The translations under genes were made by a program, and so were the position numbers. The notes below the pieces were generated by a model. It made no database searches. It was given only the letters and a program-made list of their open reading frames with translations, and had not been told where the DNA came from. From Bacillota bacterium (GTDB taxonomy: Bacteria > Bacillota > Sulfobacillia > JAJZYS01 > JAJYTV01), in assembly GCA_021793645.1 (NCBI GenBank), contig JAJYSJ010000003.1, positions 44,993-108,992 of the forward strand: a DNA stretch of 64,000 nt, given 5' to 3'. Below are positions 1 through 64,000 of the stretch, one piece after another. Every line of letters starts with the position of its first letter. Position 1 is the stretch's first letter.

Positions 1-934
1 CGCAGCGCTCCGTCAAGTCGCGCGTCAGCTCCTCGAAGTGAGCCCGTGTCAGCCGCAGGTCGAGATGCTTGGGTCCGTTCTGGTCCGCGGTGATGAAGGG
101 CAGGTTCACGGAGGTCTCGGTCATCGAGGAAAGCTCGATCTTCGCCTTCTCGGCAGCCTCCAGCAGACGCTGCAGCGCTTGCCGGTCCTGCCGCAGGTCG
201 ATGCCCTGCTGCTTTTTGAACTCGTCGACCATCCAGTTGACGATGCGCTCATCGTAGTCGTCGCCGCCGAGGTGGGTGTCACCGCTCGTCGACTTCACTT
301 CGAAGATGCCGTCGCCGACTTCCAGCACCGATACATCGAACGTGCCGCCGCCGAGGTCGAAGACGAGGATGGTCTCGTCCTTCTTCTTCTCCAGTCCGTA
401 GGCGAGGGCTGCGGCAGTCGGCTCGTTGATGATCCGCAGCACTTCCAGCCCCGCGATGCGCCCGGCATCCTTCGTCGCCTGCCGCTGCGCGTCGTTGAAG
501 TAGGCTGGCACCGTGATGACGGCCTGTCGCACCGGCTCGCCGAGATATGTCTCGGCATCTGCCTTCAGCTTCTGCAGCACAGCTGCGGAGATCTCCTCGG
601 GCGACAGCTCCTTGCCCAGCGCTGGTAGTGCGATGCGGGCCTCGCCGTTGCCACCCGCCGTCACCTTGTACGGCATGCGCTTGCGCTCTTGTTCGACCTC
701 GTCGTAGCGGCGGCCGATGAAGCGCTTGACGGAAGCCACCGTGTTGTCCGAGTTGAGCACAGCCTGGCGCCGCGCCAGCTGTCCGACGAGCCGCTCGCCC
801 GTCTTCTGGAACCCGACGACCGAAGGTGTTGTACGTGCGCCCTCCGCGTTCACGATCACGGTCGGCTGGCCGCCTTCCATCACCGCGATCACCGAGTTCG
901 TCGTCCCTAGGTCGATGCCGACGATCTTCGCCAA
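1..934 (-). CDS. dnaK: Hsp70 chaperone DnaK, N-terminal part (runs off window edge)
   Basis: Manual translation from TTG at 934: [14 protein letters not shown]...[18 protein letters not shown]...[11 protein letters not shown]...[10 protein letters not shown]. Not in the ORF track because the stop lies outside the window. Confidence 0.97.
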
Positions 935-1022
935 GAAACCCTAACCCCTTCCCTTGGCGAACTGGGGGACCGCCTGTCCGGCGGCCCCCTGCCTTCGCGG
1001 TCGCAAAACTGTCCGCTCCCGA

Positions 1023-2117
1023 TTATAGGGAGTGCAGAGAATTGCGGTCAACGGGCGCGGGACCGAGTCGATGCAGAAGCCGTATGTACCAGGGGGCCCG
1101 CAGCGCCCCGACGGTCAGGGGAGCCACGGCAACCGCCTGGTTCCCTTCCTCCAGCGAGGCGACTCCCACGACGCCGCCTGCATGCGCCGGTGCAGGTGAG
1201 AGGCGTACCCTTAGATGCAAGGGCTGGTGGAACACCGGTGCGGTCAAGTCGTCGGCCAGTCGCGGTTCTCGCCCATCCGGCAGGCGTCCGAATGCGGCGC
1301 CGCGCGGTACCCGCAGCGTCCCGGTCACTTCGGAGAATCCGTAGTCCAGGAGTTGCCGCGCGTCGCCATAGCGGTCGCCGCCCTTCAACACCACCGCGAT
1401 CAGATGCACCTCCCCGCGCGTCGCCGATGCGACGAGGCACTTCCCGGCGGCGCTCGTCGTCCCGGTCTTGGCGCCATCCGCACCCAGGTACTCCCCGAGC
1501 AGGCTGTTCGTGTTGCGGATCGGTCTGCCCTCGCGGCCGACCGGCGTCAGCGTGAGTTCCTGCGACGCCACGATCCGCCGGATCTCGGGATTGCGCAGTG
1601 CGGTCCGCGCAATCGTCGCGAGATCGCTGGCGCTGGTGTAGTGATGGGCAGCCGTCAACCCATGCGGGTTCACGAAGTGGGTCTGCCGCGCACCGATGCG
1701 CACCGCAGTCTCGTTCATGCGGACCGCGAACTTCGGCATGGTGCCGCCCACCGATTCTGCGACGGCATGCGCCGCGTCGTTTCCGGAGCGCAGCAGCATC
1801 CCCTCCAGCAGTTCACGCAGCGTGTAGCGGTCACCGGCGCGCAGGTGGGCGCTCGACCCACTGACCGACGCGGCGGCGCGCGATACGTCGAACTCCTTGC
1901 GCAGATCGCCTTCGCGCACCGCGACGATCGCCGTGAGCAGCTTCGTCGTGCTTGCGGGAGAGCGGCGGATGTACGCGGACTTCGCATAAAGCACGCGGCC
2001 GCTCTTTGCATCGATCAAGATGCCCGCTTGTGAGGAGAGGCGCGGCGCAGCTGCCGCGGGAGCAGCGGGTCCTAGCGCAAGAAGCAGCATCAACAGCGCG
2101 CGGCGCATGCCGTCCAC
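1023..2117 (-). CDS. D-alanyl-D-alanine carboxypeptidase (peptidase S11, DacB-like)
   Basis: Signal peptide; SxxK (ASTTK), SGN and KTG motifs. Start may be ATG at 2108. Confidence 0.9.
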   Translation of the reverse strand: MDGMRRALLMLLLALGPAAPAAAAPRLSSQAGILIDAKSGRVLYAKSAYIRRSPASTTKLLTAIVAVREGDLRKEFDVSRAAASVSGSSAHLRAGDRYTLRELLEGMLLRSGNDAAHAVAESVGGTMPKFAVRMNETAVRIGARQTHFVNPHGLTAAHHYTSASDLATIARTALRNPEIRRIVASQELTLTPVGREGRPIRNTNSLLGEYLGADGAKTGTTSAAGKCLVASATRGEVHLIAVVLKGGDRYGDARQLLDYGFSEVTGTLRVPRGAAFGRLPDGREPRLADDLTAPVFHQPLHLRVRLSPAPAHAGGVVGVASLEEGNQAVAVAPLTVGALRAPWYIRLLHRLGPAPVDRNSLHSL

Positions 2118-2148
2118 CCCCGTAGACTAGCATGCGCCGCAGGCCCGG

Positions 2149-2970
2149 CTAACCTTGCACTTGGACCGCGACCGACTCAGCGGTCGTCCCCGGCAGCGGG
2201 ATTTTCTGCCCATCGACCGTCAATGTGGCAGCCGCCGGATTGCCTACCTTGATAAAGAACGACTGCTGCGCGGTCCAGGTGAACGTGCCGCCGGACTGCG
2301 TCGCTTCCATGACCGTCGTGCCGTCTGTGCTGACATAGACCCAGCATGGACCTGAGAGGGCGAGCGTGACCTTGATCGGGCCCTTCGCTGCCAGATAGTT
2401 GTCCTGCGGTCCGCCGAGCGGCTGCGGCGCTTGGGTCGATGGCTGCTGCGTCAACGCGGCAGTACCCGCTCCGGACCCGCTACCGTTTGGCGTCGTGGTC
2501 CCGCCGCCGCTCTTCGGCGGCTTCGTCTTGTGGTGCGTTTTCGGGGTTGCGCCTCCGAGTGCGGGCGCGGGCTTTTGCAAACCGAAGTAGTAGAGCAGCG
2601 CGACGAGGAAGAGCAGCGGAAGTACAACCCACGGCCACTGGCGGTTCGTTTTGCGCCGCATCACCGGCTTCAGCGTGTGACGGACCGGTGCCGCCTTGGG
2701 CATCGCATACTGCGTAGGCTCCTGCTCCGCAGCAACCGCCGGCGCGGCCGTGGGCATCTGCGTAGATAGAGCATCCGGGTCCAGATCAAGGTAGCGCGCG
2801 TAGCTGCGCAAGAATCCTCTCGCATAGACGAGGCCGGGTATTTCCTCGAAGTTCTCGGCTTCCAGCGCTTCAAGGTACTTCTCACGAATGCGAAGCTCTT
2901 TCTGGACGTCCTGCAGGCTGAGACCGCGTGCGCTTCGCGCAGCGCGCAACTGCTCACCGATCCCTGGCAC
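2149..2970 (-). CDS. rodZ: RodZ-family helix-turn-helix / DUF4115 membrane protein
   Basis: N-terminal HTH (GEQLRAARSARGLSLQDV...YLEALE...YARGFLRSYARYL), one TM helix, C-terminal DUF4115-like CWVYV...GNP region. Confidence 0.85.
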   Translation of the reverse strand: MPGIGEQLRAARSARGLSLQDVQKELRIREKYLEALEAENFEEIPGLVYARGFLRSYARYLDLDPDALSTQMPTAAPAVAAEQEPTQYAMPKAAPVRHTLKPVMRRKTNRQWPWVVLPLLFLVALLYYFGLQKPAPALGGATPKTHHKTKPPKSGGGTTTPNGSGSGAGTAALTQQPSTQAPQPLGGPQDNYLAAKGPIKVTLALSGPCWVYVSTDGTTVMEATQSGGTFTWTAQQSFFIKVGNPAAATLTVDGQKIPLPGTTAESVAVQVQG

Positions 2971-2991
2971 TGACCCACCTCCAGTCCGGCG

Positions 2992-4290
2992 CTACGGCCG
3001 TAGTCGATAGAGCATCCGTGGGAAGGGAATCGCCTCGCGGACATGCTCGAGGCGCAGGACCCAGGCAAGTGTCCGTTCGATGCCAAGCCCGAAGCCGGAA
3101 TGAGGCACCGATCCGTAGCGTCGCAGGTCAAGGTACCACTCGTAGTCCTGGACTGGCAGATCATGCTCCTGCAGGCGCTGGAGGAGCAGGTCGTAGTCGT
3201 CGATGCGCTGCCCGCCGCCGACGATCTCGCCATACCCTTCCGGAGCGAGCAAGTCTGCCGACAGTACGACCTCGGGACGATCAGGGTCCGGCTTCATGTA
3301 GAACGCCTTCGCCTGGGTTGGGTAGCGGTGAACGAAGACGGGTAGCTCGAAGCGCTTCGAGATCGCCGCTTCGTGAGGTGCGCCGAAGTCCTCCCCCCAA
3401 GGAATCCCAAGACCTTCCTCGTCCAGGATTTTGAGGGCTTCGTCGTACGAGATTCGCGGGAAGGGCGGCTGCACCTTCTGCACTTCGCTGGGATCCCGTC
3501 CCAGAAGTCGCAATTCGTCGGGGCAACGCCGCGCAATCTCCTGCAGCGCGCTCGAGAGCAAGCGCTCCACCGTCTGAAGGCAGCCGTCCAAGTCGCAAAA
3601 AGCCATCTCGGGCTCGACCATCCAGAACTCGATCAGGTGGCGGCGCGTCTTCGAGCGTTCCGCACGGAACGCGGGGGCAAAGCAGTAGACCTTGCCGAGC
3701 GCCATCGCGAGTGCCTCGTTGTATAGCTGCCCGCTCTGGGAGAGGTACGCCTTCTGCTCAAAGTAGGTCGTTTCGAACAGCGTCGTCGTCCCCTCGCACG
3801 CAGATGGCGTGAGGATCGGGGTGTCGGCGCCGATGAATCCCTCGCGGTCGAGCCATTCGCGCACTGCGTGCATGAAGACGTGGCGTACGCGCAGGATCGC
3901 CGACTGACGGTCTGCGCGCAGCCAGAGGTGCCGATTATCGAGAAGGAAGTCGACACCATGCTCCTTCGGCTGGATCGGGTAGTCGCTGCTTACCCCAACG
4001 ATCTCGATTCCCCGCAGGTCGACCTCTACGCCGCCGGGCGCCCGCGCATCCGCGCGACATGTGCCCGTGACGCGCACCGACGTTTCCTGGCCGCACTCTG
4101 CCGTACGCTCCCAGACGTCTTGCGGCAGATCTGCCTCGCGTGCCACCGCCTGTACGCGACCGCTGCCGTCCCGCAGCGCCAAAAAGCGAATGCCGCCGCT
4201 CTTTCTCAGTCCGACGACCCAGCCCTCGATCTCGACCGCCTGCCCGATGGCCTGTCCCAGTTCCGCAATCCGCAAACGAACTTCCTCCAT
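2992..4290 (-). CDS. asnS: Asparagine--tRNA ligase
   Basis: OB fold plus class II motifs: EGTTTLF, YLSQSGQLY, FRAERSKTRRHLIEFWMVEPE, GFGLGIER. Confidence 0.95.
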   Translation of the reverse strand: MEEVRLRIAELGQAIGQAVEIEGWVVGLRKSGGIRFLALRDGSGRVQAVAREADLPQDVWERTAECGQETSVRVTGTCRADARAPGGVEVDLRGIEIVGVSSDYPIQPKEHGVDFLLDNRHLWLRADRQSAILRVRHVFMHAVREWLDREGFIGADTPILTPSACEGTTTLFETTYFEQKAYLSQSGQLYNEALAMALGKVYCFAPAFRAERSKTRRHLIEFWMVEPEMAFCDLDGCLQTVERLLSSALQEIARRCPDELRLLGRDPSEVQKVQPPFPRISYDEALKILDEEGLGIPWGEDFGAPHEAAISKRFELPVFVHRYPTQAKAFYMKPDPDRPEVVLSADLLAPEGYGEIVGGGQRIDDYDLLLQRLQEHDLPVQDYEWYLDLRRYGSVPHSGFGLGIERTLAWVLRLEHVREAIPFPRMLYRLRP

Positions 4291-4295
4291 CCTGT

Positions 4296-5063
4296 CTAGC
4301 GCCCGATGAAGTGCGGCTTGCGCTTCTCCAAGAAGGCCCGCACTCCCTCCTTCCCGTCCTCGCTCGAGGCTACCTGCGCAACCATTCCCCTGAGGTAGCC
4401 GAGCGCACCCTCGAAGGGAAGATCCTCAACTTCCCAGAGCGCCTCTTTGCCGAGCGCGAGTACGAACGGACTGAGCGACGCGAGCTGCGTCGCCTTCGCC
4501 GCCACGGTGTCCCGGAGCTCTGCCTTCGGCATCACCGCGTTCACGAGGCCAAAGGAAAGCGCCTCCTTTGCGGTCGCGCGCCGCCCGGTGAGGGCAAGGT
4601 CCGTTAGAGCCCGCATGCCGATGAGGCGTGCCAGGGGGGCCATCACAACCATCGGGAAGAGCCCGATCTGCACCTCGGGAAGGCCGAACACCGCGTCCTC
4701 GCCAGCGTAGGCAAGGTCGGCCGCAGCCAGGAGGCCCATCGCTCCCGCGAGGCAATAGCCCTCAACTTCTGCGATCACCGGCTTCGGTGCCCTGCGCATC
4801 GCCCGCACGGCCTCAGCGACGCCGCCGAAATAGTCCCGCCGCGCAGCCATGTCGTCTGCCTGCGCCACTTCTGCTAGGTCGGCGCCCGCGCAAAAGTGTC
4901 CCCCTGCGCCGCGCAGCACGATCACGCGCACTTGCGCGTCCCGCCCAAGCGCATCGAACGCGGCCGCAAGCTGAGTCAAGCTCTCCGCGTCCAAGGCGTT
5001 GCGGCGCTCCGGACGGTTCAGCAGCACCTGCGCGATCTCCCCTGCCTTCACCTCAACTGGCAC
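4296..5063 (-). CDS. Enoyl-CoA hydratase (methylglutaconyl-CoA hydratase-like)
   Basis: Crotonase motifs FCAGADL and FGLPEVQIG; leucine-catabolism context. Confidence 0.88.
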   Translation of the reverse strand: MPVEVKAGEIAQVLLNRPERRNALDAESLTQLAAAFDALGRDAQVRVIVLRGAGGHFCAGADLAEVAQADDMAARRDYFGGVAEAVRAMRRAPKPVIAEVEGYCLAGAMGLLAAADLAYAGEDAVFGLPEVQIGLFPMVVMAPLARLIGMRALTDLALTGRRATAKEALSFGLVNAVMPKAELRDTVAAKATQLASLSPFVLALGKEALWEVEDLPFEGALGYLRGMVAQVASSEDGKEGVRAFLEKRKPHFIGR

Positions 5064-5958
5064 AAGAACCCTCCTCGAACGTTCGCATCACCGACCCGGG
5101 GAGCCGCCGCCCCACCAGGCGCTCCGCGAGCAGGGCCGCCTGGGAGAGCGCACCGAGATCCGTGGCTGTGTCAAACCCCTCCGCCTCGAACAGCCAGGCT
5201 AGGTCTTCCGTGGCGACGTTGCCCGTCGCGCCGGGGGCGTATGGGCAGCCGCCCATGCCGCCGATCGACCCGTCGAAGAGGCGCACGCCTTCTGCCGCGC
5301 CAGCGAGCGCGTTGGCGGGCGCCTGGCCGCGGGTGTTGTGAAAGTGCAGGCCGAGTTGGGCATCGGGCAGTGCGTCCTGCAGCGCCCGCACGAGGCGCCG
5401 GACCATGTGCGGCGCGGCGGCGCCGATCGTGTCTCCGAAGAGCAGCGTGCGGTAGCCGATCTCGTAGAGTCGGCTTGCCACCCGTACGACGTCCGCCACA
5501 GGGGTCTCGCCTGCATACGGGCAGACGAAGCTCGTCGCGACGACGCCCGAGATGGCGCGGCCTGCAGCTCTCGCACGCTCCGCCACCGCCTCTGCCTCCA
5601 AGAGGGATTCCGCGACCGAACGCCGCACGTTCGCCTGGTTGTGCTCCTCCGATGCGGAGAGGAAGAACGTCCACTCGTCGATCTTCGGCACCGCAGCGGC
5701 GCGCTCGGCGCCCCGCGCATTCGGCACGAGCGCGGACCAGATTTGTCCCTCGGGCTTCTGCGCGCTCTTGAGCAGCGCCTCGGCGTCGGCGAGCTGCGGA
5801 ATGGCCTTCGGATGCACGAAGGACGTCACCTCGAGCCGCTCGATGCCGCACCGGCTGACAGCAAAAAGCAGCTGCAGCTTCTCCTCGGTCGAGAGTGTGC
5901 GATCTTCAGCCTGTAGCCCGTCGCGCATGCCCACTTCACGCAGTGTCAGACGGTCCAC
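5053..5958 (-). CDS. Hydroxymethylglutaryl-CoA lyase
   Basis: EVGMRDGLQ, SFVHPKAIPQLAD, LHFHNTRG, GGCPYAPGATGN motifs. Confidence 0.93.
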   Translation of the reverse strand: MDRLTLREVGMRDGLQAEDRTLSTEEKLQLLFAVSRCGIERLEVTSFVHPKAIPQLADAEALLKSAQKPEGQIWSALVPNARGAERAAAVPKIDEWTFFLSASEEHNQANVRRSVAESLLEAEAVAERARAAGRAISGVVATSFVCPYAGETPVADVVRVASRLYEIGYRTLLFGDTIGAAAPHMVRRLVRALQDALPDAQLGLHFHNTRGQAPANALAGAAEGVRLFDGSIGGMGGCPYAPGATGNVATEDLAWLFEAEGFDTATDLGALSQAALLAERLVGRRLPGSVMRTFEEGSCAS

Positions 5959-5970
5959 CGCGATCCCCCC

Positions 5971-7494
5971 CTATACCGGCGGTACGCCGTGCCGCTTCGG
6001 CGGCGGCACCACCTGGCGCTCCTTCGTGGCAGCCAACCGGCGCACGAGCTCCCCGCGCAGCTCCTCCGGCAGCACGATCTGGTCCACGATCAGTTCCGCC
6101 GCAAGGCGGCGGATGTCGATGTCCTCCTGGTAGCGCCTGCGCTCCTCCGCGACGAAGGCAGGGCGCTCTTCTGGGCTGAGCTCTTGGATGTGGTTGTAGT
6201 GGACGGCGTTGACGGCAGCCTCCGGCCCCATTACCGCGATCTGGGCCGTCGGCAGAGCAATCGTCGCCTCCGGCGAGAAGGCGGGTCCCGCCATCGCGTA
6301 GAGTCCCGCGCCGTATGCCTTGCGGACCACGACGCAGTACTTCGGGACCGTCGCCTCGGAGACGGCCGTGATCAGCTTCGCTCCATGGCGGATGATGCCC
6401 TGGCGCTCCACCTTGGTGCCGATCATGAATCCGGGCACGTCGGAGAGGAACACGAGCGGTATGTTGAAGGCGTCGCACAGCCAGATGAAGCGCGCCGCCT
6501 TGTCTGCAGAATCGACGAACAGCACGCCGCCCTTCGCCTTCGGCTGGTTCGCTACGATGCCGACGACCCGCCCGTCCATGCGCCCAAGGCCAACGATCAG
6601 TTCCTGCGCGAAGAGTTCCTTCACTTCGAGGAAGCTTCCTTCGTCCAGGAGCGCCTCGATCAGGAGGTGCATGTCGAAGGGCTGGTTCTGGTTCTGCGGG
6701 ATGATCGCCTGGAGGTCCGCGGCAGGCGGAGCGAGCGGTTTTGCCGCAGCAGGCGCCGTGCGGAAGTTCTGGGGCATCAGCGCGAAGTATCGCCGCGCCC
6801 AGGCGACCGCTTCCTCCTCACTTCCCACAAGCGCGTCGCCGAGGCCGCTGACCGTCGCGTGCATGCGTGCCCCGCCCATCTCTTCAAGGCTTACCTTCTC
6901 GCCGATGACCATCTCCGCCATCCGGGGCGAGCCGAGGTACATGCTGGCGTTGCCCTCGACCATCACCGTCACGTCGGTGAACGCGGGGATATACGCTCCG
7001 CCAGCCGCGCTCGGTCCGAAAAGAATGCAGATCTGCGGCACGCGGCCCGACAGCTGCACTTGGTTATAGAAGATGCGGCCGGCACCGCGGCGGCCAGGGA
7101 ACATCTCCACCTGGTCGGTGATCCGAGCCCCCGCCGAGTCGACGAGGTAGAAGAGCGGGATCTCCAGACGCTCTGCCTGCTCCTGGATGCGCAGGATCTT
7201 TTCGACCGTGCGGCTGCCCCAGGAACCCGCCTTGACGGTCGAGTCGTTTGCCATCACGGCGCAAGGCCGTCCGTCGATGCGGCCGATCCCCGTCACCACT
7301 CCGTCGGCAGGCAGATCGCCCGCGAGGTCGTTGGCGAAGATCCCATCCTCGACAAAGCTGCCCTGGTCCAAGAGCAGGTCGAGGCGCCGCCGGACGAAGA
7401 GCTTCTTGCGCTCCTGGGCCTGGCGGTGGTACTTCTCTGCGCCGCCGGTTTCGATGGCCGCTCGGCGCGCCGCGATCTCGTCGCGACTGCTCAT
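5971..7494 (-). CDS. Acyl-CoA carboxylase carboxyltransferase subunit (methylcrotonyl-CoA carboxylase beta-like, YngE-like)
   Basis: ANDSTVKAGSWG, LVDSAGARI, GPSAAGGAY, DVPGFMIG motifs. Confidence 0.92.
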   Translation of the reverse strand: MSSRDEIAARRAAIETGGAEKYHRQAQERKKLFVRRRLDLLLDQGSFVEDGIFANDLAGDLPADGVVTGIGRIDGRPCAVMANDSTVKAGSWGSRTVEKILRIQEQAERLEIPLFYLVDSAGARITDQVEMFPGRRGAGRIFYNQVQLSGRVPQICILFGPSAAGGAYIPAFTDVTVMVEGNASMYLGSPRMAEMVIGEKVSLEEMGGARMHATVSGLGDALVGSEEEAVAWARRYFALMPQNFRTAPAAAKPLAPPAADLQAIIPQNQNQPFDMHLLIEALLDEGSFLEVKELFAQELIVGLGRMDGRVVGIVANQPKAKGGVLFVDSADKAARFIWLCDAFNIPLVFLSDVPGFMIGTKVERQGIIRHGAKLITAVSEATVPKYCVVVRKAYGAGLYAMAGPAFSPEATIALPTAQIAVMGPEAAVNAVHYNHIQELSPEERPAFVAEERRRYQEDIDIRRLAAELIVDQIVLPEELRGELVRRLAATKERQVVPPPKRHGVPPV

Positions 7495-7700
7495 TCCAGA
7501 ATCACCAGCGCGTCGCCCTCCTGCACGAACGTGCCGGGTTCATGGCAGAGCGATGCGACGCGGCCCCCGTCCGATGCCGTCACCGGCACCTCCATCTTCA
7601 TCGATTCCAGCACGGCGACCTCCTGGCCACTCTCGACCACGTCTCCCACCGCAACGGCGAACCGCAGCAACATCCCCGCCATCGGGCTCTGGATCTCCAC
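7491..7700 (-). CDS. Stand-alone biotin carboxyl carrier protein
   Basis: 69 aa with ESMKME biotinylation motif; AAGGAGG RBS upstream. Confidence 0.9.
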   Translation of the reverse strand: MEIQSPMAGMLLRFAVAVGDVVESGQEVAVLESMKMEVPVTASDGGRVASLCHEPGTFVQEGDALVILE

Positions 7701-7724
7701 GATGCGACTCCTCCTTATGGACTG

Positions 7725-8867
7725 TTAACGCAGCCCCAAGCCGCGGGCGATGACCAGCCTCTGGATCTCGGACGTGCCCTCCCCGATCTCCAGGAGCTTC
7801 GCGTCGCGCATGTAGCGCTCCACGGGATACTCGCGGATGTAGCCGGAACCGCCGTGGATCTGGATGGCCTGTGAGGATGCGCGCATCGCCGCCTCCGATG
7901 CGAAGAGCTTCGCCATCGCGGAAACCTGGCCGAACGGCTCGTGCTGATCCTTGAGCCACGCCGCCTTGTAGACCAGCGTGCGCGCCATCTCTACTTCCAT
8001 CGCCATGTCGGCGATCTTGAACTGGATCGCCTGGAAGCTGCCAATCTTCTGGCCGAACTGTTCGCGCTCCTGAGCGTAGCGCAGAGCGGCGTCAAGCGAG
8101 GCCTGCGCAACGCCGACACCGATCGCACCGATCGAGATGCGCCCGGCGTCCAGCACCTCCAGAAAGCCGCGGAACCCCTCTCCCCGGCCGCCGATCATCG
8201 CGGCATCAGGCACGAAGACGTCCTGCAGTTCGATCTCCGCCGTCTCCGACGCGCGCATTCCCATCTTGTCGTAGGCGGCACTCGGGCGGAACCCTTCCGT
8301 GCCTCGCGGCACAAGGAACGCGGTGATGCCGCGCGCGCCCTTCCCCGGATCCGTGACTGCAGTGACGACCGTCACGCCGGCGGAAACCGCGTTGGTGATG
8401 AAGCTCTTGGAACCGTTCAGGACCCACCCACCGTCCACCTTGTGCGCGCTTGTGCGCGTGCCGCCCGCGTCCGACCCCGCACCGGGCTCGGTGAGGCCGA
8501 ATGCGGCGAGGTATTCGCCGCGCGCCGCAGGCACGAGGTACTGCTCTTTCTGCTCCTCGCTGCCCAGTAGGTTCAGCGAGCCGACGCCCAACGAGACATG
8601 CGCCGCAAAGCTGAGCCCTGTGGAGGCACAGACCCGCGATACCTCCTCAACCGCAATCGCGTATTGGAGGTAGGTGCCCCCAGACCCGCCGTACCGCTCC
8701 GCGACCGGCAGACCCAAGAGGCCGAGTGCGCCCATCTTCTTGAAGATCTCGAGATCAAAGCGTCCGTCGCGGTCGCGCTCCATGGCCCCCGGAGCGATCT
8801 CCGCCTGTGCGAAGTCGCGTACGGTCTCGGCCACCATGCGGTCCTCGGGTGCGAGCGCAAAATCCAT
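7725..8867 (-). CDS. Acyl-CoA dehydrogenase (isovaleryl-CoA dehydrogenase-like)
   Basis: [20 protein letters not shown] and [10 protein letters not shown] motifs. Start moved to ATG 8867 (MDFALAPED) behind a GGAGG RBS. Confidence 0.92.
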
Positions 8868-9010
8868 TCCTTCGCCTCCCGACGCCAATTCTCCATCCAT
8901 ATCCAAGTGCGATTGTAGCGCCAAGAAGGAGCCGCTGAAAGCGGGCCCCTCCGGTAGGCCGGTCGGCACGAGACGAGAAGAGTCCTCTGAACGTGGCCGA
9001 CACGCCGAGG

Positions 9011-9043
9011 CGGGCCGTCCGGCGCGTACGCGCGGACGGCCCG
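9011..9043. other. GC-rich 11-bp stem-loop between osmC-like gene and acyl-CoA dehydrogenase
   Basis: CGGGCCGTCCG ... CGGACGGCCCG inverted repeat; no U-tract, so role uncertain. Confidence 0.3.
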
Positions 9044-9055
9044 TCAAACGAGTCG

Positions 9056-9487
9056 TCAGATCTCCTTGCGGTCTCCGTTCACGTCGCTGATCACGACGAT
9101 CTTGGCCGTCTTGTTCAGCATGTGGGTGACGCCGCAGTAGCGCTCCTGCGAGAGTTGGATCGCCCGGTCCACTTTCTCGCGCTGCACGCCTTCGCCCTCC
9201 GTGCGGTAGATGAGGCGAATCTCTGTGAACACCGATGGGTGGGTTTCTGCGGTGTCCCCCTCAAGCTCAATGCGGAAGCTCTTGAATGGTACCTGCATCT
9301 TGCGCATGATCGAGATCACGTCAAGCGCCGTGCACCCGCCCAGGCTGAGAAGTGTCAGCTCCTTCGGCCTAGGGCCGCGGTCCTCTCCTCCGACAGAGGG
9401 CGCACCGTCCATCACCAGTTCGTGGCCGCTGCCGCTCTGTCCAAGGACGGCCATTCCTTCCGTCCAGGTCACACTGCCCGTCAGCAT
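9056..9487 (-). CDS. OsmC/YhfA family protein
   Basis: C-terminal 143 aa of the long ORF: [20 protein letters not shown]...SQERYCGV; ATG 9487. Confidence 0.88.
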
Positions 9488-9546
9488 TGCGCTCTCGACA
9501 CCTCCACACCCAGTATACATCGGGGGGTTTGGGGTCGCTGACAGGC

Positions 9547-10146
9547 CTAGCGAGATTTGAACGCGGAGCTGCTGCTTTCCCCGCCATACCGGAACAGCCG
9601 CAGGATGAAGCGGAGCGGACGCTCCAGCGCCCCCTGCGCGGCGAGCACCAGCGACCCGCTCAAGGCACCCACGACAGCCCCGCCGAGGACATCCGTCGGC
9701 CAGTGCACGCCGACGAAGACCCGGGCCAGGATGATGATCACCGCAAGCAGCCAGAACACCACCCGCCATACCGGTCCGGCGGCCCACATCACCCAGGCGA
9801 CCGCGCCCGCGACCGCCGCGTGGTCCGACGGGAACGAGGCATCGGGGGCGTGCTGGAGGAGCAGGTGAACCCTGTGGGGGTATATGACGAACGGCCGCTC
9901 CCGTGGGTAGACAAGCGCGATCAAGTAGTTGGCCAGCAGGGCAACAAGGCCAGCGAGCCCAGCCAAGAGCAGACGGCGCCGCACTGCGGCGTCGCCGCGC
10001 GGTAGAGCGAACCAAAGGATCAGCATGAGCCCTGCCACCGCAAAGATGGCGTATTGCGCACCTGCCACCGCCACTGCATCGAGCCATTGGCTGCGGCCGG
10101 CAAACCCGTTCCACCAGAAGAAGAGGCTGCGGTCCAAAGCGTCCAA
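9547..10146 (-). CDS. PAP2-family phosphatase (undecaprenyl-diphosphatase BcrC-like)
   Basis: RERPF, SFPSDH and ARVFVGVHWPTD motifs; hydrophobic. Confidence 0.9.
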   Translation of the reverse strand: MDALDRSLFFWWNGFAGRSQWLDAVAVAGAQYAIFAVAGLMLILWFALPRGDAAVRRRLLLAGLAGLVALLANYLIALVYPRERPFVIYPHRVHLLLQHAPDASFPSDHAAVAGAVAWVMWAAGPVWRVVFWLLAVIIILARVFVGVHWPTDVLGGAVVGALSGSLVLAAQGALERPLRFILRLFRYGGESSSSAFKSR

Positions 10147-10218
10147 CGCAATTCTCCCCTACTCCAGGCGGTCGACATCGCCATGTTAAGATCTGGCGAA
10201 GACGCCTGCAAGCGAGAG

Positions 10219-12078
10219 TCAGGCTGAGAGAAAGGGGACGGGTCCTCCCATCTGCCGGATCAGCCCACCAGCGCACCTGGGGCAGTACCCTCCTGCGTCG
10301 ACGAGATGGCGTTCCACTGCTGCGACTTGGTCCCTGTCCTCGGGCGCCGGCTGCGGATCCTGCAGCGTTCGGCGCAGGAAACCTTGGAGTTCCGCAAACA
10401 GATGGCGCTCCAGCGCGACGCGGAGGGCCGGATGGTCTGGCGCCGGAGACTCCTCGTGCCCCTGGCGCGCGTCGCGCAGACCGATCTCCTCGCGGAAGGC
10501 GCGCTTTTGGGACTCGCCTACTCCGATCTCCTCCTCGATGTCTCGCATCATCCGCTCCCGCTCCGGCTGGCAGGACCGCCCGAAACGGAGCGCGGCAAGG
10601 TAGTCTTCGATCGCATCCAGATAGCTGCGCCAGAGAGCGTCCAACCGATCCTGGAACGACGAGATGAACAGCGGGTAAACCTCTTCCTCGACGCGACTGG
10701 CGAGTTCTTCCCACACTTCGTGCAGCAGGTTCTGGTACAAATCCACGTCCTGCGCCGCGATCGCGGGATGCTCGCGCAGACCCGTCTTCAGTGCGCGCAG
10801 CGCATCAAGTACCGAGAGGCAGCCGTCCGCGCGCACGACCGCCCGGCCGAGCTGGTTCACGACATAGCGCGGAGACACGCCGCGCATCCCCTCTGCCGGA
10901 TTCTCCACGAGCAGTTCGATGCGGTCCTGATCGCCCATGCCCGGCACGCTCCGCCCATCGTACAGCAGCATTTTCTGCAGGCGCCCGAGGTTCGGCCGCT
11001 GCGACTCTTCCATTCGGGTGGAAACGGCAAACATGGCCGCAGCCTCGAGGGCATGCGGCGCAAAGTGGCTTCCTGCAGGGGCCGCGTCGCGGATCAGGCG
11101 CTCGTAGACCCGCAACTCGTCGGCGATGCGCAGGATGTAGGGTACGCGCACGGCCACGATGCGGTCTCGCAGCGCCTCGTTGCGCGGATTCTGGATGAAC
11201 GCGCGGTACTCCGCCTCGTTCGTGTGCCCTATGACCACCTCGTCCGCATAGAGCATGGCGTAGCGGCCGGTCTTGAACCGTCCCTCCTGTGCCAGCGTGA
11301 GGAGCGTGTAAAGAAAGCGCTCGTCGCACTTTAGCAGCTCCACGAATTCCATCAGGCCACGGCTGGCTACGTTCTGTTCCCCGTCGAAGCGGAAGGCGCG
11401 CGGATCCGACTCGACGCCGTACTCGCCGATGGTGCTCAGGTCTAGTGACCCCGTCAATTCCGAGATGTCCTGGGACTTCGGGTCCGACGGGGCGAACGTG
11501 CCGATGCCCACCCGACTCTGTTCGCTGAGGAAGATGCGCTCCACCGGCATGTGAGAGGGGTCGCCCTCGAACTGGCGGCGCAGCCGCTGGGCGCACACGG
11601 GGCACACGTCGCCTTCGATCTGGACCCCGAGTTCAAGCGAAAGCTCCGCGCGCAGCGGCGGCGGCACGAGATGCAGCGGCTCCTCATGCATCGGGCAGCC
11701 CGCAATCCCGTAGAGTGCGCCCTCCTCTGTGCGCGAAAAAGCTTCAAGGCCGCGCTTCAGGGTGTCGACCAGCGTCGACTTGCCACCGCCGACCGGTCCC
11801 AAGAGGAGCAGAATGCGCTTTCGAAGTTCGAAGCGCTGGGCTGCGGCTGCGAAGTATTCCTCCAGTTCCGCGAGCGGTCCCGAAAGGCCGAAGAGGGTGT
11901 CCTGGCAAAGCGCCTGTGCACCGCCCGCTGCTCGCAGCATGCGGTAGATGCGGCGGTGGCTGAGGTCCGCCACCTCCGGCCGTTCACGCACGATGTCAAG
12001 GTAGTCGGAGAAGCTGCCGCGCCAGGACCCTCGCCGTTCATCGTCCTGCACCCTGCGGATGCGCGCGCCGATATCCAA
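10219..12078 (-). CDS. prkA: PrkA/YeaG-family AAA+ serine kinase/ATPase
   Basis: Walker A GPVGGGKST, CPMHEEPL, RVGIGTFAPSDPKSQDISELTG, DPRAFRFDGE motifs. Confidence 0.93.
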   Translation of the reverse strand: MDIGARIRRVQDDERRGSWRGSFSDYLDIVRERPEVADLSHRRIYRMLRAAGGAQALCQDTLFGLSGPLAELEEYFAAAAQRFELRKRILLLLGPVGGGKSTLVDTLKRGLEAFSRTEEGALYGIAGCPMHEEPLHLVPPPLRAELSLELGVQIEGDVCPVCAQRLRRQFEGDPSHMPVERIFLSEQSRVGIGTFAPSDPKSQDISELTGSLDLSTIGEYGVESDPRAFRFDGEQNVASRGLMEFVELLKCDERFLYTLLTLAQEGRFKTGRYAMLYADEVVIGHTNEAEYRAFIQNPRNEALRDRIVAVRVPYILRIADELRVYERLIRDAAPAGSHFAPHALEAAAMFAVSTRMEESQRPNLGRLQKMLLYDGRSVPGMGDQDRIELLVENPAEGMRGVSPRYVVNQLGRAVVRADGCLSVLDALRALKTGLREHPAIAAQDVDLYQNLLHEVWEELASRVEEEVYPLFISSFQDRLDALWRSYLDAIEDYLAALRFGRSCQPERERMMRDIEEEIGVGESQKRAFREEIGLRDARQGHEESPAPDHPALRVALERHLFAELQGFLRRTLQDPQPAPEDRDQVAAVERHLVDAGGYCPRCAGGLIRQMGGPVPFLSA

Positions 12079-12192
12079 GCGGAATCCCCCTTCCCCTCCC
12101 CGCGACGCCTGTCGGCGAAGACGCGGCGCGCGCCTTAGGCGGCGCGCGCGATGGGAATCCGCTCTCAGTCTATGCGGCGCAGCGTGCTGCGC

Positions 12193-12981
12193 TCAGTCCA
12201 GGAAGGAAAGTACCTGCGCCCAGGCGTCCGCGGCTGCCAGCGGCCGGTAGGTCGCCTCGCGGGAGTCATTGAAGAAGGCGTGCGGCGCGCCCGGAAAGAC
12301 ACGATAGGTGAACTCCTTGCCGGCTTCGGCCATGGCCTTCGCAAGTTGCGGCACCGTATCTGTGATCCGGGGGTCCTCCCCGCCGTAGAGCCCGAGCACC
12401 TCGGCGCGGATCTTTGGCACCGCCTCGAGCGGCGGGTTCTCGCCGTAGAAGATCACCGCACGCCACAGATCCTGTGCCTTTGTCGCAACCTGGCCCGTGA
12501 TGCCCCCGCCCATGCAGAAGCCAAGGCAGGCAATCCGCGCGGGATCGACGCCGGGCGTCTGCTGCAGGAACTGAAGGGCACCCAAGAGGTCCTCCGCGAA
12601 CGCCGAGCGCTGTTCCGGACGCATCACGCGCATCAGCGTACGCAGCGCCGTGCGCTCCGCGGGCGGAAATTCCTGCAATGCGTCCTCCAGCCGCGACGGA
12701 TCGCGCTGGATCTCGGGCGGCGCCTGCCGCAGGAACTGCATGCCCGCCATAATTCGCTGCGGCTGCATCGCCTCTCGCCACTCGCCGGTGTAGAGGTCCG
12801 GCGCGAGCGCGACGAAACCCTGTTCCGCAAACCGCCTGGTCACGTTGCGAATGTGGTCGTCGAGACCCCAGATCTCGTGCACGACGATGATCGCCGGATG
12901 CAGCCCGTCGCCTTCGGGCAGCGCAAGGTACCCGTCGATCTCTCGATCTCGCCCCATGCAGCGAACTTCCTTTGTCTGCAT
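12193..12981 (-). CDS. Dienelactone hydrolase family protein
   Basis: HEIWGL, GFCMGG nucleophile elbow, AHAF-like HAFFND; start ATG 12981 with GGAGG RBS. Confidence 0.9.
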   Translation of the reverse strand: MQTKEVRCMGRDREIDGYLALPEGDGLHPAIIVVHEIWGLDDHIRNVTRRFAEQGFVALAPDLYTGEWREAMQPQRIMAGMQFLRQAPPEIQRDPSRLEDALQEFPPAERTALRTLMRVMRPEQRSAFAEDLLGALQFLQQTPGVDPARIACLGFCMGGGITGQVATKAQDLWRAVIFYGENPPLEAVPKIRAEVLGLYGGEDPRITDTVPQLAKAMAEAGKEFTYRVFPGAPHAFFNDSREATYRPLAAADAWAQVLSFLD

Positions 12982-13091
12982 GTTCGTCCTCCTCCAAGCG
13001 TCTTCTGCGGTCACCGAAAGCGTTTTGAGCCTCTGCTTCACGCAGCCTGGCGAAGGGCAGCACCAAACGGTGGGCCCAGTGAGCCTGTCGG

Positions 13092-14663
13092 CTACGCCTG
13101 CTTCGCGGTCTCGCGCAGGCTGGTCTTCACGACCTTCCCTGTCCCGGTCTTGGGCAGTTCAGGCAGGATGCGAACCTCATGCGGGATCTTGAAGTTCGCG
13201 ATGCGGCCGCGCAGGTGCTCTCGCAGCTCCTCCGGCTGCAGCGCAGCCCCCGGCCGCAGCACGACGAACGCGACGGGCACTTCGCCCCAGCGCGCGTGCG
13301 GCTTCGCCACAACGGCCGCTTCCATCACCGCCGGATGCGTGTAGATGGCGTCCTCCACCTCGACAGAGCTGATGTTCTCCCCGCCGGAGATGATCACATC
13401 CTTCTTCCGATCGACGATGCGGAGGTATCCGTTCGGTTCGACGACCGCCATGTCGCCCGTGTGGAACCAGCCGTCGACGAATACGGTCGCCGTCTCCTCC
13501 GGCCGGCGCCAGTATCCCGGGCTGATCATGTCGCCGCGCGCCCAAATCTCTCCGACGGACACCCCGTCGTGCGCAACCTCCTCTCCCTCTTCACCCATGA
13601 CGCGCAGCTCCGCTCCGAGAATGGGCAGGCCCGTAAGGGCCCGTAGGCGGTACTGCTCCGCTTCCGGCGCCGTCTTGAGCGTCTCCTTGATCACTGCCAG
13701 GGACAGCACGGGGCAGGTCTCGGAGAGGCCGTACCCGACGCTGCAGTCGACGCCCAGCTCGTCGTGCGCCTCCCGGATCATCGCGGAGGGCGGCGGTGCC
13801 CCGCCGATCGTGATGCGGCGCAAAGATCCAAGGTCATACTGGCTGCGCAGCGGCGAATTGAGGATGGCTGCGAGCATCGTGGGCACGAGGTAGGCGAGCG
13901 TCACACGCTCTTGGTGCACGAGCCGGAAAAAATCTTCGGGATCGAACCGCGACGTCACCACCTGCGTTCCGGCCATCGCCACGAGAAACTGCGGCGAGCC
14001 CCAGCCGTTCACATGGAAGAGCGGAACAGTTCCCACCAGCTGCACCTCGTCCGGATAAACGGGACCCGAAGCAATCACGGACATCGCATGCTGGTGCAGG
14101 TTGCGGTGCGTCAGCATGACGCCCTTCGGGCGCCCCGTCGTGCCGCTGGTATAGAAGATCTCCGCGACCTCTTGCTCGTCGATCTCCTCCGCGAGAAAGT
14201 CGCGCGGCGTCGCCTGCGCCAGCAGTTCCTCGTAATCCAGCCAGCCGGCAGGGGCATCGTCCGCACCGAGGTAGATGACCCGCACGTCAAATTGGGCGGC
14301 CAAGCGCTCAGCCATCGGCTTCAGGAAGCGGTCCGTCACCAGCAGCTTCGCCTCGAGATCTTGCAGGATGAACAAGAGCTCCGGCTCGGTGAGGCGAACG
14401 TTGAGCGGACTCAGAATGGCAGCGCAGGCGGGCACAGCATAGTACAGTTCGAGCAGTCGGTGGCAGTTCAGTCCAAGGTAGGCGACCCGGTCGCCGCGCC
14501 CGACGCCGAGGCCCGAGAGCGCTCCCGTTAGCTGGCGCACTCGATGGGCGTACTCGCGAAAGGTGAGACGCACCGACCCGCAGACGATGGCCGTCTTGTC
14601 GGGTTCGATGCGTTCCGCGTGGCGGAGGAAGCGCAACGGGGTCTGCGGCACGGGCATCGGCAT
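13092..14663 (-). CDS. Long-chain acyl-CoA synthetase (AMP-binding)
   Basis: YTSGTTGRPKG, GYGLSET, HTGD, DRKKDVIISGGEN motifs; start ATG 14663. Confidence 0.92.
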   Translation of the reverse strand: MPMPVPQTPLRFLRHAERIEPDKTAIVCGSVRLTFREYAHRVRQLTGALSGLGVGRGDRVAYLGLNCHRLLELYYAVPACAAILSPLNVRLTEPELLFILQDLEAKLLVTDRFLKPMAERLAAQFDVRVIYLGADDAPAGWLDYEELLAQATPRDFLAEEIDEQEVAEIFYTSGTTGRPKGVMLTHRNLHQHAMSVIASGPVYPDEVQLVGTVPLFHVNGWGSPQFLVAMAGTQVVTSRFDPEDFFRLVHQERVTLAYLVPTMLAAILNSPLRSQYDLGSLRRITIGGAPPPSAMIREAHDELGVDCSVGYGLSETCPVLSLAVIKETLKTAPEAEQYRLRALTGLPILGAELRVMGEEGEEVAHDGVSVGEIWARGDMISPGYWRRPEETATVFVDGWFHTGDMAVVEPNGYLRIVDRKKDVIISGGENISSVEVEDAIYTHPAVMEAAVVAKPHARWGEVPVAFVVLRPGAALQPEELREHLRGRIANFKIPHEVRILPELPKTGTGKVVKTSLRETAKQA

Positions 14664-14744
14664 GCACCTCCCGATGGTCTGCCCAGGGCTTCGCCTGCCG
14701 ATTTGGCGAATCCTGCCACGCTGCCGCTGGAAGGAGGATCCCTC

Positions 14745-15608
14745 GTGCGCGTCTTCGTCGCCGGGGCAACTGGCGTACTGGGAAGGACGGTTCTCGCGGA
14801 GCTGTTTGCGCATGGCCATGCGGTTGTGGCACTGGCACGGTCCCAGGATAAGGCGACCCTGCTGCGCAGCGTCGGGGCGGAACCGATCCCGGGCGACCTT
14901 CTCGCGCCCGCGACGTTCCAGCACGCCCTTACGGCGATAGACGCCGTTTGCAACCTTGCAACCGTTGTCCCCAGGCCACCCGCACTACCCACCGACTGGC
15001 TCCTGAACGACGTGGTCCTGCGCCAGGGCGTCGCGGGCCTCCTCGGGGCAGCACGGCGCATGAACGTCCCCTACTACGTGCAGCAGAGCTCGAGCGACCT
15101 CTACCTGCCCCAGGGCGACGTCTGGCTGGTTGAGGATGCGAAGACAGCGCCGCAGGAGCCTCTGCGCGCCTTCCTGGATGCTGAATCGGAGGTCGCGAGT
15201 TCTGGGTTGCCCTTCGCCGTCCTGCGTGCAGGGATCTACTACGGCGCAGGAACTCCCCTCACCGAGCGCCTGGCAGCAGGGGTTTCGAAGGGACTGCTGC
15301 AACTCAGCCACAGCGGCGAGAACTGGCTTTCACCGACGCACCTCTTCGACATGGCCAAGGCGATCCGACTCTGCATCGAGCAGCAGCCGAAGGGTCGCAT
15401 CTATAACGTCTGCGACGATGCGCCCCTGCAAGAGCGTGTTCTGCTGGCGTCCATCGCTGAAGAGTCGAACGCCCGCGTCGAATGCAGCGATGATGCTCCG
15501 CCGGATTCCGGGTGGCGGGTCTCGAACGCGCGCCTGCGCACGGAACTCGGCTTCGTCCCCTATTACCCCAGCGCACTTGGCGCAATCGGCGAACTGCGCG
15601 GCGGATAA
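14745..15608 (+). CDS. NAD-dependent epimerase/dehydratase family protein
   Basis: VFVAGATGVLG Rossmann motif; GTG 14745 after AAGGAGG. Confidence 0.82.
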   Translation: MRVFVAGATGVLGRTVLAELFAHGHAVVALARSQDKATLLRSVGAEPIPGDLLAPATFQHALTAIDAVCNLATVVPRPPALPTDWLLNDVVLRQGVAGLLGAARRMNVPYYVQQSSSDLYLPQGDVWLVEDAKTAPQEPLRAFLDAESEVASSGLPFAVLRAGIYYGAGTPLTERLAAGVSKGLLQLSHSGENWLSPTHLFDMAKAIRLCIEQQPKGRIYNVCDDAPLQERVLLASIAEESNARVECSDDAPPDSGWRVSNARLRTELGFVPYYPSALGAIGELRGG

Positions 15609-15650
15609 AAGCTCCCAGCAAAACGGCAGGCAAGGAGAAGGGACCTTCGC

Positions 15651-16622
15651 CTACTCCAGACGGTAGGCAGCGAACGGCGGATCGTCTCGGTACGGCAAAC
15701 TGCGCGCATCGAGCGCGGCACGGAGCGATTCGCCCAAGACAACATCAAGTGCGGCGAGGTTGGACTCGAGCTGTTCAGGGCTCGTTGCCCCGACAATTAC
15801 GCACGCGACGGCCGGGCGCCCCATCAGCCAGGCGATCGACAGCGCAGCCGTCGTGGTGTTCGCTTCCCTTGCGAGGACCTCGACGTCGCGCGCGAAGGCG
15901 ACCCTTTCCGGGTCCAGCCGCCTCGCGAAGGATGGATCTTTCTGGGCGCGCGAGCCGCTGGGCGCCGCTCCCGTCCCATACTTGCCCGTGAGGATGCCGC
16001 CTGCCAAGGGATAGTACGGCAGCAGGCTCACCCGCTCGTGGACGCAGAGCGGCTGCAGCTCTTGTTCCACCGTGCGGTCGGCCAAGGAGTAGGATGCCTG
16101 GATCGACTCGAAGCGCACAAGTTCATGCAGTCGGCTCTCTCCGAGCGCCAGCGCAAGCTGCCAGGCCGCATAGTTGGACGTGCCCACATAGCGGATCTTG
16201 CCCTGGTGGACCAGGTCGTCAAGCGTGCGCAGCGTCTCCTCGACCGGCGTAAACGGGTCGTAGAGGTGCACCTGGAAAAGGTCGATGTAGTCGGTGCGCA
16301 GCCGCCGCAGGCTGTCCTCGACGGACCGCAGGAGATGCTGGCGGCTGCCGCCCCGGCGGTTCGGCGCGTCCTTCACCGCGAACCCCGCCTTGGTGGCGAG
16401 GACGGCGTCCGCCCGCCGACCCGCCAGCGCTTCGCCAAGGATCTCCTCGGAACGGGTGTCGCTGTAGATATCGGCCGTGTCGATCAGGTTGACCCCGAGA
16501 TCGAGCGCCCGGCGCACCACGGCAATCGAGGTGTCCTTATCCGCTCGCGACCCGAAGGCGTTCGTGCCCAGGCCGATCGCGGACACCTCAAGTCCGCTGC
16601 GGCCAAGTCTGCGGTACTGCAT
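15651..16622 (-). CDS. Aldo/keto reductase
   Basis: YRRLGRSGL, IDTADIY, SLRRLRTDYIDLFQVH motifs. Confidence 0.93.
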   Translation of the reverse strand: MQYRRLGRSGLEVSAIGLGTNAFGSRADKDTSIAVVRRALDLGVNLIDTADIYSDTRSEEILGEALAGRRADAVLATKAGFAVKDAPNRRGGSRQHLLRSVEDSLRRLRTDYIDLFQVHLYDPFTPVEETLRTLDDLVHQGKIRYVGTSNYAAWQLALALGESRLHELVRFESIQASYSLADRTVEQELQPLCVHERVSLLPYYPLAGGILTGKYGTGAAPSGSRAQKDPSFARRLDPERVAFARDVEVLAREANTTTAALSIAWLMGRPAVACVIVGATSPEQLESNLAALDVVLGESLRAALDARSLPYRDDPPFAAYRLE

Positions 16623-16634
16623 TGGCGAGCCTCC

Positions 16635-17387
16635 TCAGCGCATGCGGCGAGTGCCTGGAATCAAGGTCCACAGGTACACGATGGCCGCGCCGATCAGGAT
16701 GGTCAGCACGATTTGGACGAGCAGGGCGCCGATGTTGAAGTTCAGCATCACGAGATTCAGCACCAGGGTGAAGATGATCGTGCTGGTCAGCCACTGCATC
16801 GAGTAGCCGCCAGCTCCGCGCAGCCTTCCCCACGCGTAGAGTGCCCCCACCATGCCCCAGAGCGATGGCCCGAGGCCGATGGGGAGCATGTTCAAGGACA
16901 TCTCCGCCAGATCGCCGATCAGCCCGCTGCCGAAGAAGACGATCAGAAACAGTAGGAGCGGGACCTCTCGCTCGAGCGCACCTCCGACGAAGTAGAGGAA
17001 CAGCAGGGAAAGCACGATGCCGAGAATCCCCGGGTTCACGAACAGCAGCATGACAATCTGCAGGAAGCCGCCGGAGTAGAAAAGGCCGCCAAGACCGGCC
17101 ATGGCGGCGATGGACAGTACCAAAGTGAAGGCCATCAACACAAGCGTTGCCGGCGATGCGCGCCAGTACCCCCAAGCGGCGGACTGCGCTCGGTGCGCCT
17201 GGGCTTGGCGCTTTTGCTGCTGCCAGTAGCGTCGAGCCTCCTCCCGCTCCTTGGCCTCCCTGCGCTGGCGCAGCTGGACAACACGGGCATCCTCGTGCAC
17301 CGATGCGACAGGGAACGGGCTGCCGCAGCTGTGACAGACGCGCTCGTCATCGGGAGCGGATGCCCTGCAGGTTGGACAGGTCTTCAT
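16635..17387 (-). CDS. Zinc-ribbon plus rhomboid-like membrane protein (catalytic residues not evident)
   Basis: CPTC...CHSC N-terminus, charged linker, about 6 hydrophobic segments with rhomboid-like spacing; ATG 17387 with GGGAGG RBS. Confidence 0.55.
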   Translation of the reverse strand: MKTCPTCRASAPDDERVCHSCGSPFPVASVHEDARVVQLRQRREAKEREEARRYWQQQKRQAQAHRAQSAAWGYWRASPATLVLMAFTLVLSIAAMAGLGGLFYSGGFLQIVMLLFVNPGILGIVLSLLFLYFVGGALEREVPLLLFLIVFFGSGLIGDLAEMSLNMLPIGLGPSLWGMVGALYAWGRLRGAGGYSMQWLTSTIIFTLVLNLVMLNFNIGALLVQIVLTILIGAAIVYLWTLIPGTRRMR

Positions 17388-17476
17388 GCATTGCCTCCCA
17401 GGGGACCACACCGCAGTGGCCCTTCTGGGTATATATCCTTCGATTTCGGGGTGTAATTCCCTCCGCGTCGATGCGA

Positions 17477-18685
17477 CTAGTCCGTGCGTCGCGTTACGGT
17501 GCTTCCATCGTGGCGCAGCACGACCCGCTGGCCGGCGACCGCAGTCTCGATCTGCACCGGGGGGCCCCAGAAGGCCTGAATCTCCCCCAGGACCGCTTCG
17601 GCTTCCGGCAGGTCAAGGTCGCGGCCGTCGTGCAGGTGGCGCAGTCGCAGCGTCAGGCCAGGATCCGCCTGCTCGACTTCCACCTGCGGCCGCGATCCGC
17701 TGCTGACCGCAAGCAGGAGCGCCGTACGCACCTCCTCTACGGTCGCCGTCCGCACGGCGCCCTGTCCCGACCGCACGGAAAGACCCAGCCGGTCCACAGC
17801 CCGCTGACTCAAGTGGTTGCGCAGGAACGCAGTGTCGTCCTCGTACGCGCGTACGGCGCAGAGCGTCTGCAAGACCTCGCTCCCAGGCACATCCCCTGGG
17901 GCCCCGCCGTGCTCAGCGGCGATCTCCTCGAGCAGGGCGAGCCCTAAGGCATACGGGTTGAAGCGTCCCGGCGAGAGCGCGACGATCTGGCTATGCAGGG
18001 CGGCGAACTCCAGGTACTCCGCCGGAGGGAGGTCGAGCGCGCGCATGATCCTCAGGTGCCAGAAGGTGGCCCACCCCTCGTTGAGGATCTTCGTGCGCTG
18101 CTGGGCGCGAAAGTACACGCCCTCCTCGCGTACGATCTCGAGGCATTCGCGCTGCCACCCCTCCACCGACCCGCCACGGGCGACGGCACCCAGCACGTCC
18201 TCCGGGCCGTAGGGCGCGCAATACTGTTCGAGGAGGAGCGCGCGATCCAGCGTCTCCTCGAGCAAGCGGGCACCATAGCGCATCCGGTACTCGTGCAGCC
18301 TGCGCCTGTGCAGCGGAAGGCGCCGAGCCGCGCCTTGCGAGAGCCCCTGCATCCAGAGGTTGTGGCGGAAGAAGTCGGCGTGACCGGCTACGTGTGCCCG
18401 GACCGTAACGTCTTCGATCGGCTCGTTGCCCAAAAGCACATAAGCCTGCGGCGGCTCCGTGTTGACGATCACCTCGTAGAAGCGCTGCAACCCCAGATTC
18501 GCCTGGATGCGCATGCGGTGGTAGGCTTTGCCGCGGCTCCAGTGGCCGTAGCGACCAAGAAAGCCATAGGTCGCGAGTACCTGCATCGTCCGCGAAGGCA
18601 CGCGGAAGAACTGGATGCCCTGCGCGTCCAGGCCGAACTCCTGCGCAAGATCCTGGGCGCGCCGGCCGAGCTCATCCCTGCGCAT
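17477..18685 (-). CDS. spoVR: SpoVR family protein
   Basis: RYGHWSRGKAY, YEVIVNTEP, AHVAGHADFFRHN, QRTKILNEGWATFWH motifs; start ATG 18685 overlaps the yhbH 3' end. Confidence 0.92.
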   Translation of the reverse strand: MRRDELGRRAQDLAQEFGLDAQGIQFFRVPSRTMQVLATYGFLGRYGHWSRGKAYHRMRIQANLGLQRFYEVIVNTEPPQAYVLLGNEPIEDVTVRAHVAGHADFFRHNLWMQGLSQGAARRLPLHRRRLHEYRMRYGARLLEETLDRALLLEQYCAPYGPEDVLGAVARGGSVEGWQRECLEIVREEGVYFRAQQRTKILNEGWATFWHLRIMRALDLPPAEYLEFAALHSQIVALSPGRFNPYALGLALLEEIAAEHGGAPGDVPGSEVLQTLCAVRAYEDDTAFLRNHLSQRAVDRLGLSVRSGQGAVRTATVEEVRTALLLAVSSGSRPQVEVEQADPGLTLRLRHLHDGRDLDLPEAEAVLGEIQAFWGPPVQIETAVAGQRVVLRHDGSTVTRRTD

Positions 18686-18905
18686 CGCCGAACAGCGCGT
18701 CGAGGGCGTCCAGCACACCCTGGCGATCGGCGACGCGCAGCGCGCGAAAGTGGGGCGCCTCAACCTCCGAAAGCGCCGTACCGAGCCCCGAGGCGCGGCC
18801 GTGCGGGCGCACCTCGACGTAGGCGAAGAGTTCGCTCGTCTGAAGAATCTCCCGCACGAGGTCGCGAGAAATCCGGTTATCGCTGTCACCCCAATTGTCA
18901 CCATC
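18672..18905 (-). CDS. yhbH: YhbH/YeaH (DUF444) C-terminal segment, separated from its 5' part by the inserted element
   Basis: Encodes DGDNWGDSDNRISRDLVREIL...FAYVEV...DALFGDAQG*, the end of DUF444 proteins. Residues upstream of 18905 in the track ORF come from the element. Confidence 0.88.
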   Translation of the reverse strand, partial: DGDNWGDSDNRISRDLVREILQTSELFAYVEVRPHGRASGLGTALSEVEAPHFRALRVADRQGVLDALDALFGDAQG

Positions 18906-18929
18906 TGGTGAATGATCTTTGGGGTGATT
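18886..18929. repeat. Left attachment junction of the element
   Basis: Host arm ...TCACCCCAATTGTCACCA + TC + T + element arm GGTGAATGATCTTTGGGGTGATT. Confidence 0.85.
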
Positions 18930-18973
18930 GTTTTGGAGATACGCTAACTGGAGAATCGCTTCTCCGTGCGCCA

Positions 18974-19180
18974 TCATTCCCACGCCTCATTTGTGCTCTC
19001 AGGTTCGGTTCTGTCTGCGGGATTTTGATCGGCATAGTCAATCGGTGCGATGCCAAGTTCCTCGTCAGTACAGCGTGCTGTGACGCGGCACGCGATCTCC
19101 ATGTATTGGGCCCATGCCTTCTTGCTGACGTTTCCGTCGCCGATTATGGTCACTCGCACCTTCTTCGCCTCAACGCCCAT
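18974..19180 (-). CDS. Small hypothetical protein at the element end (candidate recombination directionality factor)
   Basis: 68 aa, last ORF before the left junction. Function inferred from position only. Confidence 0.4.
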   Translation of the reverse strand: MGVEAKKVRVTIIGDGNVSKKAWAQYMEIACRVTARCTDEELGIAPIDYADQNPADRTEPESTNEAWE

Positions 19181-19830
19181 GCCTACGCGCGAAGAAGATT
19201 AGTCGTGCCTGTCCACTGCCTCAGCGGCAAGGTCCATATTAATCACCTCAACATTTTGGATTGGATCTCTCTAGCGACCAAGTCGCCGAGTCGCTCAGTC
19301 CTCCGACTGCCTGTAGCGCACCTGCCCGTCACCGATCACACCGAACTGCCGTCCTACTCGACGAGGGCCTGTCGGACAACAAGGCTGTTCGGCGACCCAC
19401 CGCGCAACTTTACCTCGTCGGGCCAACCCGGAGGGGACCAGAAGTGCATGAGCGGTTTGCTCGTCTGCATCGTCAAGAGCGAACGCGAAGAGCGTGTCGC
19501 GGACGTAGACGAAACCCGCGTTGCCGTCAGGCACGCGCGGGTCGAACTGCACTTTCGGATGTCGTCTCAAACTGCCCCGCACCTCTGCTGTGCCTCAGTG
19601 ACCTGTCTGCGCTCAACCTGATTGCCGCCTTGAGGTTCGTGCAGGGCCGAGTGCTGCAGGTGAACGCGGGACAAGAGCACACGCTTAAAACGCGTTCACA
19701 CCTACCGACTGCACCGGAGTTCGCCGGCGCCGGTCTCGAGACGGTCGAACCCGGATAGCTGTCCCTGCAGATAGTCCAGGCTACTAGGCACAGGGGGAGG
19801 GCTCAGGCATTCCCCTGTGCCGTTGAGAGT

Positions 19831-20772
19831 TCAGCTCGCCGCCTCCTTTGGTTGCACGTTGGCCTGACGGCGCTCGATCTCGAGGATGACCTTGTCCGCC
19901 TCCTCCTTGCTCATCGCCGCTGGCCATCCGTAGGTCCTGCCGAGGATATCGTTGGCGATCTCGGTGTCCTTCGCGTAGAGGCTGAGCCCCTGGGCGATCG
20001 CCCACATGCCCTTGCGCTGCTCCGCCATGATTGCCCCGGGCTCCGCCTTGAGGGGCCCCTCCGTGATCCAGAGTTGTTTGCCGTTTGCCTTCGCTTTGTG
20101 GCATGACGTCCGGAGGAGGCCCCTCCGGGTTTCCCGGATCTCGATAGCCAGAGGTACTTGCCGCGGCTCGCGTCGTCTGGCCGGATCTGGCAACCCACTA
20201 TGCGCCCCTCGCGGTCGCGTACCGGGATAAGTAGGCCCGGAGGTCCGCTTGTCAGTCAGGTCGCACCGACCTGATAGAAACCCGGCACTCCTTCTGGCAC
20301 GATGCCGTAAGGGCTCCCGTGGCGTTGTGGGTGCGGTACTGGTTCGCTTCATCTCAGGCAGCGAGAAACCCTGTCGGAGCAGCGCGGCACGGGCGACAGC
20401 CATTCCCGCGCGATCAGCGCTGGGTAGGCTGTTCCGCGCATCGGGGCCCGCCATGCACTCTCGAGGGACAGGCGGCCTCTTAGGTATCGGAGATATTGGA
20501 ATGCCGCCGCGTCCGGTCATGGCGATCGCGTCACGCACGGAGACGTGTTCAATTCGGGCGAGAAAGTCGATGCGTCTCCCTGGGCCCCGCAGGTGAAGCA
20601 CTGCCAGGTCTGGGTTGCGGGAGACGACGAGGTTTGGACGCCCCTGATCATCGTGGAAGGGGCAGGCCCCCACAAGCACCGCGCTGCGGCGCTATAGCTC
20701 TATGCCGTGCCGATGATCTCCTCCACCGATACGAGCGCCTTGGCTTGGGCGACGTTCGTGGGTTTCCTCCTT
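19831..20772 (-). pseudogene. Degraded phage/ICE primase (CHC2 zinc finger plus Toprim-like fragments)
   Basis: GACPFHDD and LWITEGPLKA fragments with frameshifts; start mutated to ACG behind a GGAGG RBS. Confidence 0.6.
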
Positions 20773-20916
20773 AGCCGCCAGACGGCGTGGGATATAGTCG
20801 TGACATCGCCCTTGTCCACCTGGAGCCACGGCGTATAGCATATGAAGGTGAACTGCTCAGGAGGGGCGGACACGCGGATTCGGGTGAAACACACGGCTCA
20901 AATGGAGGTTTGTTTC

Positions 20917-21663
20917 GTGCCGGAGAGTGAACACGCTGACGATCGCTCCCGAAGTGCAGTCATCGGCATCGTCGGAGACTACAGCCCCAGCTATTCGACC
21001 CATCGGATGACGATCGATGCGTTGGGACATGTCCCTTCACCGCTTCCATTCGAGTGGGTGCCGACTGCTACGCTCAAGGAAGATGTCTCCGAGCGGCTCT
21101 CTCGCTACGCGGGACTGTTGATCGCTCCCGGCAGCCCGTATGTCAGCATGGACGGTGCCCTCCGTGCGATCCGGTTCGCTCGTGAGCGCAGGGTGCCGCT
21201 GACTGGAACATGAGGCGGCTTCCAACACGTACTGGTCGAGTAGGCCCGTAACGTTCTTGGTATCAAGGACGCCGATCATGAGGAGTCCAACCCGGCAGCC
21301 CCACAGCTCGCTATAATTGCACTTGCCTGCTCACTTGCCGGACAGGAACATCCGATCAAGCTGGTGCCTGGCTCCAGAGTCCATGCTCTGTACTCCAGCG
21401 AGACGGTCGTCGAACCCTTCTTCTGCAACTACGGCCTCAACCCGGATTATCGGCCCGCTCTGGAAGCGCACGGTCTCGTGTTCAGCGGTGTCGGCGAAGA
21501 GGGAGAAGTCCGGGCTCTTGAGCTTCTCAACCATCCGTTTTTTATCGCCACTCTTTACGTTCCACAAGCCCGTTCCCGGCCCGTGGCACCCCACCCTCTC
21601 ATCAGTGGGTTTGTAGAGGCTGCTCGCCAGTACAACAAAAGATCGATATACCTAGCGGGCTGA
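20917..21663 (+). pseudogene. CTP-synthase-C-terminal-like glutamine amidotransferase with TGA at the catalytic Cys position and a premature TAG
   Basis: One frame: GIVGDY...LIAPGSPY...PLTGT[TGA 21211]GGFQHVLVE[TAG 21241]ARNVLG...FFCNYGLN...HPFFIATLYVPQ; GTG 20917 after GGAGG. Confidence 0.8.
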
Positions 21664-21764
21664 GGTCACAGGATTCCAGGTTGAGAGCATGCTTCTCACC
21701 CGCCACCCTACGGCTGCCAGATTCCCTTTGCCGCCATTCAACTTGTTCCTGGTCAGCGTAGCGC

Positions 21765-21890
21765 GATCATCGTGGAAGGGGCAGGGGCCGACAAGCACCA
21801 CACCGCGCGCTGCACCTCGATCCGTGTTCCGACGATCTCCTCCACCGATACAAGCGCTTTGGCCTGGGCGATGTTCATGGGTTTCCTCCT
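21765..21890 (-). pseudogene. Second primase N-terminal relic, a diverged direct repeat of 20646-20771
   Basis: MNIAQAKALVSVEEIVG... then frameshifted VLVGPCPFHDD; collinear with copy 1. Confidence 0.65.
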
Positions 21891-22233
21891 CTTTCTACGG
21901 AGGCCGGAGTGTCGGCGGCGATGGAGTGGGAGGGAGGCATCGCAATCGCCGCCGCACCCCGTCAGCGTCGACTGGCGTAGGTTCTTGTGCAGCAGCCATC
22001 ACCAGAACTCCTCTTGAAAGATGGCAACGCGCTGCACCCCGGAGAAGGCGTCAAGGGATGGGCCGTGGGCCATGAGAGCACAGCGAGCGCACCCTTGACG
22101 CGGGCGCCGAGGGCGCGGCACCTGTCGCACTGCAGAAAAGGCCCCGGCAAAGCAGAGCGCTTCACCTGGGCGAGTGATGGATTTGTCGGCTTGCCTAATC
22201 GCCATGCGGGACGGGACTGTTCTCTACATCCGT

Positions 22234-22920
22234 CTATTCGTGCGCTGCCCGGACTGCCGTCACCAGGCTGTACCAAGCCATCATCCAAACAAGGGGAATT
22301 CGCAAGGCCCACCCACCGACACTGCCGCTTGAGGGCAGAATTCGGTTCAGTACTACCCCGCTGAGAGTGATCACAAGCCCTGGGATTAGCCAAGCCCAGA
22401 ATCCCGCTCGGAACCGAGCGTTAACAGTCCGAAAAGTCCCCTGAAACCCACTCCTCGCTGTCTCGGCAACTGCCATCCCTGACCACACCGATACGATCAA
22501 CATGGCAACTCCCGCTGCGACACCAGCAAAAGCAGCACCGCCAACGAGTTCAGTGATCGTCAATACAATCCACCCTACAAGCAGGAACGCAAAGAGCTGA
22601 ATCCAAACCATGCCCATCGCGGCGAGCAAGTGCCGTGGCACTGTAGCAACACGCCCATTGTCAAGCGGCAAGGCAACGGCGATCGCAGCCATCGCAATAG
22701 ACAAAGGGTATAGCACAACCTGGCCAACGTCAGACACCACTTGCATCGTGGACCCATTCGCAGACGTTACCGCCAAAGATCCGGCGTAATCAAACCATGC
22801 AATAAGCGGCAAAACAACAACAATGTCCGCGCCAATCAAAACCCAAAAAGTATAAGAACGCATCAGCTTAATTATTGAGTTTTTGTAGGCCGCCAAATTC
22901 CCACCTCTATTTGAAAACAT
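22234..22920 (-). CDS. Hypothetical multi-pass membrane protein
   Basis: 228 aa, about 6 hydrophobic segments; visibly more AT-rich than the flanks. Confidence 0.55.
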   Translation of the reverse strand: MFSNRGGNLAAYKNSIIKLMRSYTFWVLIGADIVVVLPLIAWFDYAGSLAVTSANGSTMQVVSDVGQVVLYPLSIAMAAIAVALPLDNGRVATVPRHLLAAMGMVWIQLFAFLLVGWIVLTITELVGGAAFAGVAAGVAMLIVSVWSGMAVAETARSGFQGTFRTVNARFRAGFWAWLIPGLVITLSGVVLNRILPSSGSVGGWALRIPLVWMMAWYSLVTAVRAAHE

Positions 22921-23353
22921 CGATAAGTTTCGGAGGCGTACGATCTGCTAATCGAATCTGAAATGCGACTGCCAGCATAAACTTACTTTCTAGTTCGACA
23001 TAGACCTGCCAGAGCCCTCCAGGACGGGCGCCTGCAGCCCCTATCGTCCAAGGCGCCAGAACGGAAGCGATGACACCCATCTCCCGGTCTGGAACCAAGT
23101 AGTCACGCAAAACGACGGGATTAAGGTTAGAGTCAAGTTGGTGGCAGAGCATGGCCGACATCTGCATCTTCTGCGGCGAGCACGAGGGGCTTACGGAGTT
23201 CAAGGGGAAGATCGTGTGCCGTTCCTGCGTCGAAACCGTCAGATCGACGTCGAAGAGCTGGTTGACGCCATCTCGATGAGCGGACGCGGATGTGGACACT
23301 TCCAAGTGCATGGCCAGCATCTTCACCGTAAGTGTGCCGTGGGACGTTGCCAT
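22907..23353 (-). CDS. Hypothetical protein
   Basis: 148-aa ORF overlapping the start of the membrane-protein gene; no motif recognised. Confidence 0.35.
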   Translation of the reverse strand: MATSHGTLTVKMLAMHLEVSTSASAHRDGVNQLFDVDLTVSTQERHTIFPLNSVSPSCSPQKMQMSAMLCHQLDSNLNPVVLRDYLVPDREMGVIASVLAPWTIGAAGARPGGLWQVYVELESKFMLAVAFQIRLADRTPPKLIDVFK

Positions 23354-23593
23354 GTGTTGCGATCCGACCGCCCGGGCCCTAGGCTCTAGCCCTCACCGTG
23401 GAGGCGTAAACCGGACCGCCAAATTACCCATCTCGGAAGTACTAGAGCCAGAATTTCCATATTTCGTCGTACGCTGACGATGGTTCAGGCCACGCCCTGA
23501 GTAAACGGTGAGGGCCCGTCAGAACGGGCTTTCTTGGCACCTGCCTGCACTCCCCCTTTGGGCACACTGTTGTCCAGAGGGGGGTGCCCTACG

Positions 23594-25852
23594 GTGAAGC
23601 AAGACGTGTTTGTGGGGATCGACGTCGGATCCACCACGGTGAAAGTCGCGGGAGTGGACAGCGCCGGCGAACCGGTGGGAGAGCCCGTTTACTTGCGGCA
23701 CGATACCTATGAGACCCCTCTCTCGACGTTGAAGCAGGCCCTGTCGCAGTTCCTGGCGGCCGGTGACTGGCACATTGCCGGGGTGGGTACCACGGGCAGC
23801 GGGCTGGAGCTCACCCGCAGCCTGCTCGGCGCCGACCTCAGCCGCACCGAGATCATCGCCCACGCTACAGGGGTAACCCAGCTCCTGCATTTGGGCCTAG
23901 TGCGTGATGCGGCAGGCCGGGTGCTGGACCAGGTGGGCACACTGCTGGAGATCGGCGGGCAGGACTCCAAGGTGATTATTTTCGGCCCGGACGGTCTCCC
24001 CAGCTTCTTTCACATGAACAGCATCTGTTCCGCTGGCACCGGCGAGTTCCTGAAGCAGTTGGCGGACGAGGCCGGCATCGACGTGTCCGAGTTCGGTGCG
24101 CTCGCATTGCGGGCGACGGCGCCCGTCCGCATCGACTCCACATGCACGGTTTTCTCCCGCCGTGACTTCCGGCATCTTACGCAGAAGGGCGTGCCGTTGG
24201 AGGATCGCCTGATGAGCGTTTGTCACGCGCTGGTCCGCAACTTCCTGCGCACCGTTGTGCCGGAAGGGGCGGTGCGCCCCCCTGTGTTCTTCCAGGGCGG
24301 GGTGGCCTACAACCAGGGCGTGCGGCTGGCGTTCGAGCACCAGCTTGGCCTGCCCGTTGTGGTGCCGCCGATGCACGGCGTGGTGGGGGCGCTCGGCATG
24401 GCCTGGCTAGCCCGCCAGCAGATGTCCGGGCAGGCCGCCGAGCTCCCCATGGCCACCGCGTTTCGGGATGACTTCTCCACCCTCCAGTTCGAAAGCCGGG
24501 TTCGTTATTGCCATGGGTGCCGCAACGCCTGTGAGTTGGCCCAGCCCCTGGTGGTGCGGGAAGGTAGGACCAATGTCCTGGAAGTCGTGGGCGGGCGGTG
24601 TGAGGGGTGTCAAAACCCGGCGAATGTTCAGGCGGAGCCTCAGTCCATCGCCGCCTTTGCCGTGCCCGTGTTGCGAGAGCCTCTGCCGCTCCACCTGCAC
24701 CCGCACGTGACTGGGCTCAGCGGCCCATCCCACCGCTCTGCTTCCCACCGGTCTTCGGCCGGGCAATACTTCGCTGGGTTGGACGGCGGCTCTCGCGGCA
24801 CCAAATATGCCCTGATTCAGATCTGCGGCACCGATTTGGAGATCGTGGCCGTTGGCTCCCTGAGTACCGGCGGCGACGCCATTCAAGCCTGCCTGCAGGC
24901 CTTGGAACAGTTGCACCAGGTCCTGCCTCCGCAGGCCGTTCTCGCCGGGGTCGGCACCACCGGCAGCGCCGGGGAACTGTTCCGGGATATCATCACCACC
25001 CGGGACAAGGAAACCTCGGACTACCGCTCCACCGAGATCCTCGCTCACTATGCCTGGGCCAGCCACCGGGTACCCCAGGTGGGCACCGTAATCGACATCG
25101 GGGGCAATGACGCCAAGATCATCACAGTCAAGCCGGGTGGTCTGGACTTCGCCATGAACGATAAGTGCGCCGCCGGTACCGGCGCCTTCCTGGAAGCCGT
25201 GGCTAGCCGTTTTCACATCCCCGTGGAGGAGTACGCCCGGGTAGCCCTATCGGCTAGTACCCCGGCACGCGTTGCCGGGCGCTGTGCGGTCTTTGGTGAG
25301 TCTGATGTGGTCCACAAGGCCAGGATGGGCTTTGCCACCCCGGACCTGCTCCTGGGGGTGGCCTACTCCATCTGCCGTACCTACCTGACCGATGTGGGGC
25401 GCGGCCGGCCCTTGCGGGTGCCCATTGTGGCCCAGGGCGGGGCCTTCCTGAACCAGTCGGTCGAGGAGGCCTTTCGACGCACGCTAGGCCTCGGGGCGGT
25501 GGAATTCCTAGTGGCGGAGGATGCGCGTCAGGTCGTGGGGGCCGGTGCCCTCGGGGCCGCACTGCTGGCCAAAGGCATGTACGAGCAGGGGTACGACACC
25601 GCCTTCAAGGGCTTTGACAGGATCGCGGCCGGCACCTACCGGACGGTTTCCACTCAGTGCCGGCACACCCGCTGTCACCGCACCTGCGATGGCGTTGTCG
25701 TCCTGTTGGAAAACGATCTGCCCATAGCAGGGTACCGTTCCATCGACTGCCCGCTGGACCTATTCGACGGTATGACGAAAGGCGAGGCAGAAAAGTCGCA
25801 CATGGCTACCCTATTGGAATCGAACGAACACAGGAGGGTCATCGGATCATGA
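23594..25852 (+). CDS. Acyl-CoA dehydratase activase (BadF/BadG/BcrA/BcrD ATPase, two ASKHA modules)
   Basis: GIDVGSTTVK, EIGGQDSK, CSAGTG, CTVF; second module GLDGGSRGTK, DIGGNDAK, MNDKCAAGTG, RCAVF; CHGCRNAC Cys cluster. GTG 23594. Confidence 0.88.
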   Translation: MKQDVFVGIDVGSTTVKVAGVDSAGEPVGEPVYLRHDTYETPLSTLKQALSQFLAAGDWHIAGVGTTGSGLELTRSLLGADLSRTEIIAHATGVTQLLHLGLVRDAAGRVLDQVGTLLEIGGQDSKVIIFGPDGLPSFFHMNSICSAGTGEFLKQLADEAGIDVSEFGALALRATAPVRIDSTCTVFSRRDFRHLTQKGVPLEDRLMSVCHALVRNFLRTVVPEGAVRPPVFFQGGVAYNQGVRLAFEHQLGLPVVVPPMHGVVGALGMAWLARQQMSGQAAELPMATAFRDDFSTLQFESRVRYCHGCRNACELAQPLVVREGRTNVLEVVGGRCEGCQNPANVQAEPQSIAAFAVPVLREPLPLHLHPHVTGLSGPSHRSASHRSSAGQYFAGLDGGSRGTKYALIQICGTDLEIVAVGSLSTGGDAIQACLQALEQLHQVLPPQAVLAGVGTTGSAGELFRDIITTRDKETSDYRSTEILAHYAWASHRVPQVGTVIDIGGNDAKIITVKPGGLDFAMNDKCAAGTGAFLEAVASRFHIPVEEYARVALSASTPARVAGRCAVFGESDVVHKARMGFATPDLLLGVAYSICRTYLTDVGRGRPLRVPIVAQGGAFLNQSVEEAFRRTLGLGAVEFLVAEDARQVVGAGALGAALLAKGMYEQGYDTAFKGFDRIAAGTYRTVSTQCRHTRCHRTCDGVVVLLENDLPIAGYRSIDCPLDLFDGMTKGEAEKSHMATLLESNEHRRVIGS

Positions 25853-28476
25853 GCCGTGGGGAGTCTGATCTGACCACAAGGGATGTGCAGGGCAAACAAC
25901 CACCCATGCCGCCGGGCCGTGACCGGCGACCCAAGGTGGGGGTCGTGAGGGCCTTTACCGGCCACTACGAATCAGTACGAGTCCTGCATCGGTTCCTGCA
26001 CCATGCGGGCCTGGAGGTGATCACCAGCCAGGTCAGCACAGCACCCATCATCGAAGCCGGAACTGCGCTGGCCAGTGCCGACTTCTGCTTGCCGCTGCGC
26101 GTCTACGTAGGACACGTCTACACACTGAGCCGTGAGCACCCGGATCTGGACGCCATCCTGGCGCCGAACGTCTGGACAGACAAGGGGGGAGCAGCCACCT
26201 GCTCTAAGTATCGTGACATCGGCGGCGTCGCCATTCGATCACTTGGAGGCATGATCCCGTACCTGCAAGGCCTCCGTGCCCAGGATGGGCATTCCCTTCC
26301 CCGCTTTATCCGTCCAAATATCCAATCCGTCACCTACCGATCCCTGTGCAATGTGGCCTTTGATGTATATGCCGAAATCATCGGGCTGGCACCGTGGTCC
26401 CGCATCGGCGTGTTCCTATCGGAAGACTTGCGCCGTCGATGGACTCCACATCTGGCGCATGTGGAGACGGCTTTCGCCCGCGCTTGGCGCGAGGTGATGG
26501 AACGCCCAGTGGATCGCCTCAGCGCCCTGCTCGCGGATGACGCCCGTCCCCGGGTAGCTGTGGTCGGCCGTCGCTATCTGCTCGATGATCCGGCCCTGAC
26601 CGCAGACCTGAAGCCTTGGTTCCGACGTCGCGGCGCCACGGTCCTGACCGCTTCCGATGTGCCCTGGGAACAACTGGCTGGTCTGTACCGTCAAGCGGAG
26701 GGTTTCTACGACAGTCATCGGGAAGGCCAAGCCTTTATTGACTGGGCCGCGGACAAGGTGGACGGGTTCATAACCTTGGGGTCCTTCGGCTGCCATCCCG
26801 ATGCCTTCCAGGTAGACTATCTGGCGGAGTACGCCCGCGCCAAGGGCAAACCCGCCTGGACCTTCCGATTCGATGAGACGGTAGGCACCACCGGTTTCCA
26901 AACCCGCTTCGAGACACTCTACGGGTTCCTGGAAGGCCAGCGGGACCGGCGCCTGGGTCAGCGACTGTCCAAGGAGGAACATGTGCCACCCCACAATCCA
27001 GTGAAGATACTTCCGGACCGCATGGCGAACGGCAGTGGGCAGCCCCCCTTGCGCCCCCTGTTTGTCTGGCCCTACATGGGCGAGGAGCTTAACCTGTTAC
27101 TCGAAGAGGTCTTTGTCTACCTGGGACTGCAGGATTACGCCTGCCCGCCCAAACCGATCGACGGCACGACCCTGGAATTGGGGGGGCGCCGCTACGCGGA
27201 GACGTGTTCACCGTTTGCCTGTGCGACCGGCAGCCTGATGCAGGGTGTTCAGGCCGCAGTCCGCGAGCTGCGCGACGAGGCCCGAAGGCATGGCCAACCG
27301 CCAGAACCGCGGCGTATCCTCGCACTGATGATCCAGGGCGAAGGCCCCTGTACCTTCGGCTGGTATGCCATCGCCCAGAACCGCCATCTGCCTTCTGATC
27401 TGGCTGCCGATCTGACGGACGGGCATACCCTTGAACTACTGACCATGGGCCTAACCGATCCCGCAGACTTCTTCCGTCAATTGGGCCAGCTCGGCGACAC
27501 CCGGCGCCTAGACCCCGTGGTGCGCTACGTAGAGGCACGGGTGACCGGGGACTGGTCACGACTCCCACGAGCAGCACGGCTGAACCTCCAGTTCAGGTTT
27601 CATCTCGCCCTCCGTTCCCTGCTCGCCCCGGTGTGGGCCAAGCTGGCCGCGGCGGAGGATGTGCGGGCCCGCTCCCTGTTGGTGCGGGCCCACGAACTGG
27701 CACCTGGCAGCACGGCTGCCGCCTACCGGGAGTGCCTGGGACTGCTGCGCGGCGCCCACACCGGGGCGGCGATTCGGCGCACCAGGGATCGCTGTATGGC
27801 CAAGTTGCAAGCCGTCCCCCAGGACCGCACCCCAAAACCGCGCGTGGTTGCCGTCGGTGAGATCTATGTAGCCCTTACCTCATTCGCCAACCGCGGCGTG
27901 ATTGAGAAGCTGTTGGGACGGGATGGGATTGAGGTGGTGGAAGCGACCACCCTCAGCGAGTTCATCCATCGCTCCGTCTGGGAAACGCGGCGGCGCAGTC
28001 TGGCGAACCATCCCTGGATTCGGCCGTTGCGGGACCGATTGGAGGCGCGCAATATCCACTGGCTGAGGCAACGGCCCTACGACCTTCGGGCTCGTCCCTT
28101 CCTGGAGTGGGAGGTCGGCGGCGATGCCATGCCCGGGGTTGGTGCTGCCCGCGCCCTGTTGGAACAGGACTGCGACGGCATCATTCACGTTTATCCGTTC
28201 AAGTGCATGCCCGAGGGTATCGCCAAGGACGCCTACAAGGAACTGAGCGACCTGTATGGCGTTCGCTACCTGGGCCTCTCCTTCGACAAGGAACTGGATA
28301 TCGAACGGGTCAAGACCGAGGTGGCCACCTTCGCCGCCCTGCTGCGGAACCAGGTCTCCAACCGGCAGGGCTGGCTGAACCGCCTCCGGCTGACCCGCCG
28401 GCGCCGGGCCCTGGGGCGCAAGGTGGACCGGCTGTATCAAAGACGAAGGGCGAACACCAGTCGCCCTGAAGCATGA
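25849..28476 (+). CDS. CoA-activase-associated DUF2229 / 2-hydroxyacyl-CoA dehydratase-like fusion protein
   Basis: ADFCLPLRVYVGHV, TCSK, SFGCHPD, FDETVG, ETCSPF, GPCTFG, PFKCMPE, FDKE motifs; ATGA overlap with the activase stop. Confidence 0.78.
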   Translation: MSRGESDLTTRDVQGKQPPMPPGRDRRPKVGVVRAFTGHYESVRVLHRFLHHAGLEVITSQVSTAPIIEAGTALASADFCLPLRVYVGHVYTLSREHPDLDAILAPNVWTDKGGAATCSKYRDIGGVAIRSLGGMIPYLQGLRAQDGHSLPRFIRPNIQSVTYRSLCNVAFDVYAEIIGLAPWSRIGVFLSEDLRRRWTPHLAHVETAFARAWREVMERPVDRLSALLADDARPRVAVVGRRYLLDDPALTADLKPWFRRRGATVLTASDVPWEQLAGLYRQAEGFYDSHREGQAFIDWAADKVDGFITLGSFGCHPDAFQVDYLAEYARAKGKPAWTFRFDETVGTTGFQTRFETLYGFLEGQRDRRLGQRLSKEEHVPPHNPVKILPDRMANGSGQPPLRPLFVWPYMGEELNLLLEEVFVYLGLQDYACPPKPIDGTTLELGGRRYAETCSPFACATGSLMQGVQAAVRELRDEARRHGQPPEPRRILALMIQGEGPCTFGWYAIAQNRHLPSDLAADLTDGHTLELLTMGLTDPADFFRQLGQLGDTRRLDPVVRYVEARVTGDWSRLPRAARLNLQFRFHLALRSLLAPVWAKLAAAEDVRARSLLVRAHELAPGSTAAAYRECLGLLRGAHTGAAIRRTRDRCMAKLQAVPQDRTPKPRVVAVGEIYVALTSFANRGVIEKLLGRDGIEVVEATTLSEFIHRSVWETRRRSLANHPWIRPLRDRLEARNIHWLRQRPYDLRARPFLEWEVGGDAMPGVGAARALLEQDCDGIIHVYPFKCMPEGIAKDAYKELSDLYGVRYLGLSFDKELDIERVKTEVATFAALLRNQVSNRQGWLNRLRLTRRRRALGRKVDRLYQRRRANTSRPEA

Positions 28477-28487
28477 GAGGAGGTCCC

Positions 28488-28739
28488 TCACCTATCGCTC
28501 AGCGGTAGAACTGCTTCAGCGCGTCCACTTCGAGGTTTACGGTCGCGGGCTTCACGCTTGCCGCACGCCGGCGGTGCCATTCTGCAGGGTCGATCGGGGT
28601 CACGGGGTCCCATCCATCTCCTGCGAGATCCACCGCCTGCACGGGTGACCGCCTGCATGCAGACGGTCACCGTTCGCAGACTGCGGCCTGCGGCGTGCAA
28701 GTGATCGCGGAAGAGCGACAGAGCCTCGTCGTTCGTCAC
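28488..28739 (-). pseudogene. Tyrosine-integrase N-terminal (SAM-like) relic, copy A
   Basis: FRDHLHAAGRSLRTV... then frameshifted VKPATVNLEVDALKQFYR*; no catalytic domain follows. Confidence 0.6.
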
Positions 28740-28824
28740 AGTGTCACCTTCTCACCAATAGCGACAGGAGGCGGACACGCTGCCTCCTCGCGTGGTGGAT
28801 TTGCTTGATGACAGTTTAGTGCCT

Positions 28825-28853
28825 CACCCGATTTCGGTCGCCCACATATGTTA
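28825..28853 (+). promoter_or_regulatory. Candidate sigma-K-type promoter of the peptidoglycan-binding gene
   Basis: CACC-N16-CATATGTTA fits the B. subtilis sigma-K consensus mACm-N16-CATAnnnTA. Confidence 0.5.
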
Positions 28854-28882
28854 TGTCGACGACCGGATAGGAGGGGAACCGT

Positions 28883-29704
28883 TTGGCACTTTTCGAAACG
28901 ACCTTTCCTCCTTACGTCCCCTTCGGCAGCCGACTACTCAGGCTGCAGACGCCGAACCTGCGTGGCACTGACGTTGCGGTGCTTCAGGGGATCTACAACC
29001 TGATGCTGCAGGTGATGAACCCCCCGCAGGGACCGATGGGCAGCCCGATCACACTAGACGGCATCTTCGGACCACAGACTCGCCAGGCAGTGCTCAACAT
29101 CCAAAGCTACTTCGGCCTCTCGGTCGATGGCATCGCTGGGCCACAAACCTACTTTGTCTTTGGGCAAGGCGTAGGACCCAACACCACCTACGGCGGGCCA
29201 GTGTACGGTAGCCGACAGCTTATGCAGGGAACATCCGGGGGTGACGTCAAGATCCTGCAGAATCGCCTGAACTGCTTCCGATATGCTGGCTTGATTGGCC
29301 AGCCGGCAACCGGCTTCTTCGACGCTGCCACCGCCCAGGCTGTCCTGGCCTTCAAGCAAGACGCCGCCTCGAATGGCGACACCGGCTTCCCGAACAACGC
29401 CATCGCAGGCTTCGGGTTCTACGATGCATCGTGGATCTACACCTTCGCCGGAGGCCGCGGGATCTTCACTGGCCGCAACGGGTTCGACGTCGTCTTCATT
29501 CAGGTGATGATGGCGGAGTTCGGTCGCCTCTACAAAGGCCCAATCGACGGTTACTATGGCGCGGCTACTACAGCGGCAGTAAGGGCGTTCCAAGCCAGCT
29601 CGGGGATTATCGTTGACGGTGTCGTCGGCCCGCAGACGTTCTATCAGATCGGATTGCGCAACGACATCTTCGCGCCGATCCCCATGCCGATTTTTACCTT
29701 TTGA
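28883..29704 (+). CDS. Peptidoglycan-binding domain protein (three PG_binding_1-like repeats, no signal peptide)
   Basis: G(T/F)DV..LQ...DG.(F/Y)G..T..AV..(I/F)Q-type repeats; TTG start after AGGAGGGG. Confidence 0.85.
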   Translation: MALFETTFPPYVPFGSRLLRLQTPNLRGTDVAVLQGIYNLMLQVMNPPQGPMGSPITLDGIFGPQTRQAVLNIQSYFGLSVDGIAGPQTYFVFGQGVGPNTTYGGPVYGSRQLMQGTSGGDVKILQNRLNCFRYAGLIGQPATGFFDAATAQAVLAFKQDAASNGDTGFPNNAIAGFGFYDASWIYTFAGGRGIFTGRNGFDVVFIQVMMAEFGRLYKGPIDGYYGAATTAAVRAFQASSGIIVDGVVGPQTFYQIGLRNDIFAPIPMPIFTF

Positions 29705-29750
29705 CTCCCACGCTCCGTCTCACAGTTGGGTTTTCCCCCGCCTAGTCTTT

Positions 29751-29775
29751 GGCCGCACTTCAGGTGCGGCCTTTC
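29751..29775 (+). terminator. Putative intrinsic terminator after the PG-binding gene
   Basis: GGCCGCAC-TTCAG-GTGCGGCC followed by TTTCC. Confidence 0.5.
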
Positions 29776-29866
29776 CACATTCATCTGCAGGATCGATCTT
29801 GCCGCAGCGACGTAACTGCGGCTTAACCGAGAGAATGTCGAGGCCACGATGTAGCGCCGAGGCTTA

Positions 29867-30686
29867 GTGGGATACTACGCGGATCAGGAGTGGTGTCTTT
29901 CTCTTCGTGACCTTCGCAACCCACTCAGTGAACCCACCAAGGGCTTGACGCGCACTGTGGCTTTGGACCCAAGCGTGCTGTCCTCCTTCGTCAAGGGGCG
30001 CCAAAAAGCAATGAGCACCCCGGTCAGTGAAGATTCTGCGCCAGGATCTCATGGAACAGAAAAAGATGTGGGGCAACTCCGCAACTCGACCCGGCATGGT
30101 ACGGCTGTTGGTACACGGACGAGATGTGGCTATGAGTGACCCGCAAACGCGTTCCAGTATTTTGAACCAGAACCTGAGCGAGCAACGCCTTATGTGGGCG
30201 GATTCCGCCACCAGCCGCAAGATGACCATATTCGCCGTGGACGGGCGTAAGGCCGCGATCAAGAATCCCGTGACAGCCAAACCGATACTGCAGCAGAATT
30301 TGAACGAACAGCGGGTTGCATTGGCTTCCCCGGACGTCGCGACTGGAATGTCGGACGTCTCAATAAGGTTGACGCAGCATGCGCTGACCAACCCCGAGCA
30401 GGCCAAGACCTTGCGCCATACCACGATGTCCGTTATGGAGGGAATCTCCAAGGACCCGAAGGAACGGCGGCGCATACTGGCACTTATGTCGCTTAATATG
30501 GAGGATCCCAGCATGAAGGCAAAGCTACTCTCCATGATGAAGTCGATGATGGCGAGCAGTTCCTCGGGCGCGTCGGGAGGGTCGGGCGGCAGTGCCGCCT
30601 CCAAACCCAGGCGCTCACCACTCGTCCAGCTCCGGTTCCACTTCAGGCCAGACAGGCCGGTAGAGCCTGAAGCGGGTGGGATTTAG
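29867..30686 (+). pseudogene. Helical 42-aa repeat protein, GerD-like, probably frameshifted near 30025
   Basis: Repeats IL(R/N/Q)Q(D/N)L.EQ...G(R)..A...P; the repeat register continues upstream in another frame (VKGRQKAMSTP); Met-rich end EDPSMKAKLLSMMKSMM. GerD resemblance is from memory only. Confidence 0.4.
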
Positions 30687-31405
30687 TCGGCGACCTCCGA
30701 TCCATCCAGGGGTGGGTCGATCCCCTCCACAAGTTGCAAAAGTTTCGGCAAGGTGGCCTCGGCTACCATTTCGCCTTCTGCGACACAACGCTGGATCTGC
30801 CGGAGGTCCAGCAGGCTGCATCCACCAACTGCAGGCTGGATGAGAAGGTCCGCCTGTACCCGTACGTCCGCCTCGAGCTTGTCCATCATCACGCTAAAGC
30901 TTCGACGGATTGTCCCGACCAGGCTCCGTGTACTCTTCGTCGGCTCTGCCACGAAACGAGATGCCGACGCGCGCACGAGATCGGTCGCGGTGATGAGGAC
31001 GCGTAGAGGCAGGTCCTCGAGCGAGCCTCAACGGGTGACGACACGCAAGAAACGGAGGAAGCGCCGCGGAATGCCGACTGACGCGCCAGCCGATGATCTC
31101 CTGCCAGCGAATAGAACGGCTTGGCGTTCGATATCTCCAAGGTCGTCGCCGAGCACACAGAGAGCCGCGACCAGCGCACCTACGCTCGATCCCGCGACGA
31201 TGTCGAACTCGACGCCATGACGCCTGAGGACCTAGAGTACCCCAAGGTGCGCAGCGCACCGCACGCCGCCACCACTCAGCGCGAGCCCGAACACGCTTCG
31301 CATCACCTGACCGGTTTGCTATGCCATCCAGCCTAAATCATGCTCTTCCTTCACTGAGGTCGTACTTGCCCTTCAGGCAGATGCCGGGAGCGTGCGGTCG
31401 GACCC

Positions 31406-31620
31406 GCTAACACCAGCCCCTTCCCCATGTCCGGCGGTAGAACGGCCGCAGGGCGTCCACCTCGAGGTTCATGGTCGCAGGCTTTGCGTTCGTCGCACGC
31501 AGCCGCCGCCACTCGGCGAGGTCGATCGGGGTGACGGAGGTCCAGCCGTCGTTGGTCCATGGCCTTAAGGGCACGGGTGATCGCACAGGTTAAATCGCCT
31601 CGCACTCCAGAGGTGGAGGG
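31406..31620 (-). pseudogene. Tyrosine-integrase N-terminal relic, copy B
   Basis: Encodes WTSVTPIDLAEWRRLRATNAKPATMNLEVDALRPFYR; 31434-31547 is collinear with 28502-28615. Confidence 0.6.
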
Positions 31621-31688
31621 CCCGGTCTTGTGCAGTCTGCAGGAGGCGGAGGGGCCGTTCTCGTACAATCAGGTGGAGGTGGCAACGA

Positions 31689-33032
31689 CTGCGCGCAGGC
31701 CTTTATATACGGGTATCGACTGAAGAGCAGGCGCGGGAGGGGTTCTCCGTCGCCGCGCAGCGCGAACGCTTGGAGGCTTATGCGCTCTCGCAGGGATGGC
31801 AGGTCGCCAACGTCTACGCGGACGAGGGTATGTCGGGCAAGAATCTCGAGCGCGAGGCCGTACAGCGTCTAATCGGCGATGTCCACGCCGCCCTCCTAGA
31901 TGTGGTGCTCGTGTGGCGTTTGGACCGCCTCTCACGGCGCCAGCGCGACGTCCTGCACCTGATCGAGGATGTCTTCACTCCGCGTGGCGTGGGCTTTCGC
32001 AGCGCGACAGAGAGCTTTGATACGACAAGCCCCGCCGGCATGGCCATGGTTGGCATGTTGGCCGTGTTCGCGCAGCTTGAACGGGCCACGATCATTGAGC
32101 GTAGCACGATGGGCTATCGCCAGCGCCTCTCGCAAGGCAAATGGGCCGGGGCGGCGCCTTACGGCTATCGCTACGGCCAGGGTGGCGTCCTGGAGCCAGA
32201 CGCCGACACAGTAGGATGGGTGCGCCTCATCTATCGGCAGGCGATCGACGGGGCATCACTGGATCGCATCGTGGCATGGCTCACCGCGGAAGGAGCACCG
32301 CCTCCCTTTGGCCGACGCTACTGGCATCCGAGCACGGTGAACATCATCCTTCATAATCGTGCTTACCTCGGTGAGCGCCGCACTCGAGATGGCTGGATGA
32401 AGTCCGGGCATACGGCACTCCTGGATGAGCAGACGTGGCTCGACGCTCAGGACGCCATCGAGGGCAGGCGCAAGGGGCCCGGTCGGCCACGGCGCGGTGA
32501 AGTGTCACCCTACCTCTTGACCGGCGTTCTCTTTTGCGGCGAGTGCGGAAGCAGGATGGTTGGCCACAAGAGCTCGAATGGTTTGCGGTACTACATCTGT
32601 GATCGGATCAAGCGCAGGGGACATCGCTGCGGTCCTGGCTATGTGCGTGTCGAGCGACTTGACGAGGCGGTAGCGGCGGCGTTCATTCGGGCGGTACACT
32701 CCCAGGACACGCCCGCGCCGCGCCGGCGCCGCGACGAGTTCGCGGCCATCGACGCCAAGATCGCTCGCTTAGTCGCCGCCATCGAAGACGGCACGTTGCC
32801 ACACGATGTCGTGCGCGACCGCCTCGATCAGCTTCAGCGGCAGAGGGCGCAGGCTCTGCGTGAGCGGGCACCCTCTGCTACCACGGCGGAGCAGCGACGC
32901 ACAATGGCTGCTGGTCTGCCGAGGGTCTGGGCGGCGGCGACGCATGAGGAGCGACGGGAGATCCTTCAGGCGCTAATCGAGCGCATCGACGTTGACGCCA
33001 GCGGAAATCCGCTTTTGAGGCTGCATGGGTGA
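31689..33032 (+). CDS. Large serine recombinase (SpoIVCA/CisA-like), 447 aa if it starts at CTG 31689
   Basis: Frame is open upstream of the track ORF: LRAGLYIRVSTEEQAREGFS (catalytic Ser 31716-31718); D-RLSR, APYGY recombinase domain, zinc ribbon LFCGECG...YYIC...HRC. GGAGGT RBS 8 nt before the CTG. Confidence 0.93.
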   Translation: MRAGLYIRVSTEEQAREGFSVAAQRERLEAYALSQGWQVANVYADEGMSGKNLEREAVQRLIGDVHAALLDVVLVWRLDRLSRRQRDVLHLIEDVFTPRGVGFRSATESFDTTSPAGMAMVGMLAVFAQLERATIIERSTMGYRQRLSQGKWAGAAPYGYRYGQGGVLEPDADTVGWVRLIYRQAIDGASLDRIVAWLTAEGAPPPFGRRYWHPSTVNIILHNRAYLGERRTRDGWMKSGHTALLDEQTWLDAQDAIEGRRKGPGRPRRGEVSPYLLTGVLFCGECGSRMVGHKSSNGLRYYICDRIKRRGHRCGPGYVRVERLDEAVAAAFIRAVHSQDTPAPRRRRDEFAAIDAKIARLVAAIEDGTLPHDVVRDRLDQLQRQRAQALRERAPSATTAEQRRTMAAGLPRVWAAATHEERREILQALIERIDVDASGNPLLRLHG

Positions 33033-33075
33033 ATCACCCCAAAGAGCATTTACCCTCCGTAAAGTGCAATACCAG
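33032..33075. repeat. Right attachment junction of the element
   Basis: Element arm AATCACCCCAAAGAGCATTTACC + C + TC + host arm CGTAAAGTGCAATACCAG. Confidence 0.85.
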
Positions 33076-33894
33076 CACCTGCCTTCCCATCGTCTTCGCC
33101 GCGCGCGCAAGTTCGAGCGCAACCCGGTAGGCCGAAGACACCTTTGTGCCACCGGACTCGACGCGGCGGAAAAACTCCTCCTCCTCCACGCGCCGCGCCT
33201 CGGTGTGGTGAACGACATAGGCGATTTCGATCGGCCCGTACGTGCCGCGCACAAAGTCGACAAGCCAATGGAAGAAGCTGCGGCAGAGCAGCTTCTTTTC
33301 GTCGCCCATACTGCCAGAGACGTCGCGCAGGGCGACGATCAGGCAATCTGGAGCCGGGTTCTGGTCCGGAGCGCTCGTGTGAAAGCGCAGGTCCTCCTCG
33401 CGCAGCCGCACGGGAGAACTGCTCAGCCGCGCACGGCGAATCGCTGCCAGCATGCTCTGACGGCGGTGCAGGTTCGGCCACGGCCCAATGCGGCGCAGCC
33501 GTTCGACATCGGCTGGCCTGCTGCCGAAAAGCGGCGCCCCCGCCAGCTCCGGGAGCCGCCAACGGCGGTGCAGTTCCTCGGAAACTCGCTCGTGCAGCCA
33601 CTCGAGTTCCTCTTCGCCCGGCTGGTCGCCAGCACGTCCTTCCGCGTGGTCGCCGGTGGCCGCTCCATCCGGACGATGCACTACCTCGACCTGAACCTCG
33701 TCCTGCGCAAAGCGCAGCCTGCGCTCGCGCAGCACGGGATAGGAGAGGCGGAGGCCGCGTTCGCCTCCGCCGATCAGCGCTTCCTCTACGACGAGTTCCT
33801 TGAGGTGGTTGGCTAGCGCCTCACGCAGCAACTCCTGATGACGAGCTCTGTCCCGCTCCGCGCTGCGCTCAATGTCGAGGCCCCATGGATCCAC
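33056..33894 (-). CDS. yhbH: YhbH/YeaH (DUF444) N-terminal segment (279 codons), interrupted
   Basis: DRARHQELLREAL...LVVEEALI, EDLRF, RDVSGSMGDEKK, IAYVVHHTEARRVEEEEFFRRVESGGTKVSSAY, VLHFT. As integrated it ends EGKCSLG* inside the att arm. Confidence 0.9.
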
Positions 33895-33931
33895 GCCGTA
33901 GCGCCTCCCCGCAATGGAAGAGTCTGCTGCC

Positions 33932-33959
33932 AGCCTATGCTCGGCGAGGCGCCAAGGTC
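33932..33959 (-). promoter_or_regulatory. Candidate mother-cell (sigma-K/E-type) promoter of yhbH-spoVR
   Basis: Minus strand gACC-N16-CATAGGCT, about 25 nt upstream of the GGAGG RBS. Confidence 0.35.
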
Positions 33960-34800
33960 ACCCGTTGGCATCCGGCAGGCGCACCGCATCGTCGAGGCGC
34001 GTGCGCCCGAAGTACCCTCCCGCCATCAGGAGATCCCCGGGTGACGCGCGACGCCGCTCCGATAGGGTGGCGGGGTCCACGAGGTGGACGTACTGGAGGC
34101 GAAATCCGGGGATACGCGTGAGCGCCGCCGACGTGCGGCCCAAAAGGCGCGTCGCCTCCACCTCGCCGTGCCGGGAGAAGAGTTCTTGAGCTTCCTGCAG
34201 CGCACCATAGATGAGGGAAGCACTGCGGCGCTCCTCGGGCCGCAGGCGTTCATTCAAGGAGCGTAGCGCAAGGCCATCCGCTTCGCGTTTGGTCGGGGTC
34301 GTCTCGACCACAGTCCCGATTGCCAGATCGGTCAGCGCAATGCGCAACGCGGCAGCCTTGTACCAGTCCTGCTCGCCGTAGTAGACTGCCTGCGCTCGCG
34401 CGAGTCCAATCAAGCGCACCACGGCCGTCAGTTGTGCGCGCAGCACCTCGGGGCCTGTGACGCCATGCAGGGCATTCTCCAGCTGCGGCATGCGCACTTC
34501 GGTGCAGAAACCCGGTGGATAGACGTCCTGATCCCGGGCCAGCCAAAGGACGTCAACGCCCACCTGTTCCGCGAACTCAACGTCGTGGCGGCTGTCGCGG
34601 GGATAGAGGGCGTAGTCCTCGCCTGGCCCAAACTGCCGTTGATTCAGGAAGACGCACAAGACTGCGAGGCGGCCTTGATCCTGCACGGAATGCACGAGCG
34701 CGCCGTGCCCCTCGTGGAGGTATCCTCGCGTGATGATCAAGCCTACCTGCCTCGGCTGATCCGAGATGGCCGCATGCAGTTCCTCGAGCGTTGTCGCCAC
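33958..34800 (-). CDS. Pantoate--beta-alanine ligase (PanC) homologue with divergent motifs
   Basis: HEGH, NQRQFGPGEDYALYPRD, READGLA recognisable; several active-site motifs altered. Confidence 0.75.
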   Translation of the reverse strand: MATTLEELHAAISDQPRQVGLIITRGYLHEGHGALVHSVQDQGRLAVLCVFLNQRQFGPGEDYALYPRDSRHDVEFAEQVGVDVLWLARDQDVYPPGFCTEVRMPQLENALHGVTGPEVLRAQLTAVVRLIGLARAQAVYYGEQDWYKAAALRIALTDLAIGTVVETTPTKREADGLALRSLNERLRPEERRSASLIYGALQEAQELFSRHGEVEATRLLGRTSAALTRIPGFRLQYVHLVDPATLSERRRASPGDLLMAGGYFGRTRLDDAVRLPDANG

Positions 34801-34846
34801 ACGCGTAAACGCTCACCTCTGTCGAAGAAGGTTTCTCCTTGTCTCA

Positions 34847-36436
34847 TTACAACGTTGCAGGCAGGCTTTCCTGCGTTCCAGTGGGCCGCACCCGGGTAGC
34901 GATCTCGTCGAGGCGCCGATCGATCTCGGAACGTTCGCGGGTGAGGAACAATTCGAGAAGCTGCGCCTCGAGGGGGCGCTCCCGCTCTAGGTGCCGGATG
35001 ATCACGTCAAGGTCGCCGATCACGCGCCGAAACATGTCGATCTTTTCGTGCAGGAGGCGAAGCACGTGCTCCTCCACAGTGTCGCGCGCACAAAGATTGA
35101 GGATGCGCACTTCGCGGGTCTGGCCCAGCCGATGCGCGCGACCGATGCGCTGCTCGACCCGCATCGGGTTCCAGGGAAGGTCGTAGTTGACGACGACGGA
35201 TGCCGTCTGCAGGTTGAGACCCTGACCGCCTGTTTCTGTCGCGACGAGGACGCCGCCCTGCTTCGCGAAGCGCTGCAGCTCCATCTGCCTGTGCTGCCGA
35301 TTCTGACCGCCGTAAAGGTAATGCACCTCCAGCCCGGCACGGGACAACTTGCGCCCAAGGTACGCTTGGGTGGCGCGGTATTCCGTAAAGACGAGCGCAG
35401 GCTCCTTGAGGCCGCACAGTAGCGAGGTTGCCGCTTCCGCCTTCTGGTTGCTGTCAATCGCCTCGGCCCGCCGCAAGAGGCTCGGTGCAGCGTCGCCGAA
35501 CCATGAGGTTCCCATGCGCCGCAGTGTCTCGGCGAGGGCGAAGCTCGAGGAGCAGAGCTCCCGCTGGATCAGGATGAGCGGCAAGATGGTGTCCTGGCTT
35601 GCGCGGCGCGACCTGTAGGCCGCGATCAATGCGTCGGTCGCTGCCTCGTAGAGCGCGCGCTCCTGTGGGCTCAGCTCCACGAGCAGCAGTTCCACCTTGC
35701 GGGGCGGCAGGACGATGCGGGCCTCATGCCGCGTGCGCCGCACCATCACCGAAGAGAGCTCCTGACGCAGTTCATCCACGTTGCGCGGGCGCCGCGGGGC
35801 AAGGAGAAAGCGCCGGTAGAACTGCATGTAGCTCCCGAAGATGCCCGGTTTGACGATCGAAACGAGATTGTACAGCTCTGCAAGCTCGTTTTGGATGGGT
35901 GTTGCCGTGATCAGGATTACATACTTGCGCGGCAGGCCCGCAACGAAACTGAAGTTCTGGCTGCGTCGTGATTTCAGGTGGTGGGCCTCGTCCACAATGA
36001 CGAGATCCCAGTTCACCCCTTGGTAGAGCCGGCGCTGCGGGTCGCGCTTCGCCCAGTCAAGCGACGCGAGGACGATACCTTGCCGTGGCGGCAGATGCGG
36101 TTGAGTCAGCGCGCGGCGAGCAAACTTCTGCCACAGCTCCTGCTGCCACTGAATCAGCAGCGCGGCCGGGCAGAGAATCAGGGCGCGCGCCACCTGCCCG
36201 CGCGCCATGAGTTCCTCGAGTACGAGTCCGGCTTCGATCGTCTTGCCGAGACCGACCTCGTCGGCCAAAAGCGCGGAGCCGTCCAGGCGTCCGACAATCT
36301 CCTGGGCGGCCTCGATCTGGTGCGGATAGCGTACGACGTGGCTTCGCCGCCAGATCGGCTCGAGTCGGGACCAAGCCATCAGCTCTGTCGTAGGCGCCTC
36401 AGTATCCGCGTTCACTGCCCGTGCCGCTCGAGTCAC
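34847..36436 (-). CDS. SNF2-family helicase/ATPase (YqhH-like)
   Basis: LLADEVGLGKTIEAG, VIVDEAH, TATPIQN, GGQGLNLQ, YDLPWNPMRVEQRIGRAHRLGQ. Confidence 0.9.
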   Translation of the reverse strand: MTRAARAVNADTEAPTTELMAWSRLEPIWRRSHVVRYPHQIEAAQEIVGRLDGSALLADEVGLGKTIEAGLVLEELMARGQVARALILCPAALLIQWQQELWQKFARRALTQPHLPPRQGIVLASLDWAKRDPQRRLYQGVNWDLVIVDEAHHLKSRRSQNFSFVAGLPRKYVILITATPIQNELAELYNLVSIVKPGIFGSYMQFYRRFLLAPRRPRNVDELRQELSSVMVRRTRHEARIVLPPRKVELLLVELSPQERALYEAATDALIAAYRSRRASQDTILPLILIQRELCSSSFALAETLRRMGTSWFGDAAPSLLRRAEAIDSNQKAEAATSLLCGLKEPALVFTEYRATQAYLGRKLSRAGLEVHYLYGGQNRQHRQMELQRFAKQGGVLVATETGGQGLNLQTASVVVNYDLPWNPMRVEQRIGRAHRLGQTREVRILNLCARDTVEEHVLRLLHEKIDMFRRVIGDLDVIIRHLERERPLEAQLLELFLTRERSEIDRRLDEIATRVRPTGTQESLPATL

Positions 36437-36848
36437 TGGTCACCGCCGCGCGCTCGCCGCGGGGTCGAAACCATGTACCGATCTGGTCGAGCAGTTGGGG
36501 AGCCTCGTCGAGCACGCGGTCAAGCACTGCGTTCTGGTCGATCGGCAAAAGCCGCACTTCGCTCTGGTGCAAGACAAGGAAGCCGACCGGTTGGACCGAA
36601 ACCCCTGCTCCGGAACCTCCTCCGAACGGCAGCGACTCTTCGTGCACGCCATCGGAATCGCGCTTTTGCATTGCTGCGCCGTACTCGCCGCCGCCAGCCG
36701 CAAATCCGAAGCTGACGCGCGAAACCGGGATGATCACGCCACCGCTCTGTGTTTCCACCGCCTCGCCGATCACGGTGTTGACGTCGATCATATCCTTGAT
36801 GCTTTCCATCGCGGTCTTCATGAGTCCCTGAATCGGGTGCTCAGACAT
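36399..36848 (-). CDS. ytfJ: GerW/YtfJ family sporulation protein
   Basis: MSEHPIQGLMKTAMESIKDMIDVNTVIGE...IPVSRVSFGFAAGG...FGGGSGAGVSVQPVGFL. Confidence 0.93.
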   Translation of the reverse strand: MSEHPIQGLMKTAMESIKDMIDVNTVIGEAVETQSGGVIIPVSRVSFGFAAGGGEYGAAMQKRDSDGVHEESLPFGGGSGAGVSVQPVGFLVLHQSEVRLLPIDQNAVLDRVLDEAPQLLDQIGTWFRPRGERAAVTSDSSGTGSERGY

Positions 36849-37462
36849 CCCCAAACCGCCTCCTCGACTTAGGGATGCTCACGTTGTTCTATGCCTACAC
36901 CTGAGGGCATCTGGTGAGCTTGGCAGCTGATGGTGGCGCCGTTCATAACGTGCTCAAATTGGGCTTCTGGCCAGCTGGTAGTGGCACGCAAGTTCTGGTG
37001 CACGCCCGGAGTCTCTAGCTCGTCTCAGTGCCTCCTGCGCCGCTCCATCTTAGCAACTGCCATCTCAAGATGTATCTAATGCAAAAAGTACGCCGACGTG
37101 CGAAGCCGCCGCTCCACAGGGATCTCCCATCTGCCGATCTGCGACGCATAGCCGTATGCCTGACCTCAAGCGAGTCGTGCAAATCAAGTAGCCGCCGATC
37201 TGCTAGCGGGTCAATCCCAGGAGCTGGTCTATGAGCATCCTGTCTCGCCTCCGTCTGTTGGAGTTCCCTATCCGTTTCTGGCATCCACCGCAGGGATGTG
37301 ACGAGCGCATCGCTGATCCAAGACCGCGCTGCGAGGACGGCGTAAGCAAGGAAAAGCCCGGCCCGGCCGACCCTGGGGAAGCCCTTAGGGCGCAGGGTTC
37401 GGAACGGGCCGGCGCTACGTGGCTTTGGGCGGCAGGAAGCGGCGTGGTAGTGATTGGTATGG

Positions 37463-37689
37463 CTAGTCGTCGAGGAGCAAGAGGAATTCTTCGACGGACA
37501 GTTCGGCAGCCCGGACAAGTTTTCGAAGTAGCCCACGATCGAGTGTTCGGTGATCCGGAACTGACAAGTTGACCGGCACGCCAGTCTTGATAAGGATGAT
37601 GTGGCTGCTTTCGCGCCGTGCGATCAGCCACCCGCCTTTTGGAGTGCTCGGACCGCCTCACGACCCGAGATAACGGGAAGAGGTGGCAT
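37463..37689 (-). pseudogene. hicA: HicA-family toxin with a 1-nt frameshift
   Basis: 227 nt; adding one G in the run at 37631-37633 gives MPPLPVISGREAVRALQKAGWLIARRESSHIILIK...LSVPDHRTLDRGLLRKLVRAAELSVEEFLLLLDD*. Confidence 0.8.
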
Positions 37690-37892
37690 CAGAGTGCCAC
37701 CTCGACCAACTTTCCGCCAGAAGGTTGCCCGCGCTTATCGGTTTCAACCCTAAGCCAGGACCGTATCGCATCCTTGATGTTCGTCAGAGCTTCCTCTTCA
37801 GTTCGCCCTTGCGACAGGCAGCCGGGTAGAGCGGGGCATTCTGCGATGACCCATCCGTCCTCACCGGCCTCCAGGATAACGGGGATCTCCAT
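37689..37892 (-). CDS. hicB: HicB-family antitoxin (short UPF0150 type)
   Basis: EDGWVIAECPALPGCLSQGRTEEEALTNIKDAI; ATG 37892; TGATG overlap with hicA. Confidence 0.88.
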   Translation of the reverse strand: MEIPVILEAGEDGWVIAECPALPGCLSQGRTEEEALTNIKDAIRSWLRVETDKRGQPSGGKLVEVAL

Positions 37893-37968
37893 CGCCCTCA
37901 CCTCGGTTTGGTTATACCTTGGCAACGCTCGAACGCGCGGCCCCTTACCGGTGTCTACAAGGTAGGAG

Positions 37969-38448
37969 GTGAGCAGCACGACGGTCGACCAGTTCGTAGA
38001 GCGCTACGGGCCGGACGTCTACCGCGCAGCACGCCTCTACACAGGTGATGCCGCACTAGCCGAGGACGTGGCGCAGGAGGTCTTGATCGCGGCCGTACAG
38101 ACGTTGCACCAGATGCGGGAACCATCCCGATGGCTGGCGAGAGTCACCCATAACAAGGCTCTGAACGCATTGCGCGCTCAGGGACGCCGGCGCGAGGTGC
38201 CGCTGAATGTGGAGCACGACGCACCAGTCGACGACCCGGCTGACCGCTACGAAGAGAGTGATGTTGTCCAAGCCGTGCAGCAACTGCCGCTGCCCTTGCG
38301 CGAGGCTGTTGTCCTACGCTACTTCGAAGGCTGGACGCCACAGCAGATCGGACTCCTGCTCCGTCTTCCGACCGGGACGGTGCGAAGCCGCCTGCACCGT
38401 GCTCGAAACACTCTGCGGTCGATACTTACGGGAGGTGACAAGGAGTGA
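37969..38448 (+). CDS. ECF RNA polymerase sigma factor
   Basis: AEDVAQE region 2, WLARV; region 4 REAVVLRYFEG...GTVRSRLHRAR. Confidence 0.9.
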   Translation: MSSTTVDQFVERYGPDVYRAARLYTGDAALAEDVAQEVLIAAVQTLHQMREPSRWLARVTHNKALNALRAQGRRREVPLNVEHDAPVDDPADRYEESDVVQAVQQLPLPLREAVVLRYFEGWTPQQIGLLLRLPTGTVRSRLHRARNTLRSILTGGDKE

Positions 38449-39038
38449 GAATGCCACTTGACGACATCCTTCACAACTTGCGTGGCGCAACAGCTCGTAC
38501 GATTTCGCCGCCAGACCTCAACAAGATGCGCGCGGCGGCACTTGCCACGAAGAGGCGGCGAAGCCCCCGGCTCCCCTGGGCAGCCGGAGCGGCAGTGCTC
38601 GCCCTGGCGTTTGGGTTCGGCGGTGCGTTCCTGGCGCAGCACGGACTTCCCGCCGGGGAAAGGCAGGCTATGCTGAAGGTGCCGCAAGGGTTTTGGGCTC
38701 TCACACCGATTCAACAGAGGCCAACCACGTTTAGCATCTTCCCGCGTGCTCCCGGCTCGAAGGCTTGTGCGATCGATCAGGGCGGTCCCGCCACCCCGTC
38801 ATACAGGCCACTGCAAGGGGTCTGCACAACCGAGGTCCTTACCTTACAGCGGTATCTGGAGCGTTTCCCTGAAGCTCCCCACCCCGCCCACATCTGGCGT
38901 GCGGTGGTGCTCAACGAGCACTGGAAGGGGCCTGCCTCGCAAGGCCAGCATGCGGCGGCCTGGCTCTTCCTGCTCGACGAGCACGGCCAACTCCTGCACG
39001 TCGAGGTCATCGGCTTGCCGCCGCAAAACTGGCCTTGA
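38445..39038 (+). CDS. Single-pass membrane protein, putative anti-sigma partner
   Basis: Overlaps the ECF stop; one TM helix after a basic cytoplasmic N-terminus. Confidence 0.55.
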   Translation: MRMPLDDILHNLRGATARTISPPDLNKMRAAALATKRRRSPRLPWAAGAAVLALAFGFGGAFLAQHGLPAGERQAMLKVPQGFWALTPIQQRPTTFSIFPRAPGSKACAIDQGGPATPSYRPLQGVCTTEVLTLQRYLERFPEAPHPAHIWRAVVLNEHWKGPASQGQHAAAWLFLLDEHGQLLHVEVIGLPPQNWP

Positions 39039-39426
39039 CGCCTCATCGGCAAAATTCGGTAGCTACGGAGGGGGCGTGCGCCTTGCCTCTGCCTAAGCAG
39101 GCAGTGAATGACTGTGCACCCGCGCTGCGTTCCGCCAGCCCGAAGGATGCTCGCAATGCCGTGGTTGCGGGGACCGCTGATCAACAGTGCGGAGGAGCGA
39201 TGTGCGTACGGGCCGCGACCGTTCGTAGCGGCCGGCTCAAGGTGCTACATATTCTGGCGACGAAAATCACTTCCTAGCGCCATCTCCAGCAGATGGCCTT
39301 GGGACCAATGGCTGGCCTGTCCTACGGTACGATTCAGGTTGGGCCCGGCTGCGCTAGGCTCGCAATGTCGGGTAACCGCCGCGATTGCCATGGATGCGGA
39401 TGCTCCAGTAGACCAGGAGGCGCCAA

Positions 39427-40668
39427 GTGGGCATTCTCTCTCGCTACGCAGGATTTCGGTCACTTTGGATCGGGCAGTTGCTCTCGCAGTTCGGCAACGC
39501 CGTTTTCCTGATCATGGGTCTATGGGAGATCCAGCTGCGCTCACCGTTTCTTCTCTCGATCGCCGGCCTTGCAATGGTGATCCCGTCGCTGCTGGCGGCA
39601 GCAGGCGGGGTCCTCGTCGACCGCTACGATGCAGGCCGGATGATGCTGTACACGGACCTTTTGCGCGGATGCGCGGTCGCAGCCGGCATGGTCGCACTGC
39701 TCGTACCAGGGAGCCTTGTGGCCGTCGTTATCGTGCTCCTCGGAGTGAACAGCCTGGGGGCCGCGCTGTTCAGTCCGGGGGAAGCCATCATGATCCCGCG
39801 CCTTGTAACGGATGCGGACCTCACGGCCGCCAACGGCATATACAACCTCACGGCCCAGGCGTCCGGCGCAATCGGCTCGGCGATCGGTGGCGCCGCAATC
39901 GCCGGAATCGGAGCTATGTGGGTATTCGGTTTCGACATGGGGTCCTTCTGGATCTCTGCGCTCGCCATTGCGCTGATGCTTCGGACCCTGGCACCACAGC
40001 CGCACCTGCACGAGCAGACTTCAGGCGGGGAGCCGCACTCTAGCTTCTTTACAAGCATGCGCGACGGCATGGCTGCGGTGCGCAAACTCCCTGCCGTGAT
40101 CGAACTGCTGCCGATCGTGATCCTCACGAACTTCGCCTTCATGGCTGCCTTCACGATGTTGCCCTACTGGATCAACCACATACTGCACGCGAACGCTCTC
40201 TGGTACGGCCTGATCGATGCAGGTTGGGCAGTCGGTCTCGTGACCGGGAGCGTAACAGCCGGCTACCTGAGTCGTCTTTCCACGCGCACCGCCAGTACGC
40301 TGATGTTCGGTCTGGAAGCGCTACTGTTCGGCGCCTTCGCATTCTCGGGATCTGCGCTGCTGTCGGGCATCCTGCTCCTGCTGGGCGGCATCACGAACGG
40401 GATCGGCAACGCCGTGATGTTCACGCTGTTGCAGCGCCTCATCCCCGAGGCCGTGCGCGGACGGGCGTTCGGCCTCATCTTCACGCTGTTCGGCCTCGCG
40501 AACCCGCTGGGGGCACTGGCTGCGGGCGTCTTCCTGCACATCCTGCCGCCCTACTTGCCGTGGATCTTCGCCGCCCTCAGCACACTGGCGTTGGCGATCG
40601 GGATGTGGCGCGTCGTCCCCAACGATCTACCTGTGGCGCAGGAAACTCCCCACCCGTTGTCGGACTAG
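39427..40668 (+). CDS. MFS transporter (DHA3/MFS_3-like)
   Basis: FRSLWIGQLLSQFG, GVLVDRYD motif A, RGRAFG; about 12 TM segments. Confidence 0.9.
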   Translation: MGILSRYAGFRSLWIGQLLSQFGNAVFLIMGLWEIQLRSPFLLSIAGLAMVIPSLLAAAGGVLVDRYDAGRMMLYTDLLRGCAVAAGMVALLVPGSLVAVVIVLLGVNSLGAALFSPGEAIMIPRLVTDADLTAANGIYNLTAQASGAIGSAIGGAAIAGIGAMWVFGFDMGSFWISALAIALMLRTLAPQPHLHEQTSGGEPHSSFFTSMRDGMAAVRKLPAVIELLPIVILTNFAFMAAFTMLPYWINHILHANALWYGLIDAGWAVGLVTGSVTAGYLSRLSTRTASTLMFGLEALLFGAFAFSGSALLSGILLLLGGITNGIGNAVMFTLLQRLIPEAVRGRAFGLIFTLFGLANPLGALAAGVFLHILPPYLPWIFAALSTLALAIGMWRVVPNDLPVAQETPHPLSD

Positions 40669-40836
40669 GCAGTGAGAACCCTCCCATCCAGGTGGTCTGG
40701 GCGAATCACTCCGATCGGCTTACCATGGGATCGTGCGGCGGGCTCAGTTCGGTGCGCGCAGCCGCACGCCGCATGCCCTGAGTACATCAACGTGCGTGCG
40801 GATCTTCATACGCAACACTTTCGGAGGTGGATACGG

Positions 40837-41367
40837 ATGCCCAGGATCTTCCCCTTGCCGATCGACGGAGCACCCCAAGCGGCCAGGCCCGCGTTCGAGC
40901 GGTTCTTGCAAGAACGAGGCAATGTGCCGAACATGTTCCGCACGCTGGCCCGGCGGCCGGAAATGATGGAAACCCTATCGCAGCACCTGCACGCCGTGAC
41001 CTACACGGGCACCGTGCCGGTGCGCATCAAGGAGTCGCTCGCCGTCTACGTTTCGCTGCGCAACAGCTGTCGCTACTGACTGAACTCGCATTCCGCCTTG
41101 TTAAGGCGGACCGGTGTGACAGAGGAGTATCTCGATTCCCTGTTGGACTTCCGCGGTTCGGACCGATTCGATGCGCCCACCAAGGCAGCGCTGGCGCTCG
41201 CTGAACACATGACGGATCATCCCGACCGCGAGGTCGCAGATTCCCTCTTCTCGCTGCTGCGCAGCCAGTTCGACGAAGCCGAAATCCTCGAGCTTGCCGC
41301 AATGATCGGGCTCTTCCACTACACCAACCGTTTCAACAACGCCTTCGGCATCGAACCCACGATCTAG
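40837..41367 (+). CDS. AhpD/carboxymuconolactone-decarboxylase-like selenoprotein (C78-x-x-U81), 176 aa with readthrough
   Basis: Two track ORFs share a frame across TGA 41077 in SLRNSCRY[U]LNSH; hairpin 12 nt downstream; GGAGGTG RBS before ATG 40837. Confidence 0.85.
41092..41110 (+). promoter_or_regulatory. Candidate bacterial SECIS element
   Basis: TCCGCCTT-GTT-AAGGCGGA perfect 8-bp stem, with a loop G 21 nt after the UGA. Confidence 0.65.
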
Positions 41368-41424
41368 TCGATCCAACCACGGGACAGTGTCCTGTGACAG
41401 GAGCGGCCAGCGCGAAGGAGAAGG

Positions 41425-42519
41425 CTACTTGATGCCCGGAGGGATGACCCCGGCTGGCAAGAAGTCCGTGCCGTCTGGGTCGTTCAGATATCCTGGCGCG
41501 GTTCCCGCAACTCCCGTATGTCCATATTGCCAGACGATCTGGTTCGTCTTCGGGTCGATCACGATCACCCGGTTGTGGTCGTCATCGTTGACGACAACCA
41601 TGCCGTTCTTCAACTGGTAGGCCAGAGACGGGTTGTCCAAAGAACGCGGACCGCTTGGGAAGAAATAGTCCCAGAGAACCTTGCCGGTGGGCGTGATCTT
41701 CAGGATCTCCCCGGGGTTCGAGTAGTCGGCGACGATGATGTTCCCGTCCGGCGTAAAGTTTGCATCCGAAGGGTAGTTGATGTTCGCGTGCGGGAACGGG
41801 ACATGGATCGACCAGATAAGGGAACCGCTCTTCGACAATAGGTCGAGGTAGGATCCATCGATTTCCGTGACGAGCATGCCGCCGTTCGGACCGGGGAAAT
41901 CTCCGTTCGGTGCGGCGTACGTGGTCGGTGGGTTGTGCACCGACACGCCGTTCAGACCGTACTGCTTGATGATCTGGTGCGTCTTGCGATCGATGAACAG
42001 GATGCGCTGGTTGTGAATGTCCGCGACCGTGATGACACCGTTGCCGTTCTTGCCGGGGTACAGGAACGCGTCATCCGGCGTGTAGAGGTACCCGGGTGCA
42101 CTACTGCCAGGCCCGAAGTGCCCGTACGTCCAGACGATCTTGCGCTGCGCCATGTTCAGGATGGCGACCGTGTTGGAGCCTTCCTCGTTCGTGATGATCT
42201 CTCGATAGCCGCTCGTAAAGAACGCGTCATCCGGTCCGACGAAGGGGAAGTTCGTCTTTTCGCCAGGGTTCGGAAACTGCCAGACGATCTGCTTTTGCGG
42301 GTTGACGATCAGCAGGCGGTTGTTCGCGCGGTCGGCGATCAGGATGTCGCCAGGGAGATAGGGATTGCGTGTGTGGCTCTTCCAAGCGTACGGATCGGTA
42401 GTGGGCGGCTTTTTGGCGGTCGGCGCCTTGGCCACGCTGCCGCATCCGGCAACCGAGGCGGCAAGCAACAGGACTGCGCCGAACGCAGACGCGGATCTCG
42501 TTGACAATCCGAACTTCAC
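41425..42519 (-). CDS. Beta-propeller (NHL/PQQ-like) lipoprotein
   Basis: Lipobox VAGC; repeated PDDAF/PSDA/PSLA blades with ...IVWQY. Start likely GTG 42519. Confidence 0.75.
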   Translation of the reverse strand: MKFGLSTRSASAFGAVLLLAASVAGCGSVAKAPTAKKPPTTDPYAWKSHTRNPYLPGDILIADRANNRLLIVNPQKQIVWQFPNPGEKTNFPFVGPDDAFFTSGYREIITNEEGSNTVAILNMAQRKIVWTYGHFGPGSSAPGYLYTPDDAFLYPGKNGNGVITVADIHNQRILFIDRKTHQIIKQYGLNGVSVHNPPTTYAAPNGDFPGPNGGMLVTEIDGSYLDLLSKSGSLIWSIHVPFPHANINYPSDANFTPDGNIIVADYSNPGEILKITPTGKVLWDYFFPSGPRSLDNPSLAYQLKNGMVVVNDDDHNRVIVIDPKTNQIVWQYGHTGVAGTAPGYLNDPDGTDFLPAGVIPPGIK

Positions 42520-42628
42520 CCTTCCAGGGCAAGCATGCACACAGTATGGCGTTTATCGTCTGAAGACTCCATAAGTGAAACGCTGGCCTGCCTGCTCGCT
42601 GATGCCAGTGCGCTCCGAGCAGGCGCGG

Positions 42629-43369
42629 CTAGCCCAGCCCGAAATGCTCGCGCAGGCGGCGTGCATTCGCCCGGCTGACGGGTACTTCTTCGCGGCTGCC
42701 CTTCAGTCGCAGCGTGTAGGTGCCGTTGAAGAACGGCACGATCTCCGCAATAGCGTTCAGATTGACGATGTACCCGCGGTGGCAGCGGAAGAACTCCTGA
42801 TCGGGGAGCGTGTCCTGCAGGTCGGCCAAGGTGGCCCGCACCTGCAGGCGCCTTCCTTGGGTGACCAGAAACACCTGGTCCCCCTCCGCGACCAGATAGC
42901 TGACCTCCGCCAGCGGAACTGGGACGGCGCGGTCACCTTGGACTCCCGCGAGAAAGCGCGGCGCGGCCGGAGCTGGTGTGCCAACCAGGTCCTGCTGCGC
43001 TCCACCCCGCAAATGGCGCAGCCGCTCAAGCGTCTCCGCGAGGCGCTCCTTGGAGACCGGCTTCAGCAGATAGTCCACCGCGCCCAGTGAGAAGGCCGGC
43101 AGGGCGTGTGCGTCGTGCGCCGTGACGAAGACGACGTAGGGAGGCCGCAGTCTCCCCTGGTGGAGCTTCTGTGCAAGTTCAAGACCGCTCGCCGACGGCA
43201 TTTGGATGTCGAGGAACAGCACGTCGTACTCGACGGCACGGATCAGTTCCTGGGCCTCGCGCACGTTCGCCGCCTCCCCGATCACCTCGACATCCGGGTG
43301 GCGCTCCAATTGGTAGCGCAGCTCGGCACGGGCAGGCGGCTCGTCATCGACGATCAGGGCGCGCAGCAT
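42629..43369 (-). CDS. LytTR-family response regulator
   Basis: VDDEPPAR, FLDIQMP, YLLKP; LytTR FFRCHRGYIVN...PVSR. Confidence 0.93.
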   Translation of the reverse strand: MLRALIVDDEPPARAELRYQLERHPDVEVIGEAANVREAQELIRAVEYDVLFLDIQMPSASGLELAQKLHQGRLRPPYVVFVTAHDAHALPAFSLGAVDYLLKPVSKERLAETLERLRHLRGGAQQDLVGTPAPAAPRFLAGVQGDRAVPVPLAEVSYLVAEGDQVFLVTQGRRLQVRATLADLQDTLPDQEFFRCHRGYIVNLNAIAEIVPFFNGTYTLRLKGSREEVPVSRANARRLREHFGLG

Positions 43370-44478
43370 CAGTCTTCCTCCGGCAGTTCAAAGGGCAGGC
43401 GCACCAGCACCACAGTCCCCCGCCCCGGGCGGCTGCGCAGGCGAATCTGCCCGCGGCTGCCATAGAGCGCATGCAGCCGCTCATGGACGTTCGCGATGCC
43501 AAGTCCCATCCCCGTGCCTTCGTGCGGCAAGAAGAGGCGGCGCAGACGCGCGCGAGTGATGCCGACCCCGTCGTCGACTACCGCCATCTGCAATTCGACG
43601 CCGCGGCGGCGCAAGGAGACGAGAAGCTGCCCATGGCCGTCCTTGGGCGCAAGGCCGTGGACGATCGCGTTCTCCACGAGAGGCTGCAGAGCGAGGACGG
43701 GGATCAGGGCGGTCTCTACCCCCTGCTCCATCTGCAAGCGCACGGCAATCCGGTCACCGAAGCGAGCCTGCTCAAGGCGCAGGTACTGATGCACGAAGGC
43801 GAGTTCCTCGACGGCGCGGATCTTCTCACCGCGGTAGCTGATCGTATGGCGCAGAAATGCCGCGAGTTCCGTTAGCAGTTCGCGTGCGAGGTCCGGATCG
43901 AACCGGCTGGTGGCGATCACCGTATTCAGCGTGTTGAACAGGAAGTGCGGCCGAATCTGCGCCTGAAGCGCTTCCAGCCTAGCCTGCGCCAGCAGTTCCT
44001 TCTGGCGTTCCACTTCGGACAGTTCGGCCTGCAGCGAAAGGAGTTCCGAGATGCCGATCGCGAGGCGCGTCGCATAGCCGGGCATCGGGCCCGGGTGCTC
44101 GGCGTAGAGCTTGACCGTTCCGACGACCTCTCCTTGCACCTTGAGCGGTGCAATCACTGCTGCCTGCACGGCGCAGGGGCAGCCGGCGATGGGACAGTGC
44201 AGGTCCTGCTTGCGCTCGATGAGCGCGACTTCGCCTGTGCGCAGCACCTGCCGCGTTGCCTTCGTCTGGACCGGCTGGCCCGGCCGCATGTAAGGGCAGC
44301 CCGCACCCTCGTAGGCGAGGATGCGAGCGCTGTCGGTGATCGCCACCGCCTGCACGTGCGCGACGCCAAGCACGATGCGTGCGATGCGCTCCGCCGTCTC
44401 GCGCGTCAGCCCGGCCCAGTAGCCGCGTGCGGCGCGGATCGCCAGTGCGATGTCGAGCGGGCTCACGGGCTCGCCCAT
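43369..44478 (-). CDS. LytS/YehU-type histidine kinase lacking the membrane sensor (GAF plus kinase)
   Basis: LQAQIRPHFLFNTLN, LQPLVENAIVHG, DDGVG, GIANVHERL; no TM segment. Confidence 0.88.
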   Translation of the reverse strand: MGEPVSPLDIALAIRAARGYWAGLTRETAERIARIVLGVAHVQAVAITDSARILAYEGAGCPYMRPGQPVQTKATRQVLRTGEVALIERKQDLHCPIAGCPCAVQAAVIAPLKVQGEVVGTVKLYAEHPGPMPGYATRLAIGISELLSLQAELSEVERQKELLAQARLEALQAQIRPHFLFNTLNTVIATSRFDPDLARELLTELAAFLRHTISYRGEKIRAVEELAFVHQYLRLEQARFGDRIAVRLQMEQGVETALIPVLALQPLVENAIVHGLAPKDGHGQLLVSLRRRGVELQMAVVDDGVGITRARLRRLFLPHEGTGMGLGIANVHERLHALYGSRGQIRLRSRPGRGTVVLVRLPFELPEED

Positions 44479-44506
44479 GGCTCGGCCCCTTCCGCTACGT
44501 TTTCGT

Positions 44507-45694
44507 CTATTCTAGGGCGCCCCGCGCCCGGGGGAAAGACTCTTGGGATCCATCCGGCAGGAGCGCCTTCCGGTAGAGCGCCTCGATCTCCTCGGCGCCC
44601 GCCAGGCGCGGGTTGTGCTGTGGACTGCCGCTTCGTAGGGCGTCGCGCGCCATCTGCGGTGCAAGGCGCCCAAGCCGCGCATCATCGATGCCGAAGGAGG
44701 CAGGATCCGGCAGGCTGCAAGCGGTGCAGATCCGTGCCACTAGCTCTGTTGCCGCCGTGCTCTCCTCCCCGAGCGCCTGAGCGATGCGGGCATAGCGCTC
44801 CGGCGCGGCCGGCAGGTTGAACTCCACGACCGTTGCAAGCAGTAGCCCATTTGCCACGCCGTGCGGCACGCCGAAGCAGGCTCCCAGCGGTCGCGCCATG
44901 CCATGCACCAGAGCGACAGACGCATTGGAAAAGGCCATGCCTGCCTGGAGTGCCCCCAGCATCAGTTCACCCAAGTCCTCCGCTTGCGCCTCGCCCTTGG
45001 CGGCACGCGCGAGATGCGGCGCGAGATGTCTGATCGCCGCGAGCGCCAGGTCGTCCGTCAGGGGCTGCGCCGCGTCAGAGACGAACGCCTCGATCGCGTG
45101 CGTCAGGGCATCCACGCCGGCCCCCGCCGCGGCGGCCGGGGGCGCGGAGAGAAGGAGCTCGGGATCCAGGATGGCAGTCCGTGGAACCAGCAGCGGGCTG
45201 CCGATCAGCATCTTCACCTGCGACCCGTCGTCGCCCGGGCGGGTCACCACGGTGAAGCGCGTCACCTCGGAGCCGGTGCCGGCTGTCGTCGGAATGGCGA
45301 GGACGGGCAGTGCCGCGCGCACCTTGTCCTGCCCCTCGCAGTCTGTGATCGGAGACCGGGTCGCGAGCTGCACCGCGATGGCCTTCGCCGCATCGAGCGC
45401 GCTTCCCCCACCGATGCCGACGACGAGGTCCGCACCCAGCGTGCGCCCGACGAGCGTTCCCTCGTCGACATGAGAGACATGAGGCTCCGCCGAGATACCA
45501 CTGTAGGCTTCGGCCTGCAGTCCGGCCAAGCGAAGGAGGTCCACTGCCGCACCGGCGCGACCGAGAGCAGCCGTCTTGGGGCCGCTGACGACGAGGGCGC
45601 GGCGTCCGAGCCGCACTGCCTCTGCGCCTAGTTCGCGGATCCCGCCCTCGCCGAAGCGCAGGCGAGGAGGCAGAAGGAATGTGCGGGGAAGCAT
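44507..45694 (-). CDS. Iron-containing alcohol dehydrogenase
   Basis: GGGSALDAAK, PTTAGTGSEVT, DALTHAIE, HG...PHG Fe ligands. Confidence 0.92.
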   Translation of the reverse strand: MLPRTFLLPPRLRFGEGGIRELGAEAVRLGRRALVVSGPKTAALGRAGAAVDLLRLAGLQAEAYSGISAEPHVSHVDEGTLVGRTLGADLVVGIGGGSALDAAKAIAVQLATRSPITDCEGQDKVRAALPVLAIPTTAGTGSEVTRFTVVTRPGDDGSQVKMLIGSPLLVPRTAILDPELLLSAPPAAAAGAGVDALTHAIEAFVSDAAQPLTDDLALAAIRHLAPHLARAAKGEAQAEDLGELMLGALQAGMAFSNASVALVHGMARPLGACFGVPHGVANGLLLATVVEFNLPAAPERYARIAQALGEESTAATELVARICTACSLPDPASFGIDDARLGRLAPQMARDALRSGSPQHNPRLAGAEEIEALYRKALLPDGSQESFPRARGALE

Positions 45695-46563
45695 CAGCGC
45701 ATCTCCATTCCGCCAGAGATGTTGAGCGCCTGCCCCGTCATCCCGCGCGAAGCGTCGCTGACCAGGAAGAGTGCGAGGTCGGCAAACTCCTCCGCCTCCG
45801 GAATGCGGCGCAGCGCCGCCATGCGCACCATCTTGTCGCGGATCGCTTCAAAGGGGATGCCGCGGCGGTGCGCGCGTTCACGCCAGACGCGCTCGATGCG
45901 CTCACCCGCGATCGGTCCCGGGCAGATCGCGTTCACCCGGACGCCGTAGCGGCCCACCTCGTGCGCCAGGCTCTGCGTCAGACCGATGAGCGCCCACTTG
46001 GCTGCCGCATACGGCGTTCGGTAGGGATAGGCGCGCTTGCCGAAAATCGAAGACACGTTGAGGATATTTCCCCGGCCGCGCTGCATCATGCCAGGCAGCA
46101 CTGCCTTGGCGCAGAGAAATGCGCTGGTGAGGTCCACTGACAGGGTGCGCTCCCAGTCCTCCACGCTAATCTCGTGCAGGGGCGCGGTGGGGCCGGAGAC
46201 GCCAGCGTTGTTGACCAGGATGTCGACCTGGCCGAACTCCCGCAGGGCGCGATCGAAGAGTCGCTCCACCTGCTCTGGACTGCCTACGTCGGTCGGAACG
46301 GCGAGCGTCTCGACGCCGTGTTCTTTCAGGGACGAGGCTGCGTTCGCCAAGGACTCCTCGCTGCGCGCGGCCAGCACGAGGTGCGCTCCCTCTCGGGCGA
46401 ATGCAGCCGCCGCGGCGAGACCGAGACCCCCGTTCCCACCTGTGATCACCGCAACCCGATCCTGTAGCCGCAATCGCGGTGCGCTCGCTACGCCCTCGCC
46501 CAGTTCCACTTCCTCCCGCGGCAGGGGCACAGCCTCCAGGACTTCCCACTCGCCCATCGCCAC
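45694..46563 (-). CDS. SDR oxidoreductase resembling the N-terminal domain of malonyl-CoA reductase
   Basis: TGGNGGLG, NNAG, NVSSIF...YPYRTPYAAAK, RVNAICPGPI.GERI, GMEM end. Confidence 0.85.
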   Translation of the reverse strand: MAMGEWEVLEAVPLPREEVELGEGVASAPRLRLQDRVAVITGGNGGLGLAAAAAFAREGAHLVLAARSEESLANAASSLKEHGVETLAVPTDVGSPEQVERLFDRALREFGQVDILVNNAGVSGPTAPLHEISVEDWERTLSVDLTSAFLCAKAVLPGMMQRGRGNILNVSSIFGKRAYPYRTPYAAAKWALIGLTQSLAHEVGRYGVRVNAICPGPIAGERIERVWRERAHRRGIPFEAIRDKMVRMAALRRIPEAEEFADLALFLVSDASRGMTGQALNISGGMEMR

Positions 46564-46826
46564 GCCTATTCCCTCCCGCCGGTCCTCGGTCTTGTCATCC
46601 GTAGCCTAGGAGACCAAAACGCCGCCGCCAACGGGCGGACGGCGAACGGGCGGTAGCGGGCGGTGGACGGCATCACCGCGGCAGTGGATGGAACGCAGCG
46701 CACTTTTCGACCGGCCGTCACCCGAGATGACGCTTCACCGGCGTCTGCCCCCCGCTTGCCGGCTTGGCGTTCCCTCCGATGGCATGCCGTGATATGTTGC
46801 GGGCAAGTGTAAGGAGGTGGGCATCC

Positions 46827-49800
46827 TTGCCCCCAGGCGAAGTGCGGCAGCAGACGAACGGCCAGGATCTTGGTCCGCGAACCAATCCGTATGCAGACCC
46901 TGCAGCCTTTGCCGCAGCCCGCCGTAGAGCCGCCGAGGACCCCGGCGCGTTCCACGGGGACATCGCGATCGGTGAAATGCATTTCTTCGACCCTGGGATC
47001 GGGGCGTGGATCCGCCGTCAGGAGAACGGCCGGTTCGAGGCGATCTATCCAGACGGTCACGTCGCCGACTCAGGACTCGGACCAGACTACCGGCCCTGGC
47101 GCGTCGCCTTCGACGACGCGCTTGCACCCTACTTCCGCTGGTTTCTCGGTGCTCAGACGAATGCTTGCTTCAACGAAGTGGACCGCCACGTCGCGCTTGG
47201 ACGCGGCGACGAGATTGCCTTTCACTTCGAGGGCGACCGCTGGGATCCGACTGCGCTGGGCGGCCGCGGCGCGCCGCAGGTTGCGCTTCGGGTCACGCGC
47301 AAGCGCCTTCTCCTGGAGGTGGCGAAGGCGGCTCTCGTGCTGCAGCGCCTTGGTCTAAAGCGCGGAGACCGCATCGTCCTCAACCTGCCGAACATCCTGC
47401 CGCAGATCTACTACACCGAGGCGGCAAAGCGCCTCGGAATCATCTACACGCCTGTATTTGGCGGCCTCAGCGCCAAGACGGTGTCGGACCGGCTAGAGGA
47501 CCTTGGCGCTTGCGCAATGGTCACCGCTGACGGCGGCTACCGCAATGCGCAGATCGTGCCGTATAAGGAAGCGTACGCAGACCCCGCGCTGGACGGCTTC
47601 AGAGCAGTGCGCACGCTGCGGCTGGGGGCGCAGGAAGTGCTGTCGAGTCTGCCGCAGGATGTGCAGGCGCGGCTTTTGGCTGTGCTCGAGCAGGGATTCG
47701 CCGGAGAGATCACCATGGCGCCAAAGGACGCGATGCGGGTCTTCGGCCGGGCCCTCGACGAGGCAGGCGCGCAACTGCCCAGCGATCAACGGGCAGCACT
47801 GCGCATGAGGGCCGCGACGACCTTCGCCTCGCCGGTCAGACGAGTCGACTTTGTCCTCGTTGTGCGGCACACGCGACAGGAGATCCCGTGGCGCCCCGAG
47901 CGCGATGTCTGGGCGCACGAACTCGAGGCGCAGGCCGCCTCTGCTCTTTTGTCCAGCGCACGTTCCGCAGGCTTTGCCGCCGCGGACGAGGAGCAGCTGC
48001 TCGCGCTGGCAGACCAGGACTTCTTGCGCGCGATCTGGGCATCCAGTCTCCCGGAGCCCGTCGAAGCGAACTTTCCGCTCTTCGCGATCTACACGTCGGG
48101 CAGCACCGGCAAGCCGAAGGGGGTCGTTCACGTCCACGGCTACCTCGGAGGACTTGCGCACACCATGCGTGCAGCCTTCGGTGCGCATCCTGGTGACGAC
48201 GTCCTCTACGTGATCGCCGACCCTGGCTGGATCACCGGCCAGTCCTACATGATCGCCGCAGCCCTCGCAGCGCGCATCCCCAGCGTCGTCGCGGAAGGGG
48301 CGCCTGTCTTCCCGACGGCGGGACGCTTCGCGAGCATCATCGAGCGCTACGGCGTGACGATCTTCAAGGCGGGCGCGACGTTCCTCAAGGGCATCCTCGC
48401 CGACCCCGCGGCTCAGGATGAGGTGCGCCGCTACGATACAGCGTCGCTCCGCGTCGCTACCTTCTGCGCCGAGCCCGTCAACCCAGTCGTGCAGCGCTTC
48501 GCGATGGATCTCCTCTGCGAGGCGTACGAGAACTCCTACTGGGCCACGGAGCACGGCGGCATCGTCTGGACCCACCCTTACCGGAACCCCGATGCCCCTG
48601 TGCGACCGGACGCACATACGTACCCGCTGCCTTGGGTGCAGGGCGATGTCTGGGTCGAGACCGGCGCGCAGCCGGACGGGCGCCGCCAGCACCGCAGGGC
48701 GCAGGATGGCGAAAAGGGCGAGATCGTGCTCAAAGCGCCGTATCCGTACCTTGCGCGTACGGTCTGGGGCGACCCGGACCGCGTGCTTGCCCCAGAATGG
48801 CGCGGCGACGCAGAGCGCTGGGCCAAAACGTACTGGACGCGGTGGGCAGACACGCTCGCTTACACGCAAGGCGACTTCGCCTGCCGCTATGCGGATGGAT
48901 CGTTCACCCTGCACGGCCGCTCTGACGACGTGATCAACGTGGCGGGCCACCGCATCGGGACAGAGGAGATCGAGGGAGCCATCTTGCGCGATCGCCAGCG
49001 CAATCCGGCCTCCCCCGTGCGCAACGCAGTCGTGATCGGAGCGCCGCATCAGGAGAAGGGCCTGGTGCCGGTCGCGTTTGTGCAGACTGCACTCGGCCGC
49101 CCGCTGACGGATCAGGACCGCATGCGCCTCGATCAGTTGGTGCGCAGCGAGAAGGGCGCCGTGGCCGTACCGGGCGACTACATCGCGGTGCAGGAGTTCC
49201 CGGAGACGCGCAGCGGCAAGTATATGCGGCGGCTGCTCGCAGACCTTCTGCGGGGCGAGGCGTCGGGGGATACCACGTCGCTGCGCAATCCGGAGTCGCT
49301 GACCGCGATCCGCCCCCTCGTCGATCGCTGGCGGGAGCGCGAAGCGCTGCGCGCGAGCCAACAGGTGATCGAACGCTTCCGCTACGTGCGTGCGCAGTAC
49401 CTCACCGCGGCGCCAGGCCGTGAAGTGGCGCTGGTGACAGTCGAAAGCCCGCCCGTCAACGCGCTGAACGAGCGCACGCTCGACGAACTGCTCACGCTGG
49501 TCGACCGACTGGCGCAGCGTGAAAGCGTCGCAGCCGTCGTCTTTACCGGCGCGCGTGGCTTCGTCGCTGGTGCTGACGTGCGTCAACTACTGGAGGAGAT
49601 GCAGGAGGCGGGCGACGTGCTGCCCCTCTCCCACAAGGCGCAGCGACTCTTCTCCGCGATCGAGGGCATGGGCAAACCCGCCGTCGCCGCTGTGCGCGGC
49701 GTCGCCCTGGGTGGTGGCAACGAGTTCCAGATGTCAACGCATTACACGGTAGCGGAGCCGGACGCGCAGTTCGGCCAGCCGGAAATCAACCTGCGCCTCT

Positions 49801-52214
49801 TGCCCGGGTACGGAGGGACCCAGCGCCTTGTACGCCTGCTGCACGCGGCAAGCGGCGTGCACGGCGTCATCGAGGCGTTGCGTCTGATCCTCGGCGGCCG
49901 CACCCTGGATGCCCAAGCGGCACTGCGCATCGGGCTCGTGCACGAGGTGGCGCATGAGACCGATGCGCTGTCGCGCGCGCTCGCCCTGGCGCGCGGCCAT
50001 GCGCGCGGCGAGGATGACACTCTTGCCAAGGCGCTTTCGCGGCGCCGGGCCCTCGTCGCGACATACGATCAGCCGCTCGTACTCCCCACGGACCTCCTGG
50101 AAGACCAAGAACTCCTGCGCATCCTTGCACAACTTGCGGCCACGGGACGCGGGGAGGCGGCGAATCGGACACTCGATGCGGTCCGCACCGGTCTCATGCA
50201 GGGGACCGGCGCAGGCCTGCGCGCCGAGGCGGATCACTTCGCCCAAGCCGTTGTCGACCCCCAAGGCGGACGCCAAGGCATACGCGACTTCCTTGACCGC
50301 GTCAGCCCCAACCTGCCGACCCGTGCACCAGGCGTCGGGCCCAAGGATGCCCCCGCGGAACTCGAGGCGCGGGGTGATCTTTTGCCTCCCGGCAGCCCAT
50401 TCTACCCAGGCTTCACTCCTCTGCCCCTCTGGCAGTACGCCTACGGCGTCCGCCGCGATCCCGAGACGGGGGCGCCGCGCCATGGGGACCCCCTGCAGGC
50501 GGAGGAGCGCATGATCGTGCCAGTGGAGGTAATCGCGTCGGATGAGGCGCTCGTCTACATGCTGGCGAGCGACGTCAACTTCAACGACATCTGGGCGGCG
50601 ACAGGCATTCCCGTCTCCCCCTTCGACAGCCACGACGAGGATGTCCACATCAGCGGCAGCGGCGGCGTTGGACTGGTAGTCGCGCTTGGCGAGGCGCTGC
50701 GCCGCGAAGGTCGGCTGGAGATCGGGCAGGTCTGCGTCGTCTATCCGGGGCAGTCCGACCCCTTCTCGCCAGACGCCGGTCTGGACCCGATGGCAGCGAA
50801 CTTCCGCATCCAGGGCTACGAGACGCCGGACGGCAGCCACCGCCAGTTCCTCAAAGTGCAGGGAGCGCAGCTCCTGCCAAAGCCGGAGGGTGCGAGCCTC
50901 GAAGCGAGTGCAGGCTACCTGCTCGCACTCGGAACCGTCTACCGAGCCCTCTACACCACCCTGCGCGTTGCACCCGGAGGGCTCTTGTTCTCCGAAGGAG
51001 CTGCGACAGGCACGGGGCTCGAGGCCGTGAAGGCTGCCTCCCGCGACGGGGTGGCGGTCGCAGGCATGGTCTCCAGCGACGCACGTGAACGCGCAGCCCG
51101 CGAGGCAGGCGCAAGTGTCGTGGTGCGCCGCGACGCACCGGAACTGCAGGGCATCTTCACGCCGGTGCCAGAGAACGCTGCACTATGGCATGCGTGGGAA
51201 GTGCAAGGCGAACCGTTCGTGGCGGCCCTTCGCGCCCAGGGGAAGGGGCGGCTGCCAGACTACGTGCTCTCCCACGCCGGAGAAACCTCGTTCCCGCGCA
51301 GTTTCCAGGCGCTCGCCCCAGGCGGCCGCCTCGCTTTCTTCGGTGCCTCCTCCGGCTACCACTTCACCTTCATGGGCAGGCCGGGCTTCCTTACCGCCGA
51401 CGCCGCAGCGAGACGCGCAGAACTGCGCTCGGGCGACGCGGTGATGGTCTACTACGGCGTTGGCAGCGACGACGTCGAAGACCCTGTCGGCCTTGAACTC
51501 GTCGAGGCGGCACGTGTATGCGGCGCTCGCATCGCCCTTTGGACCCGCACGGACGCCCAGGCCGAGTTCGTGCAAAGCCTTGGATACGGCGACGCCCTTG
51601 CGGGCGCCGTCAGCCTTGAGGAGATCATGCGCCGCCGGGGCGACGGGTTCATCTGGCCCAGCACCATGCCGCCGCTGCCGGATCCCAGGCAAGAGACCGC
51701 CGCGTTCAAGGAAGCCGTACGCCGGTTTCAGGAATTCACCTTCAAGCCCGTGGGAGAGGCGATCGGCAAGCTGCTGCGGGGGCCGCGCAACCCCCGCGGT
51801 CAGCCGGACGTCATCTTCGAACGCGCCAGCCACGACGCTCTTGCAGTCAGCGTGATGCTGGTCCGGCCCCTGACGGGGCGAGTCGTCTACTGTGAGGAGA
51901 CGGCAGGCCGCCGCTACAGCTTCTTCGCTCCTCAGGTCTGGATGCGCCAGCGCCGCATTCTCCTGCCGAATGCGGAGATCCTCGGCACGCACCTGTGCAA
52001 CTCCTACGAGGCGCAAGAGGTTACGAGGGATGTGGCCGCAGGCCGTTTCCAACTGACCGAACCCGTCCTTGTACCGTTCGATGGGCTGCCGCAAGCGCAT
52101 CAGGAGATGTGGGAGAACCGACACGCAGGCGGCAGCTACGTCGTCGATCATGCACTTCCGCGCAGCGGCCTGAAGAGCGTAGATGAACTGTATGCCGCCT
52201 GGGCGCAGCGCTGA
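46827..52214 (+). CDS. pcs: Trifunctional propionyl-CoA synthase (acyl-CoA synthetase + enoyl-CoA hydratase + enoyl-CoA reductase), about 1,795 aa
   Basis: ACS motifs YTSGSTGKPKG, FCAEP, YWATEHGG, ETRSGK; crotonase PPVNAL, FVAGAD, GGGNE, GQPEINL..LPGYGGTQR; MDR/CCR-like DVNFNDIWA, GYETPDGS, GAATGTG, MWENRH. TTG 46827 after AAGGAGGTG. Confidence 0.9.
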   Translation: MPPGEVRQQTNGQDLGPRTNPYADPAAFAAARRRAAEDPGAFHGDIAIGEMHFFDPGIGAWIRRQENGRFEAIYPDGHVADSGLGPDYRPWRVAFDDALAPYFRWFLGAQTNACFNEVDRHVALGRGDEIAFHFEGDRWDPTALGGRGAPQVALRVTRKRLLLEVAKAALVLQRLGLKRGDRIVLNLPNILPQIYYTEAAKRLGIIYTPVFGGLSAKTVSDRLEDLGACAMVTADGGYRNAQIVPYKEAYADPALDGFRAVRTLRLGAQEVLSSLPQDVQARLLAVLEQGFAGEITMAPKDAMRVFGRALDEAGAQLPSDQRAALRMRAATTFASPVRRVDFVLVVRHTRQEIPWRPERDVWAHELEAQAASALLSSARSAGFAAADEEQLLALADQDFLRAIWASSLPEPVEANFPLFAIYTSGSTGKPKGVVHVHGYLGGLAHTMRAAFGAHPGDDVLYVIADPGWITGQSYMIAAALAARIPSVVAEGAPVFPTAGRFASIIERYGVTIFKAGATFLKGILADPAAQDEVRRYDTASLRVATFCAEPVNPVVQRFAMDLLCEAYENSYWATEHGGIVWTHPYRNPDAPVRPDAHTYPLPWVQGDVWVETGAQPDGRRQHRRAQDGEKGEIVLKAPYPYLARTVWGDPDRVLAPEWRGDAERWAKTYWTRWADTLAYTQGDFACRYADGSFTLHGRSDDVINVAGHRIGTEEIEGAILRDRQRNPASPVRNAVVIGAPHQEKGLVPVAFVQTALGRPLTDQDRMRLDQLVRSEKGAVAVPGDYIAVQEFPETRSGKYMRRLLADLLRGEASGDTTSLRNPESLTAIRPLVDRWREREALRASQQVIERFRYVRAQYLTAAPGREVALVTVESPPVNALNERTLDELLTLVDRLAQRESVAAVVFTGARGFVAGADVRQLLEEMQEAGDVLPLSHKAQRLFSAIEGMGKPAVAAVRGVALGGGNEFQMSTHYTVAEPDAQFGQPEINLRLLPGYGGTQRLVRLLHAASGVHGVIEALRLILGGRTLDAQAALRIGLVHEVAHETDALSRALALARGHARGEDDTLAKALSRRRALVATYDQPLVLPTDLLEDQELLRILAQLAATGRGEAANRTLDAVRTGLMQGTGAGLRAEADHFAQAVVDPQGGRQGIRDFLDRVSPNLPTRAPGVGPKDAPAELEARGDLLPPGSPFYPGFTPLPLWQYAYGVRRDPETGAPRHGDPLQAEERMIVPVEVIASDEALVYMLASDVNFNDIWAATGIPVSPFDSHDEDVHISGSGGVGLVVALGEALRREGRLEIGQVCVVYPGQSDPFSPDAGLDPMAANFRIQGYETPDGSHRQFLKVQGAQLLPKPEGASLEASAGYLLALGTVYRALYTTLRVAPGGLLFSEGAATGTGLEAVKAASRDGVAVAGMVSSDARERAAREAGASVVVRRDAPELQGIFTPVPENAALWHAWEVQGEPFVAALRAQGKGRLPDYVLSHAGETSFPRSFQALAPGGRLAFFGASSGYHFTFMGRPGFLTADAAARRAELRSGDAVMVYYGVGSDDVEDPVGLELVEAARVCGARIALWTRTDAQAEFVQSLGYGDALAGAVSLEEIMRRRGDGFIWPSTMPPLPDPRQETAAFKEAVRRFQEFTFKPVGEAIGKLLRGPRNPRGQPDVIFERASHDALAVSVMLVRPLTGRVVYCEETAGRRYSFFAPQVWMRQRRILLPNAEILGTHLCNSYEAQEVTRDVAAGRFQLTEPVLVPFDGLPQAHQEMWENRHAGGSYVVDHALPRSGLKSVDELYAAWAQR

Positions 52215-52253
52215 GCCCTGGCAGGAGGCGCCCGTCCGTGCTACCCTGCTGGC

Positions 52254-52607
52254 ATGCAATACACCGCAATCGTGACCGACGACCTCTTCCTGGGTACGAA
52301 GGCGCAGGACATCCTGCGCCGTGCCGGAATAGCGGCCCGGCGCACGGCTCCGGGAGCGCTTGACGCGGCGGACCCGGCACCGGCCGTGGTGGTGCTGGAC
52401 CTCGGACTGCCCCTGGAGAAGCGCGTCCAGGTCGTGCACTGGGCACAGGACAAAGCGCCTGTCGTAGCCTTTGGCCCGCACGTCGACGCGGAGTCGCTCT
52501 TTTGGGCGCGACAGGCCGGCTGTGCGGCAGTGTTGACCAAGGGCCAATTGGAAGCGCGCCTTGCCCGCGCCGTCGCTGGCGCACTGCCCGCCGATGCACC
52601 ACCTTGA
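52254..52607 (+). CDS. Single-domain receiver-like protein
   Basis: IVTDDLF...VVVLDL...AFGPHVD...AGC.AVLTK. Confidence 0.6.
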   Translation: MQYTAIVTDDLFLGTKAQDILRRAGIAARRTAPGALDAADPAPAVVVLDLGLPLEKRVQVVHWAQDKAPVVAFGPHVDAESLFWARQAGCAAVLTKGQLEARLARAVAGALPADAPP

Positions 52608-53188
52608 CACTGCCGTTTGACGCCCGCGCAGCCGCGCGGGCGCTTGCGTCCTCTCGTAGGATCGCCGTGATCGGAGCACCGGGTGCTGGCAAGTCCACCG
52701 CAGCGCGGGCGCTCGCAGAGTACCTTCCGCTCCCGCTCCACCACCTGGATCGCCTGTACTGGCGACCGGGTTGGCAGCCGACGCCGCCGGACGAATGGCA
52801 GGCGGTGCAGCGCGCACTCGTGCAAGCACCGCGCTGGATCATCGACGGCAACTATGGCGACACCCTCGGCATCCGCCTTGCGAGAGCCGAGGCCGTGCTC
52901 TTCCTCGACCTCCCCGCACCGGTCTGCATCCGGCGCGTGCTCTGGCGCAGCCTGAGGCTGCACGGTCAGGTGCGGCAAGATCTGGGCGAAGGCTGCCCGG
53001 AACATTTCGACCCTGAATTCCTGCGCTTTGTCGCGAGATTTCGCCGCCACGTTCGCCCACAGCTACTCGCCCTGCACGCCGCTGCGCCGGCCGGCCAGGC
53101 GTGGATCGCTCCAAGCAGCTCTCGGGAAACGCATCTCCTCATGGCCGAGGTCCGCAGAATCTCGCGCTCGGCGGCCTCCGCGACCTAA
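52604..53188 (+). CDS. P-loop kinase, topology-modulation protein (FlaR)/adenylate-kinase-like
   Basis: IGAPGAGKST, HLDRLYWRPGW, WIIDGNYGDT; TTG 52604 overlaps the upstream stop. Confidence 0.82.
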   Translation: MTLPFDARAAARALASSRRIAVIGAPGAGKSTAARALAEYLPLPLHHLDRLYWRPGWQPTPPDEWQAVQRALVQAPRWIIDGNYGDTLGIRLARAEAVLFLDLPAPVCIRRVLWRSLRLHGQVRQDLGEGCPEHFDPEFLRFVARFRRHVRPQLLALHAAAPAGQAWIAPSSSRETHLLMAEVRRISRSAASAT

Positions 53189-53311
53189 CGCATGCTCTGG
53201 GCGGCAGGACATGCGAGTTGGCGTTCCGCCACCTGGCTCCCTCGACGGGTTGACTAGGCAGGGTGCGGCGCCGCGCATCTCCAATCCGGTTGCAAAAAGA
53301 GGGGACGGACG

Positions 53312-54364
53312 ATGCAGGATGCAACGGCACTTAGTCTTGTCGAACTCCTCCTGGCAGCGGGGGCTGGAATTTGCATTGAGATGGTTATCCACTGGGCCCT
53401 GCGACGCTTCTTACACCGGCGTAGCGCTGTCCATGCCTTGCTCAGGCGGACCGGCCGCGCTGCGCAGGCTGCCTTCGCGCTCAGCGTTGCGCTGATCATC
53501 AGCCCAGCGCTGCATTTCAGCCAGGGCGTCTCGGCAGTGTTGCATGAACTCGCAACACTATCGGCCCTGACAGTTGTCGCGTGGGTGCTCATCGTGCTCG
53601 TCTACGTCGCCGAGGAGATCGTGCAGACTCGGTTCGACGTCACGGTGCCTGACAATCTCGCTGCACGCAAGATTCTCACGCGGACCGGAGTAATCCGGCG
53701 CGTGATCGTTGCCATGATCCTCGTGCTGACCGGTTCGTCCGCGCTAATGACCTTTCCGGCAGTGCGCGCCCTGGGGGCAAGCCTGCTCGCGTCCGCCGGC
53801 CTTGTTGGGCTGATCGCCGGTCTTGCCGCTCAGCCTGTGCTGTCGAACCTGATAGCGGGTCTGCAGATCGCACTTACACAACCGATCCGCATCGATGACG
53901 TCGTGGTCATCAATGGCGACTGGGGGTGGATCGAGGAGATCGACACGACATTCGTTGTGGTGCGCATCTGGGATCTGCGCCGGCTGATCGTACCGCTAAC
54001 CTACTTCCTGCAAAACCCGATCGAGAACTGGACATACCACAGCGCCAGCATCATCGGATATGTGTACGTCTACGCCGACTATCGCGTCAGCGTCGATGCC
54101 GTTCGTGAGGAACTGCAGCGCATTCTTGCCGCAAGCCCGGACTGGGACACGAAATCCTGGAACCTGCAGGTCACCGGACTCGACGAGCAGGCCATGCAGA
54201 TGCGCGCTCTGTTCAGTGCGGCCGACTCCGGCCACCGCTGGAACCTCATGGTGGAGGTGCAGGAGAAGCTGATCGCATTCTTGCAGACGCAATATCCTGA
54301 ACACCTGCCGCGTACACGCGTTGAAATACGGCCGGAACCGCCTGTCAGACGCCCGGGCTCGTAA
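53312..54364 (+). CDS. MscS-family mechanosensitive channel
   Basis: LASAGLVGLIAGLAAQPVLSN, PIRIDDVV, GWIEEI, D.RRLIVP. Confidence 0.9.
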   Translation: MQDATALSLVELLLAAGAGICIEMVIHWALRRFLHRRSAVHALLRRTGRAAQAAFALSVALIISPALHFSQGVSAVLHELATLSALTVVAWVLIVLVYVAEEIVQTRFDVTVPDNLAARKILTRTGVIRRVIVAMILVLTGSSALMTFPAVRALGASLLASAGLVGLIAGLAAQPVLSNLIAGLQIALTQPIRIDDVVVINGDWGWIEEIDTTFVVVRIWDLRRLIVPLTYFLQNPIENWTYHSASIIGYVYVYADYRVSVDAVREELQRILAASPDWDTKSWNLQVTGLDEQAMQMRALFSAADSGHRWNLMVEVQEKLIAFLQTQYPEHLPRTRVEIRPEPPVRRPGS

Positions 54365-54878
54365 TCCCGTGGGGGTGCGGAGATCCCGTCGCACAAGCGG
54401 TAGGGCTATGGCGTGAACTGCTTCTCCGTATGACAGAAAGGGTCGCAAATCGAAAGACTCCGCGTACCGCCTGGCCCAAGTCCGCAGCCGCTTAACTCCA
54501 GCGAGACCTGTCGCCACCGGTTCGTCCAATCCCGTATCCTACGCTGCGGTCTGCGTGGCAGAATAGAGGCGTCAGAGCGCGCGCCCAAGGCCGCCTGACG
54601 TTTACTCGCGCAGTCCAAGGCGTTCGCGGACTCGATGTTCGTTCATGTCCCTTGGCGTCCGAAGGCTTGACGGCGGAGCGGAAGCCTCGCCTCCGTGCAG
54701 TAGCAGGAATACTGGCCACCCATCCGAAAGCAGTTTCCTTAGGAGTTCCCTGCGAAATACGTCGGCGGGTCTTGCGCAAACGCGAGACGCGCATGCATGG
54801 GCATACAGGCGTTGATGCAAGCGAGCCCGTCTCAGAGCAATTGGAACCAAGACCTATTGAAGGGGCCCGAACGGCATT

Positions 54879-56849
54879 ATGCGCAAGCCCGTTATCCCTG
54901 AACCAGTTTTGATCATTCTCCTTGCGGTAGTGGTTGGAGTTGTCGGCGGCGTAGGCGCGGTCCTCTTCCGCCTGATGATCCAATACGCCCAGGTCGGTTT
55001 CCGGTGGCTGGCGGGCGCCTCCTTCCACATGCCGCACGTCACGGTCGCGATCATGCCGGTGCTTGGTCTTTTGGCGGTCGGGGTGATCTCAACCTACTTC
55101 GCCCGCGAGGTCAAAGGGCACGGCGTGCCACAGATCCTTGAGGCGCTCGCGCTGCGCGGAGGCCGCATCCGCCCGCGGGTCGGATTCTTCGGCATCCTGG
55201 CGCCGGCGCTCACGATCGGATCCGGCGGCTCGGTCGGCCGCGAGGGCCCGATCGCTCTCATCGGAGCTGCCTTCGGCTCGTCGCTCGGACAATCGCTGAA
55301 ATTGCCGGATCGCTACACGATGCTGCTCGTCGGCTGCGGCACTGCGGCCGGTATCGGTGCGACGTTCAACGCGCCGATCGCCGGCGCCCTGTTCGCCATG
55401 GAGGTCGTGCTGGGCAGCTACGCGATGGGCACGCTCGTCCCGTGCTTCGTGGCATCGGTCACCGGCGTGAGCGTCTTCAACCTCATCCTCGGCGACCACT
55501 TGGCGCTCACCGTACCGTCCGCGGCGTTCCACACGCCAGTTTCGCTTGTCCTGATGGGAGCCCTCGGCATCCTGGCCGGCCTGTTCGGCATCGCCTACAC
55601 GCGCGGCCTCACGTACTTTGAGGACCTCTTCGACAACTGGCACGCCAGCTTCTGGCAACGCGCCCTGGTCGGCGGCCTGTTCGTCGGGCTGCTGGGCCTC
55701 GTCGTGCCGCAGGTGCTGGGCGTCGGCTACGGCACGATGAACGCCGTGGCGACCGGCAAGATTTTCGGCATCATGGTGCTTTTGCTGCTTGTTGCGAAGT
55801 ACTTCGCAACACTGGTGACGATCGGCGCTGGAGGCTCAGGTGGCGTCTTCGCTCCGAGCCTGTTTCTCGGACTGATGCTTGGCACAGCGTTCGGCACGGT
55901 TGTACACGGACTCGCGCCTGGTACGTTTGCTCCGGCCAGCGTTTTCGGGGTCGCCGGCATGGGCGCGGTGTTCGCCGCGACGGCGCAGGCGCCGCTGACT
56001 GCCGCGGTGATCGTCCTCGAAATGACGGGCGACTACCGCCTTGCCATGGGCACCGTGCTGGCCTGCGCGCTCTCCTACTTCCTTTACGGCTCCATGCAGC
56101 GCGACACGATGTACACCGTACGCCTCAGCCGACGCGGCATCCGCATTCTGCGCGGCTCCGAAGTGCGGCCGCTGCAGTCGATGCTGGTGAAGACGGCGAT
56201 GAGGTCCCTGGAGACGCGCGTCGTCACGACCGATACCCTGCAGAGTGCCCAGCTCAGAATGGTGGAACTGCATGCAGACGCCCTCGTCGTGGAAGACGAG
56301 TACGGCGCCTACGCCGGCGTCCTTGAAGCCCCGACCGTTCTCGCGGCAACGGGCAAGGAGGGCCTGGACGCATTGGTGGGGTCGGTCTCGCTCAATCGCG
56401 TTCCGCCAGTATCGCAGGCAACCAACCTGGACGAGGCGATGCAGCGGTTCGCGCTGTATGACACCGACCTGCTCCCGGTCGCCGATCACCAGAAACTGCT
56501 AGGCCTGCTGACCCGCCGTGACGTTCTGCAGGCATACCAGACGCACACCACACTCAGCCTTGAAACGGATCGCAAGGTGGCACTGCTGCAGCAGGAGACC
56601 GGTAGTTCCGGAGCGTTCCAGTCGTTCGGGATCTCCCCTGGGAGTCCGATCATCGGCATCGCCATTCGCGACCTGCGCCTGCCGCAGAACACCCTGATCG
56701 TGGCCGTCGAGCGCGGTGCGACCGTCGTTGTCCCGCACGGCGACACGACAATCCAGGAGGACGACCGGGTGGTCGTCTACGCGAATCCACCAGCAGGCAT
56801 CGACGAAGTGCGCAAACTGCTCAGTTCCTCGCAGCGCGTCAAGGCTTAG
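54879..56849 (+). CDS. CLC chloride channel/antiporter with tandem CBS and C-terminal TrkA-C domains
   Basis: GHGVP, GREGP, FNAPIAGALFAMEV, GGVFAP; CBS pair; LIVAVERG..PHGDTTIQEDD. Confidence 0.92.
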   Translation: MRKPVIPEPVLIILLAVVVGVVGGVGAVLFRLMIQYAQVGFRWLAGASFHMPHVTVAIMPVLGLLAVGVISTYFAREVKGHGVPQILEALALRGGRIRPRVGFFGILAPALTIGSGGSVGREGPIALIGAAFGSSLGQSLKLPDRYTMLLVGCGTAAGIGATFNAPIAGALFAMEVVLGSYAMGTLVPCFVASVTGVSVFNLILGDHLALTVPSAAFHTPVSLVLMGALGILAGLFGIAYTRGLTYFEDLFDNWHASFWQRALVGGLFVGLLGLVVPQVLGVGYGTMNAVATGKIFGIMVLLLLVAKYFATLVTIGAGGSGGVFAPSLFLGLMLGTAFGTVVHGLAPGTFAPASVFGVAGMGAVFAATAQAPLTAAVIVLEMTGDYRLAMGTVLACALSYFLYGSMQRDTMYTVRLSRRGIRILRGSEVRPLQSMLVKTAMRSLETRVVTTDTLQSAQLRMVELHADALVVEDEYGAYAGVLEAPTVLAATGKEGLDALVGSVSLNRVPPVSQATNLDEAMQRFALYDTDLLPVADHQKLLGLLTRRDVLQAYQTHTTLSLETDRKVALLQQETGSSGAFQSFGISPGSPIIGIAIRDLRLPQNTLIVAVERGATVVVPHGDTTIQEDDRVVVYANPPAGIDEVRKLLSSSQRVKA

Positions 56850-56858
56850 TCGTTAAGG

Positions 56859-57410
56859 TCAACCCGCGATGGGCGCCTTGAGCCTGCGCAGAGCGTGCAG
56901 TGCGCCAGCCGCCAAGGAGAGCAGCGTCACCTGCACCTCCGCTTCGCCGTAGGCGTTCACCTCGGCCGGCCCCAAAAGCTGAGGCTGCAAAGACAGTTCC
57001 TGCGGTCGAAGGCCCCGTGCCGCGAGGAATGTCCCCAGCACCGACCATGCGGCGCCATAGAGGAGCGCCGTGGTTGCGGGGTCGCCGGTGCTGCCGCGGG
57101 CTACGATACGCAGTGCGCCAACCGGAGCGGAGCGCAGGGGGCTCAAGAAGGCGGAGAACGCCTCGATAGACCGAAGCGAATTCGGGCCAGACCCGCTCTC
57201 CTGCGCATTGCCGTCGGGCTTTGCCGGCGGGGACTGCCGCTGCAGCGGCAGTTCGGGAAGGCTGCTCCAGCGCGACAAGGTCCAGGCATACAGGCGGACT
57301 TGTGCCACGCTTACACCGGGATAGGCCAACCGCAAGGACAGCCGCAGCGGCAGAAAAAGCATTGCGAGAAGAAACACGAGGGCGCCCAGCAAGCCGAATC
57401 CGAGTGTCAA
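56859..57410 (-). CDS. DUF2953 (YtfI-like) protein
   Basis: N-terminal TM, TGDPATTALLYGAAW motif; follows scpB. Confidence 0.7.
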   Translation of the reverse strand: MTLGFGLLGALVFLLAMLFLPLRLSLRLAYPGVSVAQVRLYAWTLSRWSSLPELPLQRQSPPAKPDGNAQESGSGPNSLRSIEAFSAFLSPLRSAPVGALRIVARGSTGDPATTALLYGAAWSVLGTFLAARGLRPQELSLQPQLLGPAEVNAYGEAEVQVTLLSLAAGALHALRRLKAPIAG

Positions 57411-57427
57411 CGCACCATCCTCCGAAC

Positions 57428-57943
57428 CTAGAATGCCTCCTCCTCCGGCTCCGCTTGCGCCAGTTCGGGCAAGTCGGCAAGCGACCCAAGGTTGAAGCGA
57501 CGCAAAAACTCGCCGGTGGTGCCGTAAAGCGGTGCGCGTCCAATGCCCTGCGAGCGGCCCACGACCTCGATCAGGCCGAGTTCCAGCAGCGTCTGAACCG
57601 TGCGTTCGGAGCGCACCCCGCGCACTTCGTCGATCTCGGCGCGCGTGACGGGCTGGCGGTAGGCGACCAGTGCGAGGGCCTCCAGCGCCGCTGCAGAAAT
57701 CTCTCCAGGCGCCGCAGGCAGGCGGTCCGAAAGGTATGCGCCGAGATCCGGAGCCGTCGTCAGGCTCACCTCGCCATCGTGCCAGGAAAGCACGATGGCG
57801 TGCCCTTCGAGCCGCTGCTCCAGTTCGCCAAGCAGCACGCGCACCTCAAGCGCCGTCGTACCCAAATGACGGGCGATGGCGTCCTCACTGTGCGACCCCC
57901 CGCTGGCAAAGAGAAATCCCTCGAGTTCGCGCCAGCTAGCCAC
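57428..57943 (-). CDS. scpB: SMC-Scp complex subunit ScpB
   Basis: LEGFLFASG, AALEALALVAYRQPVTRAEIDEVRGV, LYGTTGEFLRRFNL; GTG 57943. Confidence 0.92.
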   Translation of the reverse strand: MASWRELEGFLFASGGSHSEDAIARHLGTTALEVRVLLGELEQRLEGHAIVLSWHDGEVSLTTAPDLGAYLSDRLPAAPGEISAAALEALALVAYRQPVTRAEIDEVRGVRSERTVQTLLELGLIEVVGRSQGIGRAPLYGTTGEFLRRFNLGSLADLPELAQAEPEEEAF

Positions 57944-58613
57944 GATGCTCTTCCTCCTGGGCCACCAGATAGAGGGGTCCGTATAGGCGCTCCTGATCGA
58001 TGCCCGCTTCACCGAGGCGCGTCAGCTCCAGCGCCCCAAGCACCTCGAGGATGCCTTCGCGCCGCGTGCGCTCCGGCGCCGCGATGCGCAGCCTGCGCTC
58101 TTCGCGCAGCGCACGGCGCAAGGTCTGCAGGACGCGCCGGAACGCGAGCCGCGGTCTCGTTTTCAGCCGTGCCCTGCGCCCCAACCGGCGGGCGCGCCGC
58201 TGGACGCGCTCCATCGCTTCGACGAGGATGATCGGTGGGTATGACGCCAGCGGCGCACGCGCAGGGTGGCGAAAGACTGCCTGCCGTACTCGCCGGCGCA
58301 GGAACGGCACCCCGATCTGAACCTCAGGTGCATCCTGCGCCCGGGGCACCGTGGCGGCCTCCTCGTCATCATCGTCGAGGTTCCACTCGCCTCTCTGCCA
58401 CGCGGCCTTCAGGCGAATGAGACGTGCCGAGAGGACCGCGAAGTCTCCGACGTCGGCCAGCGGCAGATCCTCGGCGCCGCGAATCTCCTCCTGGAACGCC
58501 CGAGCGATGCGACTGAGGGAGATGTCTGGCAACGGCAGATCGCGCTCGAGGCACAGGCTGACCAGCAGCTCCAGCGGCCCCTGGTAACGCTCCTGCTGCA
58601 CCCGAAACTCCAT
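57936..58613 (-). CDS. scpA: Segregation and condensation protein ScpA
   Basis: YQGPLELLVSL, DFAVLSARLIRLKA, LGALELTR...QERLYGPL; ATG 58613. Confidence 0.85.
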   Translation of the reverse strand: MEFRVQQERYQGPLELLVSLCLERDLPLPDISLSRIARAFQEEIRGAEDLPLADVGDFAVLSARLIRLKAAWQRGEWNLDDDDEEAATVPRAQDAPEVQIGVPFLRRRVRQAVFRHPARAPLASYPPIILVEAMERVQRRARRLGRRARLKTRPRLAFRRVLQTLRRALREERRLRIAAPERTRREGILEVLGALELTRLGEAGIDQERLYGPLYLVAQEEEHRG

Positions 58614-58990
58614 CTGATCTCCTCCCGTTGATGCGGACAACAGTATACCGCAGCGTGGGGCGAGATGGGGCGGGAGAGCGTGCTGGCCGCCGCGCCGAAC
58701 AGCGGGGTGCAGCATCCAGGACATCGCTCTCGACTGCCAGTTCTCCTCGCAGGAGGCCACGTTCACCAAGGCGTTTTTTCGGCGTCGATGGCTGACGCCT
58801 CCCGACGCATCTGGTCCCAAGATCCGTCGGCAACCGGTCGGGAGTACAAGGGAGGCGCCCCCGATTTGAGGTATACCCCGCAGTCGACGAAGGGCCGATG
58901 AAGATCGTGATCTTCATCCCGGTTCGCTAGCGGTTCAGCAGCAGGACCCCGCCGGCGCGAAGTTGCGGCCGGTGGGGTCCTCCGCACTCG

Positions 58991-59341
58991 TCAGGCCCTT
59001 GCCCGAACGAAAAAGGCTGCGAGAACGCCGAAGATCAGGGCGGCCTTGATGCCGGCGCCGGTCGCCTTGAAAGCCCCGCTGAAGACCGAAACCCACCCCT
59101 CTTTCGGGATCTCCTTGATGATGCCCGCCACCATGCTGTAGCCGAAGCCTGGCAGAGGAATGGTCGCACCGGCGCCGGCGAACTTCGCGAACGGCTCGTA
59201 GATGCCGATCCCGCCCAGAATGACCCCCATCACCACTCCACCGACGAGGATGTGGGCCGGCGTGAGGCGCGTCAGGTCCATGACGATCTGCGCGATCATG
59301 CAGAGCGCGCCGCCGATCAGGAACGCCATGAGGAATGTCAT
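58991..59341 (-). CDS. spoVAE: Stage V sporulation protein AE
   Basis: FLMAFLIGGALCMIAQ, FAGAGATIPLPGFG; ATG 59341. Confidence 0.92.
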   Translation of the reverse strand: MTFLMAFLIGGALCMIAQIVMDLTRLTPAHILVGGVVMGVILGGIGIYEPFAKFAGAGATIPLPGFGYSMVAGIIKEIPKEGWVSVFSGAFKATGAGIKAALIFGVLAAFFVRARA

Positions 59342-60399
59342 CGGACCGCCTCCACTTCGACCGCGTGGGCGATCGTGGGGATCGATTCGCCCTGCTGGTA
59401 GGTGCGCGGGCTGTGCAGGCTGCCGGTGGCCACAAGCAGCATGCGGTGCATCTCGCCGCGGCGCAGGCGCGGCAGGGCCATCGCACCGAGCACAAGTGCG
59501 GAACATGCGGCGCCGGACCCTCCCGCGTCGACCTTCTGATCGTCCCGATACAGCAGGATGCCGGCGTCCTGCAAGCGTTCGCGCGGATGAACGCGTTCCT
59601 CTGCGAGCAGTTCCTCGAGCAGTGGATGTCCGACGCGTCCGAGGTCGCCCGTCAGAATCAGTTCGAAGTCCTCAACACTGCGGCCACTGCCCTGCAGGTG
59701 ACGCAGGATCGTGTCGGCGGCCGCCGGCGCCATGGCCGCGCCCATGTTGTTGGGATCCTTGAGCCCATAGTCCTGTACGCGCCCGACCGTCGCCGAGACG
59801 ATGCGCAGAGTGGCGCCGTCTCCTTTGGCCGGCGCCGAGGGAGACTCCCTTTCCGCGGGATCCTCCACGAGGAACGCCGCAGCGCCGGTAGCCGTCCACT
59901 GCGCGGTGGGCAGGCGCTGTACTCCGAGTTCGATCGGGTAGCGATACTGCCGCTCTGCCGACAGGTGGTGGCTCGCTGTCGCCGCAATGGCGCGCCTCAC
60001 CGACCCCGACGCGACCGCCATAGCGGACAGCAGGAGAGCCTCGCTGCTTGTCGAGCAAGCGCCGTACACGCCTACCAGCGGGATGCCGATGTCACGGGCA
60101 GCGAAGTTGGCCGTGACGATCTGGTCAAGAAGATCGCCCGCGAACAGCAGGTCGACGTCGCTGGCGTGTCGTCCCGCGACCGACAGAAGCAGGTCGACCG
60201 CACCAGTGAAGAGTTTGCGCTCGGCGCGTTCATAACTCTTCTCGCCCATCGTCTCATCGCGGACAATGCGATCGAAATGGCGCCCGAGCGGTCCCTCCGT
60301 CTCCTTTTTGCCTGCCACCGTGGCCCACGAGGTCAACACGGGAGGCTGCTTGAATGCGAGGTGACCGCGCCCCGCAAGCGCGATCTGTGTTGCACTCAC
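59338..60399 (-). CDS. spoVAD: Stage V sporulation protein AD (DPA-binding)
   Basis: GKKETEGPLG, AGDLLDQ, GACST, ERQYRYP, TGDLG, GGSGAACS; GTG 60399. Confidence 0.93.
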   Translation of the reverse strand: MSATQIALAGRGHLAFKQPPVLTSWATVAGKKETEGPLGRHFDRIVRDETMGEKSYERAERKLFTGAVDLLLSVAGRHASDVDLLFAGDLLDQIVTANFAARDIGIPLVGVYGACSTSSEALLLSAMAVASGSVRRAIAATASHHLSAERQYRYPIELGVQRLPTAQWTATGAAAFLVEDPAERESPSAPAKGDGATLRIVSATVGRVQDYGLKDPNNMGAAMAPAAADTILRHLQGSGRSVEDFELILTGDLGRVGHPLLEELLAEERVHPRERLQDAGILLYRDDQKVDAGGSGAACSALVLGAMALPRLRRGEMHRMLLVATGSLHSPRTYQQGESIPTIAHAVEVEAVR

Positions 60400-60839
60400 G
60401 ACAGAACCCCCCGCAGTGCAAAGCGCACGATCCCGACGATGAAGGCCGCGAACAGGCCATAGGCAATCACAGGGCCTGCTACCTGAAAGATGCGCGCGCC
60501 TGTGCCCATCACCGCACCCTCGTTCCTGAACTCGATGGCCGGCGCGACAACCGCGTTGGAAAAGCCCGTGATCGGGAGTGACGCTCCCATGCCCCCCAGC
60601 ACCGTAAGCCTGTCGTAAAGCCCGGTCGCCGTGAAAAGCGCGCCAAGGAAGACCATGATCACCGCAGTCGGGGCCTTGACCGTCTCTTCGGAGTAGCCGA
60701 CGCCTTGCAGGGCGGTCTGCACGCCCTGTCCCACGAGGCAAATCGCACCACCGATCAGGAACGCCCAAAAGGCATTGCGCGCGACGGGACGCGGCGGCTC
60801 CACCTGGCGCGCCCTCTTCTGGTACTCCTTCTTTTCCAT
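60396..60839 (-). CDS. spoVAC: Stage V sporulation protein AC
   Basis: AFLIGGAICLVGQ, GASLPITGFSN, EFRNEG, AGPVIAYG. Confidence 0.93.
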   Translation of the reverse strand: MEKKEYQKRARQVEPPRPVARNAFWAFLIGGAICLVGQGVQTALQGVGYSEETVKAPTAVIMVFLGALFTATGLYDRLTVLGGMGASLPITGFSNAVVAPAIEFRNEGAVMGTGARIFQVAGPVIAYGLFAAFIVGIVRFALRGVLS

Positions 60840-60867
60840 GAGGGCACACTCCCTGAAAGAATGAGAT

Positions 60868-60895
60868 GCACGGGCGGGGTCGCCCCCGCCCGTGC
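60868..60895. other. 12-bp GC stem-loop between dodecin and spoVAC (terminator or RNA stabiliser)
   Basis: GCACGGGCGGGG-TCGC-CCCCGCCCGTGC. Confidence 0.45.
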
Positions 60896-60902
60896 CTGGG
60901 CC

Positions 60903-61103
60903 TTAGTCCACGAATGCTACCTTTACGTTGGCCTTGTACTCGACGAGCTTACCAGACTCGACCTGCGCTGTCCAGTTCGCAACCTCGACACCGGAGATGT
61001 TCTTCACGGTCTTGGACGCCTCGCGGACTGCCGAGGCCACCGCGTCCTGCCAGTCGGTGTGCGATTCCCCGACGAGCTCGAGCACTTTCACGATCGGCAC
61101 CAT
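60903..61103 (-). CDS. Dodecin family flavin-binding protein
   Basis: KVLELVGES...WQDAVASAVREASKTVKNI...EYKANVKVAF. Confidence 0.88.
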   Translation of the reverse strand: MVPIVKVLELVGESHTDWQDAVASAVREASKTVKNISGVEVANWTAQVESGKLVEYKANVKVAFVD

Positions 61104-61158
61104 GCATCCCTCCCTCGTTCACCGAGTTAGAGTGCCACGGCGACGCCGTGCGATACCT

Positions 61159-61902
61159 TCAGCGGCCGAGGAGCTGGCGAACCCTTTGCAACGCCCTCCG
61201 CTCGATGCGCGAGATCCGTACCTGGTGCGTGCCGAGCCGCGTCGCCACTTCCTGCTGGGTCTGGTCAGCGAAAAACCGCAGGAAGAGGACGGCCCTTTCC
61301 TCCTCCGTCAACGTCTTCAGCGCCTCGCGAAGATCGACCCTGTCGATTGCCTGTACGTCGTACGCGGCTCCGTCCTCCAGCCGATCGATGCGCAGGAGGT
61401 CGTCGCGGTCGCCATGCCCGATCACCTCGTCGAGCGAGTGGACCGCCTGTGTCGCCTCCAGCGCCTCCAGCACTTCGACGACGTCCATCCCTGCCTCGTC
61501 GGCGATCTCCTTCGGGGAGGGTTCCCGGCCGCTCCGCGCCTGCAAGGACTCCGCGACGTGTCGAAGCTGCGCAGCGCGCTCGCGGATGCGGCGGCTCACC
61601 TTAATCTGTCCGTAGTCGCGTAGGTAACGCCGAATCTCACCGATGATCAGTGGCACGGCATAGGTGGAGAAGCGCACACCGTACGCCTCGTCGAACCGCT
61701 CGCAGGCACGCCACAGGCCGATCGAGCCGATCTGGAAAAGGTCCTCCGGCTCGACGCCGCGACCGCTGAAACGCGTTACGATCGACCATACAAGGCGAGC
61801 GTTCTGGGCAATCAGCTGCTCGCGCGCCGCCGCCTCTCCCTCCCGCACGCGGCGCAGGAGCTCCATCTGCTGCTTGTGCAGGCGGTCCGCTGAGGGCGCC
61901 AT
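61159..61902 (-). CDS. sigF: Sporulation sigma factor F
   Basis: NARLVWSIVTRF, DLFQIGSIGL, FSTYAVPLIIGEIRRYLRD, QVRISRIE; downstream of spoIIAB. Confidence 0.93.
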   Translation of the reverse strand: MAPSADRLHKQQMELLRRVREGEAAAREQLIAQNARLVWSIVTRFSGRGVEPEDLFQIGSIGLWRACERFDEAYGVRFSTYAVPLIIGEIRRYLRDYGQIKVSRRIRERAAQLRHVAESLQARSGREPSPKEIADEAGMDVVEVLEALEATQAVHSLDEVIGHGDRDDLLRIDRLEDGAAYDVQAIDRVDLREALKTLTEEERAVLFLRFFADQTQQEVATRLGTHQVRISRIERRALQRVRQLLGR

Positions 61903-62330
61903 CAGCTTGCCTCCGCTGGGGCCTCCCGGCGCTTGCGCATCTTGACCCGGGTGCCCCGCCCAGGCGCGGACTCGACGGCAAACTCGTCGGAGAACGATTC
62001 CATGAACACAAACCCGAGGCCCATGCGCTCGGGATCGGTGCTGAAGGATGCCTGCCTGGCCTGGGCGATGTCCTCGATGCCGACGCCCTGGTCGCGCACC
62101 TCGATCACGATCCCGTCCTCCAGTTCCTCGCAGCGGAGCGTGAGTGCACCCTCCTCCTTGGGGTAGGCATGCACCACGACGTTCGAGGCGGCCTCGGACA
62201 CGGCAACCTTGATCTCCTCGATCTCAGCGACGCTGAAGCCCGCATTGGCGGCGAACGTCGCCGCTGCAACCCGGCACAGCCCAACATTCTCCGCCCGGCT
62301 CGGGCAGTGCAACTCGAAGTGGTTCGCCAT
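61902..62330 (-). CDS. spoIIAB: Anti-sigma F factor
   Basis: ENVGLCRV, EIKVAVSEAASNVVVHAY, DQGVGIEDI, ERMGLGFVFMESF. Confidence 0.95.
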   Translation of the reverse strand: MANHFELHCPSRAENVGLCRVAAATFAANAGFSVAEIEEIKVAVSEAASNVVVHAYPKEEGALTLRCEELEDGIVIEVRDQGVGIEDIAQARQASFSTDPERMGLGFVFMESFSDEFAVESAPGRGTRVKMRKRREAPAEAS

Positions 62331-62656
62331 CAGCGCGGCACCTCGCTCTCGGAGCGCAGCACAGGCACGACCTGCGGAACACCGCTCATCTCCAGTACGG
62401 TGCGCACCGCGTGTTGCGCCCCAACCAAAAACATCTCGCCGCCGAGTTCGCTCAACCGGCGATATCGCCCGAGGAGCACACCCAGTCCCGAGGAGTCGAT
62501 GAACGGAACCTTGCGCAGGTCGACGACGAGGCGGCGATGACCTCCGTCGATCAACCCGTCCAACTCCTGGCGGACGCCTTGCGCGGCCGTCAGGTCGAAC
62601 TCTCCTGCGAGCGCCGCCGTTGCGGTACGTCCCTGCAGCTTGACCGTAATCTGCAA
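62330..62656 (-). CDS. spoIIAA: Anti-anti-sigma F factor
   Basis: STAS domain LAGEFD...FIDSSGLGVLLGRYRR; TTG 62656. Confidence 0.93.
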   Translation of the reverse strand: MQITVKLQGRTATAALAGEFDLTAAQGVRQELDGLIDGGHRRLVVDLRKVPFIDSSGLGVLLGRYRRLSELGGEMFLVGAQHAVRTVLEMSGVPQVVPVLRSESEVPR

Positions 62657-62846
62657 CTCATTCCCTGCCCCTTCCAACTTCCCCCGCCGCTTTCGCCCAT
62701 TTGCGGTGCCTCTCCTCCTGACACCGCTCGACGGCCCGGGGCGGACGGAGCCGAAGCGAGGCGAACAAGCGCGCACGGCGTCAGTCCTTGGCGACGAAAA
62801 GGCGCCCCGCCGGAAGATCCGGAGGGGCGCCATGCAGTAGGGCGCC

Positions 62847-64000
62847 TTAGAAGCGGACGACAGACCGGAGTAGCCCGGTGAAGAGGCCGACCCAGGTTGC
62901 GCGGTGGACGCACTCATTCGCCACGAGCGGAACGGCAGCGATCTGCTTGCCTCCAGCTACGATCTGCGCCTCCCCCACCGCCTGCCCGCGGCGCACCGGA
63001 GCTCGCAGTTCAGTCGGAAGCTTGGGCTGCAGCTTGACCTTCAGCTTCTCACCGCGCGGGTGCACCGCCCGAACGTCCCTCGCCACCACGACTGGAACGC
63101 TCACCTGCGTGCCGCGCAGCACCTTCACGGTACCCAGGGACTGGCCGGATTTCGCGAGCAGGACGGCTTCGTAGTTCGAGAATCCGCTCTGAAGGAGTGC
63201 GGACGTATCGGCGAAGCGCTGCTTGGACGTCGCGTCGCCCATCACGACGGCGATCAGGCGCAGCCCCTGACGCTCCGCCGTCGCTGTGAGGCAGTAGCCC
63301 GCGCGGCTCGTGAAGCCCGTCTTGAGCCCGTCGATGCCCGGTACCTTGCCGAGCAGCCGGTTGTGGTTGATCAGCCAGAGATGACCGCCCTTGCCGTCGC
63401 GGATCGTGCGGTCCTCCCGCTGGGACGTCAGGGCGAGGAGGCCAGGATCGTTGACGACGGCGCGGCCCAGCTTCGCCATGTCGGCGGCTGTGGTGTAGTG
63501 GCCTTCCTGGTCCAGCCCGTGGCTGTTCGCGTAGTGCGTGCGAGTCATTCCAAGACGTTTGGCTTCCGCGTTCATCTGTGCGACAAACGCACCTTCCGAG
63601 CCGGCGAGGTGCTCGGCGATCGCCATGCAAGCGTCGTTCGCGGAGCCGATGGCGATCGCGCGCAGCAGCTGTCCGAAAGCGATGGTCTCTCCAGGTTCGA
63701 GCCAGATCTGCGAGCCGCCCAGGCGGTAGGCATTCTCGCTCACGGAGACGGGATCCGTCATGCGGGCACGGTGGACGGCTACGGCATTGAGTGCCAAGTG
63801 GAGCGTCATCAGCTTGGTCATCGATGCCGGCGGCCGCTCCTCTTGGGCGTTCTTTGAGAAGATCGTCTGACCGGTCGACGCCTCCACGAGGACAGCCGAA
63901 GGCGCGCTGACATCGATCTGCGCCGGGGCCGAGGGGCCAAGTGCAGCGGGCGACGACGCCGCAGCGGGAGCGAAGCTGCTGGCGAGCAACAAGGCGAGGC
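62847..64000 (-). CDS. dacF: D-alanyl-D-alanine carboxypeptidase DacF (start beyond window edge)
   Basis: PASMTK, IGSANDA, DGLKTGFT; directly upstream of spoIIAA. Confidence 0.92.
   Translation of the reverse strand, partial: LALLLASSFAPAAASSPAALGPSAPAQIDVSAPSAVLVEASTGQTIFSKNAQEERPPASMTKLMTLHLALNAVAVHRARMTDPVSVSENAYRLGGSQIWLEPGETIAFGQLLRAIAIGSANDACMAIAEHLAGSEGAFVAQMNAEAKRLGMTRTHYANSHGLDQEGHYTTAADMAKLGRAVVNDPGLLALTSQREDRTIRDGKGGHLWLINHNRLLGKVPGIDGLKTGFTSRAGYCLTATAERQGLRLIAVVMGDATSKQRFADTSALLQSGFSNYEAVLLAKSGQSLGTVKVLRGTQVSVPVVVARDVRAVHPRGEKLKVKLQPKLPTELRAPVRRGQAVGEAQIVAGGKQIAAVPLVANECVHRATWVGLFTGLLRSVVRF

What the first reader, a model, noticed from the sequence alone, without database searches (positions are those of the whole stretch)
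18672..33894. Sporulation gene yhbH is split by a 14,152-bp serine-recombinase element; precise excision rebuilds the gene
Seen: the DUF444 5' part (33894 to 33056) and 3' part (18903 to 18672) lie 14 kb apart on the same strand, with a large serine recombinase ending at the right junction. Both junctions carry TC (18904-18905 and 33056-33057). Joining there gives ...TTG CAC TTT ACG GAT GGT GAC AAT TGG... = LHFTDGDNW, a 1,071-nt, 356-aa ORF with the family's HF(S/T)DGDN motif restored. Its stop overlaps the spoVR start, so excision would also reconnect spoVR to the upstream promoter. Known: skin in sigK, SPbeta in spsM and elements in spoVFB, spoVR and gerE are excised by serine recombinases in the mother cell. 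Inference: this is a developmentally excised element in a target, yhbH, that I do not recall being described.
Basis: partly seen in the sequence, partly recalled or inferred. Interest (0 to 1): 0.95.

Follow-up and report, generated by a model that had tools for sequence, protein, structure and literature searches.

The report
Serine-recombinase element splitting sporulation gene yhbH
A 14-kb mobile element carrying its own serine recombinase sits inside the sporulation-associated gene yhbH of an uncultured hot-spring bacterium, and cutting it out exactly would rebuild the gene; this is a new example of a known kind of element, and its excision during sporulation is inferred, not shown.

Summary
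A DUF444/yhbH gene is split into a 5' part (33894-33058, minus strand) and a 3' part (18903-18672) by a 14,152-bp insert bounded by TC at 18904-18905 and 33056-33057. Joining there gives a 356-aa DUF444 protein that aligns without gaps to intact relatives (88% and 81% identical) in the same gene order.

The insert has the marks of a large-serine-recombinase element:
- a 447-aa recombinase ending 24 nt from the junction;
- 23-nt terminal inverted repeats, 91% complementary;
- a 2-bp crossover;
- a GGGGTG motif at +16 in every element arm and at +12 in the host arm.

The same codon of yhbH is split by related recombinases (68-84% identical to one another) with different cargo in at least four other lineages. 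The host carries spoIIA/sigF, spoVA, ytfJ, spoVR and prkA. yhbH is preceded by a sigmaK/E-like motif, AC-N17-CATAGGCT, invariant in 9 of 9 lineages.

Mother-cell-specific excision is inferred by analogy. One lineage has lost most of its recombinase, and no excised allele was found.

The novelty claim is too strong. A preprint cites Abe et al. 2013 as listing yhbH among interrupted sporulation genes. Verdict: a new member of a known kind, of moderate interest.

The parts
18906..33057 (.). The intervening element, 14,152 bp counting one copy of the TC crossover dinucleotide. G+C is 55-66%, mostly a little below the flanks.
   Evidence: Synteny with uninterrupted relatives L010 and L005.
33058..33894 (-). 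yhbH (DUF444) 5' part, codons 1-279, GTG start. In the integrated state it reads on into the element for 7 codons (EGKCSLG) and stops at 33034.
18672..18903 (-). yhbH 3' part, codons 280 (third base) to 356 plus the stop codon.
   Evidence: dN/dS is 0.09 against the split YF allele.
33932..33958 (-). Conserved promoter-like motif AC-N17-CATAGGCT in the 63-nt gap between panC and yhbH. It resembles the sigmaK/sigmaE -10 element CATA---T.
   Evidence: Invariant in 9 of 9 lineages, while the rest of the spacer varies. CATAGGCT occurs once in the window. The consensus itself is from memory.
33032..33057 (.). Junction next to the yhbH 5' part: crossover TC (33056-33057) and the element-side arm (P'), an inverted repeat at 33032-33054. 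The arm overlaps the recombinase stop codon.
18904..18929 (.). Junction next to the yhbH 3' part: crossover TC (18904-18905) and the element-side arm (P), an inverted repeat at 18907-18929. TCACCATCTGGTGA (18898-18911) is a perfect palindrome around the TC.
31689..33032 (+). Large serine recombinase, 447 aa, with Resolvase, Recombinase and Zn_ribbon_recom domains. The catalytic Ser lies in YIRVSTEEQ. The probable start is CTG at 31689, 7 nt after GGAGGTG. No ATG, GTG or TTG lies in frame upstream of the catalytic serine.
18974..19180 (-). Small acidic ORF of 68 aa, or 61 aa from the GTG at 19159. It is the candidate recombination directionality factor and the only gene besides the recombinase shared with the YF element.
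   Evidence: Differences in the invariant core YMEIACRVTARCTDEELG are all synonymous (the one Ile/Val change lies in the second copy of the motif, YMEVACRV, in L014).
17477..18685 (-). spoVR, 402 aa. Its start overlaps the end of yhbH by 14 nt.
23534..28476 (+). Cargo: two intact, translationally coupled genes. The first (23534-25852) is a BcrAD/BadFG-type CoA-enzyme activase ATPase. The second (25849-28476) carries DUF2229 and an HGD-D-like domain; its ATG overlaps the first gene's stop as ATGA.
28883..29704 (+). Cargo: protein with three PG_binding_1 repeats, resembling the wall-binding domain of endolysins.
19831..21890 (-). Decayed remains: two partial copies, 86-89% identical and 1,119 nt apart, of a gene N-terminus. 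Both carry a CPFHDD motif, which I recall as primase CHC2 zinc-finger-like. Copy 1 has a mutated start and a frame break.
   Evidence: There was no Pfam, PHROGs or PDB hit, so the primase label is tentative.
28499..28642 (-). Fragment resembling the N-terminal domain of a tyrosine integrase. A second copy lies at 31407-31586, forming a 117-nt repeat at 77% identity.
   Evidence: The resemblance is judged by eye and was not tested against a profile.
22234..22920 (-). Cargo: 228-aa hydrophobic protein of unknown function, in the lowest-G+C stretch of the element.
10219..12078 (-). prkA, 619 aa. It is the third member of the PrkA-YhbH-SpoVR set and lies 5.4 kb downstream of spoVR, not next to yhbH.
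   Evidence: The same layout occurs in L014.

Best explanation
This is a gene-intervening element of the skin/vrin/gin kind. It is a decayed mobile element that a large serine recombinase (LSR) inserted at a fixed site inside yhbH, namely the GA of the Asp codon in the conserved HFTDGDN motif.

Proposed mechanism. The 447-aa recombinase binds the two hybrid sites. It cuts at the 2-bp GA/TC core and rejoins them, releasing a 14,152-bp circle. This restores a 356-aa yhbH whose end overlaps the start of spoVR. As with other LSRs, excision should need a directionality factor. The conserved small acidic ORF at 18974-19180 is the best candidate. I think excision most likely takes place in the terminally differentiating mother cell during sporulation. 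That would restore a yhbH-spoVR unit driven by the conserved sigmaK/E-like promoter, while the spore keeps the element.

Shown: the split, the att-site anatomy, the in-silico rebuild, the intact recombinase under purifying selection, recurrence at the same codon in several lineages, and the host's sporulation gene set.

Inferred: that excision occurs, its timing and cell type, and the role of the small ORF.
For: - Exact rebuild, with gap-free alignment to intact relatives in the same gene order ytfJ-SNF2-panC-yhbH-spoVR.
- LSR domain set with the catalytic serine. PDB matches to the TP901-1 integrase catalytic domain (1e-33) and to SPbeta SprA.
- Terminal inverted repeats of 23 nt, 91% complementary, one base from each TC.
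- GGGGTG lies at +16 in all 8 element-side arms and at +12 in 5 of the 6 host B' arms examined (L005 has a variant). This 4-bp shift is of the kind I recall for LSR attP versus attB half-sites.
- The same codon is split next to a convergent recombinase of exactly 447 aa in YF (L001-L003/L006, L014), DBS (L011/L016/L017) and L100, and at a 3' junction in L101. L099 has the same split beside only a recombinase remnant. Cargo differs in each.
- Recombinase dN/dS is 0.12-0.20.
- Both yhbH halves are intact in every lineage seen. dN/dS between two split alleles is 0.125.
- The small ORF is conserved in 4 elements, and differences within its invariant core are synonymous. It lies next to the junction in the window and in L101.
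- The host has spoIIAA/AB-sigF, spoVAC/AD, ytfJ and prkA.
- AC-N17-CATAGGCT upstream of yhbH is invariant in 9 of 9 lineages.
- In B. subtilis, yhbH belongs to the mother-cell programme (PMC517825).
- Precedents exist: skin, SPbeta, vfbin, vrin, gin and yin.
Against: - No direct sign of excision. The exact rebuilt proteins of the window strain and of the YF strain are absent from the 15-billion-protein collection. No attP junction was found in viral contigs.
- In L099 only residues 342-422 of the recombinase remain, so a fixed split is tolerated there.
- Recombinase similarities do not follow the host tree. DBS and L100 share 83.7% recombinase identity but 45.5% YhbH identity. Insertions may therefore be recent, and the low dN/dS of the halves may only reflect their history before insertion.
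- Close relatives live without the element.
- The recombinase lacks a canonical start codon in the window and in YF.
- No convincing sporulation-type promoter was found before the recombinase or the small ORF. The degenerate motif seen there is not enriched.
- The structure model of the small ORF was uninformative, with pLDDT 51.6.
Confidence: 0.5

Rival explanations
1. Passive insertion. An integrative element, a decayed prophage or mobilisable island, used the conserved yhbH sequence as its landing site and simply inactivated the gene. yhbH is dispensable in this organism, spoVR is expressed from element promoters, and no regulated excision takes place.
For: - L099 has lost most of its recombinase while keeping the split.
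- Element and host phylogenies disagree, so insertions may be recent.
- The recombinase start codon is CTG.
- The element is full of pseudogene fragments.
- An ORF that overlaps the stop of the small ORF reads in frame across the junction into the yhbH 3' part, which in turn overlaps spoVR. spoVR could therefore be expressed without excision.
- No excised allele was found.
Against: - The recombinase keeps exactly 447 aa in four lineages, with dN/dS 0.12-0.20. This includes the N-terminal codons that lie upstream of the first canonical start codon.
- Both att arms are conserved in every lineage.
- Neither yhbH half carries a stop or frameshift in any of the lineages seen.
- A second conserved small gene accompanies the recombinase.
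Confidence: 0.3
2. An active or recently active mobile element that excises on its own cues, such as DNA damage or transfer, rather than during sporulation. The choice of yhbH only reflects a well conserved DNA target.
For: - Horizontal spread between divergent hosts.
- The closest cultured relatives of the recombinase are phage integrases at 31-38% identity.
- The target is the most conserved motif of the family, so it makes a dependable landing site.
Against: - No phage structural, replication or conjugation genes are intact. There are no PHROGs hits apart from an endolysin-type wall-binding domain.
- No repressor or SOS-type module was seen.
- No circular form was found in viral contigs.
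- The element carries metabolic cargo rather than mobility functions.
Confidence: 0.17
3. Assembly chimera: the insert was joined to yhbH by metagenome mis-assembly.
For: The source is a metagenome-assembled genome.
Against: - The 5' junction is identical in an independent assembly.
- Both junctions carry matched inverted repeats.
- The same architecture appears in several unrelated MAGs and read assemblies.
Confidence: 0.02

Closest known systems
skin element in sigK (B. subtilis SpoIVCA/Skr; C. difficile CD1231/CD1234)
   Same: A serine recombinase gene lies next to the junction inside a mother-cell sporulation gene. Precise excision rebuilds the ORF. The element is a decayed mobile element, and excision needs a small directionality factor.
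   Different: The target is yhbH, not sigK. The recombinase is only distantly related. The cargo is metabolic (a CoA-activase operon) rather than phage-like. Nothing has been shown experimentally. The host is an uncultured bacterium with 65% G+C.
vrin in spoVR (Geobacillus thermoglucosidasius) and vfbin in spoVFB (B. weihenstephanensis), Abe et al. 2013, as described in PMC4191935
   Same: These are intervening elements in sigmaE-class mother-cell genes that are excised during sporulation. vrin affects the same functional module, SpoVR.
   Different: Here spoVR is intact and the gene immediately upstream of it is split. vrin and vfbin carry phage-related genes.
gin in gerE (B. cereus ATCC 10987; GirC and GirX), PMC5595907
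   Same: A non-prophage-like intervening element with variable cargo between strains. Its LSR works with a small accessory factor.
   Different: gin carries three recombinases and recombines within a 9-bp consensus. This element has one recombinase and a 2-bp core.
SPbeta in spsM (SprA/SprB) and SPbeta-like phages in kamA and spoVK
   Same: An LSR with a short crossover core. The att site lies at or near the end of the integrase gene. The PDB sequence search matches SprA.
   Different: SPbeta is an active phage of about 134 kb. This element is 14 kb and has no intact phage genes.
yin in yabG (C. botulinum V73), PMC10747680
   Same: A recently described new target gene. The recombinase lies next to the 5' fragment of the split gene, and a small RDF was predicted.
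   Different: yin is unique to one strain and prophage-like. The yhbH elements occur in several lineages with different cargo.
yhbH interruptions catalogued by Abe et al. 2013, known to me only through Kohm et al., bioRxiv 10.1101/2021.11.22.469490
   Same: The same target gene is named as a site of phage- or transposon-related insertion in spore-formers.
   Different: The species, the position within the gene and the type of recombinase in that catalogue are unknown to me. I found no experimental or detailed description in the searchable literature.

Membership tests
Sporulation gene-intervening element (skin/SPbeta/vfbin/vrin/gin/yin class) | Inserted within the coding region of a sporulation-associated gene of an endospore-former | tested here: met
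   A DUF444/yhbH gene is split. The window also carries spoIIAA-AB-sigF, spoVAC/AD, ytfJ, spoVR and prkA.
Sporulation gene-intervening element (skin/SPbeta/vfbin/vrin/gin/yin class) | Encodes a site-specific (serine) recombinase, and precise recombination between the two junctions restores the ORF | tested here: met
   Tested in silico only. The recombinase is at 31689-33032. The rebuilt 356-aa ORF aligns without gaps to intact relatives.
Sporulation gene-intervening element (skin/SPbeta/vfbin/vrin/gin/yin class) | Excision actually occurs and is specific to sporulation and the mother cell | not testable with these tools
   No reads or cultures are available. Exact look-ups of the rebuilt proteins were negative.
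Sporulation gene-intervening element (skin/SPbeta/vfbin/vrin/gin/yin class) | The target gene is expressed in the mother cell | tested here: inconclusive
   A sigmaK/E-like motif, AC-N17-CATAGGCT, is conserved in 9 of 9 lineages. B. subtilis yhbH belongs to the mother-cell programme. There are no expression data for this organism.
Sporulation gene-intervening element (skin/SPbeta/vfbin/vrin/gin/yin class) | A recombination directionality factor is encoded in the element | tested here: inconclusive
   A conserved small acidic ORF co-occurs with the recombinase in the window and YF elements; homologs lie in two further contigs (L101, L102) where no recombinase is in view. It has no homology to known RDFs, and the structure model is poor.
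Large serine recombinase (phage-integrase type) | N-terminal resolvase catalytic domain with the serine nucleophile, followed by a Recombinase domain and a zinc-ribbon domain | tested here: met
   Pfam PF00239, PF07508 and PF13408. The motif YIRVSTEEQ is present.
Large serine recombinase (phage-integrase type) | A 2-bp crossover core, with element-side arms forming an imperfect inverted repeat and host-side arms of different geometry | tested here: met
   Only GA/TC is shared by the two junctions. The inverted repeat is 23 nt. GGGGTG lies at +16 in the P and P' arms and at +12 in the B' arm.
Prophage (intact or defective) | Phage structural, packaging, lysis or lysogeny genes | tested here: not met
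   PHROGs and Pfam gave only an endolysin-type wall-binding domain. A primase-like motif and integrase-like fragments were recognised by eye only.
Anti-phage defence island | Known defence-system proteins | tested here: not met
   No PADLOC hit for 10 element ORFs.
DUF444 / YhbH family (the target gene) | Pfam PF04285 match, with the conserved SGSMG and HF(S/T)DGDN motifs | tested here: met
   E=1.7e-49. Invariant columns are listed.

The most novel reading that the evidence does not exclude
A family of yhbH-specific LSR elements acts as a developmental switch for the yhbH-spoVR unit in a deep, uncultured, thermophilic lineage of high-G+C Bacillota. It has spread horizontally among hosts whose YhbH proteins are only 45-56% identical. 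It would use a new family of small directionality factors (core YMEIACRVTARCTDEELG) and a conserved near-cognate CTG/TTG start that keeps recombinase levels low.
Probability: 0.35. Interest if true: 0.55.

Novelty: new member of a known kind. Interest (0 to 1): 0.42.

Why it matters
It takes the 'split sporulation gene rebuilt by excision' phenomenon beyond cultured Bacilli and Clostridia, into uncultured hot-spring Bacillota with high G+C. The same codon of yhbH is targeted repeatedly by related recombinases carrying unrelated, largely metabolic cargo.

It also supplies several natural attL/attR pairs, with the inferred attB and attP, for a compact 447-aa LSR that is probably thermostable, together with a candidate directionality factor. 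These could be tested directly in vitro or in B. subtilis, and they are the raw material that genome-engineering work looks for.

The PrkA-YhbH-SpoVR module is poorly understood. A natural on/off switch in yhbH would be a useful handle on its function.

Tried and rejected
- Metagenome scan with the recombinase alignment. It returned 80 loci, all 50% identical or less (full-length matches 25-34%). None lay next to a DUF444 fragment or carried the small ORF. It was uninformative about how far the family spreads.
- Viral-contig scan. The nearest integrases to the recombinase were 36-38% identical. Cultured phages reached 31-36%. An attP junction pattern gave no matches.
- PADLOC on the cargo gave no hits.
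- Rfam and tRNA scans of the window found nothing, so this is not a tRNA-targeting island.
- The sigma-70 promoter scan of the element found 1 site against 3 expected, and terminators were at the chance level.
- A degenerate CRTAGSC motif appeared to link the yhbH promoter with the regions upstream of the small ORF and the recombinase. It is not enriched over shuffles, so I dropped it as evidence.
- AlphaFold model of the small ORF. Mean pLDDT was 51.6, so I ran no fold search.
- Exact look-ups of the rebuilt YhbH of the window strain and of the YF strain found neither in the collection.
- The primase label for 19831-20679 has no Pfam, PHROGs or PDB support. I keep it only as a motif-level remark.
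- The ATGA at 18675 as the spoVR start is rejected. It opens a 68-aa ORF in another frame, and the real start is the ATG at 18685.
- TTG at 31770 as the recombinase start is rejected. It would remove the catalytic serine, and the upstream codons are under purifying selection.
- Co-divergence of element and host, which would have dated the insertion, is rejected. The recombinase identities are incongruent with the host identities, and dS is near saturation.
- Abe et al. 2013 could not be read.

Full report
OBSERVATION

On the minus strand, an ORF starting at GTG 33894 encodes the first 279 codons of a DUF444/YhbH protein. It then runs 7 codons into foreign sequence and stops. The last 76 codons lie 14 kb away, at 18903-18672. 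Both junctions carry TC on the plus strand, which is GA in the gene sense, at 18904-18905 and 33056-33057. The interval is 14,152 bp.

Joining at that dinucleotide gives a 1,071-nt, 356-aa ORF reading ...VLVLHFTDGDNWGDSDN.... It matches Pfam DUF444 at E=1.7e-49. In an alignment with intact relatives there is no gap at the join, and HFTDGDNWG is conserved.

There is one small correction. spoVR (17477-18685, 402 aa, Pfam SpoVR and SpoVR_C) starts at the ATG at 18685 and overlaps the end of yhbH by 14 nt. The ATGA at 18675 opens only a short ORF in another frame. The same overlap is present in the uninterrupted relative L010.

IS IT REAL?

The 5' junction is 100% identical over 2,861 nt in an independent ENA assembly.

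Two related MAGs have an uninterrupted yhbH in exactly the same gene order: ytfJ, SNF2 helicase, panC, yhbH, spoVR, rhomboid-like gene, aldo-keto reductase. They are L010, with 88% YhbH identity, and L005, with 81%. Their DNA at the site reads CACTT(T/C)ACCGACGG(T/C)GACAACTGGGG. The window differs from them by a clean 14-kb insertion.

WHAT THE INSERT IS

The gene ending 24 nt from the right junction encodes a large serine recombinase with Resolvase, Recombinase and Zn_ribbon_recom domains. The ORF listing begins it at TTG 31770. However, the catalytic-serine motif (LRAGLYIRVSTEEQ) lies upstream in the same frame, with no ATG, GTG or TTG before it.

The homologous position is TTG in two related elements and CTG in the window and in YF. 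In each case it lies 7 nt downstream of GGAGGTG or a similar sequence. The N-terminal codons differ from the YF homologue almost only at synonymous sites. The protein is therefore 447 aa from CTG 31689. All four homologues are exactly 447 aa, with dN/dS 0.12-0.20 among the three compared. By sequence, the closest solved structures are the TP901-1 integrase catalytic domain and SPbeta SprA.

The element ends are 23-nt inverted repeats, 91% complementary (18907-18929 and 33032-33054). Each lies one base from the TC. The two junctions share only the 2-bp core.

Reading outward from the core, all eight element-side arms from five or more lineages carry GGGGTG at +16. The host arm on the 3' side carries GGGG(T/C)GA at +12 in 5 of the 6 examples examined; the intact relative L005 has a variant there. 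This motif is the coding sequence for (N)WGD. A distal motif sitting a few base pairs closer in attB than in attP is what I recall for LSR half-sites (Rutherford et al. 2013, from memory).

The cargo consists of:
- an intact, translationally coupled pair encoding a BcrAD/BadFG CoA-enzyme activase and a DUF2229/HGD-D protein;
- a protein with three peptidoglycan-binding repeats, resembling the wall-binding domain of endolysins;
- a hydrophobic 228-aa protein;
- debris, namely two partial copies of an N-terminus with a CPFHDD motif and two fragments resembling a tyrosine-integrase N-terminal domain.

There are no phage structural genes, conjugation genes or known defence genes.

A FAMILY OF ELEMENTS AT THE SAME CODON

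The homologue search for the rebuilt protein returned several proteins that break off right after HFT(D/E). Their contexts are as follows.

- YF lineage, 84% YhbH identity. The 5' fragment is followed by a convergent 447-aa recombinase, then PucR, aldehyde dehydrogenases, aminotransferases and arginase (L001-L003/L006). In the same MAG (L014) the 3' fragment sits directly upstream of spoVR. It is preceded by PhD/PIN, HSP70/GrpE/DnaJ-like genes, a TPR protein and a sigma54 activator. The two contigs do not overlap, so this element is longer than 19.7 kb.
- DBS lineage, 56% YhbH identity. The same 5' junction and recombinase.
- L100, about 50% YhbH identity. The same.
- L101. A 3' junction 84% identical in DNA to the window's left end.
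- L099. The same junction, but only residues 342-422 of the recombinase remain.

Recombinase identities do not track host divergence. DBS and L100 share 83.7% recombinase identity against 45.5% for YhbH. The window and YF share 77.6% against 84.2%. The elements have therefore moved horizontally, and the insertions cannot be dated.

CANDIDATE DIRECTIONALITY FACTOR

Apart from the recombinase, the only sequence shared by the window and YF elements is a small ORF. In the window it is 18974-19180 on the minus strand (68 aa, or 61 aa from GTG 19159, pI about 4.5). In YF it is L014 2997-3227.

The large database holds two more homologues, L101 and L102. The core YMEIACRVTARCTDEELG is invariant apart from one Ile/Val change in L014, and the remaining codon differences within it are third-position and synonymous, so this is a real coding gene. 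In the window and in L101 it lies directly beside the junction.

Its role as an RDF is an inference from size, conservation and co-occurrence. It has no homology to known RDFs, and the AlphaFold model is unreliable.

HOST AND TARGET BIOLOGY

The relatives are all labelled 'Bacillota bacterium', and their isolate names suggest hot-spring metagenome bins. The window has 65% G+C. It carries spoIIAA, spoIIAB, sigF, spoVAC, spoVAD, a YtfJ-family gene, spoVR and prkA. The organism therefore has the core endospore toolkit.

prkA lies 5.4 kb downstream of spoVR, not next to yhbH as in B. subtilis. panC and an SNF2 helicase lie upstream.

In the 63-nt gap between panC and yhbH, the motif AC-N17-CATAGGCT is invariant in nine lineages while the surrounding spacer varies. 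It resembles the B. subtilis sigmaK (AC-16/17-CATA---TA) and sigmaE -10 consensus, which I quote from memory. B. subtilis yhbH belongs to the mother-cell programme and lies near a SpoIIID-bound region (PMC517825).

MECHANISM AND ITS RIVALS

Best reading, about 0.5. The recombinase, with an accessory factor, recombines the two hybrid sites at GA/TC. This rebuilds yhbH and the yhbH-spoVR overlap and releases a 14,152-bp circle. By analogy with skin, SPbeta, vfbin, vrin, gin and yin, this would happen in the mother cell.

Main rival, about 0.3. This is a tolerated, inactivating insertion. In its favour:
- L099 has lost its recombinase.
- The elements are horizontally mobile.
- No excised allele was found.
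- In the integrated state, an ORF whose ATG overlaps the stop of the small ORF reads in frame across the junction into the yhbH 3' part, which overlaps spoVR. spoVR might therefore be expressed from element promoters without excision.

Against the rival:
- The recombinase length and sequence are conserved.
- Both att arms are conserved.
- No yhbH half carries a lesion.
- A conserved accessory gene accompanies the recombinase.

A third possibility, about 0.17, is excision on non-developmental cues. An assembly artefact is excluded.

NOVELTY

Searches for yhbH or DUF444 together with intervening elements or serine recombinases found no dedicated paper. The targets named in the papers I read are:
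- experimentally studied: sigK, spsM, spoVFB, spoVR, gerE and yabG;
- reported as prophage integration loci: kamA and spoVK.

However, Kohm et al. (bioRxiv 10.1101/2021.11.22.469490) state, citing Abe et al. [quoted passage not shown] I could not read the primary paper. yhbH is therefore not an unreported target.

What is new here:
- the lineage, which is uncultured, thermophilic and high in G+C;
- a defined family of LSRs with their att sites at one codon;
- non-phage cargo;
- the candidate RDF;
- the CTG/TTG start.

I rate this as a new member of a known kind, with interest about 0.4.

Noticed in passing
window 46764-52214 (+): A 1,816-aa protein with AMP-binding, enoyl-CoA hydratase and zinc-type reductase domains. 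It matches PDB 6eqo over its full length (2,018 bits). I recall 6eqo as the trifunctional propionyl-CoA synthase of the 3-hydroxypropionate bi-cycle, which would be unexpected in a Bacillota MAG.
   Followed up: partly
window 31689 (recombinase start); L001, L016 and L100 equivalents: The recombinase has no ATG, GTG or TTG upstream of its catalytic serine. The homologous start position is CTG in the window and YF and TTG in DBS and L100, always behind a strong Shine-Dalgarno sequence. A conserved weak start may keep recombinase levels low.
   Followed up: partly
window 18672-18974 (-); L101 1418-1525: An ORF beginning ATGATG overlaps the stop of the small ORF and reads across the junction in frame into the yhbH 3' part. 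It is 100 aa and is annotated as a protein in the NCBI record (P0156). The same arrangement occurs in L101. It might allow translational coupling from the small ORF through the 3' fragment to spoVR while the element is integrated.
   Followed up: partly
L099 4196-4429: In one related lineage the yhbH split and the element-side arm are intact, but only residues 342-422 of the recombinase remain. The element there is probably immobilised.
   Followed up: partly
window 58991-62917 (-): spoIIAA, spoIIAB and sigF, followed by spoVAC and spoVAD. ScpB and a DUF2953 protein lie nearby at 56859-58012. This is the canonical endospore-former gene order.
   Followed up: partly
window 20646-20771 versus 21765-21890, and 28502-28618 versus 31434-31550: Internal direct repeats within the element. 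One is a module of about 125 nt repeated 1,119 nt apart at 86-89% identity. The other is a 117-nt repeat at 77% identity that covers the integrase-like N-terminal fragments. One copy of the latter lies just upstream of the recombinase gene.
   Followed up: partly
window 31640-31688; L001, L016 and L100 equivalents: A short motif, (T)CGTA(C/G), is conserved 10-15 nt upstream of the recombinase Shine-Dalgarno sequence in all four elements. In the window it reads CGTACAAT, one mismatch from the sigmaE -10 consensus CATACAAT as I recall it. Its significance is unclear.
   Followed up: partly
window 37969-39038 (+) and 42629-44478 (-): An ECF-type sigma factor followed by an unannotated 197-aa ORF, and a LytTR/GAF-histidine-kinase two-component pair. 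Both lie upstream of the yhbH locus, and the two-component pair is also syntenic in the YF lineage.
   Followed up: no
L007, L008 and L009 (relatives with 57-60% YhbH identity): In this sister clade yhbH is intact, but spoVR is not found downstream of it in L008 and L009 (L007's contig ends just after yhbH, so it says nothing). The yhbH-spoVR overlap is therefore specific to the window's subclade.
   Followed up: no
P0014 / L100 (GCA_054637715.1): A 4.5-kb contig carrying the split yhbH and the recombinase is filed under a MAG labelled 'Acidobacteriaceae bacterium'. This is probably a binning error, given its Bacillota-type neighbours elsewhere.
   Followed up: no

What the first reader, a model, noticed from the sequence alone, without database searches (positions are those of the whole stretch)
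18886..33057. att-site geometry fixes the crossover and shows an attP/attB offset
Seen: the predicted circle junction is AATCACCCCAAAGAGCATTTACC-c-TC-t-GGTGAATGATCTTTGGGGTGATT, a 23-bp inverted repeat (21/23) centred on TC. The motif TCACCCCAA also occurs in the yhbH coding arm (18886-18894), 18 nt from the core versus 22 nt in the element arm. Known: large serine integrases cut at a central dinucleotide, and their zinc-domain motif sits about 5 bp closer to the core in attB than in attP. Inference: the integrase recognises a motif embedded in the conserved DGDNWGD codons, so this could be a new orthogonal att pair.
Basis: partly seen in the sequence, partly recalled or inferred. Interest (0 to 1): 0.7.

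Follow-up and report, generated by a model that had tools for sequence, protein, structure and literature searches.

The report
Serine-integrase element splitting sporulation gene yhbH
A 14-kb mobile element carrying a large serine integrase sits inside the sporulation gene yhbH of an uncultured spore-forming bacterium, and its attachment sites have the textbook geometry for this enzyme family, so it is a clean new example of a known kind, not a new mechanism.

Summary
Window 18906-33057 (14,152 bp) is an insertion in yhbH (DUF444). Removing it restores a 356-aa ORF that is colinear with an uninterrupted 88%-identical yhbH from another metagenome.

The element ends form a 21/23 inverted repeat centred on TC. 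TC is the only dinucleotide shared by attL and attR at the junction. TCACCCCAA occurs exactly three times in 64 kb, all in the att sites.

Related elements (integrases 71-84% identical, different cargo) occupy the same yhbH codon: six lineages give an attR and three an attL. Every element arm has TCACCCC + 15 nt + TC. Every host B arm has TC[A/G]CCCC + 11 nt + TC. The offset is therefore a conserved 4 bp. That equals the shift seen in SPbeta integrase structures; LI and phiC31 integrases shift 5 bp.

In the window the B half-site equals the P' half-site minus 4 bp. The other host half-site (B') lacks the distal motif.

The integrase has all large-serine-recombinase modules and is at most 36% identical to isolated-phage integrases. 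There are no phage genes.

yhbH was already listed as an integration target in spore formers. Verdict: reader supported; new member of a known kind. Recombination activity and sporulation-coupled excision are inferred, not shown.

The parts
17477..18685 (-). spoVR; the ATG at 18685 overlaps the 3' end of yhbH by 14 nt
   Evidence: Pfam SpoVR E=9e-67. The start MRRDELGRRAQ matches gene 2 of the empty-site locus L006.
18672..18905 (-). yhbH 3' fragment (77 codons plus stop), beginning with the GA of the Asp codon in DGDNWGD
   Evidence: Reconstruction and translation. Colinear with intact L006.
18880..18929 (.). attL: B arm 18880-18903, crossover TC 18904-18905, P' arm 18906-18929
   Evidence: Contigs in runs X2 and X4 cross this junction at 100% identity.
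18886..18894 (+). Distal (zinc-ribbon-type) motif TCACCCCAA in the host B arm, 10-18 nt outside the core
   Evidence: Related B arms read TC[A/G]CCCCA[A/G] at the same distance.
18919..18927 (-). The same motif in the P' arm, 14-22 nt outside the core
18974..19180 (-). 68-aa ORF beside attL; candidate recombination directionality factor
   Evidence: It is the only non-integrase gene shared with related elements (L002, L098, L099). It has a 40%-identical homologue in the early operon of the related phage L094. No Pfam, PHROG or NCBIfam hit.
23534..25852 (+). Cargo: double BcrAD/BadFG-type acyl-CoA dehydratase activase ATPase
   Evidence: Pfam PF01869 E=3e-60; NCBIfam TIGR00241 258 bits
25657..28476 (+). 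Cargo: DUF2229 / HGD-D-like protein. The true start is probably downstream of the overlap with the previous gene.
   Evidence: Pfam PF09989 E=1e-16
28883..29704 (+). Cargo: protein with three PG_binding_1 repeats
   Evidence: Pfam PF01471 E=7e-37
31434..31550 (+). Copy of a 117-nt direct repeat; the partner is at 28502-28618 (77% identity). The pair brackets a 2.95-kb segment that is absent from a variant in run X1.
31675..31682 (+). Shine-Dalgarno GGAGGTGG, 6 nt upstream of the CTG start
31689..33032 (+). Large serine integrase, 447 aa, CTG start. Catalytic Ser10 lies in YIRVST. The zinc-ribbon cysteines are C283, C286, C304 and C314.
   Evidence: Pfam Resolvase + Recombinase + Zn_ribbon_recom. 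No ATG, GTG or TTG lies upstream of the Ser in frame. Homologues are 447 aa. AF2 pLDDT 82.8; the best PDB folds are Bxb1, SPbeta, phiC31 and LI integrases.
33032..33081 (.). attR: P arm 33032-33055 (motif 33034-33042), crossover TC 33056-33057, B' arm 33058-33081
33058..33894 (-). yhbH 5' fragment (279 codons). As it stands it reads on into the P arm and stops at the TGA inside GGGGTGA (33034-33036).
   Evidence: Truncated YhbH proteins ending ...LHFT[D/E]... occur in five lineages.

Best explanation
What it is. Window 18906-33057 is a 14,152-bp non-phage integrative element. It was inserted into the coding sequence of yhbH by its own large serine integrase (31689-33032).

How it integrated.
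- Integration was a single crossover at the non-palindromic dinucleotide TC. One partner was a 50-bp attP, an imperfect inverted repeat that abuts the integrase stop codon. The other was an attB that lies on the codons T-D-G-D-N-W-G-D.
- Each element half-site has two modules. The proximal module is G2, A6, T8, G9. The distal module is TTGGGGTGA, 14-22 nt outside the core.
- The host B half-site carries the same distal module 4 bp nearer the core, at 10-18. This is the arrangement that places the zinc-ribbon/coiled-coil domain on the opposite DNA face in attB and makes attP x attB the permitted pairing.

What is shown and what is inferred.
- Shown in silico: excision at TC would restore yhbH exactly.
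- Inferred by analogy with skin, SPbeta and gin: excision happens in the sporulating mother cell. It would be helped by the conserved 68-aa ORF next to attL acting as directionality factor. Integrase levels would be kept low by the CTG start codon.
For: Insertion and crossover.
- The junction, the inverted repeat and the motif are present as described.
- The reconstructed YhbH is 356 aa. It is colinear, without indels, with an intact 88%-identical YhbH in L006.
- DGDNW is present in about 109 of 120 YhbH homologues. Five truncated homologues all end at ...LHFT.

Related elements at the same site.
- They sit at the identical position, with integrases 71-84% identical and unrelated cargo. attR is seen in L001, L003, L007, L008 and L097; attL in L002 and L098.
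- Nine P-type half-sites give the consensus .g.t.A.TG....TtGGGGtGa. Four B half-sites have TGGGG.GA 4 bp closer to the core. TC is invariant at the core.
- In the window, B = TGGTGA-CAA-TTGGGGTGA and P' = TGGTGA-ATGATCT-TTGGGGTGA. The best alignment needs a gap of exactly 4.

Integrase.
- All large-serine-recombinase (LSR) domains are present.
- The top structural matches are full-length Bxb1, SPbeta and phiC31 integrases and the LI integrase C-terminal domain.

Literature.
- LI integrase has a 9-bp ZD motif at 16-24 in attP and 11-19 in attB.
- SPbeta integrase DBD2 binds 4 bp closer in attB.

Host and element type.
- The host shows spore-former synteny: Spore_YtfJ, SpoVR and PrkA. MAG relatives are titled 'Bacillota bacterium'.
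- The element has no phage-family hits.
Against: - No recombination product (attP circle junction or empty attB) was found for this element in the four metagenome runs that hold it. Only low-depth contigs were available.
- The B' half-site has no distal motif at any offset, so half of attB recognition is unexplained.
- The offset is 4 bp, not the 5 bp of LI and phiC31.
- The integrase lacks a canonical start codon.
- No sigma-70-type promoter was found upstream of the integrase or of the small ORF, and no sporulation promoter could be assigned.
- Related insertions can decay: L097 retains only an integrase remnant.
Confidence: 0.8

Rival explanations
1. The element is a fossil. It integrated as described but is now immobile, because the integrase is not translated (no ATG/GTG/TTG start) or no directionality factor exists. 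yhbH would then be permanently split in this lineage.
For: There is no canonical start codon before the catalytic serine. L097 shows that such insertions do decay while keeping the P arm. No excision junction appears in the contigs of four runs.
Against: - The 447-codon frame is intact and is preceded by a strong SD 6 nt from the CTG.
- The same CTG is kept in a second lineage (L003, 76-78% identical). The other four lineages use GTG or TTG.
- The inverted repeat is still 21/23.
- The att geometry is conserved in all lineages.
- Cargo turnover at a fixed site implies repeated mobility.
Confidence: 0.15
2. The shared TCACCCCAA is not a recognition motif. It would be a chance match, or host sequence captured into the element ends by an old aberrant excision, and the integrase reads other bases.
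For: Only one of the two attB half-sites has it. An occupied site (L098) and the empty site (L006) have TCGCCCC instead.
Against: - The chance probability is about 2e-5.
- The 7-mer is invariant at a fixed 15-nt spacing in six non-coding P arms, while neighbouring bases vary.
- It is present symmetrically in P and P'.
- Its length and position match the ZD motifs of LI integrase, and the 4-bp shift matches SPbeta integrase.
Confidence: 0.1
3. The insertion is a transposon flanked by a 9-bp target-site duplication (TCACCCCAA at 18886 and 33034), or the crossover lies at the CC three bases to the left.
For: The 9-mer is a direct repeat near both ends. CC is also shared by attL (18901-18902) and attR (33053-33054).
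Against: - Joining at the 9-mer gives ...HFTEGKCSLG* rather than an intact gene. It also deletes TTGTCACCA, which the empty site L006 retains.
- The only DDE transposase seen is in L007, not in the window.
- CC is 3 bp off the symmetry centre, would replace the conserved Asp by Glu, and is not conserved in L097 or L002.
Confidence: 0.02

Closest known systems
SPbeta prophage integrase SprA with RDF SprB, inserted in spsM of Bacillus subtilis
   Same: A large serine integrase splits a mother-cell sporulation gene, and excision restores the gene. In the cryo-EM structures the second DNA-binding domain sits 4 bp closer to the centre on attB half-sites, the same offset as here (PMC11722253; PMC4191935). 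It is the second-best structural match (9dxh).
   Different: SPbeta is an active 134-kb phage; this is a 14-kb element without phage genes. The sequence identity is about 18%. The target gene, att sequences and host clade differ (high-GC uncultured Bacillota here).
gin element (GirC integrase with GirX RDF) in gerE of Bacillus cereus ATCC 10987
   Same: A non-prophage gene-intervening element in a sporulation gene. It is moved by a serine recombinase with a small directionality factor, and its att sites are inverted repeats around a central dinucleotide (PMC5595907).
   Different: gin is 28.6 kb and carries three recombinase genes. It targets gerE. Its excision during sporulation has been shown experimentally; nothing has been shown here.
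Listeria phage A118 / LI integrase att sites
   Same: A similar-sized enzyme (452 aa against 447 aa) and a 50-bp attP. Both have a continuous 9-bp distal ZD motif. The attB copy sits at positions 11-19 in LI numbering, exactly as here (PMC3783163).
   Different: In LI the attP motif is at 16-24 (a 5-bp shift); here it is at 15-23 (a 4-bp shift). Both LI attB half-sites carry the motif; here only B does. Sequence similarity is too low to reach E<=1e-5 in the PDB sequence search.
Earlier reports of insertions in yhbH in spore formers (Abe et al. 2013, as cited in bioRxiv 10.1101/2021.11.22.469490)
   Same: [quoted passage not shown]
   Different: I could not read the primary paper. Those cases were in cultured species, and no att geometry or integrase family is available to compare.
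XisF, the fdxN-element excision recombinase of Anabaena
   Same: A full-length NCBIfam match (residues 6-436). XisF is a developmental excision by a large serine recombinase.
   Different: The score of 117 bits is far below the 375-bit cut-off. XisF is from a different phylum and has a different target gene.

Membership tests
Large serine recombinase (serine integrase) | N-terminal resolvase-type catalytic domain with the nucleophilic serine in a Y-x-R-V-S-T motif | tested here: met
   Pfam PF00239 E=6e-30. YIRVST with S10 is invariant in 26 homologues. The catalytic domain is 45-47% identical to that of TP901-1 integrase.
Large serine recombinase (serine integrase) | Recombinase domain followed by a zinc-ribbon domain with four cysteines | tested here: met
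   PF07508 E=8e-15 and PF13408 E=1e-16. C283 and C304 are invariant; C286 and C314 are at least 90% conserved.
Large serine recombinase (serine integrase) | Coiled-coil motif inserted in the zinc-ribbon domain | tested here: met
   The AF2 model (pLDDT 82.8) has paired long helices 346-366 and 372-393 after the ribbon. The best PDB folds are full-length Bxb1, SPbeta and phiC31 integrases. This is a prediction, not a solved structure.
Large serine recombinase (serine integrase) | attP of about 50 bp, an imperfect inverted repeat around a non-palindromic central dinucleotide that is identical in attB | tested here: met
   The attP is 50 bp with 21/23 arms and a TC centre. TC is the only dinucleotide shared at the attL and attR junctions and is invariant in nine related junctions.
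Large serine recombinase (serine integrase) | Distal (ZD) motif 4-5 bp nearer the centre in attB half-sites than in attP half-sites | tested here: inconclusive
   Met for the B half-site in four hosts, with a 4-bp shift. Not met for B', which has no distal motif. Binding itself was not tested.
Large serine recombinase (serine integrase) | Catalyses unidirectional attP x attB recombination; attL x attR needs a directionality factor | not testable with these tools
   No junction reads were found in the available contigs. There is a candidate 68-aa RDF only.
Sporulation gene-intervening element (skin / SPbeta / vfbin / gin type) | Inserted inside the coding sequence of a mother-cell sporulation gene of an endospore former | tested here: inconclusive
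   The target's best match is TIGR02877 spore_yhbH, full length at 225 bits, below the 468-bit cut-off. Spore_YtfJ, SpoVR and PrkA are neighbours. yhbH lies near a SpoIIID-bound region in the B. subtilis mother-cell study (PMC517825). The host is uncultured and sporulation has not been observed.
Sporulation gene-intervening element (skin / SPbeta / vfbin / gin type) | Precise excision reconstitutes the intact gene | tested here: met
   In silico only: deleting 18906-33057 gives a 356-aa ORF colinear with intact L006.
Sporulation gene-intervening element (skin / SPbeta / vfbin / gin type) | Excision occurs during sporulation in the mother cell | not testable with these tools
   No culture and no RNA or time-course data. 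No promoter could be assigned.
Prophage | Phage structural, lysis or replication genes | tested here: not met
   No meaningful PHROG hit for ten element ORFs. No megablast match in the phage or plasmid collections. Integrase relatives at 51-56% identity do sit in phage genomes.
DDE transposon with target-site duplication | A transposase gene and a duplicated target whose removal restores the site | tested here: not met
   The window element has no transposase. Removing one copy of the 9-bp repeat does not restore yhbH.

The most novel reading that the evidence does not exclude
The yhbH elements are a domesticated clade of cargo-swapping, non-phage serine-integrase cassettes. The cassette is the integrase, attP and a 68-aa factor. 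It would act as a developmental switch for the overlapping yhbH-spoVR gene pair in uncultured high-GC Bacillota. Integrase dosage would be held down by obligatory non-ATG (even CTG) start codons. attB would be 'split-modular': one half-site is read only through the distal zinc-ribbon motif and the other only through the proximal recombinase-domain motif.
Probability: 0.3. Interest if true: 0.55.

Novelty: new member of a known kind. Interest (0 to 1): 0.35.

Why it matters
It adds a well-defined attP/attB pair, with a TC core and 50-bp and roughly 40-bp sites, to the serine-integrase toolbox. The enzyme is far from any characterised one, and natural variation across the related lineages already shows which positions are constrained.

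It also gives a natural example of the rule that an attB half-site is an attP half-site with 4 bp removed between its two modules. The comparison with the SPbeta integrase structures makes this directly testable.

Biologically, it extends sporulation-gene-intervening elements to uncultured high-GC Bacillota from mine drainage and aquifers. None of this overturns current understanding.

Tried and rejected
- Excision products. I looked in four public runs that hold the sequence. Only low-depth Logan contigs were available. There was no 18905->33058 joint and no circle joint; the listed joints had 21-24-nt sides and are spurious.
- JGI metagenome scan with an integrase alignment. The patterns chosen were generic (RVSTEEQA), so it returned 80 distant recombinases. 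None of them sits next to yhbH.
- IMG/VR. A scan for an attP pattern and a scan for integrase relatives found nothing close.
- Genome collection. It yielded only two MAGs with close integrases.
- attP of the related phages. L096 has a plausible 50-bp inverted repeat directly after the integrase stop. In L094 I could not identify attP.
- Right end of L002. It does not show the expected P arm or TC and lies at a contig end. This is left unexplained.
- Promoters and families. No sigma-70 promoter scan hit was found upstream of the integrase or the small ORF. The small ORF and several cargo ORFs had no Pfam, PHROG or NCBIfam hit.
- Rejected models. The transposon/target-site-duplication reading and a crossover at CC were both rejected.


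Full report
1. THE OBSERVATION

- attL: ...GCTG-TCACCCCAA-TTGTCACCA|TC|T-GGTGAATGATCTTTGGGGTGATT, with TC at 18904-18905.
- attR: AATCACCCCAAAGAGCATTTACC-C|TC|CGTAAAGTGCAATACC, with TC at 33056-33057.

Arms 33032-33054 and 18907-18929 are 21/23 complementary. The repeat finder recovered them independently (pair I4). At these fixed positions the chance probability is about 2e-10, and an unrestricted search of the 14.6 kb expects 0.02 such pairs.

TCACCCCAA has exactly three exact copies in the window on both strands, at 18886(+), 33034(+) and 18919(-). All three are in the att sites, against 0.38 expected. Its outer T is 18 nt from the core in the yhbH arm and 22 nt in both element arms.

2. 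IT IS AN INSERTION IN yhbH, AND THE CROSSOVER IS TC

On the minus strand, 33894-33058 encodes the first 279 codons of a DUF444/YhbH protein, and 18905-18672 encodes the last 77 codons. Joining them at TC gives a 356-aa ORF reading ...VLVLHFT-DGDNWGDSDN....

Evidence that this reconstruction is correct:
- A JGI metagenome contig (L006) encodes an uninterrupted YhbH of the same length at 88% identity. Its DNA is colinear with my reconstructed attB across the junction, without any indel.
- The reconstructed protein's best NCBIfam match is spore_yhbH over its full length, at 225 bits, below the equivalog cut-off.
- DGDNW is present in about 109 of the 120 best YhbH homologues. Five truncated homologues all end at ...LHFT.

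Evidence that the crossover is TC:
- In the window, the base left of TC is A in attL (host) and C in attR (element). The base right of TC is T in attL (element) and C in attR (host). TC is therefore the only shared dinucleotide.
- TC lies at the exact symmetry centre of the 50-bp repeat.
- The alternative shared CC, 3 bp to the left, is off-centre and would turn the conserved Asp into Glu. It is not conserved in L097 or L002.
- Reading the 9-bp direct repeat as a transposon target duplication fails. It yields ...HFTEGKCSLG* and removes TTGTCACCA, which the empty site keeps.

3. THE ELEMENT

The element is 14,152 bp, with 62% GC against 65% for the window.

The integrase:
- Its frame has no ATG, GTG or TTG upstream of the catalytic serine.
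- The only sensible start is CTG at 31689, 6 nt after GGAGGTGG. It gives 447 aa beginning (M)RAGLYIRVSTEEQ, the same length and N-terminus as its homologues.
- It has Resolvase, Recombinase and Zn_ribbon_recom domains.
- An AlphaFold model (pLDDT 82.8) shows the catalytic domain, the long helix E, the recombinase domain, the ribbon and a helical hairpin at 346-393. The best PDB matches are full-length Bxb1, SPbeta and phiC31 integrases and the LI integrase C-terminal domain.
- No isolated phage encodes a relative above 36% identity.

The cargo:
- a double BcrAD/BadFG-type activase ATPase;
- a DUF2229/HGD-D-like protein;
- a protein with three PG_binding_1 repeats;
- several ORFs without family hits.

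Ten ORFs gave no meaningful PHROG hit, and the DNA has no megablast match in the phage or plasmid collections. The element is therefore not a prophage.

4. RELATIVES FIX THE GEOMETRY

Integrases 71-84% identical sit at the same yhbH codon in other assemblies. Most share the Spore_YtfJ-SNF2-panC-yhbH synteny.
- attR is seen in L001, L003/4/5/11, L007, L008/9/10/101 and L097.
- attL is seen in L002 and L098.
- Two of the assemblies are MAGs titled 'Bacillota bacterium'.
- The runs that hold the window's sequence are aquifer, mine-drainage and tailings metagenomes.

Cargo differs completely between lineages. It includes arginase/aminotransferase/aldehyde dehydrogenase genes, an acetyl-CoA-synthetase-type gene, a chlorite-dismutase-like gene and a DDE transposase. 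Only the integrase and one small ORF are shared.

Reading all half-sites outward from the core:
- Nine P-type arms give .g.t.A.TG....TtGGGGtGa. The distal GGGGTGA is at 16-22 in eight of the nine (GGGGGGT in the L002 P' arm), and the intervening bases vary freely even though the sequence is non-coding.
- Four B arms give .GG.GACAAcTGGGG.GA, with the same distal block at 12-18.
- The offset is therefore 4 bp in every lineage, and TC is invariant.
- In the window, B is TGGTGA-CAA-TTGGGGTGA and P' is TGGTGA-ATGATCT-TTGGGGTGA. The proximal 6 bp and the distal 9 bp are identical, with 4 bp removed between them. A gap scan peaks sharply at 4, with 9/12 matches against at most 6/12 at other gaps.
- The motif is not absolutely fixed in hosts. 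The empty site L006 and the occupied site L098 both have TCGCCCC, a synonymous GGC codon.
- The B' arm (.GT.AA.TGCAg) shares the proximal A6, T8 and G9 with P-type arms but has no distal motif. The B arm lacks T8 and G9. The two attB half-sites therefore each show one module.

5. COMPARISON WITH ESTABLISHED KNOWLEDGE

- For LI/A118 integrase, the zinc-ribbon domain reads a continuous 9-bp motif at half-site positions 16-24 of attP and 11-19 of attB. That is a 5-bp shift, which puts the coiled-coil on the other DNA face (PMC3783163).
- phiC31 integrase also shifts 5 bp.
- SPbeta integrase shifts 4 bp in cryo-EM structures (PMC11722253).
- In LI numbering, where position 1 is the core base, the motif here is at 15-23 in attP and 11-19 in attB.

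6. LIKELY BIOLOGY (INFERRED)

Elements that split mother-cell sporulation genes and excise during sporulation are known: skin, SPbeta, vfbin, vrin, the non-phage gin, and yin in yabG. A preprint citing Abe et al. [quoted passage not shown]

Here spoVR starts 14 nt inside the end of yhbH, so the insertion also separates spoVR from whatever lies upstream of yhbH.

The 68-aa ORF at 18974-19180(-) is the only other gene shared with related elements. It has a 40%-identical homologue beside cro-like genes in the early operon of phage L094, which carries a 56%-identical integrase. That makes it the best candidate directionality factor.

All six yhbH-clade integrases start with CTG, GTG or TTG. The two phage relatives start with ATG. 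This suggests deliberately weak translation.

None of this is demonstrated. No attP or attB junction was seen in the contigs of the four runs, although contigs in X2 and X4 confirm attL at 100% identity. No promoter could be assigned.

7. VERDICT

- This is a new member of a known kind: a serine-integrase gene-intervening element with a canonical attP/attB architecture, in a target gene already reported for other spore formers.
- Interest is moderate to low. The value lies in a well-constrained new att pair and a neat natural illustration of half-site modularity.

Noticed in passing
window 31675-31691; L003 9878; L001, L002, L007, L008 integrase starts: The integrase has no ATG, GTG or TTG before its catalytic serine and must start at CTG 31689, after the SD GGAGGTGG. 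A second lineage (L003) keeps the same CTG. The other four yhbH-clade integrases use GTG or TTG. The two phage relatives (L094, L096) use ATG.
   Followed up: partly
window 18974-19180 (-); L002 7979-8185; L098 1140-1421; L099 1390-1578; L094 8415-8582: A 68-aa ORF next to attL is the only non-integrase gene shared among related elements. It has a homologue in the early (cro-side) operon of a phage with a 56%-identical integrase. It has no family hit. It is a candidate recombination directionality factor.
   Followed up: partly
window 28502-28618 and 31434-31550; joint 28552->31504 in run X1: A 117-nt direct repeat (77% identity) brackets the PG-binding gene and its neighbours. A contig in an aquifer metagenome skips this 2.95-kb segment, so a shorter variant of the element exists.
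   Followed up: partly
window 23170-28840: In run X1 the activase and DUF2229 cargo genes are matched by contigs at 200-300x depth and 90-95% identity. The rest of the element is at 2-15x. Close homologues of the cargo therefore live in a much more abundant organism of the same aquifer.
   Followed up: no
L097 4100-4400: This is a sixth lineage. Its P arm and crossover are intact, but the integrase is reduced to a C-terminal remnant. It is a decayed insertion that leaves yhbH permanently truncated.
   Followed up: partly
L002 11347-11380: The sequence after the integrase stop begins like a P arm (TCACC...TATCC) but then reads AAAACTACG instead of TC plus yhbH, and the contig ends there. The attL of the same contig is canonical. 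This is unexplained; it may be an assembly end or a rearranged attR.
   Followed up: partly
window 18672-18685: spoVR (ATG 18685, minus strand) overlaps the last 14 nt of yhbH, as in the empty-site locus L006. The insertion therefore also cuts spoVR off from the yhbH side of the operon.
   Followed up: partly
window 20646-20771 and 21765-21890: Direct repeats 86-89% identical lie 1119 bp apart and end in a reverse-strand Shine-Dalgarno sequence. They look like duplicated 5' ends of two minus-strand cargo genes.
   Followed up: no
window 31638-31669; same region in L002, L007, L008: A conserved block, GCAGGA - about 19 nt - (C)GTAC, lies upstream of the integrase start in four lineages. It is not a sigma-70 consensus match. 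It may be a promoter or an operator.
   Followed up: no
L096 10792-10841: A phage with a 51%-identical integrase has a 50-bp imperfect inverted repeat (GTACGTCGC...GCAACGTAC) starting 3 nt after the integrase stop. This is the same attP placement and size as here, with a different distal motif.
   Followed up: partly

What the first reader, a model, noticed from the sequence alone, without database searches (positions are those of the whole stretch)
44507..46826. MCR-N-like SDR and Fe-ADH transcribed divergently from pcs: a possible 3-HP/malonate-semialdehyde module
Seen: the SDR has NVSSIFGKRAYPYRTPY, RVNAICPGPIAGERIERVW and a GMEM end, and overlaps the Fe-ADH start by one base. From memory, the Chloroflexus malonyl-CoA reductase N-domain (malonate semialdehyde to 3-HP) has similar segments; this is unverified. 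Inference: a stand-alone semialdehyde reductase feeds Pcs, giving a split or new route from malonate semialdehyde (for example from beta-alanine or uracil) to propionyl-CoA. No MCR C-terminal domain is in the window.
Basis: inference. Interest (0 to 1): 0.65.

Follow-up and report, generated by a model that had tools for sequence, protein, structure and literature searches.

The report
Two-gene stand-in for malonyl-CoA reductase
A small dehydrogenase and an alcohol dehydrogenase that travel as a pair sit beside propionyl-CoA synthase or acetyl-CoA carboxylase genes in several bacterial lineages, where the giant malonyl-CoA reductase sits in other Pcs-bearing genomes, so they most likely turn malonyl-CoA into 3-hydroxypropionate in two steps, an arrangement I could not find described for bacteria.

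Summary
A 289-aa classical SDR (45694-46563, minus strand) overlaps a 395-aa Fe-ADH (44507-45694) by one base. Both are divergent from a full-length propionyl-CoA synthase (Pcs).

The SDR is not specifically like the MCR N-domain. It is about equally distant from both catalytic MCR domains (33% and 35-39% identity), and its nearest relatives are generic 5UNL-type SDRs. It does carry the published MCR malonyl/semialdehyde-binding motif YxxRxxY.

The decisive evidence is gene context. The SDR belongs to a tight clade (at least 52% identity). In 11 of 12 loci examined, an alcohol dehydrogenase lies directly downstream: Fe-type in most, Zn-type in two. The pair lies next to:
- pcs, in four different gene arrangements;
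- accD-accA in Aneurinibacillus, which encodes Pcs elsewhere;
- pcs-accC-BCCP plus malyl-CoA-lyase-like genes, with birA and bioB alongside.

A sister pair lies with 4-hydroxybutyryl-CoA dehydratase and an acyl-CoA ligase. None of 80 outgroup loci shows any of these links. In other Pcs-bearing genomes the full-length mcr gene occupies this position.

Best reading (about 0.55): a two-protein malonyl-CoA reductase, with the SDR making malonate semialdehyde and the ADH making 3-HP. No activity has been tested.

The parts
45694..46563 (-). Classical SDR of 289 aa (287 aa from ATG 46557). Proposed NADPH-dependent malonyl-CoA reductase that forms malonate semialdehyde. Key residues in numbering of the 287-aa database variant P0001 (ATG 46557), used in alignment A1: S170, Y177-x-x-R180-x-x-Y183-x-x-x-K187, lid G-E-R-I-E-R-V-W, C-terminus GMEMR.
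   Evidence: Pfam adh_short_C2 at 1.2e-64. Clade alignment and invariant residues. Motif counts. Comparison with MCR domains. AF2 model with pLDDT 84.7.
44507..45694 (-). Fe-dependent (group III) alcohol dehydrogenase of 395 aa, translationally coupled to the SDR by a 1-nt overlap. Proposed malonate semialdehyde reductase that forms 3-HP.
   Evidence: Pfam Fe-ADH plus ADH_Fe_C. GGGS motif and the D..H / H..H metal ligands are present. No NCBIfam equivalog cut-off is reached. Nearest PDB entries are methanol dehydrogenase, 1,3-propanediol oxidoreductase and FucO.
43369..44478 (-). Soluble GAF plus LytS-type histidine kinase, third gene of the SDR-ADH operon. Likely sensor controlling the module.
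   Evidence: Pfam GAF, His_kinase and HATPase_c. 88-89% identical in relatives L001 and L008-L010, in the same position.
42629..43369 (-). LytTR-type response regulator, fourth gene of the operon.
   Evidence: Pfam Response_reg plus LytTR. A 48% identical regulator also follows the sister SDR-ADH module in L103.
46564..46826 (.). Divergent control region between the SDR operon and pcs. It holds conserved blocks, including a direct repeat GTGGAYGG at 46663-46670 and 46684-46691 (21-bp period; candidate LytTR boxes), an extended -10-like TGATATGTT, and the RBS AAGGAGGTG before pcs.
   Evidence: Alignment of four lineages and repeats. The simple sigma-70 scan found nothing. Function is inferred, not shown.
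46827..52214 (+). Propionyl-CoA synthase (Pcs), trifunctional: 3-HP-CoA synthetase, dehydratase and acrylyl-CoA reductase. The frame is open from 46764.
   Evidence: 2018 bits to 6EQO over the full length. Pfam AMP-binding, ECH and ADH_zinc_N. Homologues named Pcs.

Best explanation
The SDR and the Fe-ADH together act as a split, two-protein malonyl-CoA reductase. The SDR uses NADPH to reduce malonyl-CoA to malonate semialdehyde, which is the chemistry of the MCR C-terminal SDR3 domain. The alcohol dehydrogenase reduces the semialdehyde to 3-hydroxypropionate, as the MCR N-domain does and as the Fe-ADH Nmar_1110 does in Nitrosopumilus. Pcs, transcribed divergently, then converts 3-HP to propionyl-CoA. 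The soluble GAF histidine kinase and LytTR regulator in the same operon probably control the divergent promoters.

Shown: gene identities, the active-site motif, and the conserved, clade-specific association of the pair with pcs and with acetyl-CoA carboxylase genes.

Inferred: the substrates, which enzyme performs which step, the direction of flux, and the role of the regulators.
For: 1. Clade and pairing.
- The SDR sits in a supported clade (SH-aLRT 94). The clade has an invariant S...YxxRxxYxxxK and a lid GxRIERxW, and a clade-specific C-terminus G(M/T)EMR (23/24 members against 1/96 in the outgroup).
- In 11 of 12 clade or sister loci an alcohol dehydrogenase lies directly downstream.

2. 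What the pair lies next to.
- pcs, divergent: window, L001, L008-L010, L016.
- pcs, co-directional: L011-L013.
- SDR-ZnADH-pcs beside birA-bioB: L018.
- SDR-ZnADH-pcs-accC-BCCP-CitE-like lyase-SucCD-like ligase-Ich-like hydratase-family III CoA-transferase: L104.
- accD-accA, both passing their equivalog cut-offs, in Aneurinibacillus and relatives. Aneurinibacillus encodes Pcs at another site.

3. In the Pcs-bearing loci L003 and L004 a full-length mcr sits directly upstream of pcs. Roseiflexus has an acc-mcr-pcs operon (PMC5459899).

4. None of 80 outgroup loci (37-52% identity; 53 of them with at least 1.5 kb downstream) has an ADH, Pcs or Acc gene nearby.

5. The ADH partner is replaceable. 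It is Fe-type at only 36-75% identity between loci, or Zn-type in L018 and L104, while the SDR stays at 52-78%.

6. The sister module in L103 reads AbfD-SDR-FeADH-acyl-CoA ligase. This matches succinyl-CoA to succinic semialdehyde to 4-hydroxybutyrate to its CoA ester to crotonyl-CoA, with the SDR in the place that SucD holds in Clostridium kluyveri (from my own knowledge).

7. YxxRxxY binds the malonyl or semialdehyde carboxylate in both catalytic MCR domains (PMC10470521). R65 and D90 of the SDR align with the NADP-contacting Arg and Asp of MCR. The Rossmann core is slightly closer to SDR3 (39%) than to SDR1 (33%).

8. An Fe-ADH is a proven malonic semialdehyde reductase in Nitrosopumilus (Otte 2015, cited in PMC5797428).
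Against: - No enzyme assay exists for any member of the clade.
- The SDR lacks the extra domain and the SDR4 partner that hold CoA in MCR. It is a plain classical SDR by fold.
- Its lid and C-terminal part align only with the alcohol-forming SDR1 domain.
- One clade member (L102) stands without an ADH, about 3.6 kb from a uracil to beta-alanine to malonate semialdehyde cluster with MmsA. That fits a plain semialdehyde reductase.
The MCR homologue list shows no named Bacillota among its top 120 of 662 hits, which is only weak evidence.
- The accDA genes of Aneurinibacillus could be the housekeeping copy.
- The clade loci are phylogenetically related, so the counts are not independent events.
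Confidence: 0.55

Rival explanations
1. The SDR is a stand-alone malonate semialdehyde reductase (MCR-N-like or YdfG-like) that makes 3-HP for Pcs. The semialdehyde comes from another source such as beta-alanine or uracil, and the Fe-ADH has some other or redundant role.
For: - The SDR aligns full-length with MCR SDR1, including the lid helix and the GMEL/GMEM end, and shares YxxRxxY.
- L102 has a 62% identical SDR, without an ADH, close to a pyrimidine-reductive cluster with MmsA that produces malonate semialdehyde.
- The fold is that of a classical small-substrate SDR.
Against: - It leaves the nearly universal ADH partner unexplained (11/12 loci), including its replacement by a Zn-ADH in L018 and L104.
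- It provides no source of semialdehyde in the accDA, accC-BCCP and birA/bioB contexts.
- No aminotransferase or pyrimidine-catabolism gene lies near the module in the window.
- In L103 it would put two semialdehyde reductases in an operon that then lacks a succinyl-CoA reductase.
Confidence: 0.2
2. Same chemistry, opposite direction. The pair is the oxidative branch of 3-HP assimilation: the ADH oxidises 3-HP to malonate semialdehyde, the SDR converts it with CoA and NADP+ to malonyl-CoA (used for lipids or converted to acetyl-CoA through the carboxyltransferase), and Pcs handles the reductive branch.
For: - From general biochemistry (my own knowledge): acyl-CoA reduction to an aldehyde by NAD(P)H is endergonic and the two-step sum is near equilibrium.
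- From my own knowledge: Rhodobacter assimilates 3-HP using a reductive and an oxidative branch.
- The pair and pcs are divergently, not serially, transcribed in the window.
- A DUF485 plus SSF carboxylate-type transporter lies near the Aneurinibacillus operon.
Against: - Co-directional SDR-ADH-pcs-accC-BCCP operons and biotin genes fit a carboxylation-then-reduction sequence better.
- The NADP-type Arg and Asp residues fit a biosynthetic, reductive enzyme.
- No uptake gene lies next to the module in the window.
Confidence: 0.12
3. The pair acts on other substrates. Examples: it works downstream of Pcs (propionyl-CoA to propanal to propanol), it acts as a 3-hydroxyacyl-CoA or 3-hydroxybutyrate-type dehydrogenase, or the clustering reflects shared regulation only.
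For: - The nearest PDB relative, 5UNL, is labelled a beta-hydroxybutyrate dehydrogenase or ketoacyl-ACP reductase.
- The SDR passes a generic FabG subfamily cut-off.
- In L103 an SDR could serve as a 3-hydroxybutyryl-CoA dehydrogenase after AbfD.
Against: - The link to accDA, accC-BCCP and biotin genes is not explained.
- The conserved Arg of YxxRxxY points to a carboxylate-bearing substrate.
- The 3-hydroxybutyrate dehydrogenase models are not reached: 225 bits against a cut-off of 258, and 225 against 307.
- Outgroup SDRs with the same general fold show none of these contexts.
Confidence: 0.08

Closest known systems
Bifunctional malonyl-CoA reductase MCR of Chloroflexus and Roseiflexus (PDB 8HJW, 8HI4; four tandem SDR domains)
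   Same: Proposed overall reaction (malonyl-CoA to malonate semialdehyde to 3-HP, NADPH-dependent). Same genomic niche beside pcs and acc. SDR-type catalysis with S/T-Y-K and the YxxRxxY carboxylate-binding motif. Lid motif G-(D/E)-R-(I/L)-x-R.
   Different: One 289-aa single-domain SDR plus a separate, unrelated Fe- or Zn-ADH, instead of one ~1,220-aa protein. No pseudo-SDR domains and no extra domain. Only 33-39% identity. Not the nearest relative in any search.
Archaeal split system: Metallosphaera/Sulfolobus malonyl-/succinyl-CoA reductase (aspartate-semialdehyde-dehydrogenase-like) plus malonic semialdehyde reductase (Msed_1993), and the Nitrosopumilus Fe-ADH Nmar_1110
   Same: The two reductions are done by two separate proteins. 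An Fe-ADH as malonic semialdehyde reductase has direct precedent. The malonyl and succinyl versions run in parallel, as in the window module and L103.
   Different: The CoA-ester reductase here would be a classical SDR, not an aspartate-semialdehyde-dehydrogenase homologue. Hosts are bacteria (Bacillota, Chloroflexota). The pair is coupled to the bacterial fusion enzyme Pcs.
Clostridium kluyveri / C. aminobutyricum succinate-to-crotonyl-CoA genes (SucD, 4HbD, Cat2/AbfT, AbfD)
   Same: L103 has AbfD (525-534 bits to 1U8V and 6VJR), an Fe-ADH where 4HbD would be, and a CoA-activating enzyme. The SDR occupies the SucD position.
   Different: SucD is an ALDH-family enzyme. Here an SDR stands in that place, and a ligase replaces the CoA-transferase.
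5UNL-type SDRs (Burkholderia multivorans structural-genomics entry), 3-hydroxybutyrate dehydrogenases, and E. coli YdfG
   Same: 5UNL is the best single-domain PDB match (185 bits). It shares YxYRTPYAAxKW and the Arg-rich lid.
   Different: The outgroup lacks the GxEMR C-terminus and the ADH, Pcs and Acc contexts. The 3-hydroxybutyrate dehydrogenase cut-offs are not met. YdfG and FabG lack YxxRxxY.

Membership tests
MCR N-terminal fragment (SDR1-SDR2, malonate semialdehyde reductase) | Tandem SDR1 plus pseudo-SDR2 architecture inside a ~1,220-aa four-domain protein | tested here: not met
   A single 289-aa SDR domain. The true MCR in L003 has 1,214 aa.
MCR N-terminal fragment (SDR1-SDR2, malonate semialdehyde reductase) | Catalytic T/S-Y-K triad with Tyr172 and Arg175 (YxxRxxY) coordinating malonate semialdehyde | tested here: met
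   S170, Y177, R180, Y183 and K187 are invariant in the clade. The motif is defined in PMC10470521. The same motif also occurs in SDR3 and in 68/96 outgroup SDRs, so it is not diagnostic of the N-domain.
MCR N-terminal fragment (SDR1-SDR2, malonate semialdehyde reductase) | Closest sequence or structure relatives are MCR SDR1 domains | tested here: not met
   SDR1 scores 95.7 bits against 185 for 5UNL and 130-157 for FabG and 3-hydroxybutyrate dehydrogenase types. hhalign gives 365 for SDR1, 333-347 for SDR3 and 770 for the outgroup. MCR is absent from the Foldseek top 50. The tree places MCR outside the family.
MCR N-terminal fragment (SDR1-SDR2, malonate semialdehyde reductase) | NADPH-dependent reduction of malonate semialdehyde to 3-HP | not testable with these tools
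   Needs an enzyme assay.
MCR C-terminal fragment (SDR3-ED-SDR4, CoA-acylating) | Extra domain (Arg799, Arg785) and SDR4 Arg1164 that hold malonyl-CoA | tested here: not met
   The alignment to SDR3 ends at the lid, where the extra domain begins. An Arg equivalent to Arg785 (R220) is present but is also conserved in SDR1.
Classical SDR (Pfam adh_short / adh_short_C2) | TGxxxGxG, NNAG, S-Y-K and a Rossmann fold of about 250 aa | tested here: met
   Pfam 1.2e-64 and 1.2e-60. ITGGNGGLG, VNNAG and S170/Y183/K187. AF2 model and Foldseek.
3-hydroxybutyrate dehydrogenase (NCBIfam PRK12429 / TIGR01963) | Score above the curated cut-off | tested here: not met
   225.5 bits against 258, and 224.7 against 307.
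Group III Fe-dependent alcohol dehydrogenase | Fe-ADH fold, GGGS nucleotide motif, and Asp plus three His metal ligands | tested here: met
   Pfam Fe-ADH plus ADH_Fe_C. GGGS, DALTHAIE and HG...PHG are present in all partners. No equivalog is reached: ErcA, FucO, GbsB and 4-hydroxybutyrate dehydrogenase are all below cut-off.
Propionyl-CoA synthase (Pcs) | Single polypeptide with acyl-CoA synthetase, enoyl-CoA hydratase and MDR reductase domains in that order, full-length similarity to a characterised Pcs | tested here: met
   2018 bits to 6EQO over residues 45-1814. Pfam domain order.
Archaeal malonyl-/succinyl-CoA reductase (aspartate-semialdehyde dehydrogenase family) | Semialdehyde-dehydrogenase fold with an active-site Cys | tested here: not met
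   Neither protein of the pair has such a domain. Only the two-protein logic is shared.

The most novel reading that the evidence does not exclude
A stand-alone classical SDR of about 260 aa is a true CoA-acylating dicarboxylyl-CoA reductase: malonyl-CoA in this clade, succinyl-CoA in the L103 sister. Together with an interchangeable alcohol dehydrogenase it forms a previously unrecognised bacterial replacement for MCR. If so, spore-forming Bacillota (Thermaerobacter-like MAGs, Aneurinibacillus) and non-phototrophic Chloroflexota would have an acetyl-CoA plus CO2 to 3-HP to propionyl-CoA route, and in L104 a 3-HP-bicycle-like cluster, that pathway surveys keyed on mcr cannot detect. The placement of SDR-ADH-linked Pcs lineages in the Pcs tree also allows the split form to be as old as, or older than, the fused MCR.
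Probability: 0.4. Interest if true: 0.85.

Novelty: new variant of a known kind. Interest (0 to 1): 0.72.

Why it matters
- Detection of the pathway. MCR and Pcs are the diagnostic enzymes of the 3-hydroxypropionate bi-cycle. Surveys of carbon fixation score genomes by their presence. A two-gene, non-orthologous replacement would mean that part of the roughly 1,200 Pcs clusters found here, against about 660 MCR clusters, belong to organisms that make 3-HP without MCR. These include spore-forming Bacillota, a phylum that the carbon-fixation survey read here does not list for these enzymes.
- A new candidate enzyme type. It would offer a candidate for missing malonyl- or succinyl-CoA reductases in hydroxypropionate/hydroxybutyrate-type pathways.
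- Biotechnology. A small SDR that reduces malonyl-CoA would interest 3-HP production, where, from my own knowledge, the large MCR is a bottleneck.
- Testability. Aneurinibacillus species are cultivable, so the hypothesis can be tested directly.

Tried and rejected
- Exact look-up of the window's own SDR (P0001) found no record.
- The metagenome scan with the clade alignment returned only outgroup SDRs at 37-52% identity. I used them as a negative control. Their recurrent neighbours (amidohydrolase, DUF4136, ABC-F, DUF481) have no metabolic link to the module.
- Foldseek of the AF2 model returned generic FabG and 3-hydroxybutyrate dehydrogenase structures and cannot separate the hypotheses.
- The sigma-70 scan found no promoter in the GC-rich intergenic region.
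- Only DNA runs (mine tailings, mine drainage, aquifer metagenomes) hold the locus, so there was no RNA to test co-transcription.
- Literature searches for an SDR-type stand-alone malonyl- or succinyl-CoA reductase, for Pcs in Thermaerobacter or Aneurinibacillus, and for alternative MCRs found nothing relevant.
- Rejected: 'the SDR is a diverged MCR-N'.
- Rejected: 'the Zn-ADH of L018 and L104 is an acrylyl-CoA reductase'. It has the ADH_N catalytic-zinc domain, its best matches are alcohol dehydrogenase families, and Pcs already carries its own reductase.
Full report
**Observation**

The minus strand carries a 289-aa ORF at 45694-46563 and a 395-aa ORF at 44507-45694. The first has a GTG start; the database version starts at ATG 46557 and has 287 aa. 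Its stop TGA and the ATG of the second share one base (cgcTGATGctt).

Pfam calls the first a classical SDR (adh_short_C2, 1.2e-64) and the second an Fe-dependent alcohol dehydrogenase (Fe-ADH plus ADH_Fe_C).

Two more genes follow in the same direction: a soluble GAF/LytS-type histidine kinase (43369-44478) and a LytTR response regulator (42629-43369).

On the other strand, a three-domain protein of about 1,800 aa matches the Erythrobacter propionyl-CoA synthase structure 6EQO over its full length (2018 bits). The finding's 5' end, 46564-46826, is the divergent intergenic region. An alignment with three related lineages shows conserved blocks there, an AAGGAGGTG ribosome-binding site, and a TTG at 46827 that is the likely pcs start.

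tblastn with a full-length MCR hits nothing in the window except the SDR itself. The rest of the window is that of a spore-forming, 65% G+C Bacillota (PrkA, SpoVR, DUF444). The closest Pcs loci are titled 'Bacillota bacterium' MAGs.

**Is the SDR like the MCR N-domain?**

The remembered resemblance is real. Chloroflexus MCR SDR1 reads NVSTIFSRAEYYGRIPY...RVNTIFPGPIESDRIRTVF...GMEL.

The Roseiflexus MCR structure paper defines a YXXRXXY motif shared by both catalytic domains. It binds malonate semialdehyde (SDR1: Y172, R175, Y178) and the malonyl moiety (SDR3: Y743, R746, Y749) (PMC10470521). The SDR here has Y177-P-Y-R180-T-P-Y183-AAA-K187 with S170. These residues are invariant in its clade.

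The kinship is not specific to the N-domain:
- BLASTP gives 33% identity to SDR1 and 35% to SDR3 of a verified MCR.
- Profile comparison gives SDR1 a score of 365 (257 columns, 33%), SDR3 333-347 (190 columns, 39%), and generic outgroup SDRs 770.
- In the PDB the best single-domain match is 5UNL (185 bits). About 600 ordinary SDRs score above either MCR domain (about 95 bits each).
- Foldseek of a confident model (pLDDT 84.7) returns FabG and 3-hydroxybutyrate dehydrogenase folds.
- The tree leaves both MCR domains outside the family.
- YxxRxxY also occurs in 68 of 96 outgroup SDRs. It is absent from E. coli FabG and from YdfG, a known malonic semialdehyde reductase.

**Genomic context**

The SDR belongs to a small clade (24 clusters at 90% identity, SH-aLRT 94). 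The clade has a specific C-terminus G(M/T)EMR: 23/24 members against 1/96 in the outgroup.

I read the context of twelve clade or sister loci:
- (a) Window, L001, L008-L010, L016: pcs divergent from SDR-FeADH.
- (b) L011-L013 (SDR 61%): a co-directional SDR-FeADH-pcs operon, with a methylmalonyl-CoA mutase gene nearby.
- (c) L018, a Dehalococcoidia MAG (56%): bioA-bioB-birA divergent from SDR-ZnADH-pcs.
- (d) L104 (52%): bioB-birA divergent from SDR-ZnADH-pcs-accC-BCCP-CitE/malyl-CoA-lyase-like-SucC-like-SucD-like-Ich-like hydratase-family III CoA-transferase. This is a 3-HP-bicycle-like cluster with the pair where mcr would be.
- (e) Aneurinibacillus uraniidurans and two relatives (58-59%): SDR-FeADH-accD-accA, followed by etfBA-fixCX. 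AccD and AccA pass their equivalog cut-offs. Aneurinibacillus species encode Pcs elsewhere. In L101 it is a solitary gene with no mcr beside it.
- (f) L103, sister SDR (57%): AbfD (4-hydroxybutyryl-CoA dehydratase, 525-534 bits to 1U8V and 6VJR)-SDR-FeADH-acyl-CoA ligase-LytTR regulator. The regulator is 48% identical to the window's.
- (g) L102 (62%): the SDR stands alone, about 3.6 kb from PucR-MmsA-PreT-PreA-dihydropyrimidinase-carbamoylase-type genes.

By contrast, 80 outgroup loci (37-52% identity; 53 of them with at least 1.5 kb downstream) have no ADH, Pcs or Acc gene nearby. Their recurrent neighbours are unrelated to the module.

In Pcs-bearing genomes of other phyla (L003 Bdellovibrionota, L004 Parachlamydiales) a full-length mcr lies directly upstream of pcs. 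Roseiflexus has an acc-mcr-pcs operon.

**Mechanism**

The pair sits between the genes that make malonyl-CoA (ACC subunits, biotin ligase and synthase) and the gene that consumes 3-HP (Pcs). Two reductions separate those metabolites, and two reductases are present.

Of the two families, only SDRs have precedent for reducing an acyl-CoA to an aldehyde: MCR SDR3 and, from my own knowledge, fatty-acyl- and cinnamoyl-CoA reductases. Fe-ADHs and Zn-ADHs have precedent as semialdehyde reductases. Nmar_1110 is an Fe-ADH malonic semialdehyde reductase. From my own knowledge, 4HbD and the Metallosphaera succinic semialdehyde reductase are further examples.

The ADH partner is also the variable component. 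It is 36-75% identical between loci and is replaced by a Zn-ADH in two loci, while the SDR stays at 52-78%. This fits a generic aldehyde-reducing partner and a specific SDR.

The L103 module gives the same logic one carbon longer: succinyl-CoA to succinic semialdehyde to 4-hydroxybutyrate to its CoA ester to crotonyl-CoA. There the SDR stands where Clostridium has SucD.

R65 and D90 of the SDR align with the NADP-contacting Arg and Asp of MCR, so NADPH is the likely cofactor.

I therefore read the pair as a split malonyl-CoA reductase, with confidence about 0.55.

Weak points:
- There is no assay for any member.
- The SDR lacks the extra domain and the SDR4 partner that hold CoA in MCR.
- Its lid aligns only with the alcohol-forming SDR1 domain.
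- L102 fits a plain semialdehyde reductase.
- The direction of flux is not fixed by sequence.
The MCR homologue list shows no named Bacillota among its top 120 of 662 hits, which is only suggestive.

**Evolution**

In a Pcs tree, the Pcs proteins linked to the SDR-ADH pair fall into at least three lineages: the window group, L011, and L018 plus Aneurinibacillus. The last is nested beside Chloroflexia and Bdellovibrionota Pcs that are linked to mcr. The SDR tree is roughly congruent. The association is therefore old or was assembled more than once. The rooting is uncertain, since it is a midpoint root with a long L011 branch.

**Comparison and novelty**

- The chemistry is that of MCR.
- The two-protein logic is that of the archaeal hydroxypropionate/hydroxybutyrate cycle enzymes.
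- The Fe-ADH step has direct precedent.
- What I could not find described is a bacterial two-protein system whose CoA-ester reductase is a small classical SDR, and its pairing with Pcs in Bacillota and non-phototrophic Chloroflexota.
- I class it as a new variant of a known kind.

**Regulation (inferred)**

The soluble GAF kinase and LytTR regulator are the best-conserved proteins of the locus among close relatives, and the regulator also accompanies the L103 module. The intergenic region holds a conserved direct repeat GTGGAYGG at 46663-46670 and 46684-46691 with a 21-bp period. From my own knowledge, that is the spacing typical of LytTR operators.

Noticed in passing
L104:2748-17459: A cluster SDR-ZnADH-pcs-accC-BCCP-CitE/malyl-CoA-lyase-like-SucCD-like ligase-Ich-like hydratase-family III CoA-transferase, divergent from birA-bioB. 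It looks like a variant 3-hydroxypropionate bi-cycle without mcr and with a thiokinase-type ligase.
   Followed up: partly
L103:945-6891: An operon AbfD (4-hydroxybutyryl-CoA dehydratase)-SDR-FeADH-acyl-CoA ligase-LytTR regulator. It is a candidate succinyl-CoA to crotonyl-CoA segment with an SDR where SucD would be expected.
   Followed up: partly
L102:5898-16749: A 62% identical SDR without an ADH partner lies about 3.6 kb from a PucR-regulated cluster: MmsA, PreT/PreA-like dihydropyrimidine dehydrogenase, dihydropyrimidinase and a CN-hydrolase. That pathway ends in malonate semialdehyde.
   Followed up: partly
L014:10001-18017 (Aneurinibacillus uraniidurans CP116902): SDR-FeADH-accD-accA is followed by etfB-etfA-fixC-fixX. 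Upstream, divergently, lie an aminoacetone-oxidase-family flavoprotein, a DUF294/CBS protein and a DUF485+SSF transporter. The role of the ETF/FixCX genes is unexplained.
   Followed up: no
L101:9071-16241 (Aneurinibacillus AP017312): pcs is a solitary gene flanked on both sides by uracil-DNA-glycosylase-family genes, which looks like an insertion. An 8-kb stretch upstream has no called genes.
   Followed up: no
window:46663-46691: A direct repeat GTGGAYGG with a 21-bp period, conserved in four lineages between the SDR operon and pcs. Candidate LytTR operator.
   Followed up: partly
window:4296-9047: A leucine-catabolism-like cluster on the minus strand: enoyl-CoA hydratase, HMG-CoA lyase, carboxyltransferase and acyl-CoA dehydrogenase. 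No biotin carboxylase was found among the window ORFs scanned.
   Followed up: no
L005:5314-11567: The Pcs reading frame of the 'Chlorobiales' MAG is split into two ORFs with a gap of about 700 bp. Neither mcr nor an SDR-ADH pair lies within the flanks. This could be a frameshift, an insertion or an assembly fault.
   Followed up: no
   Followed up: no
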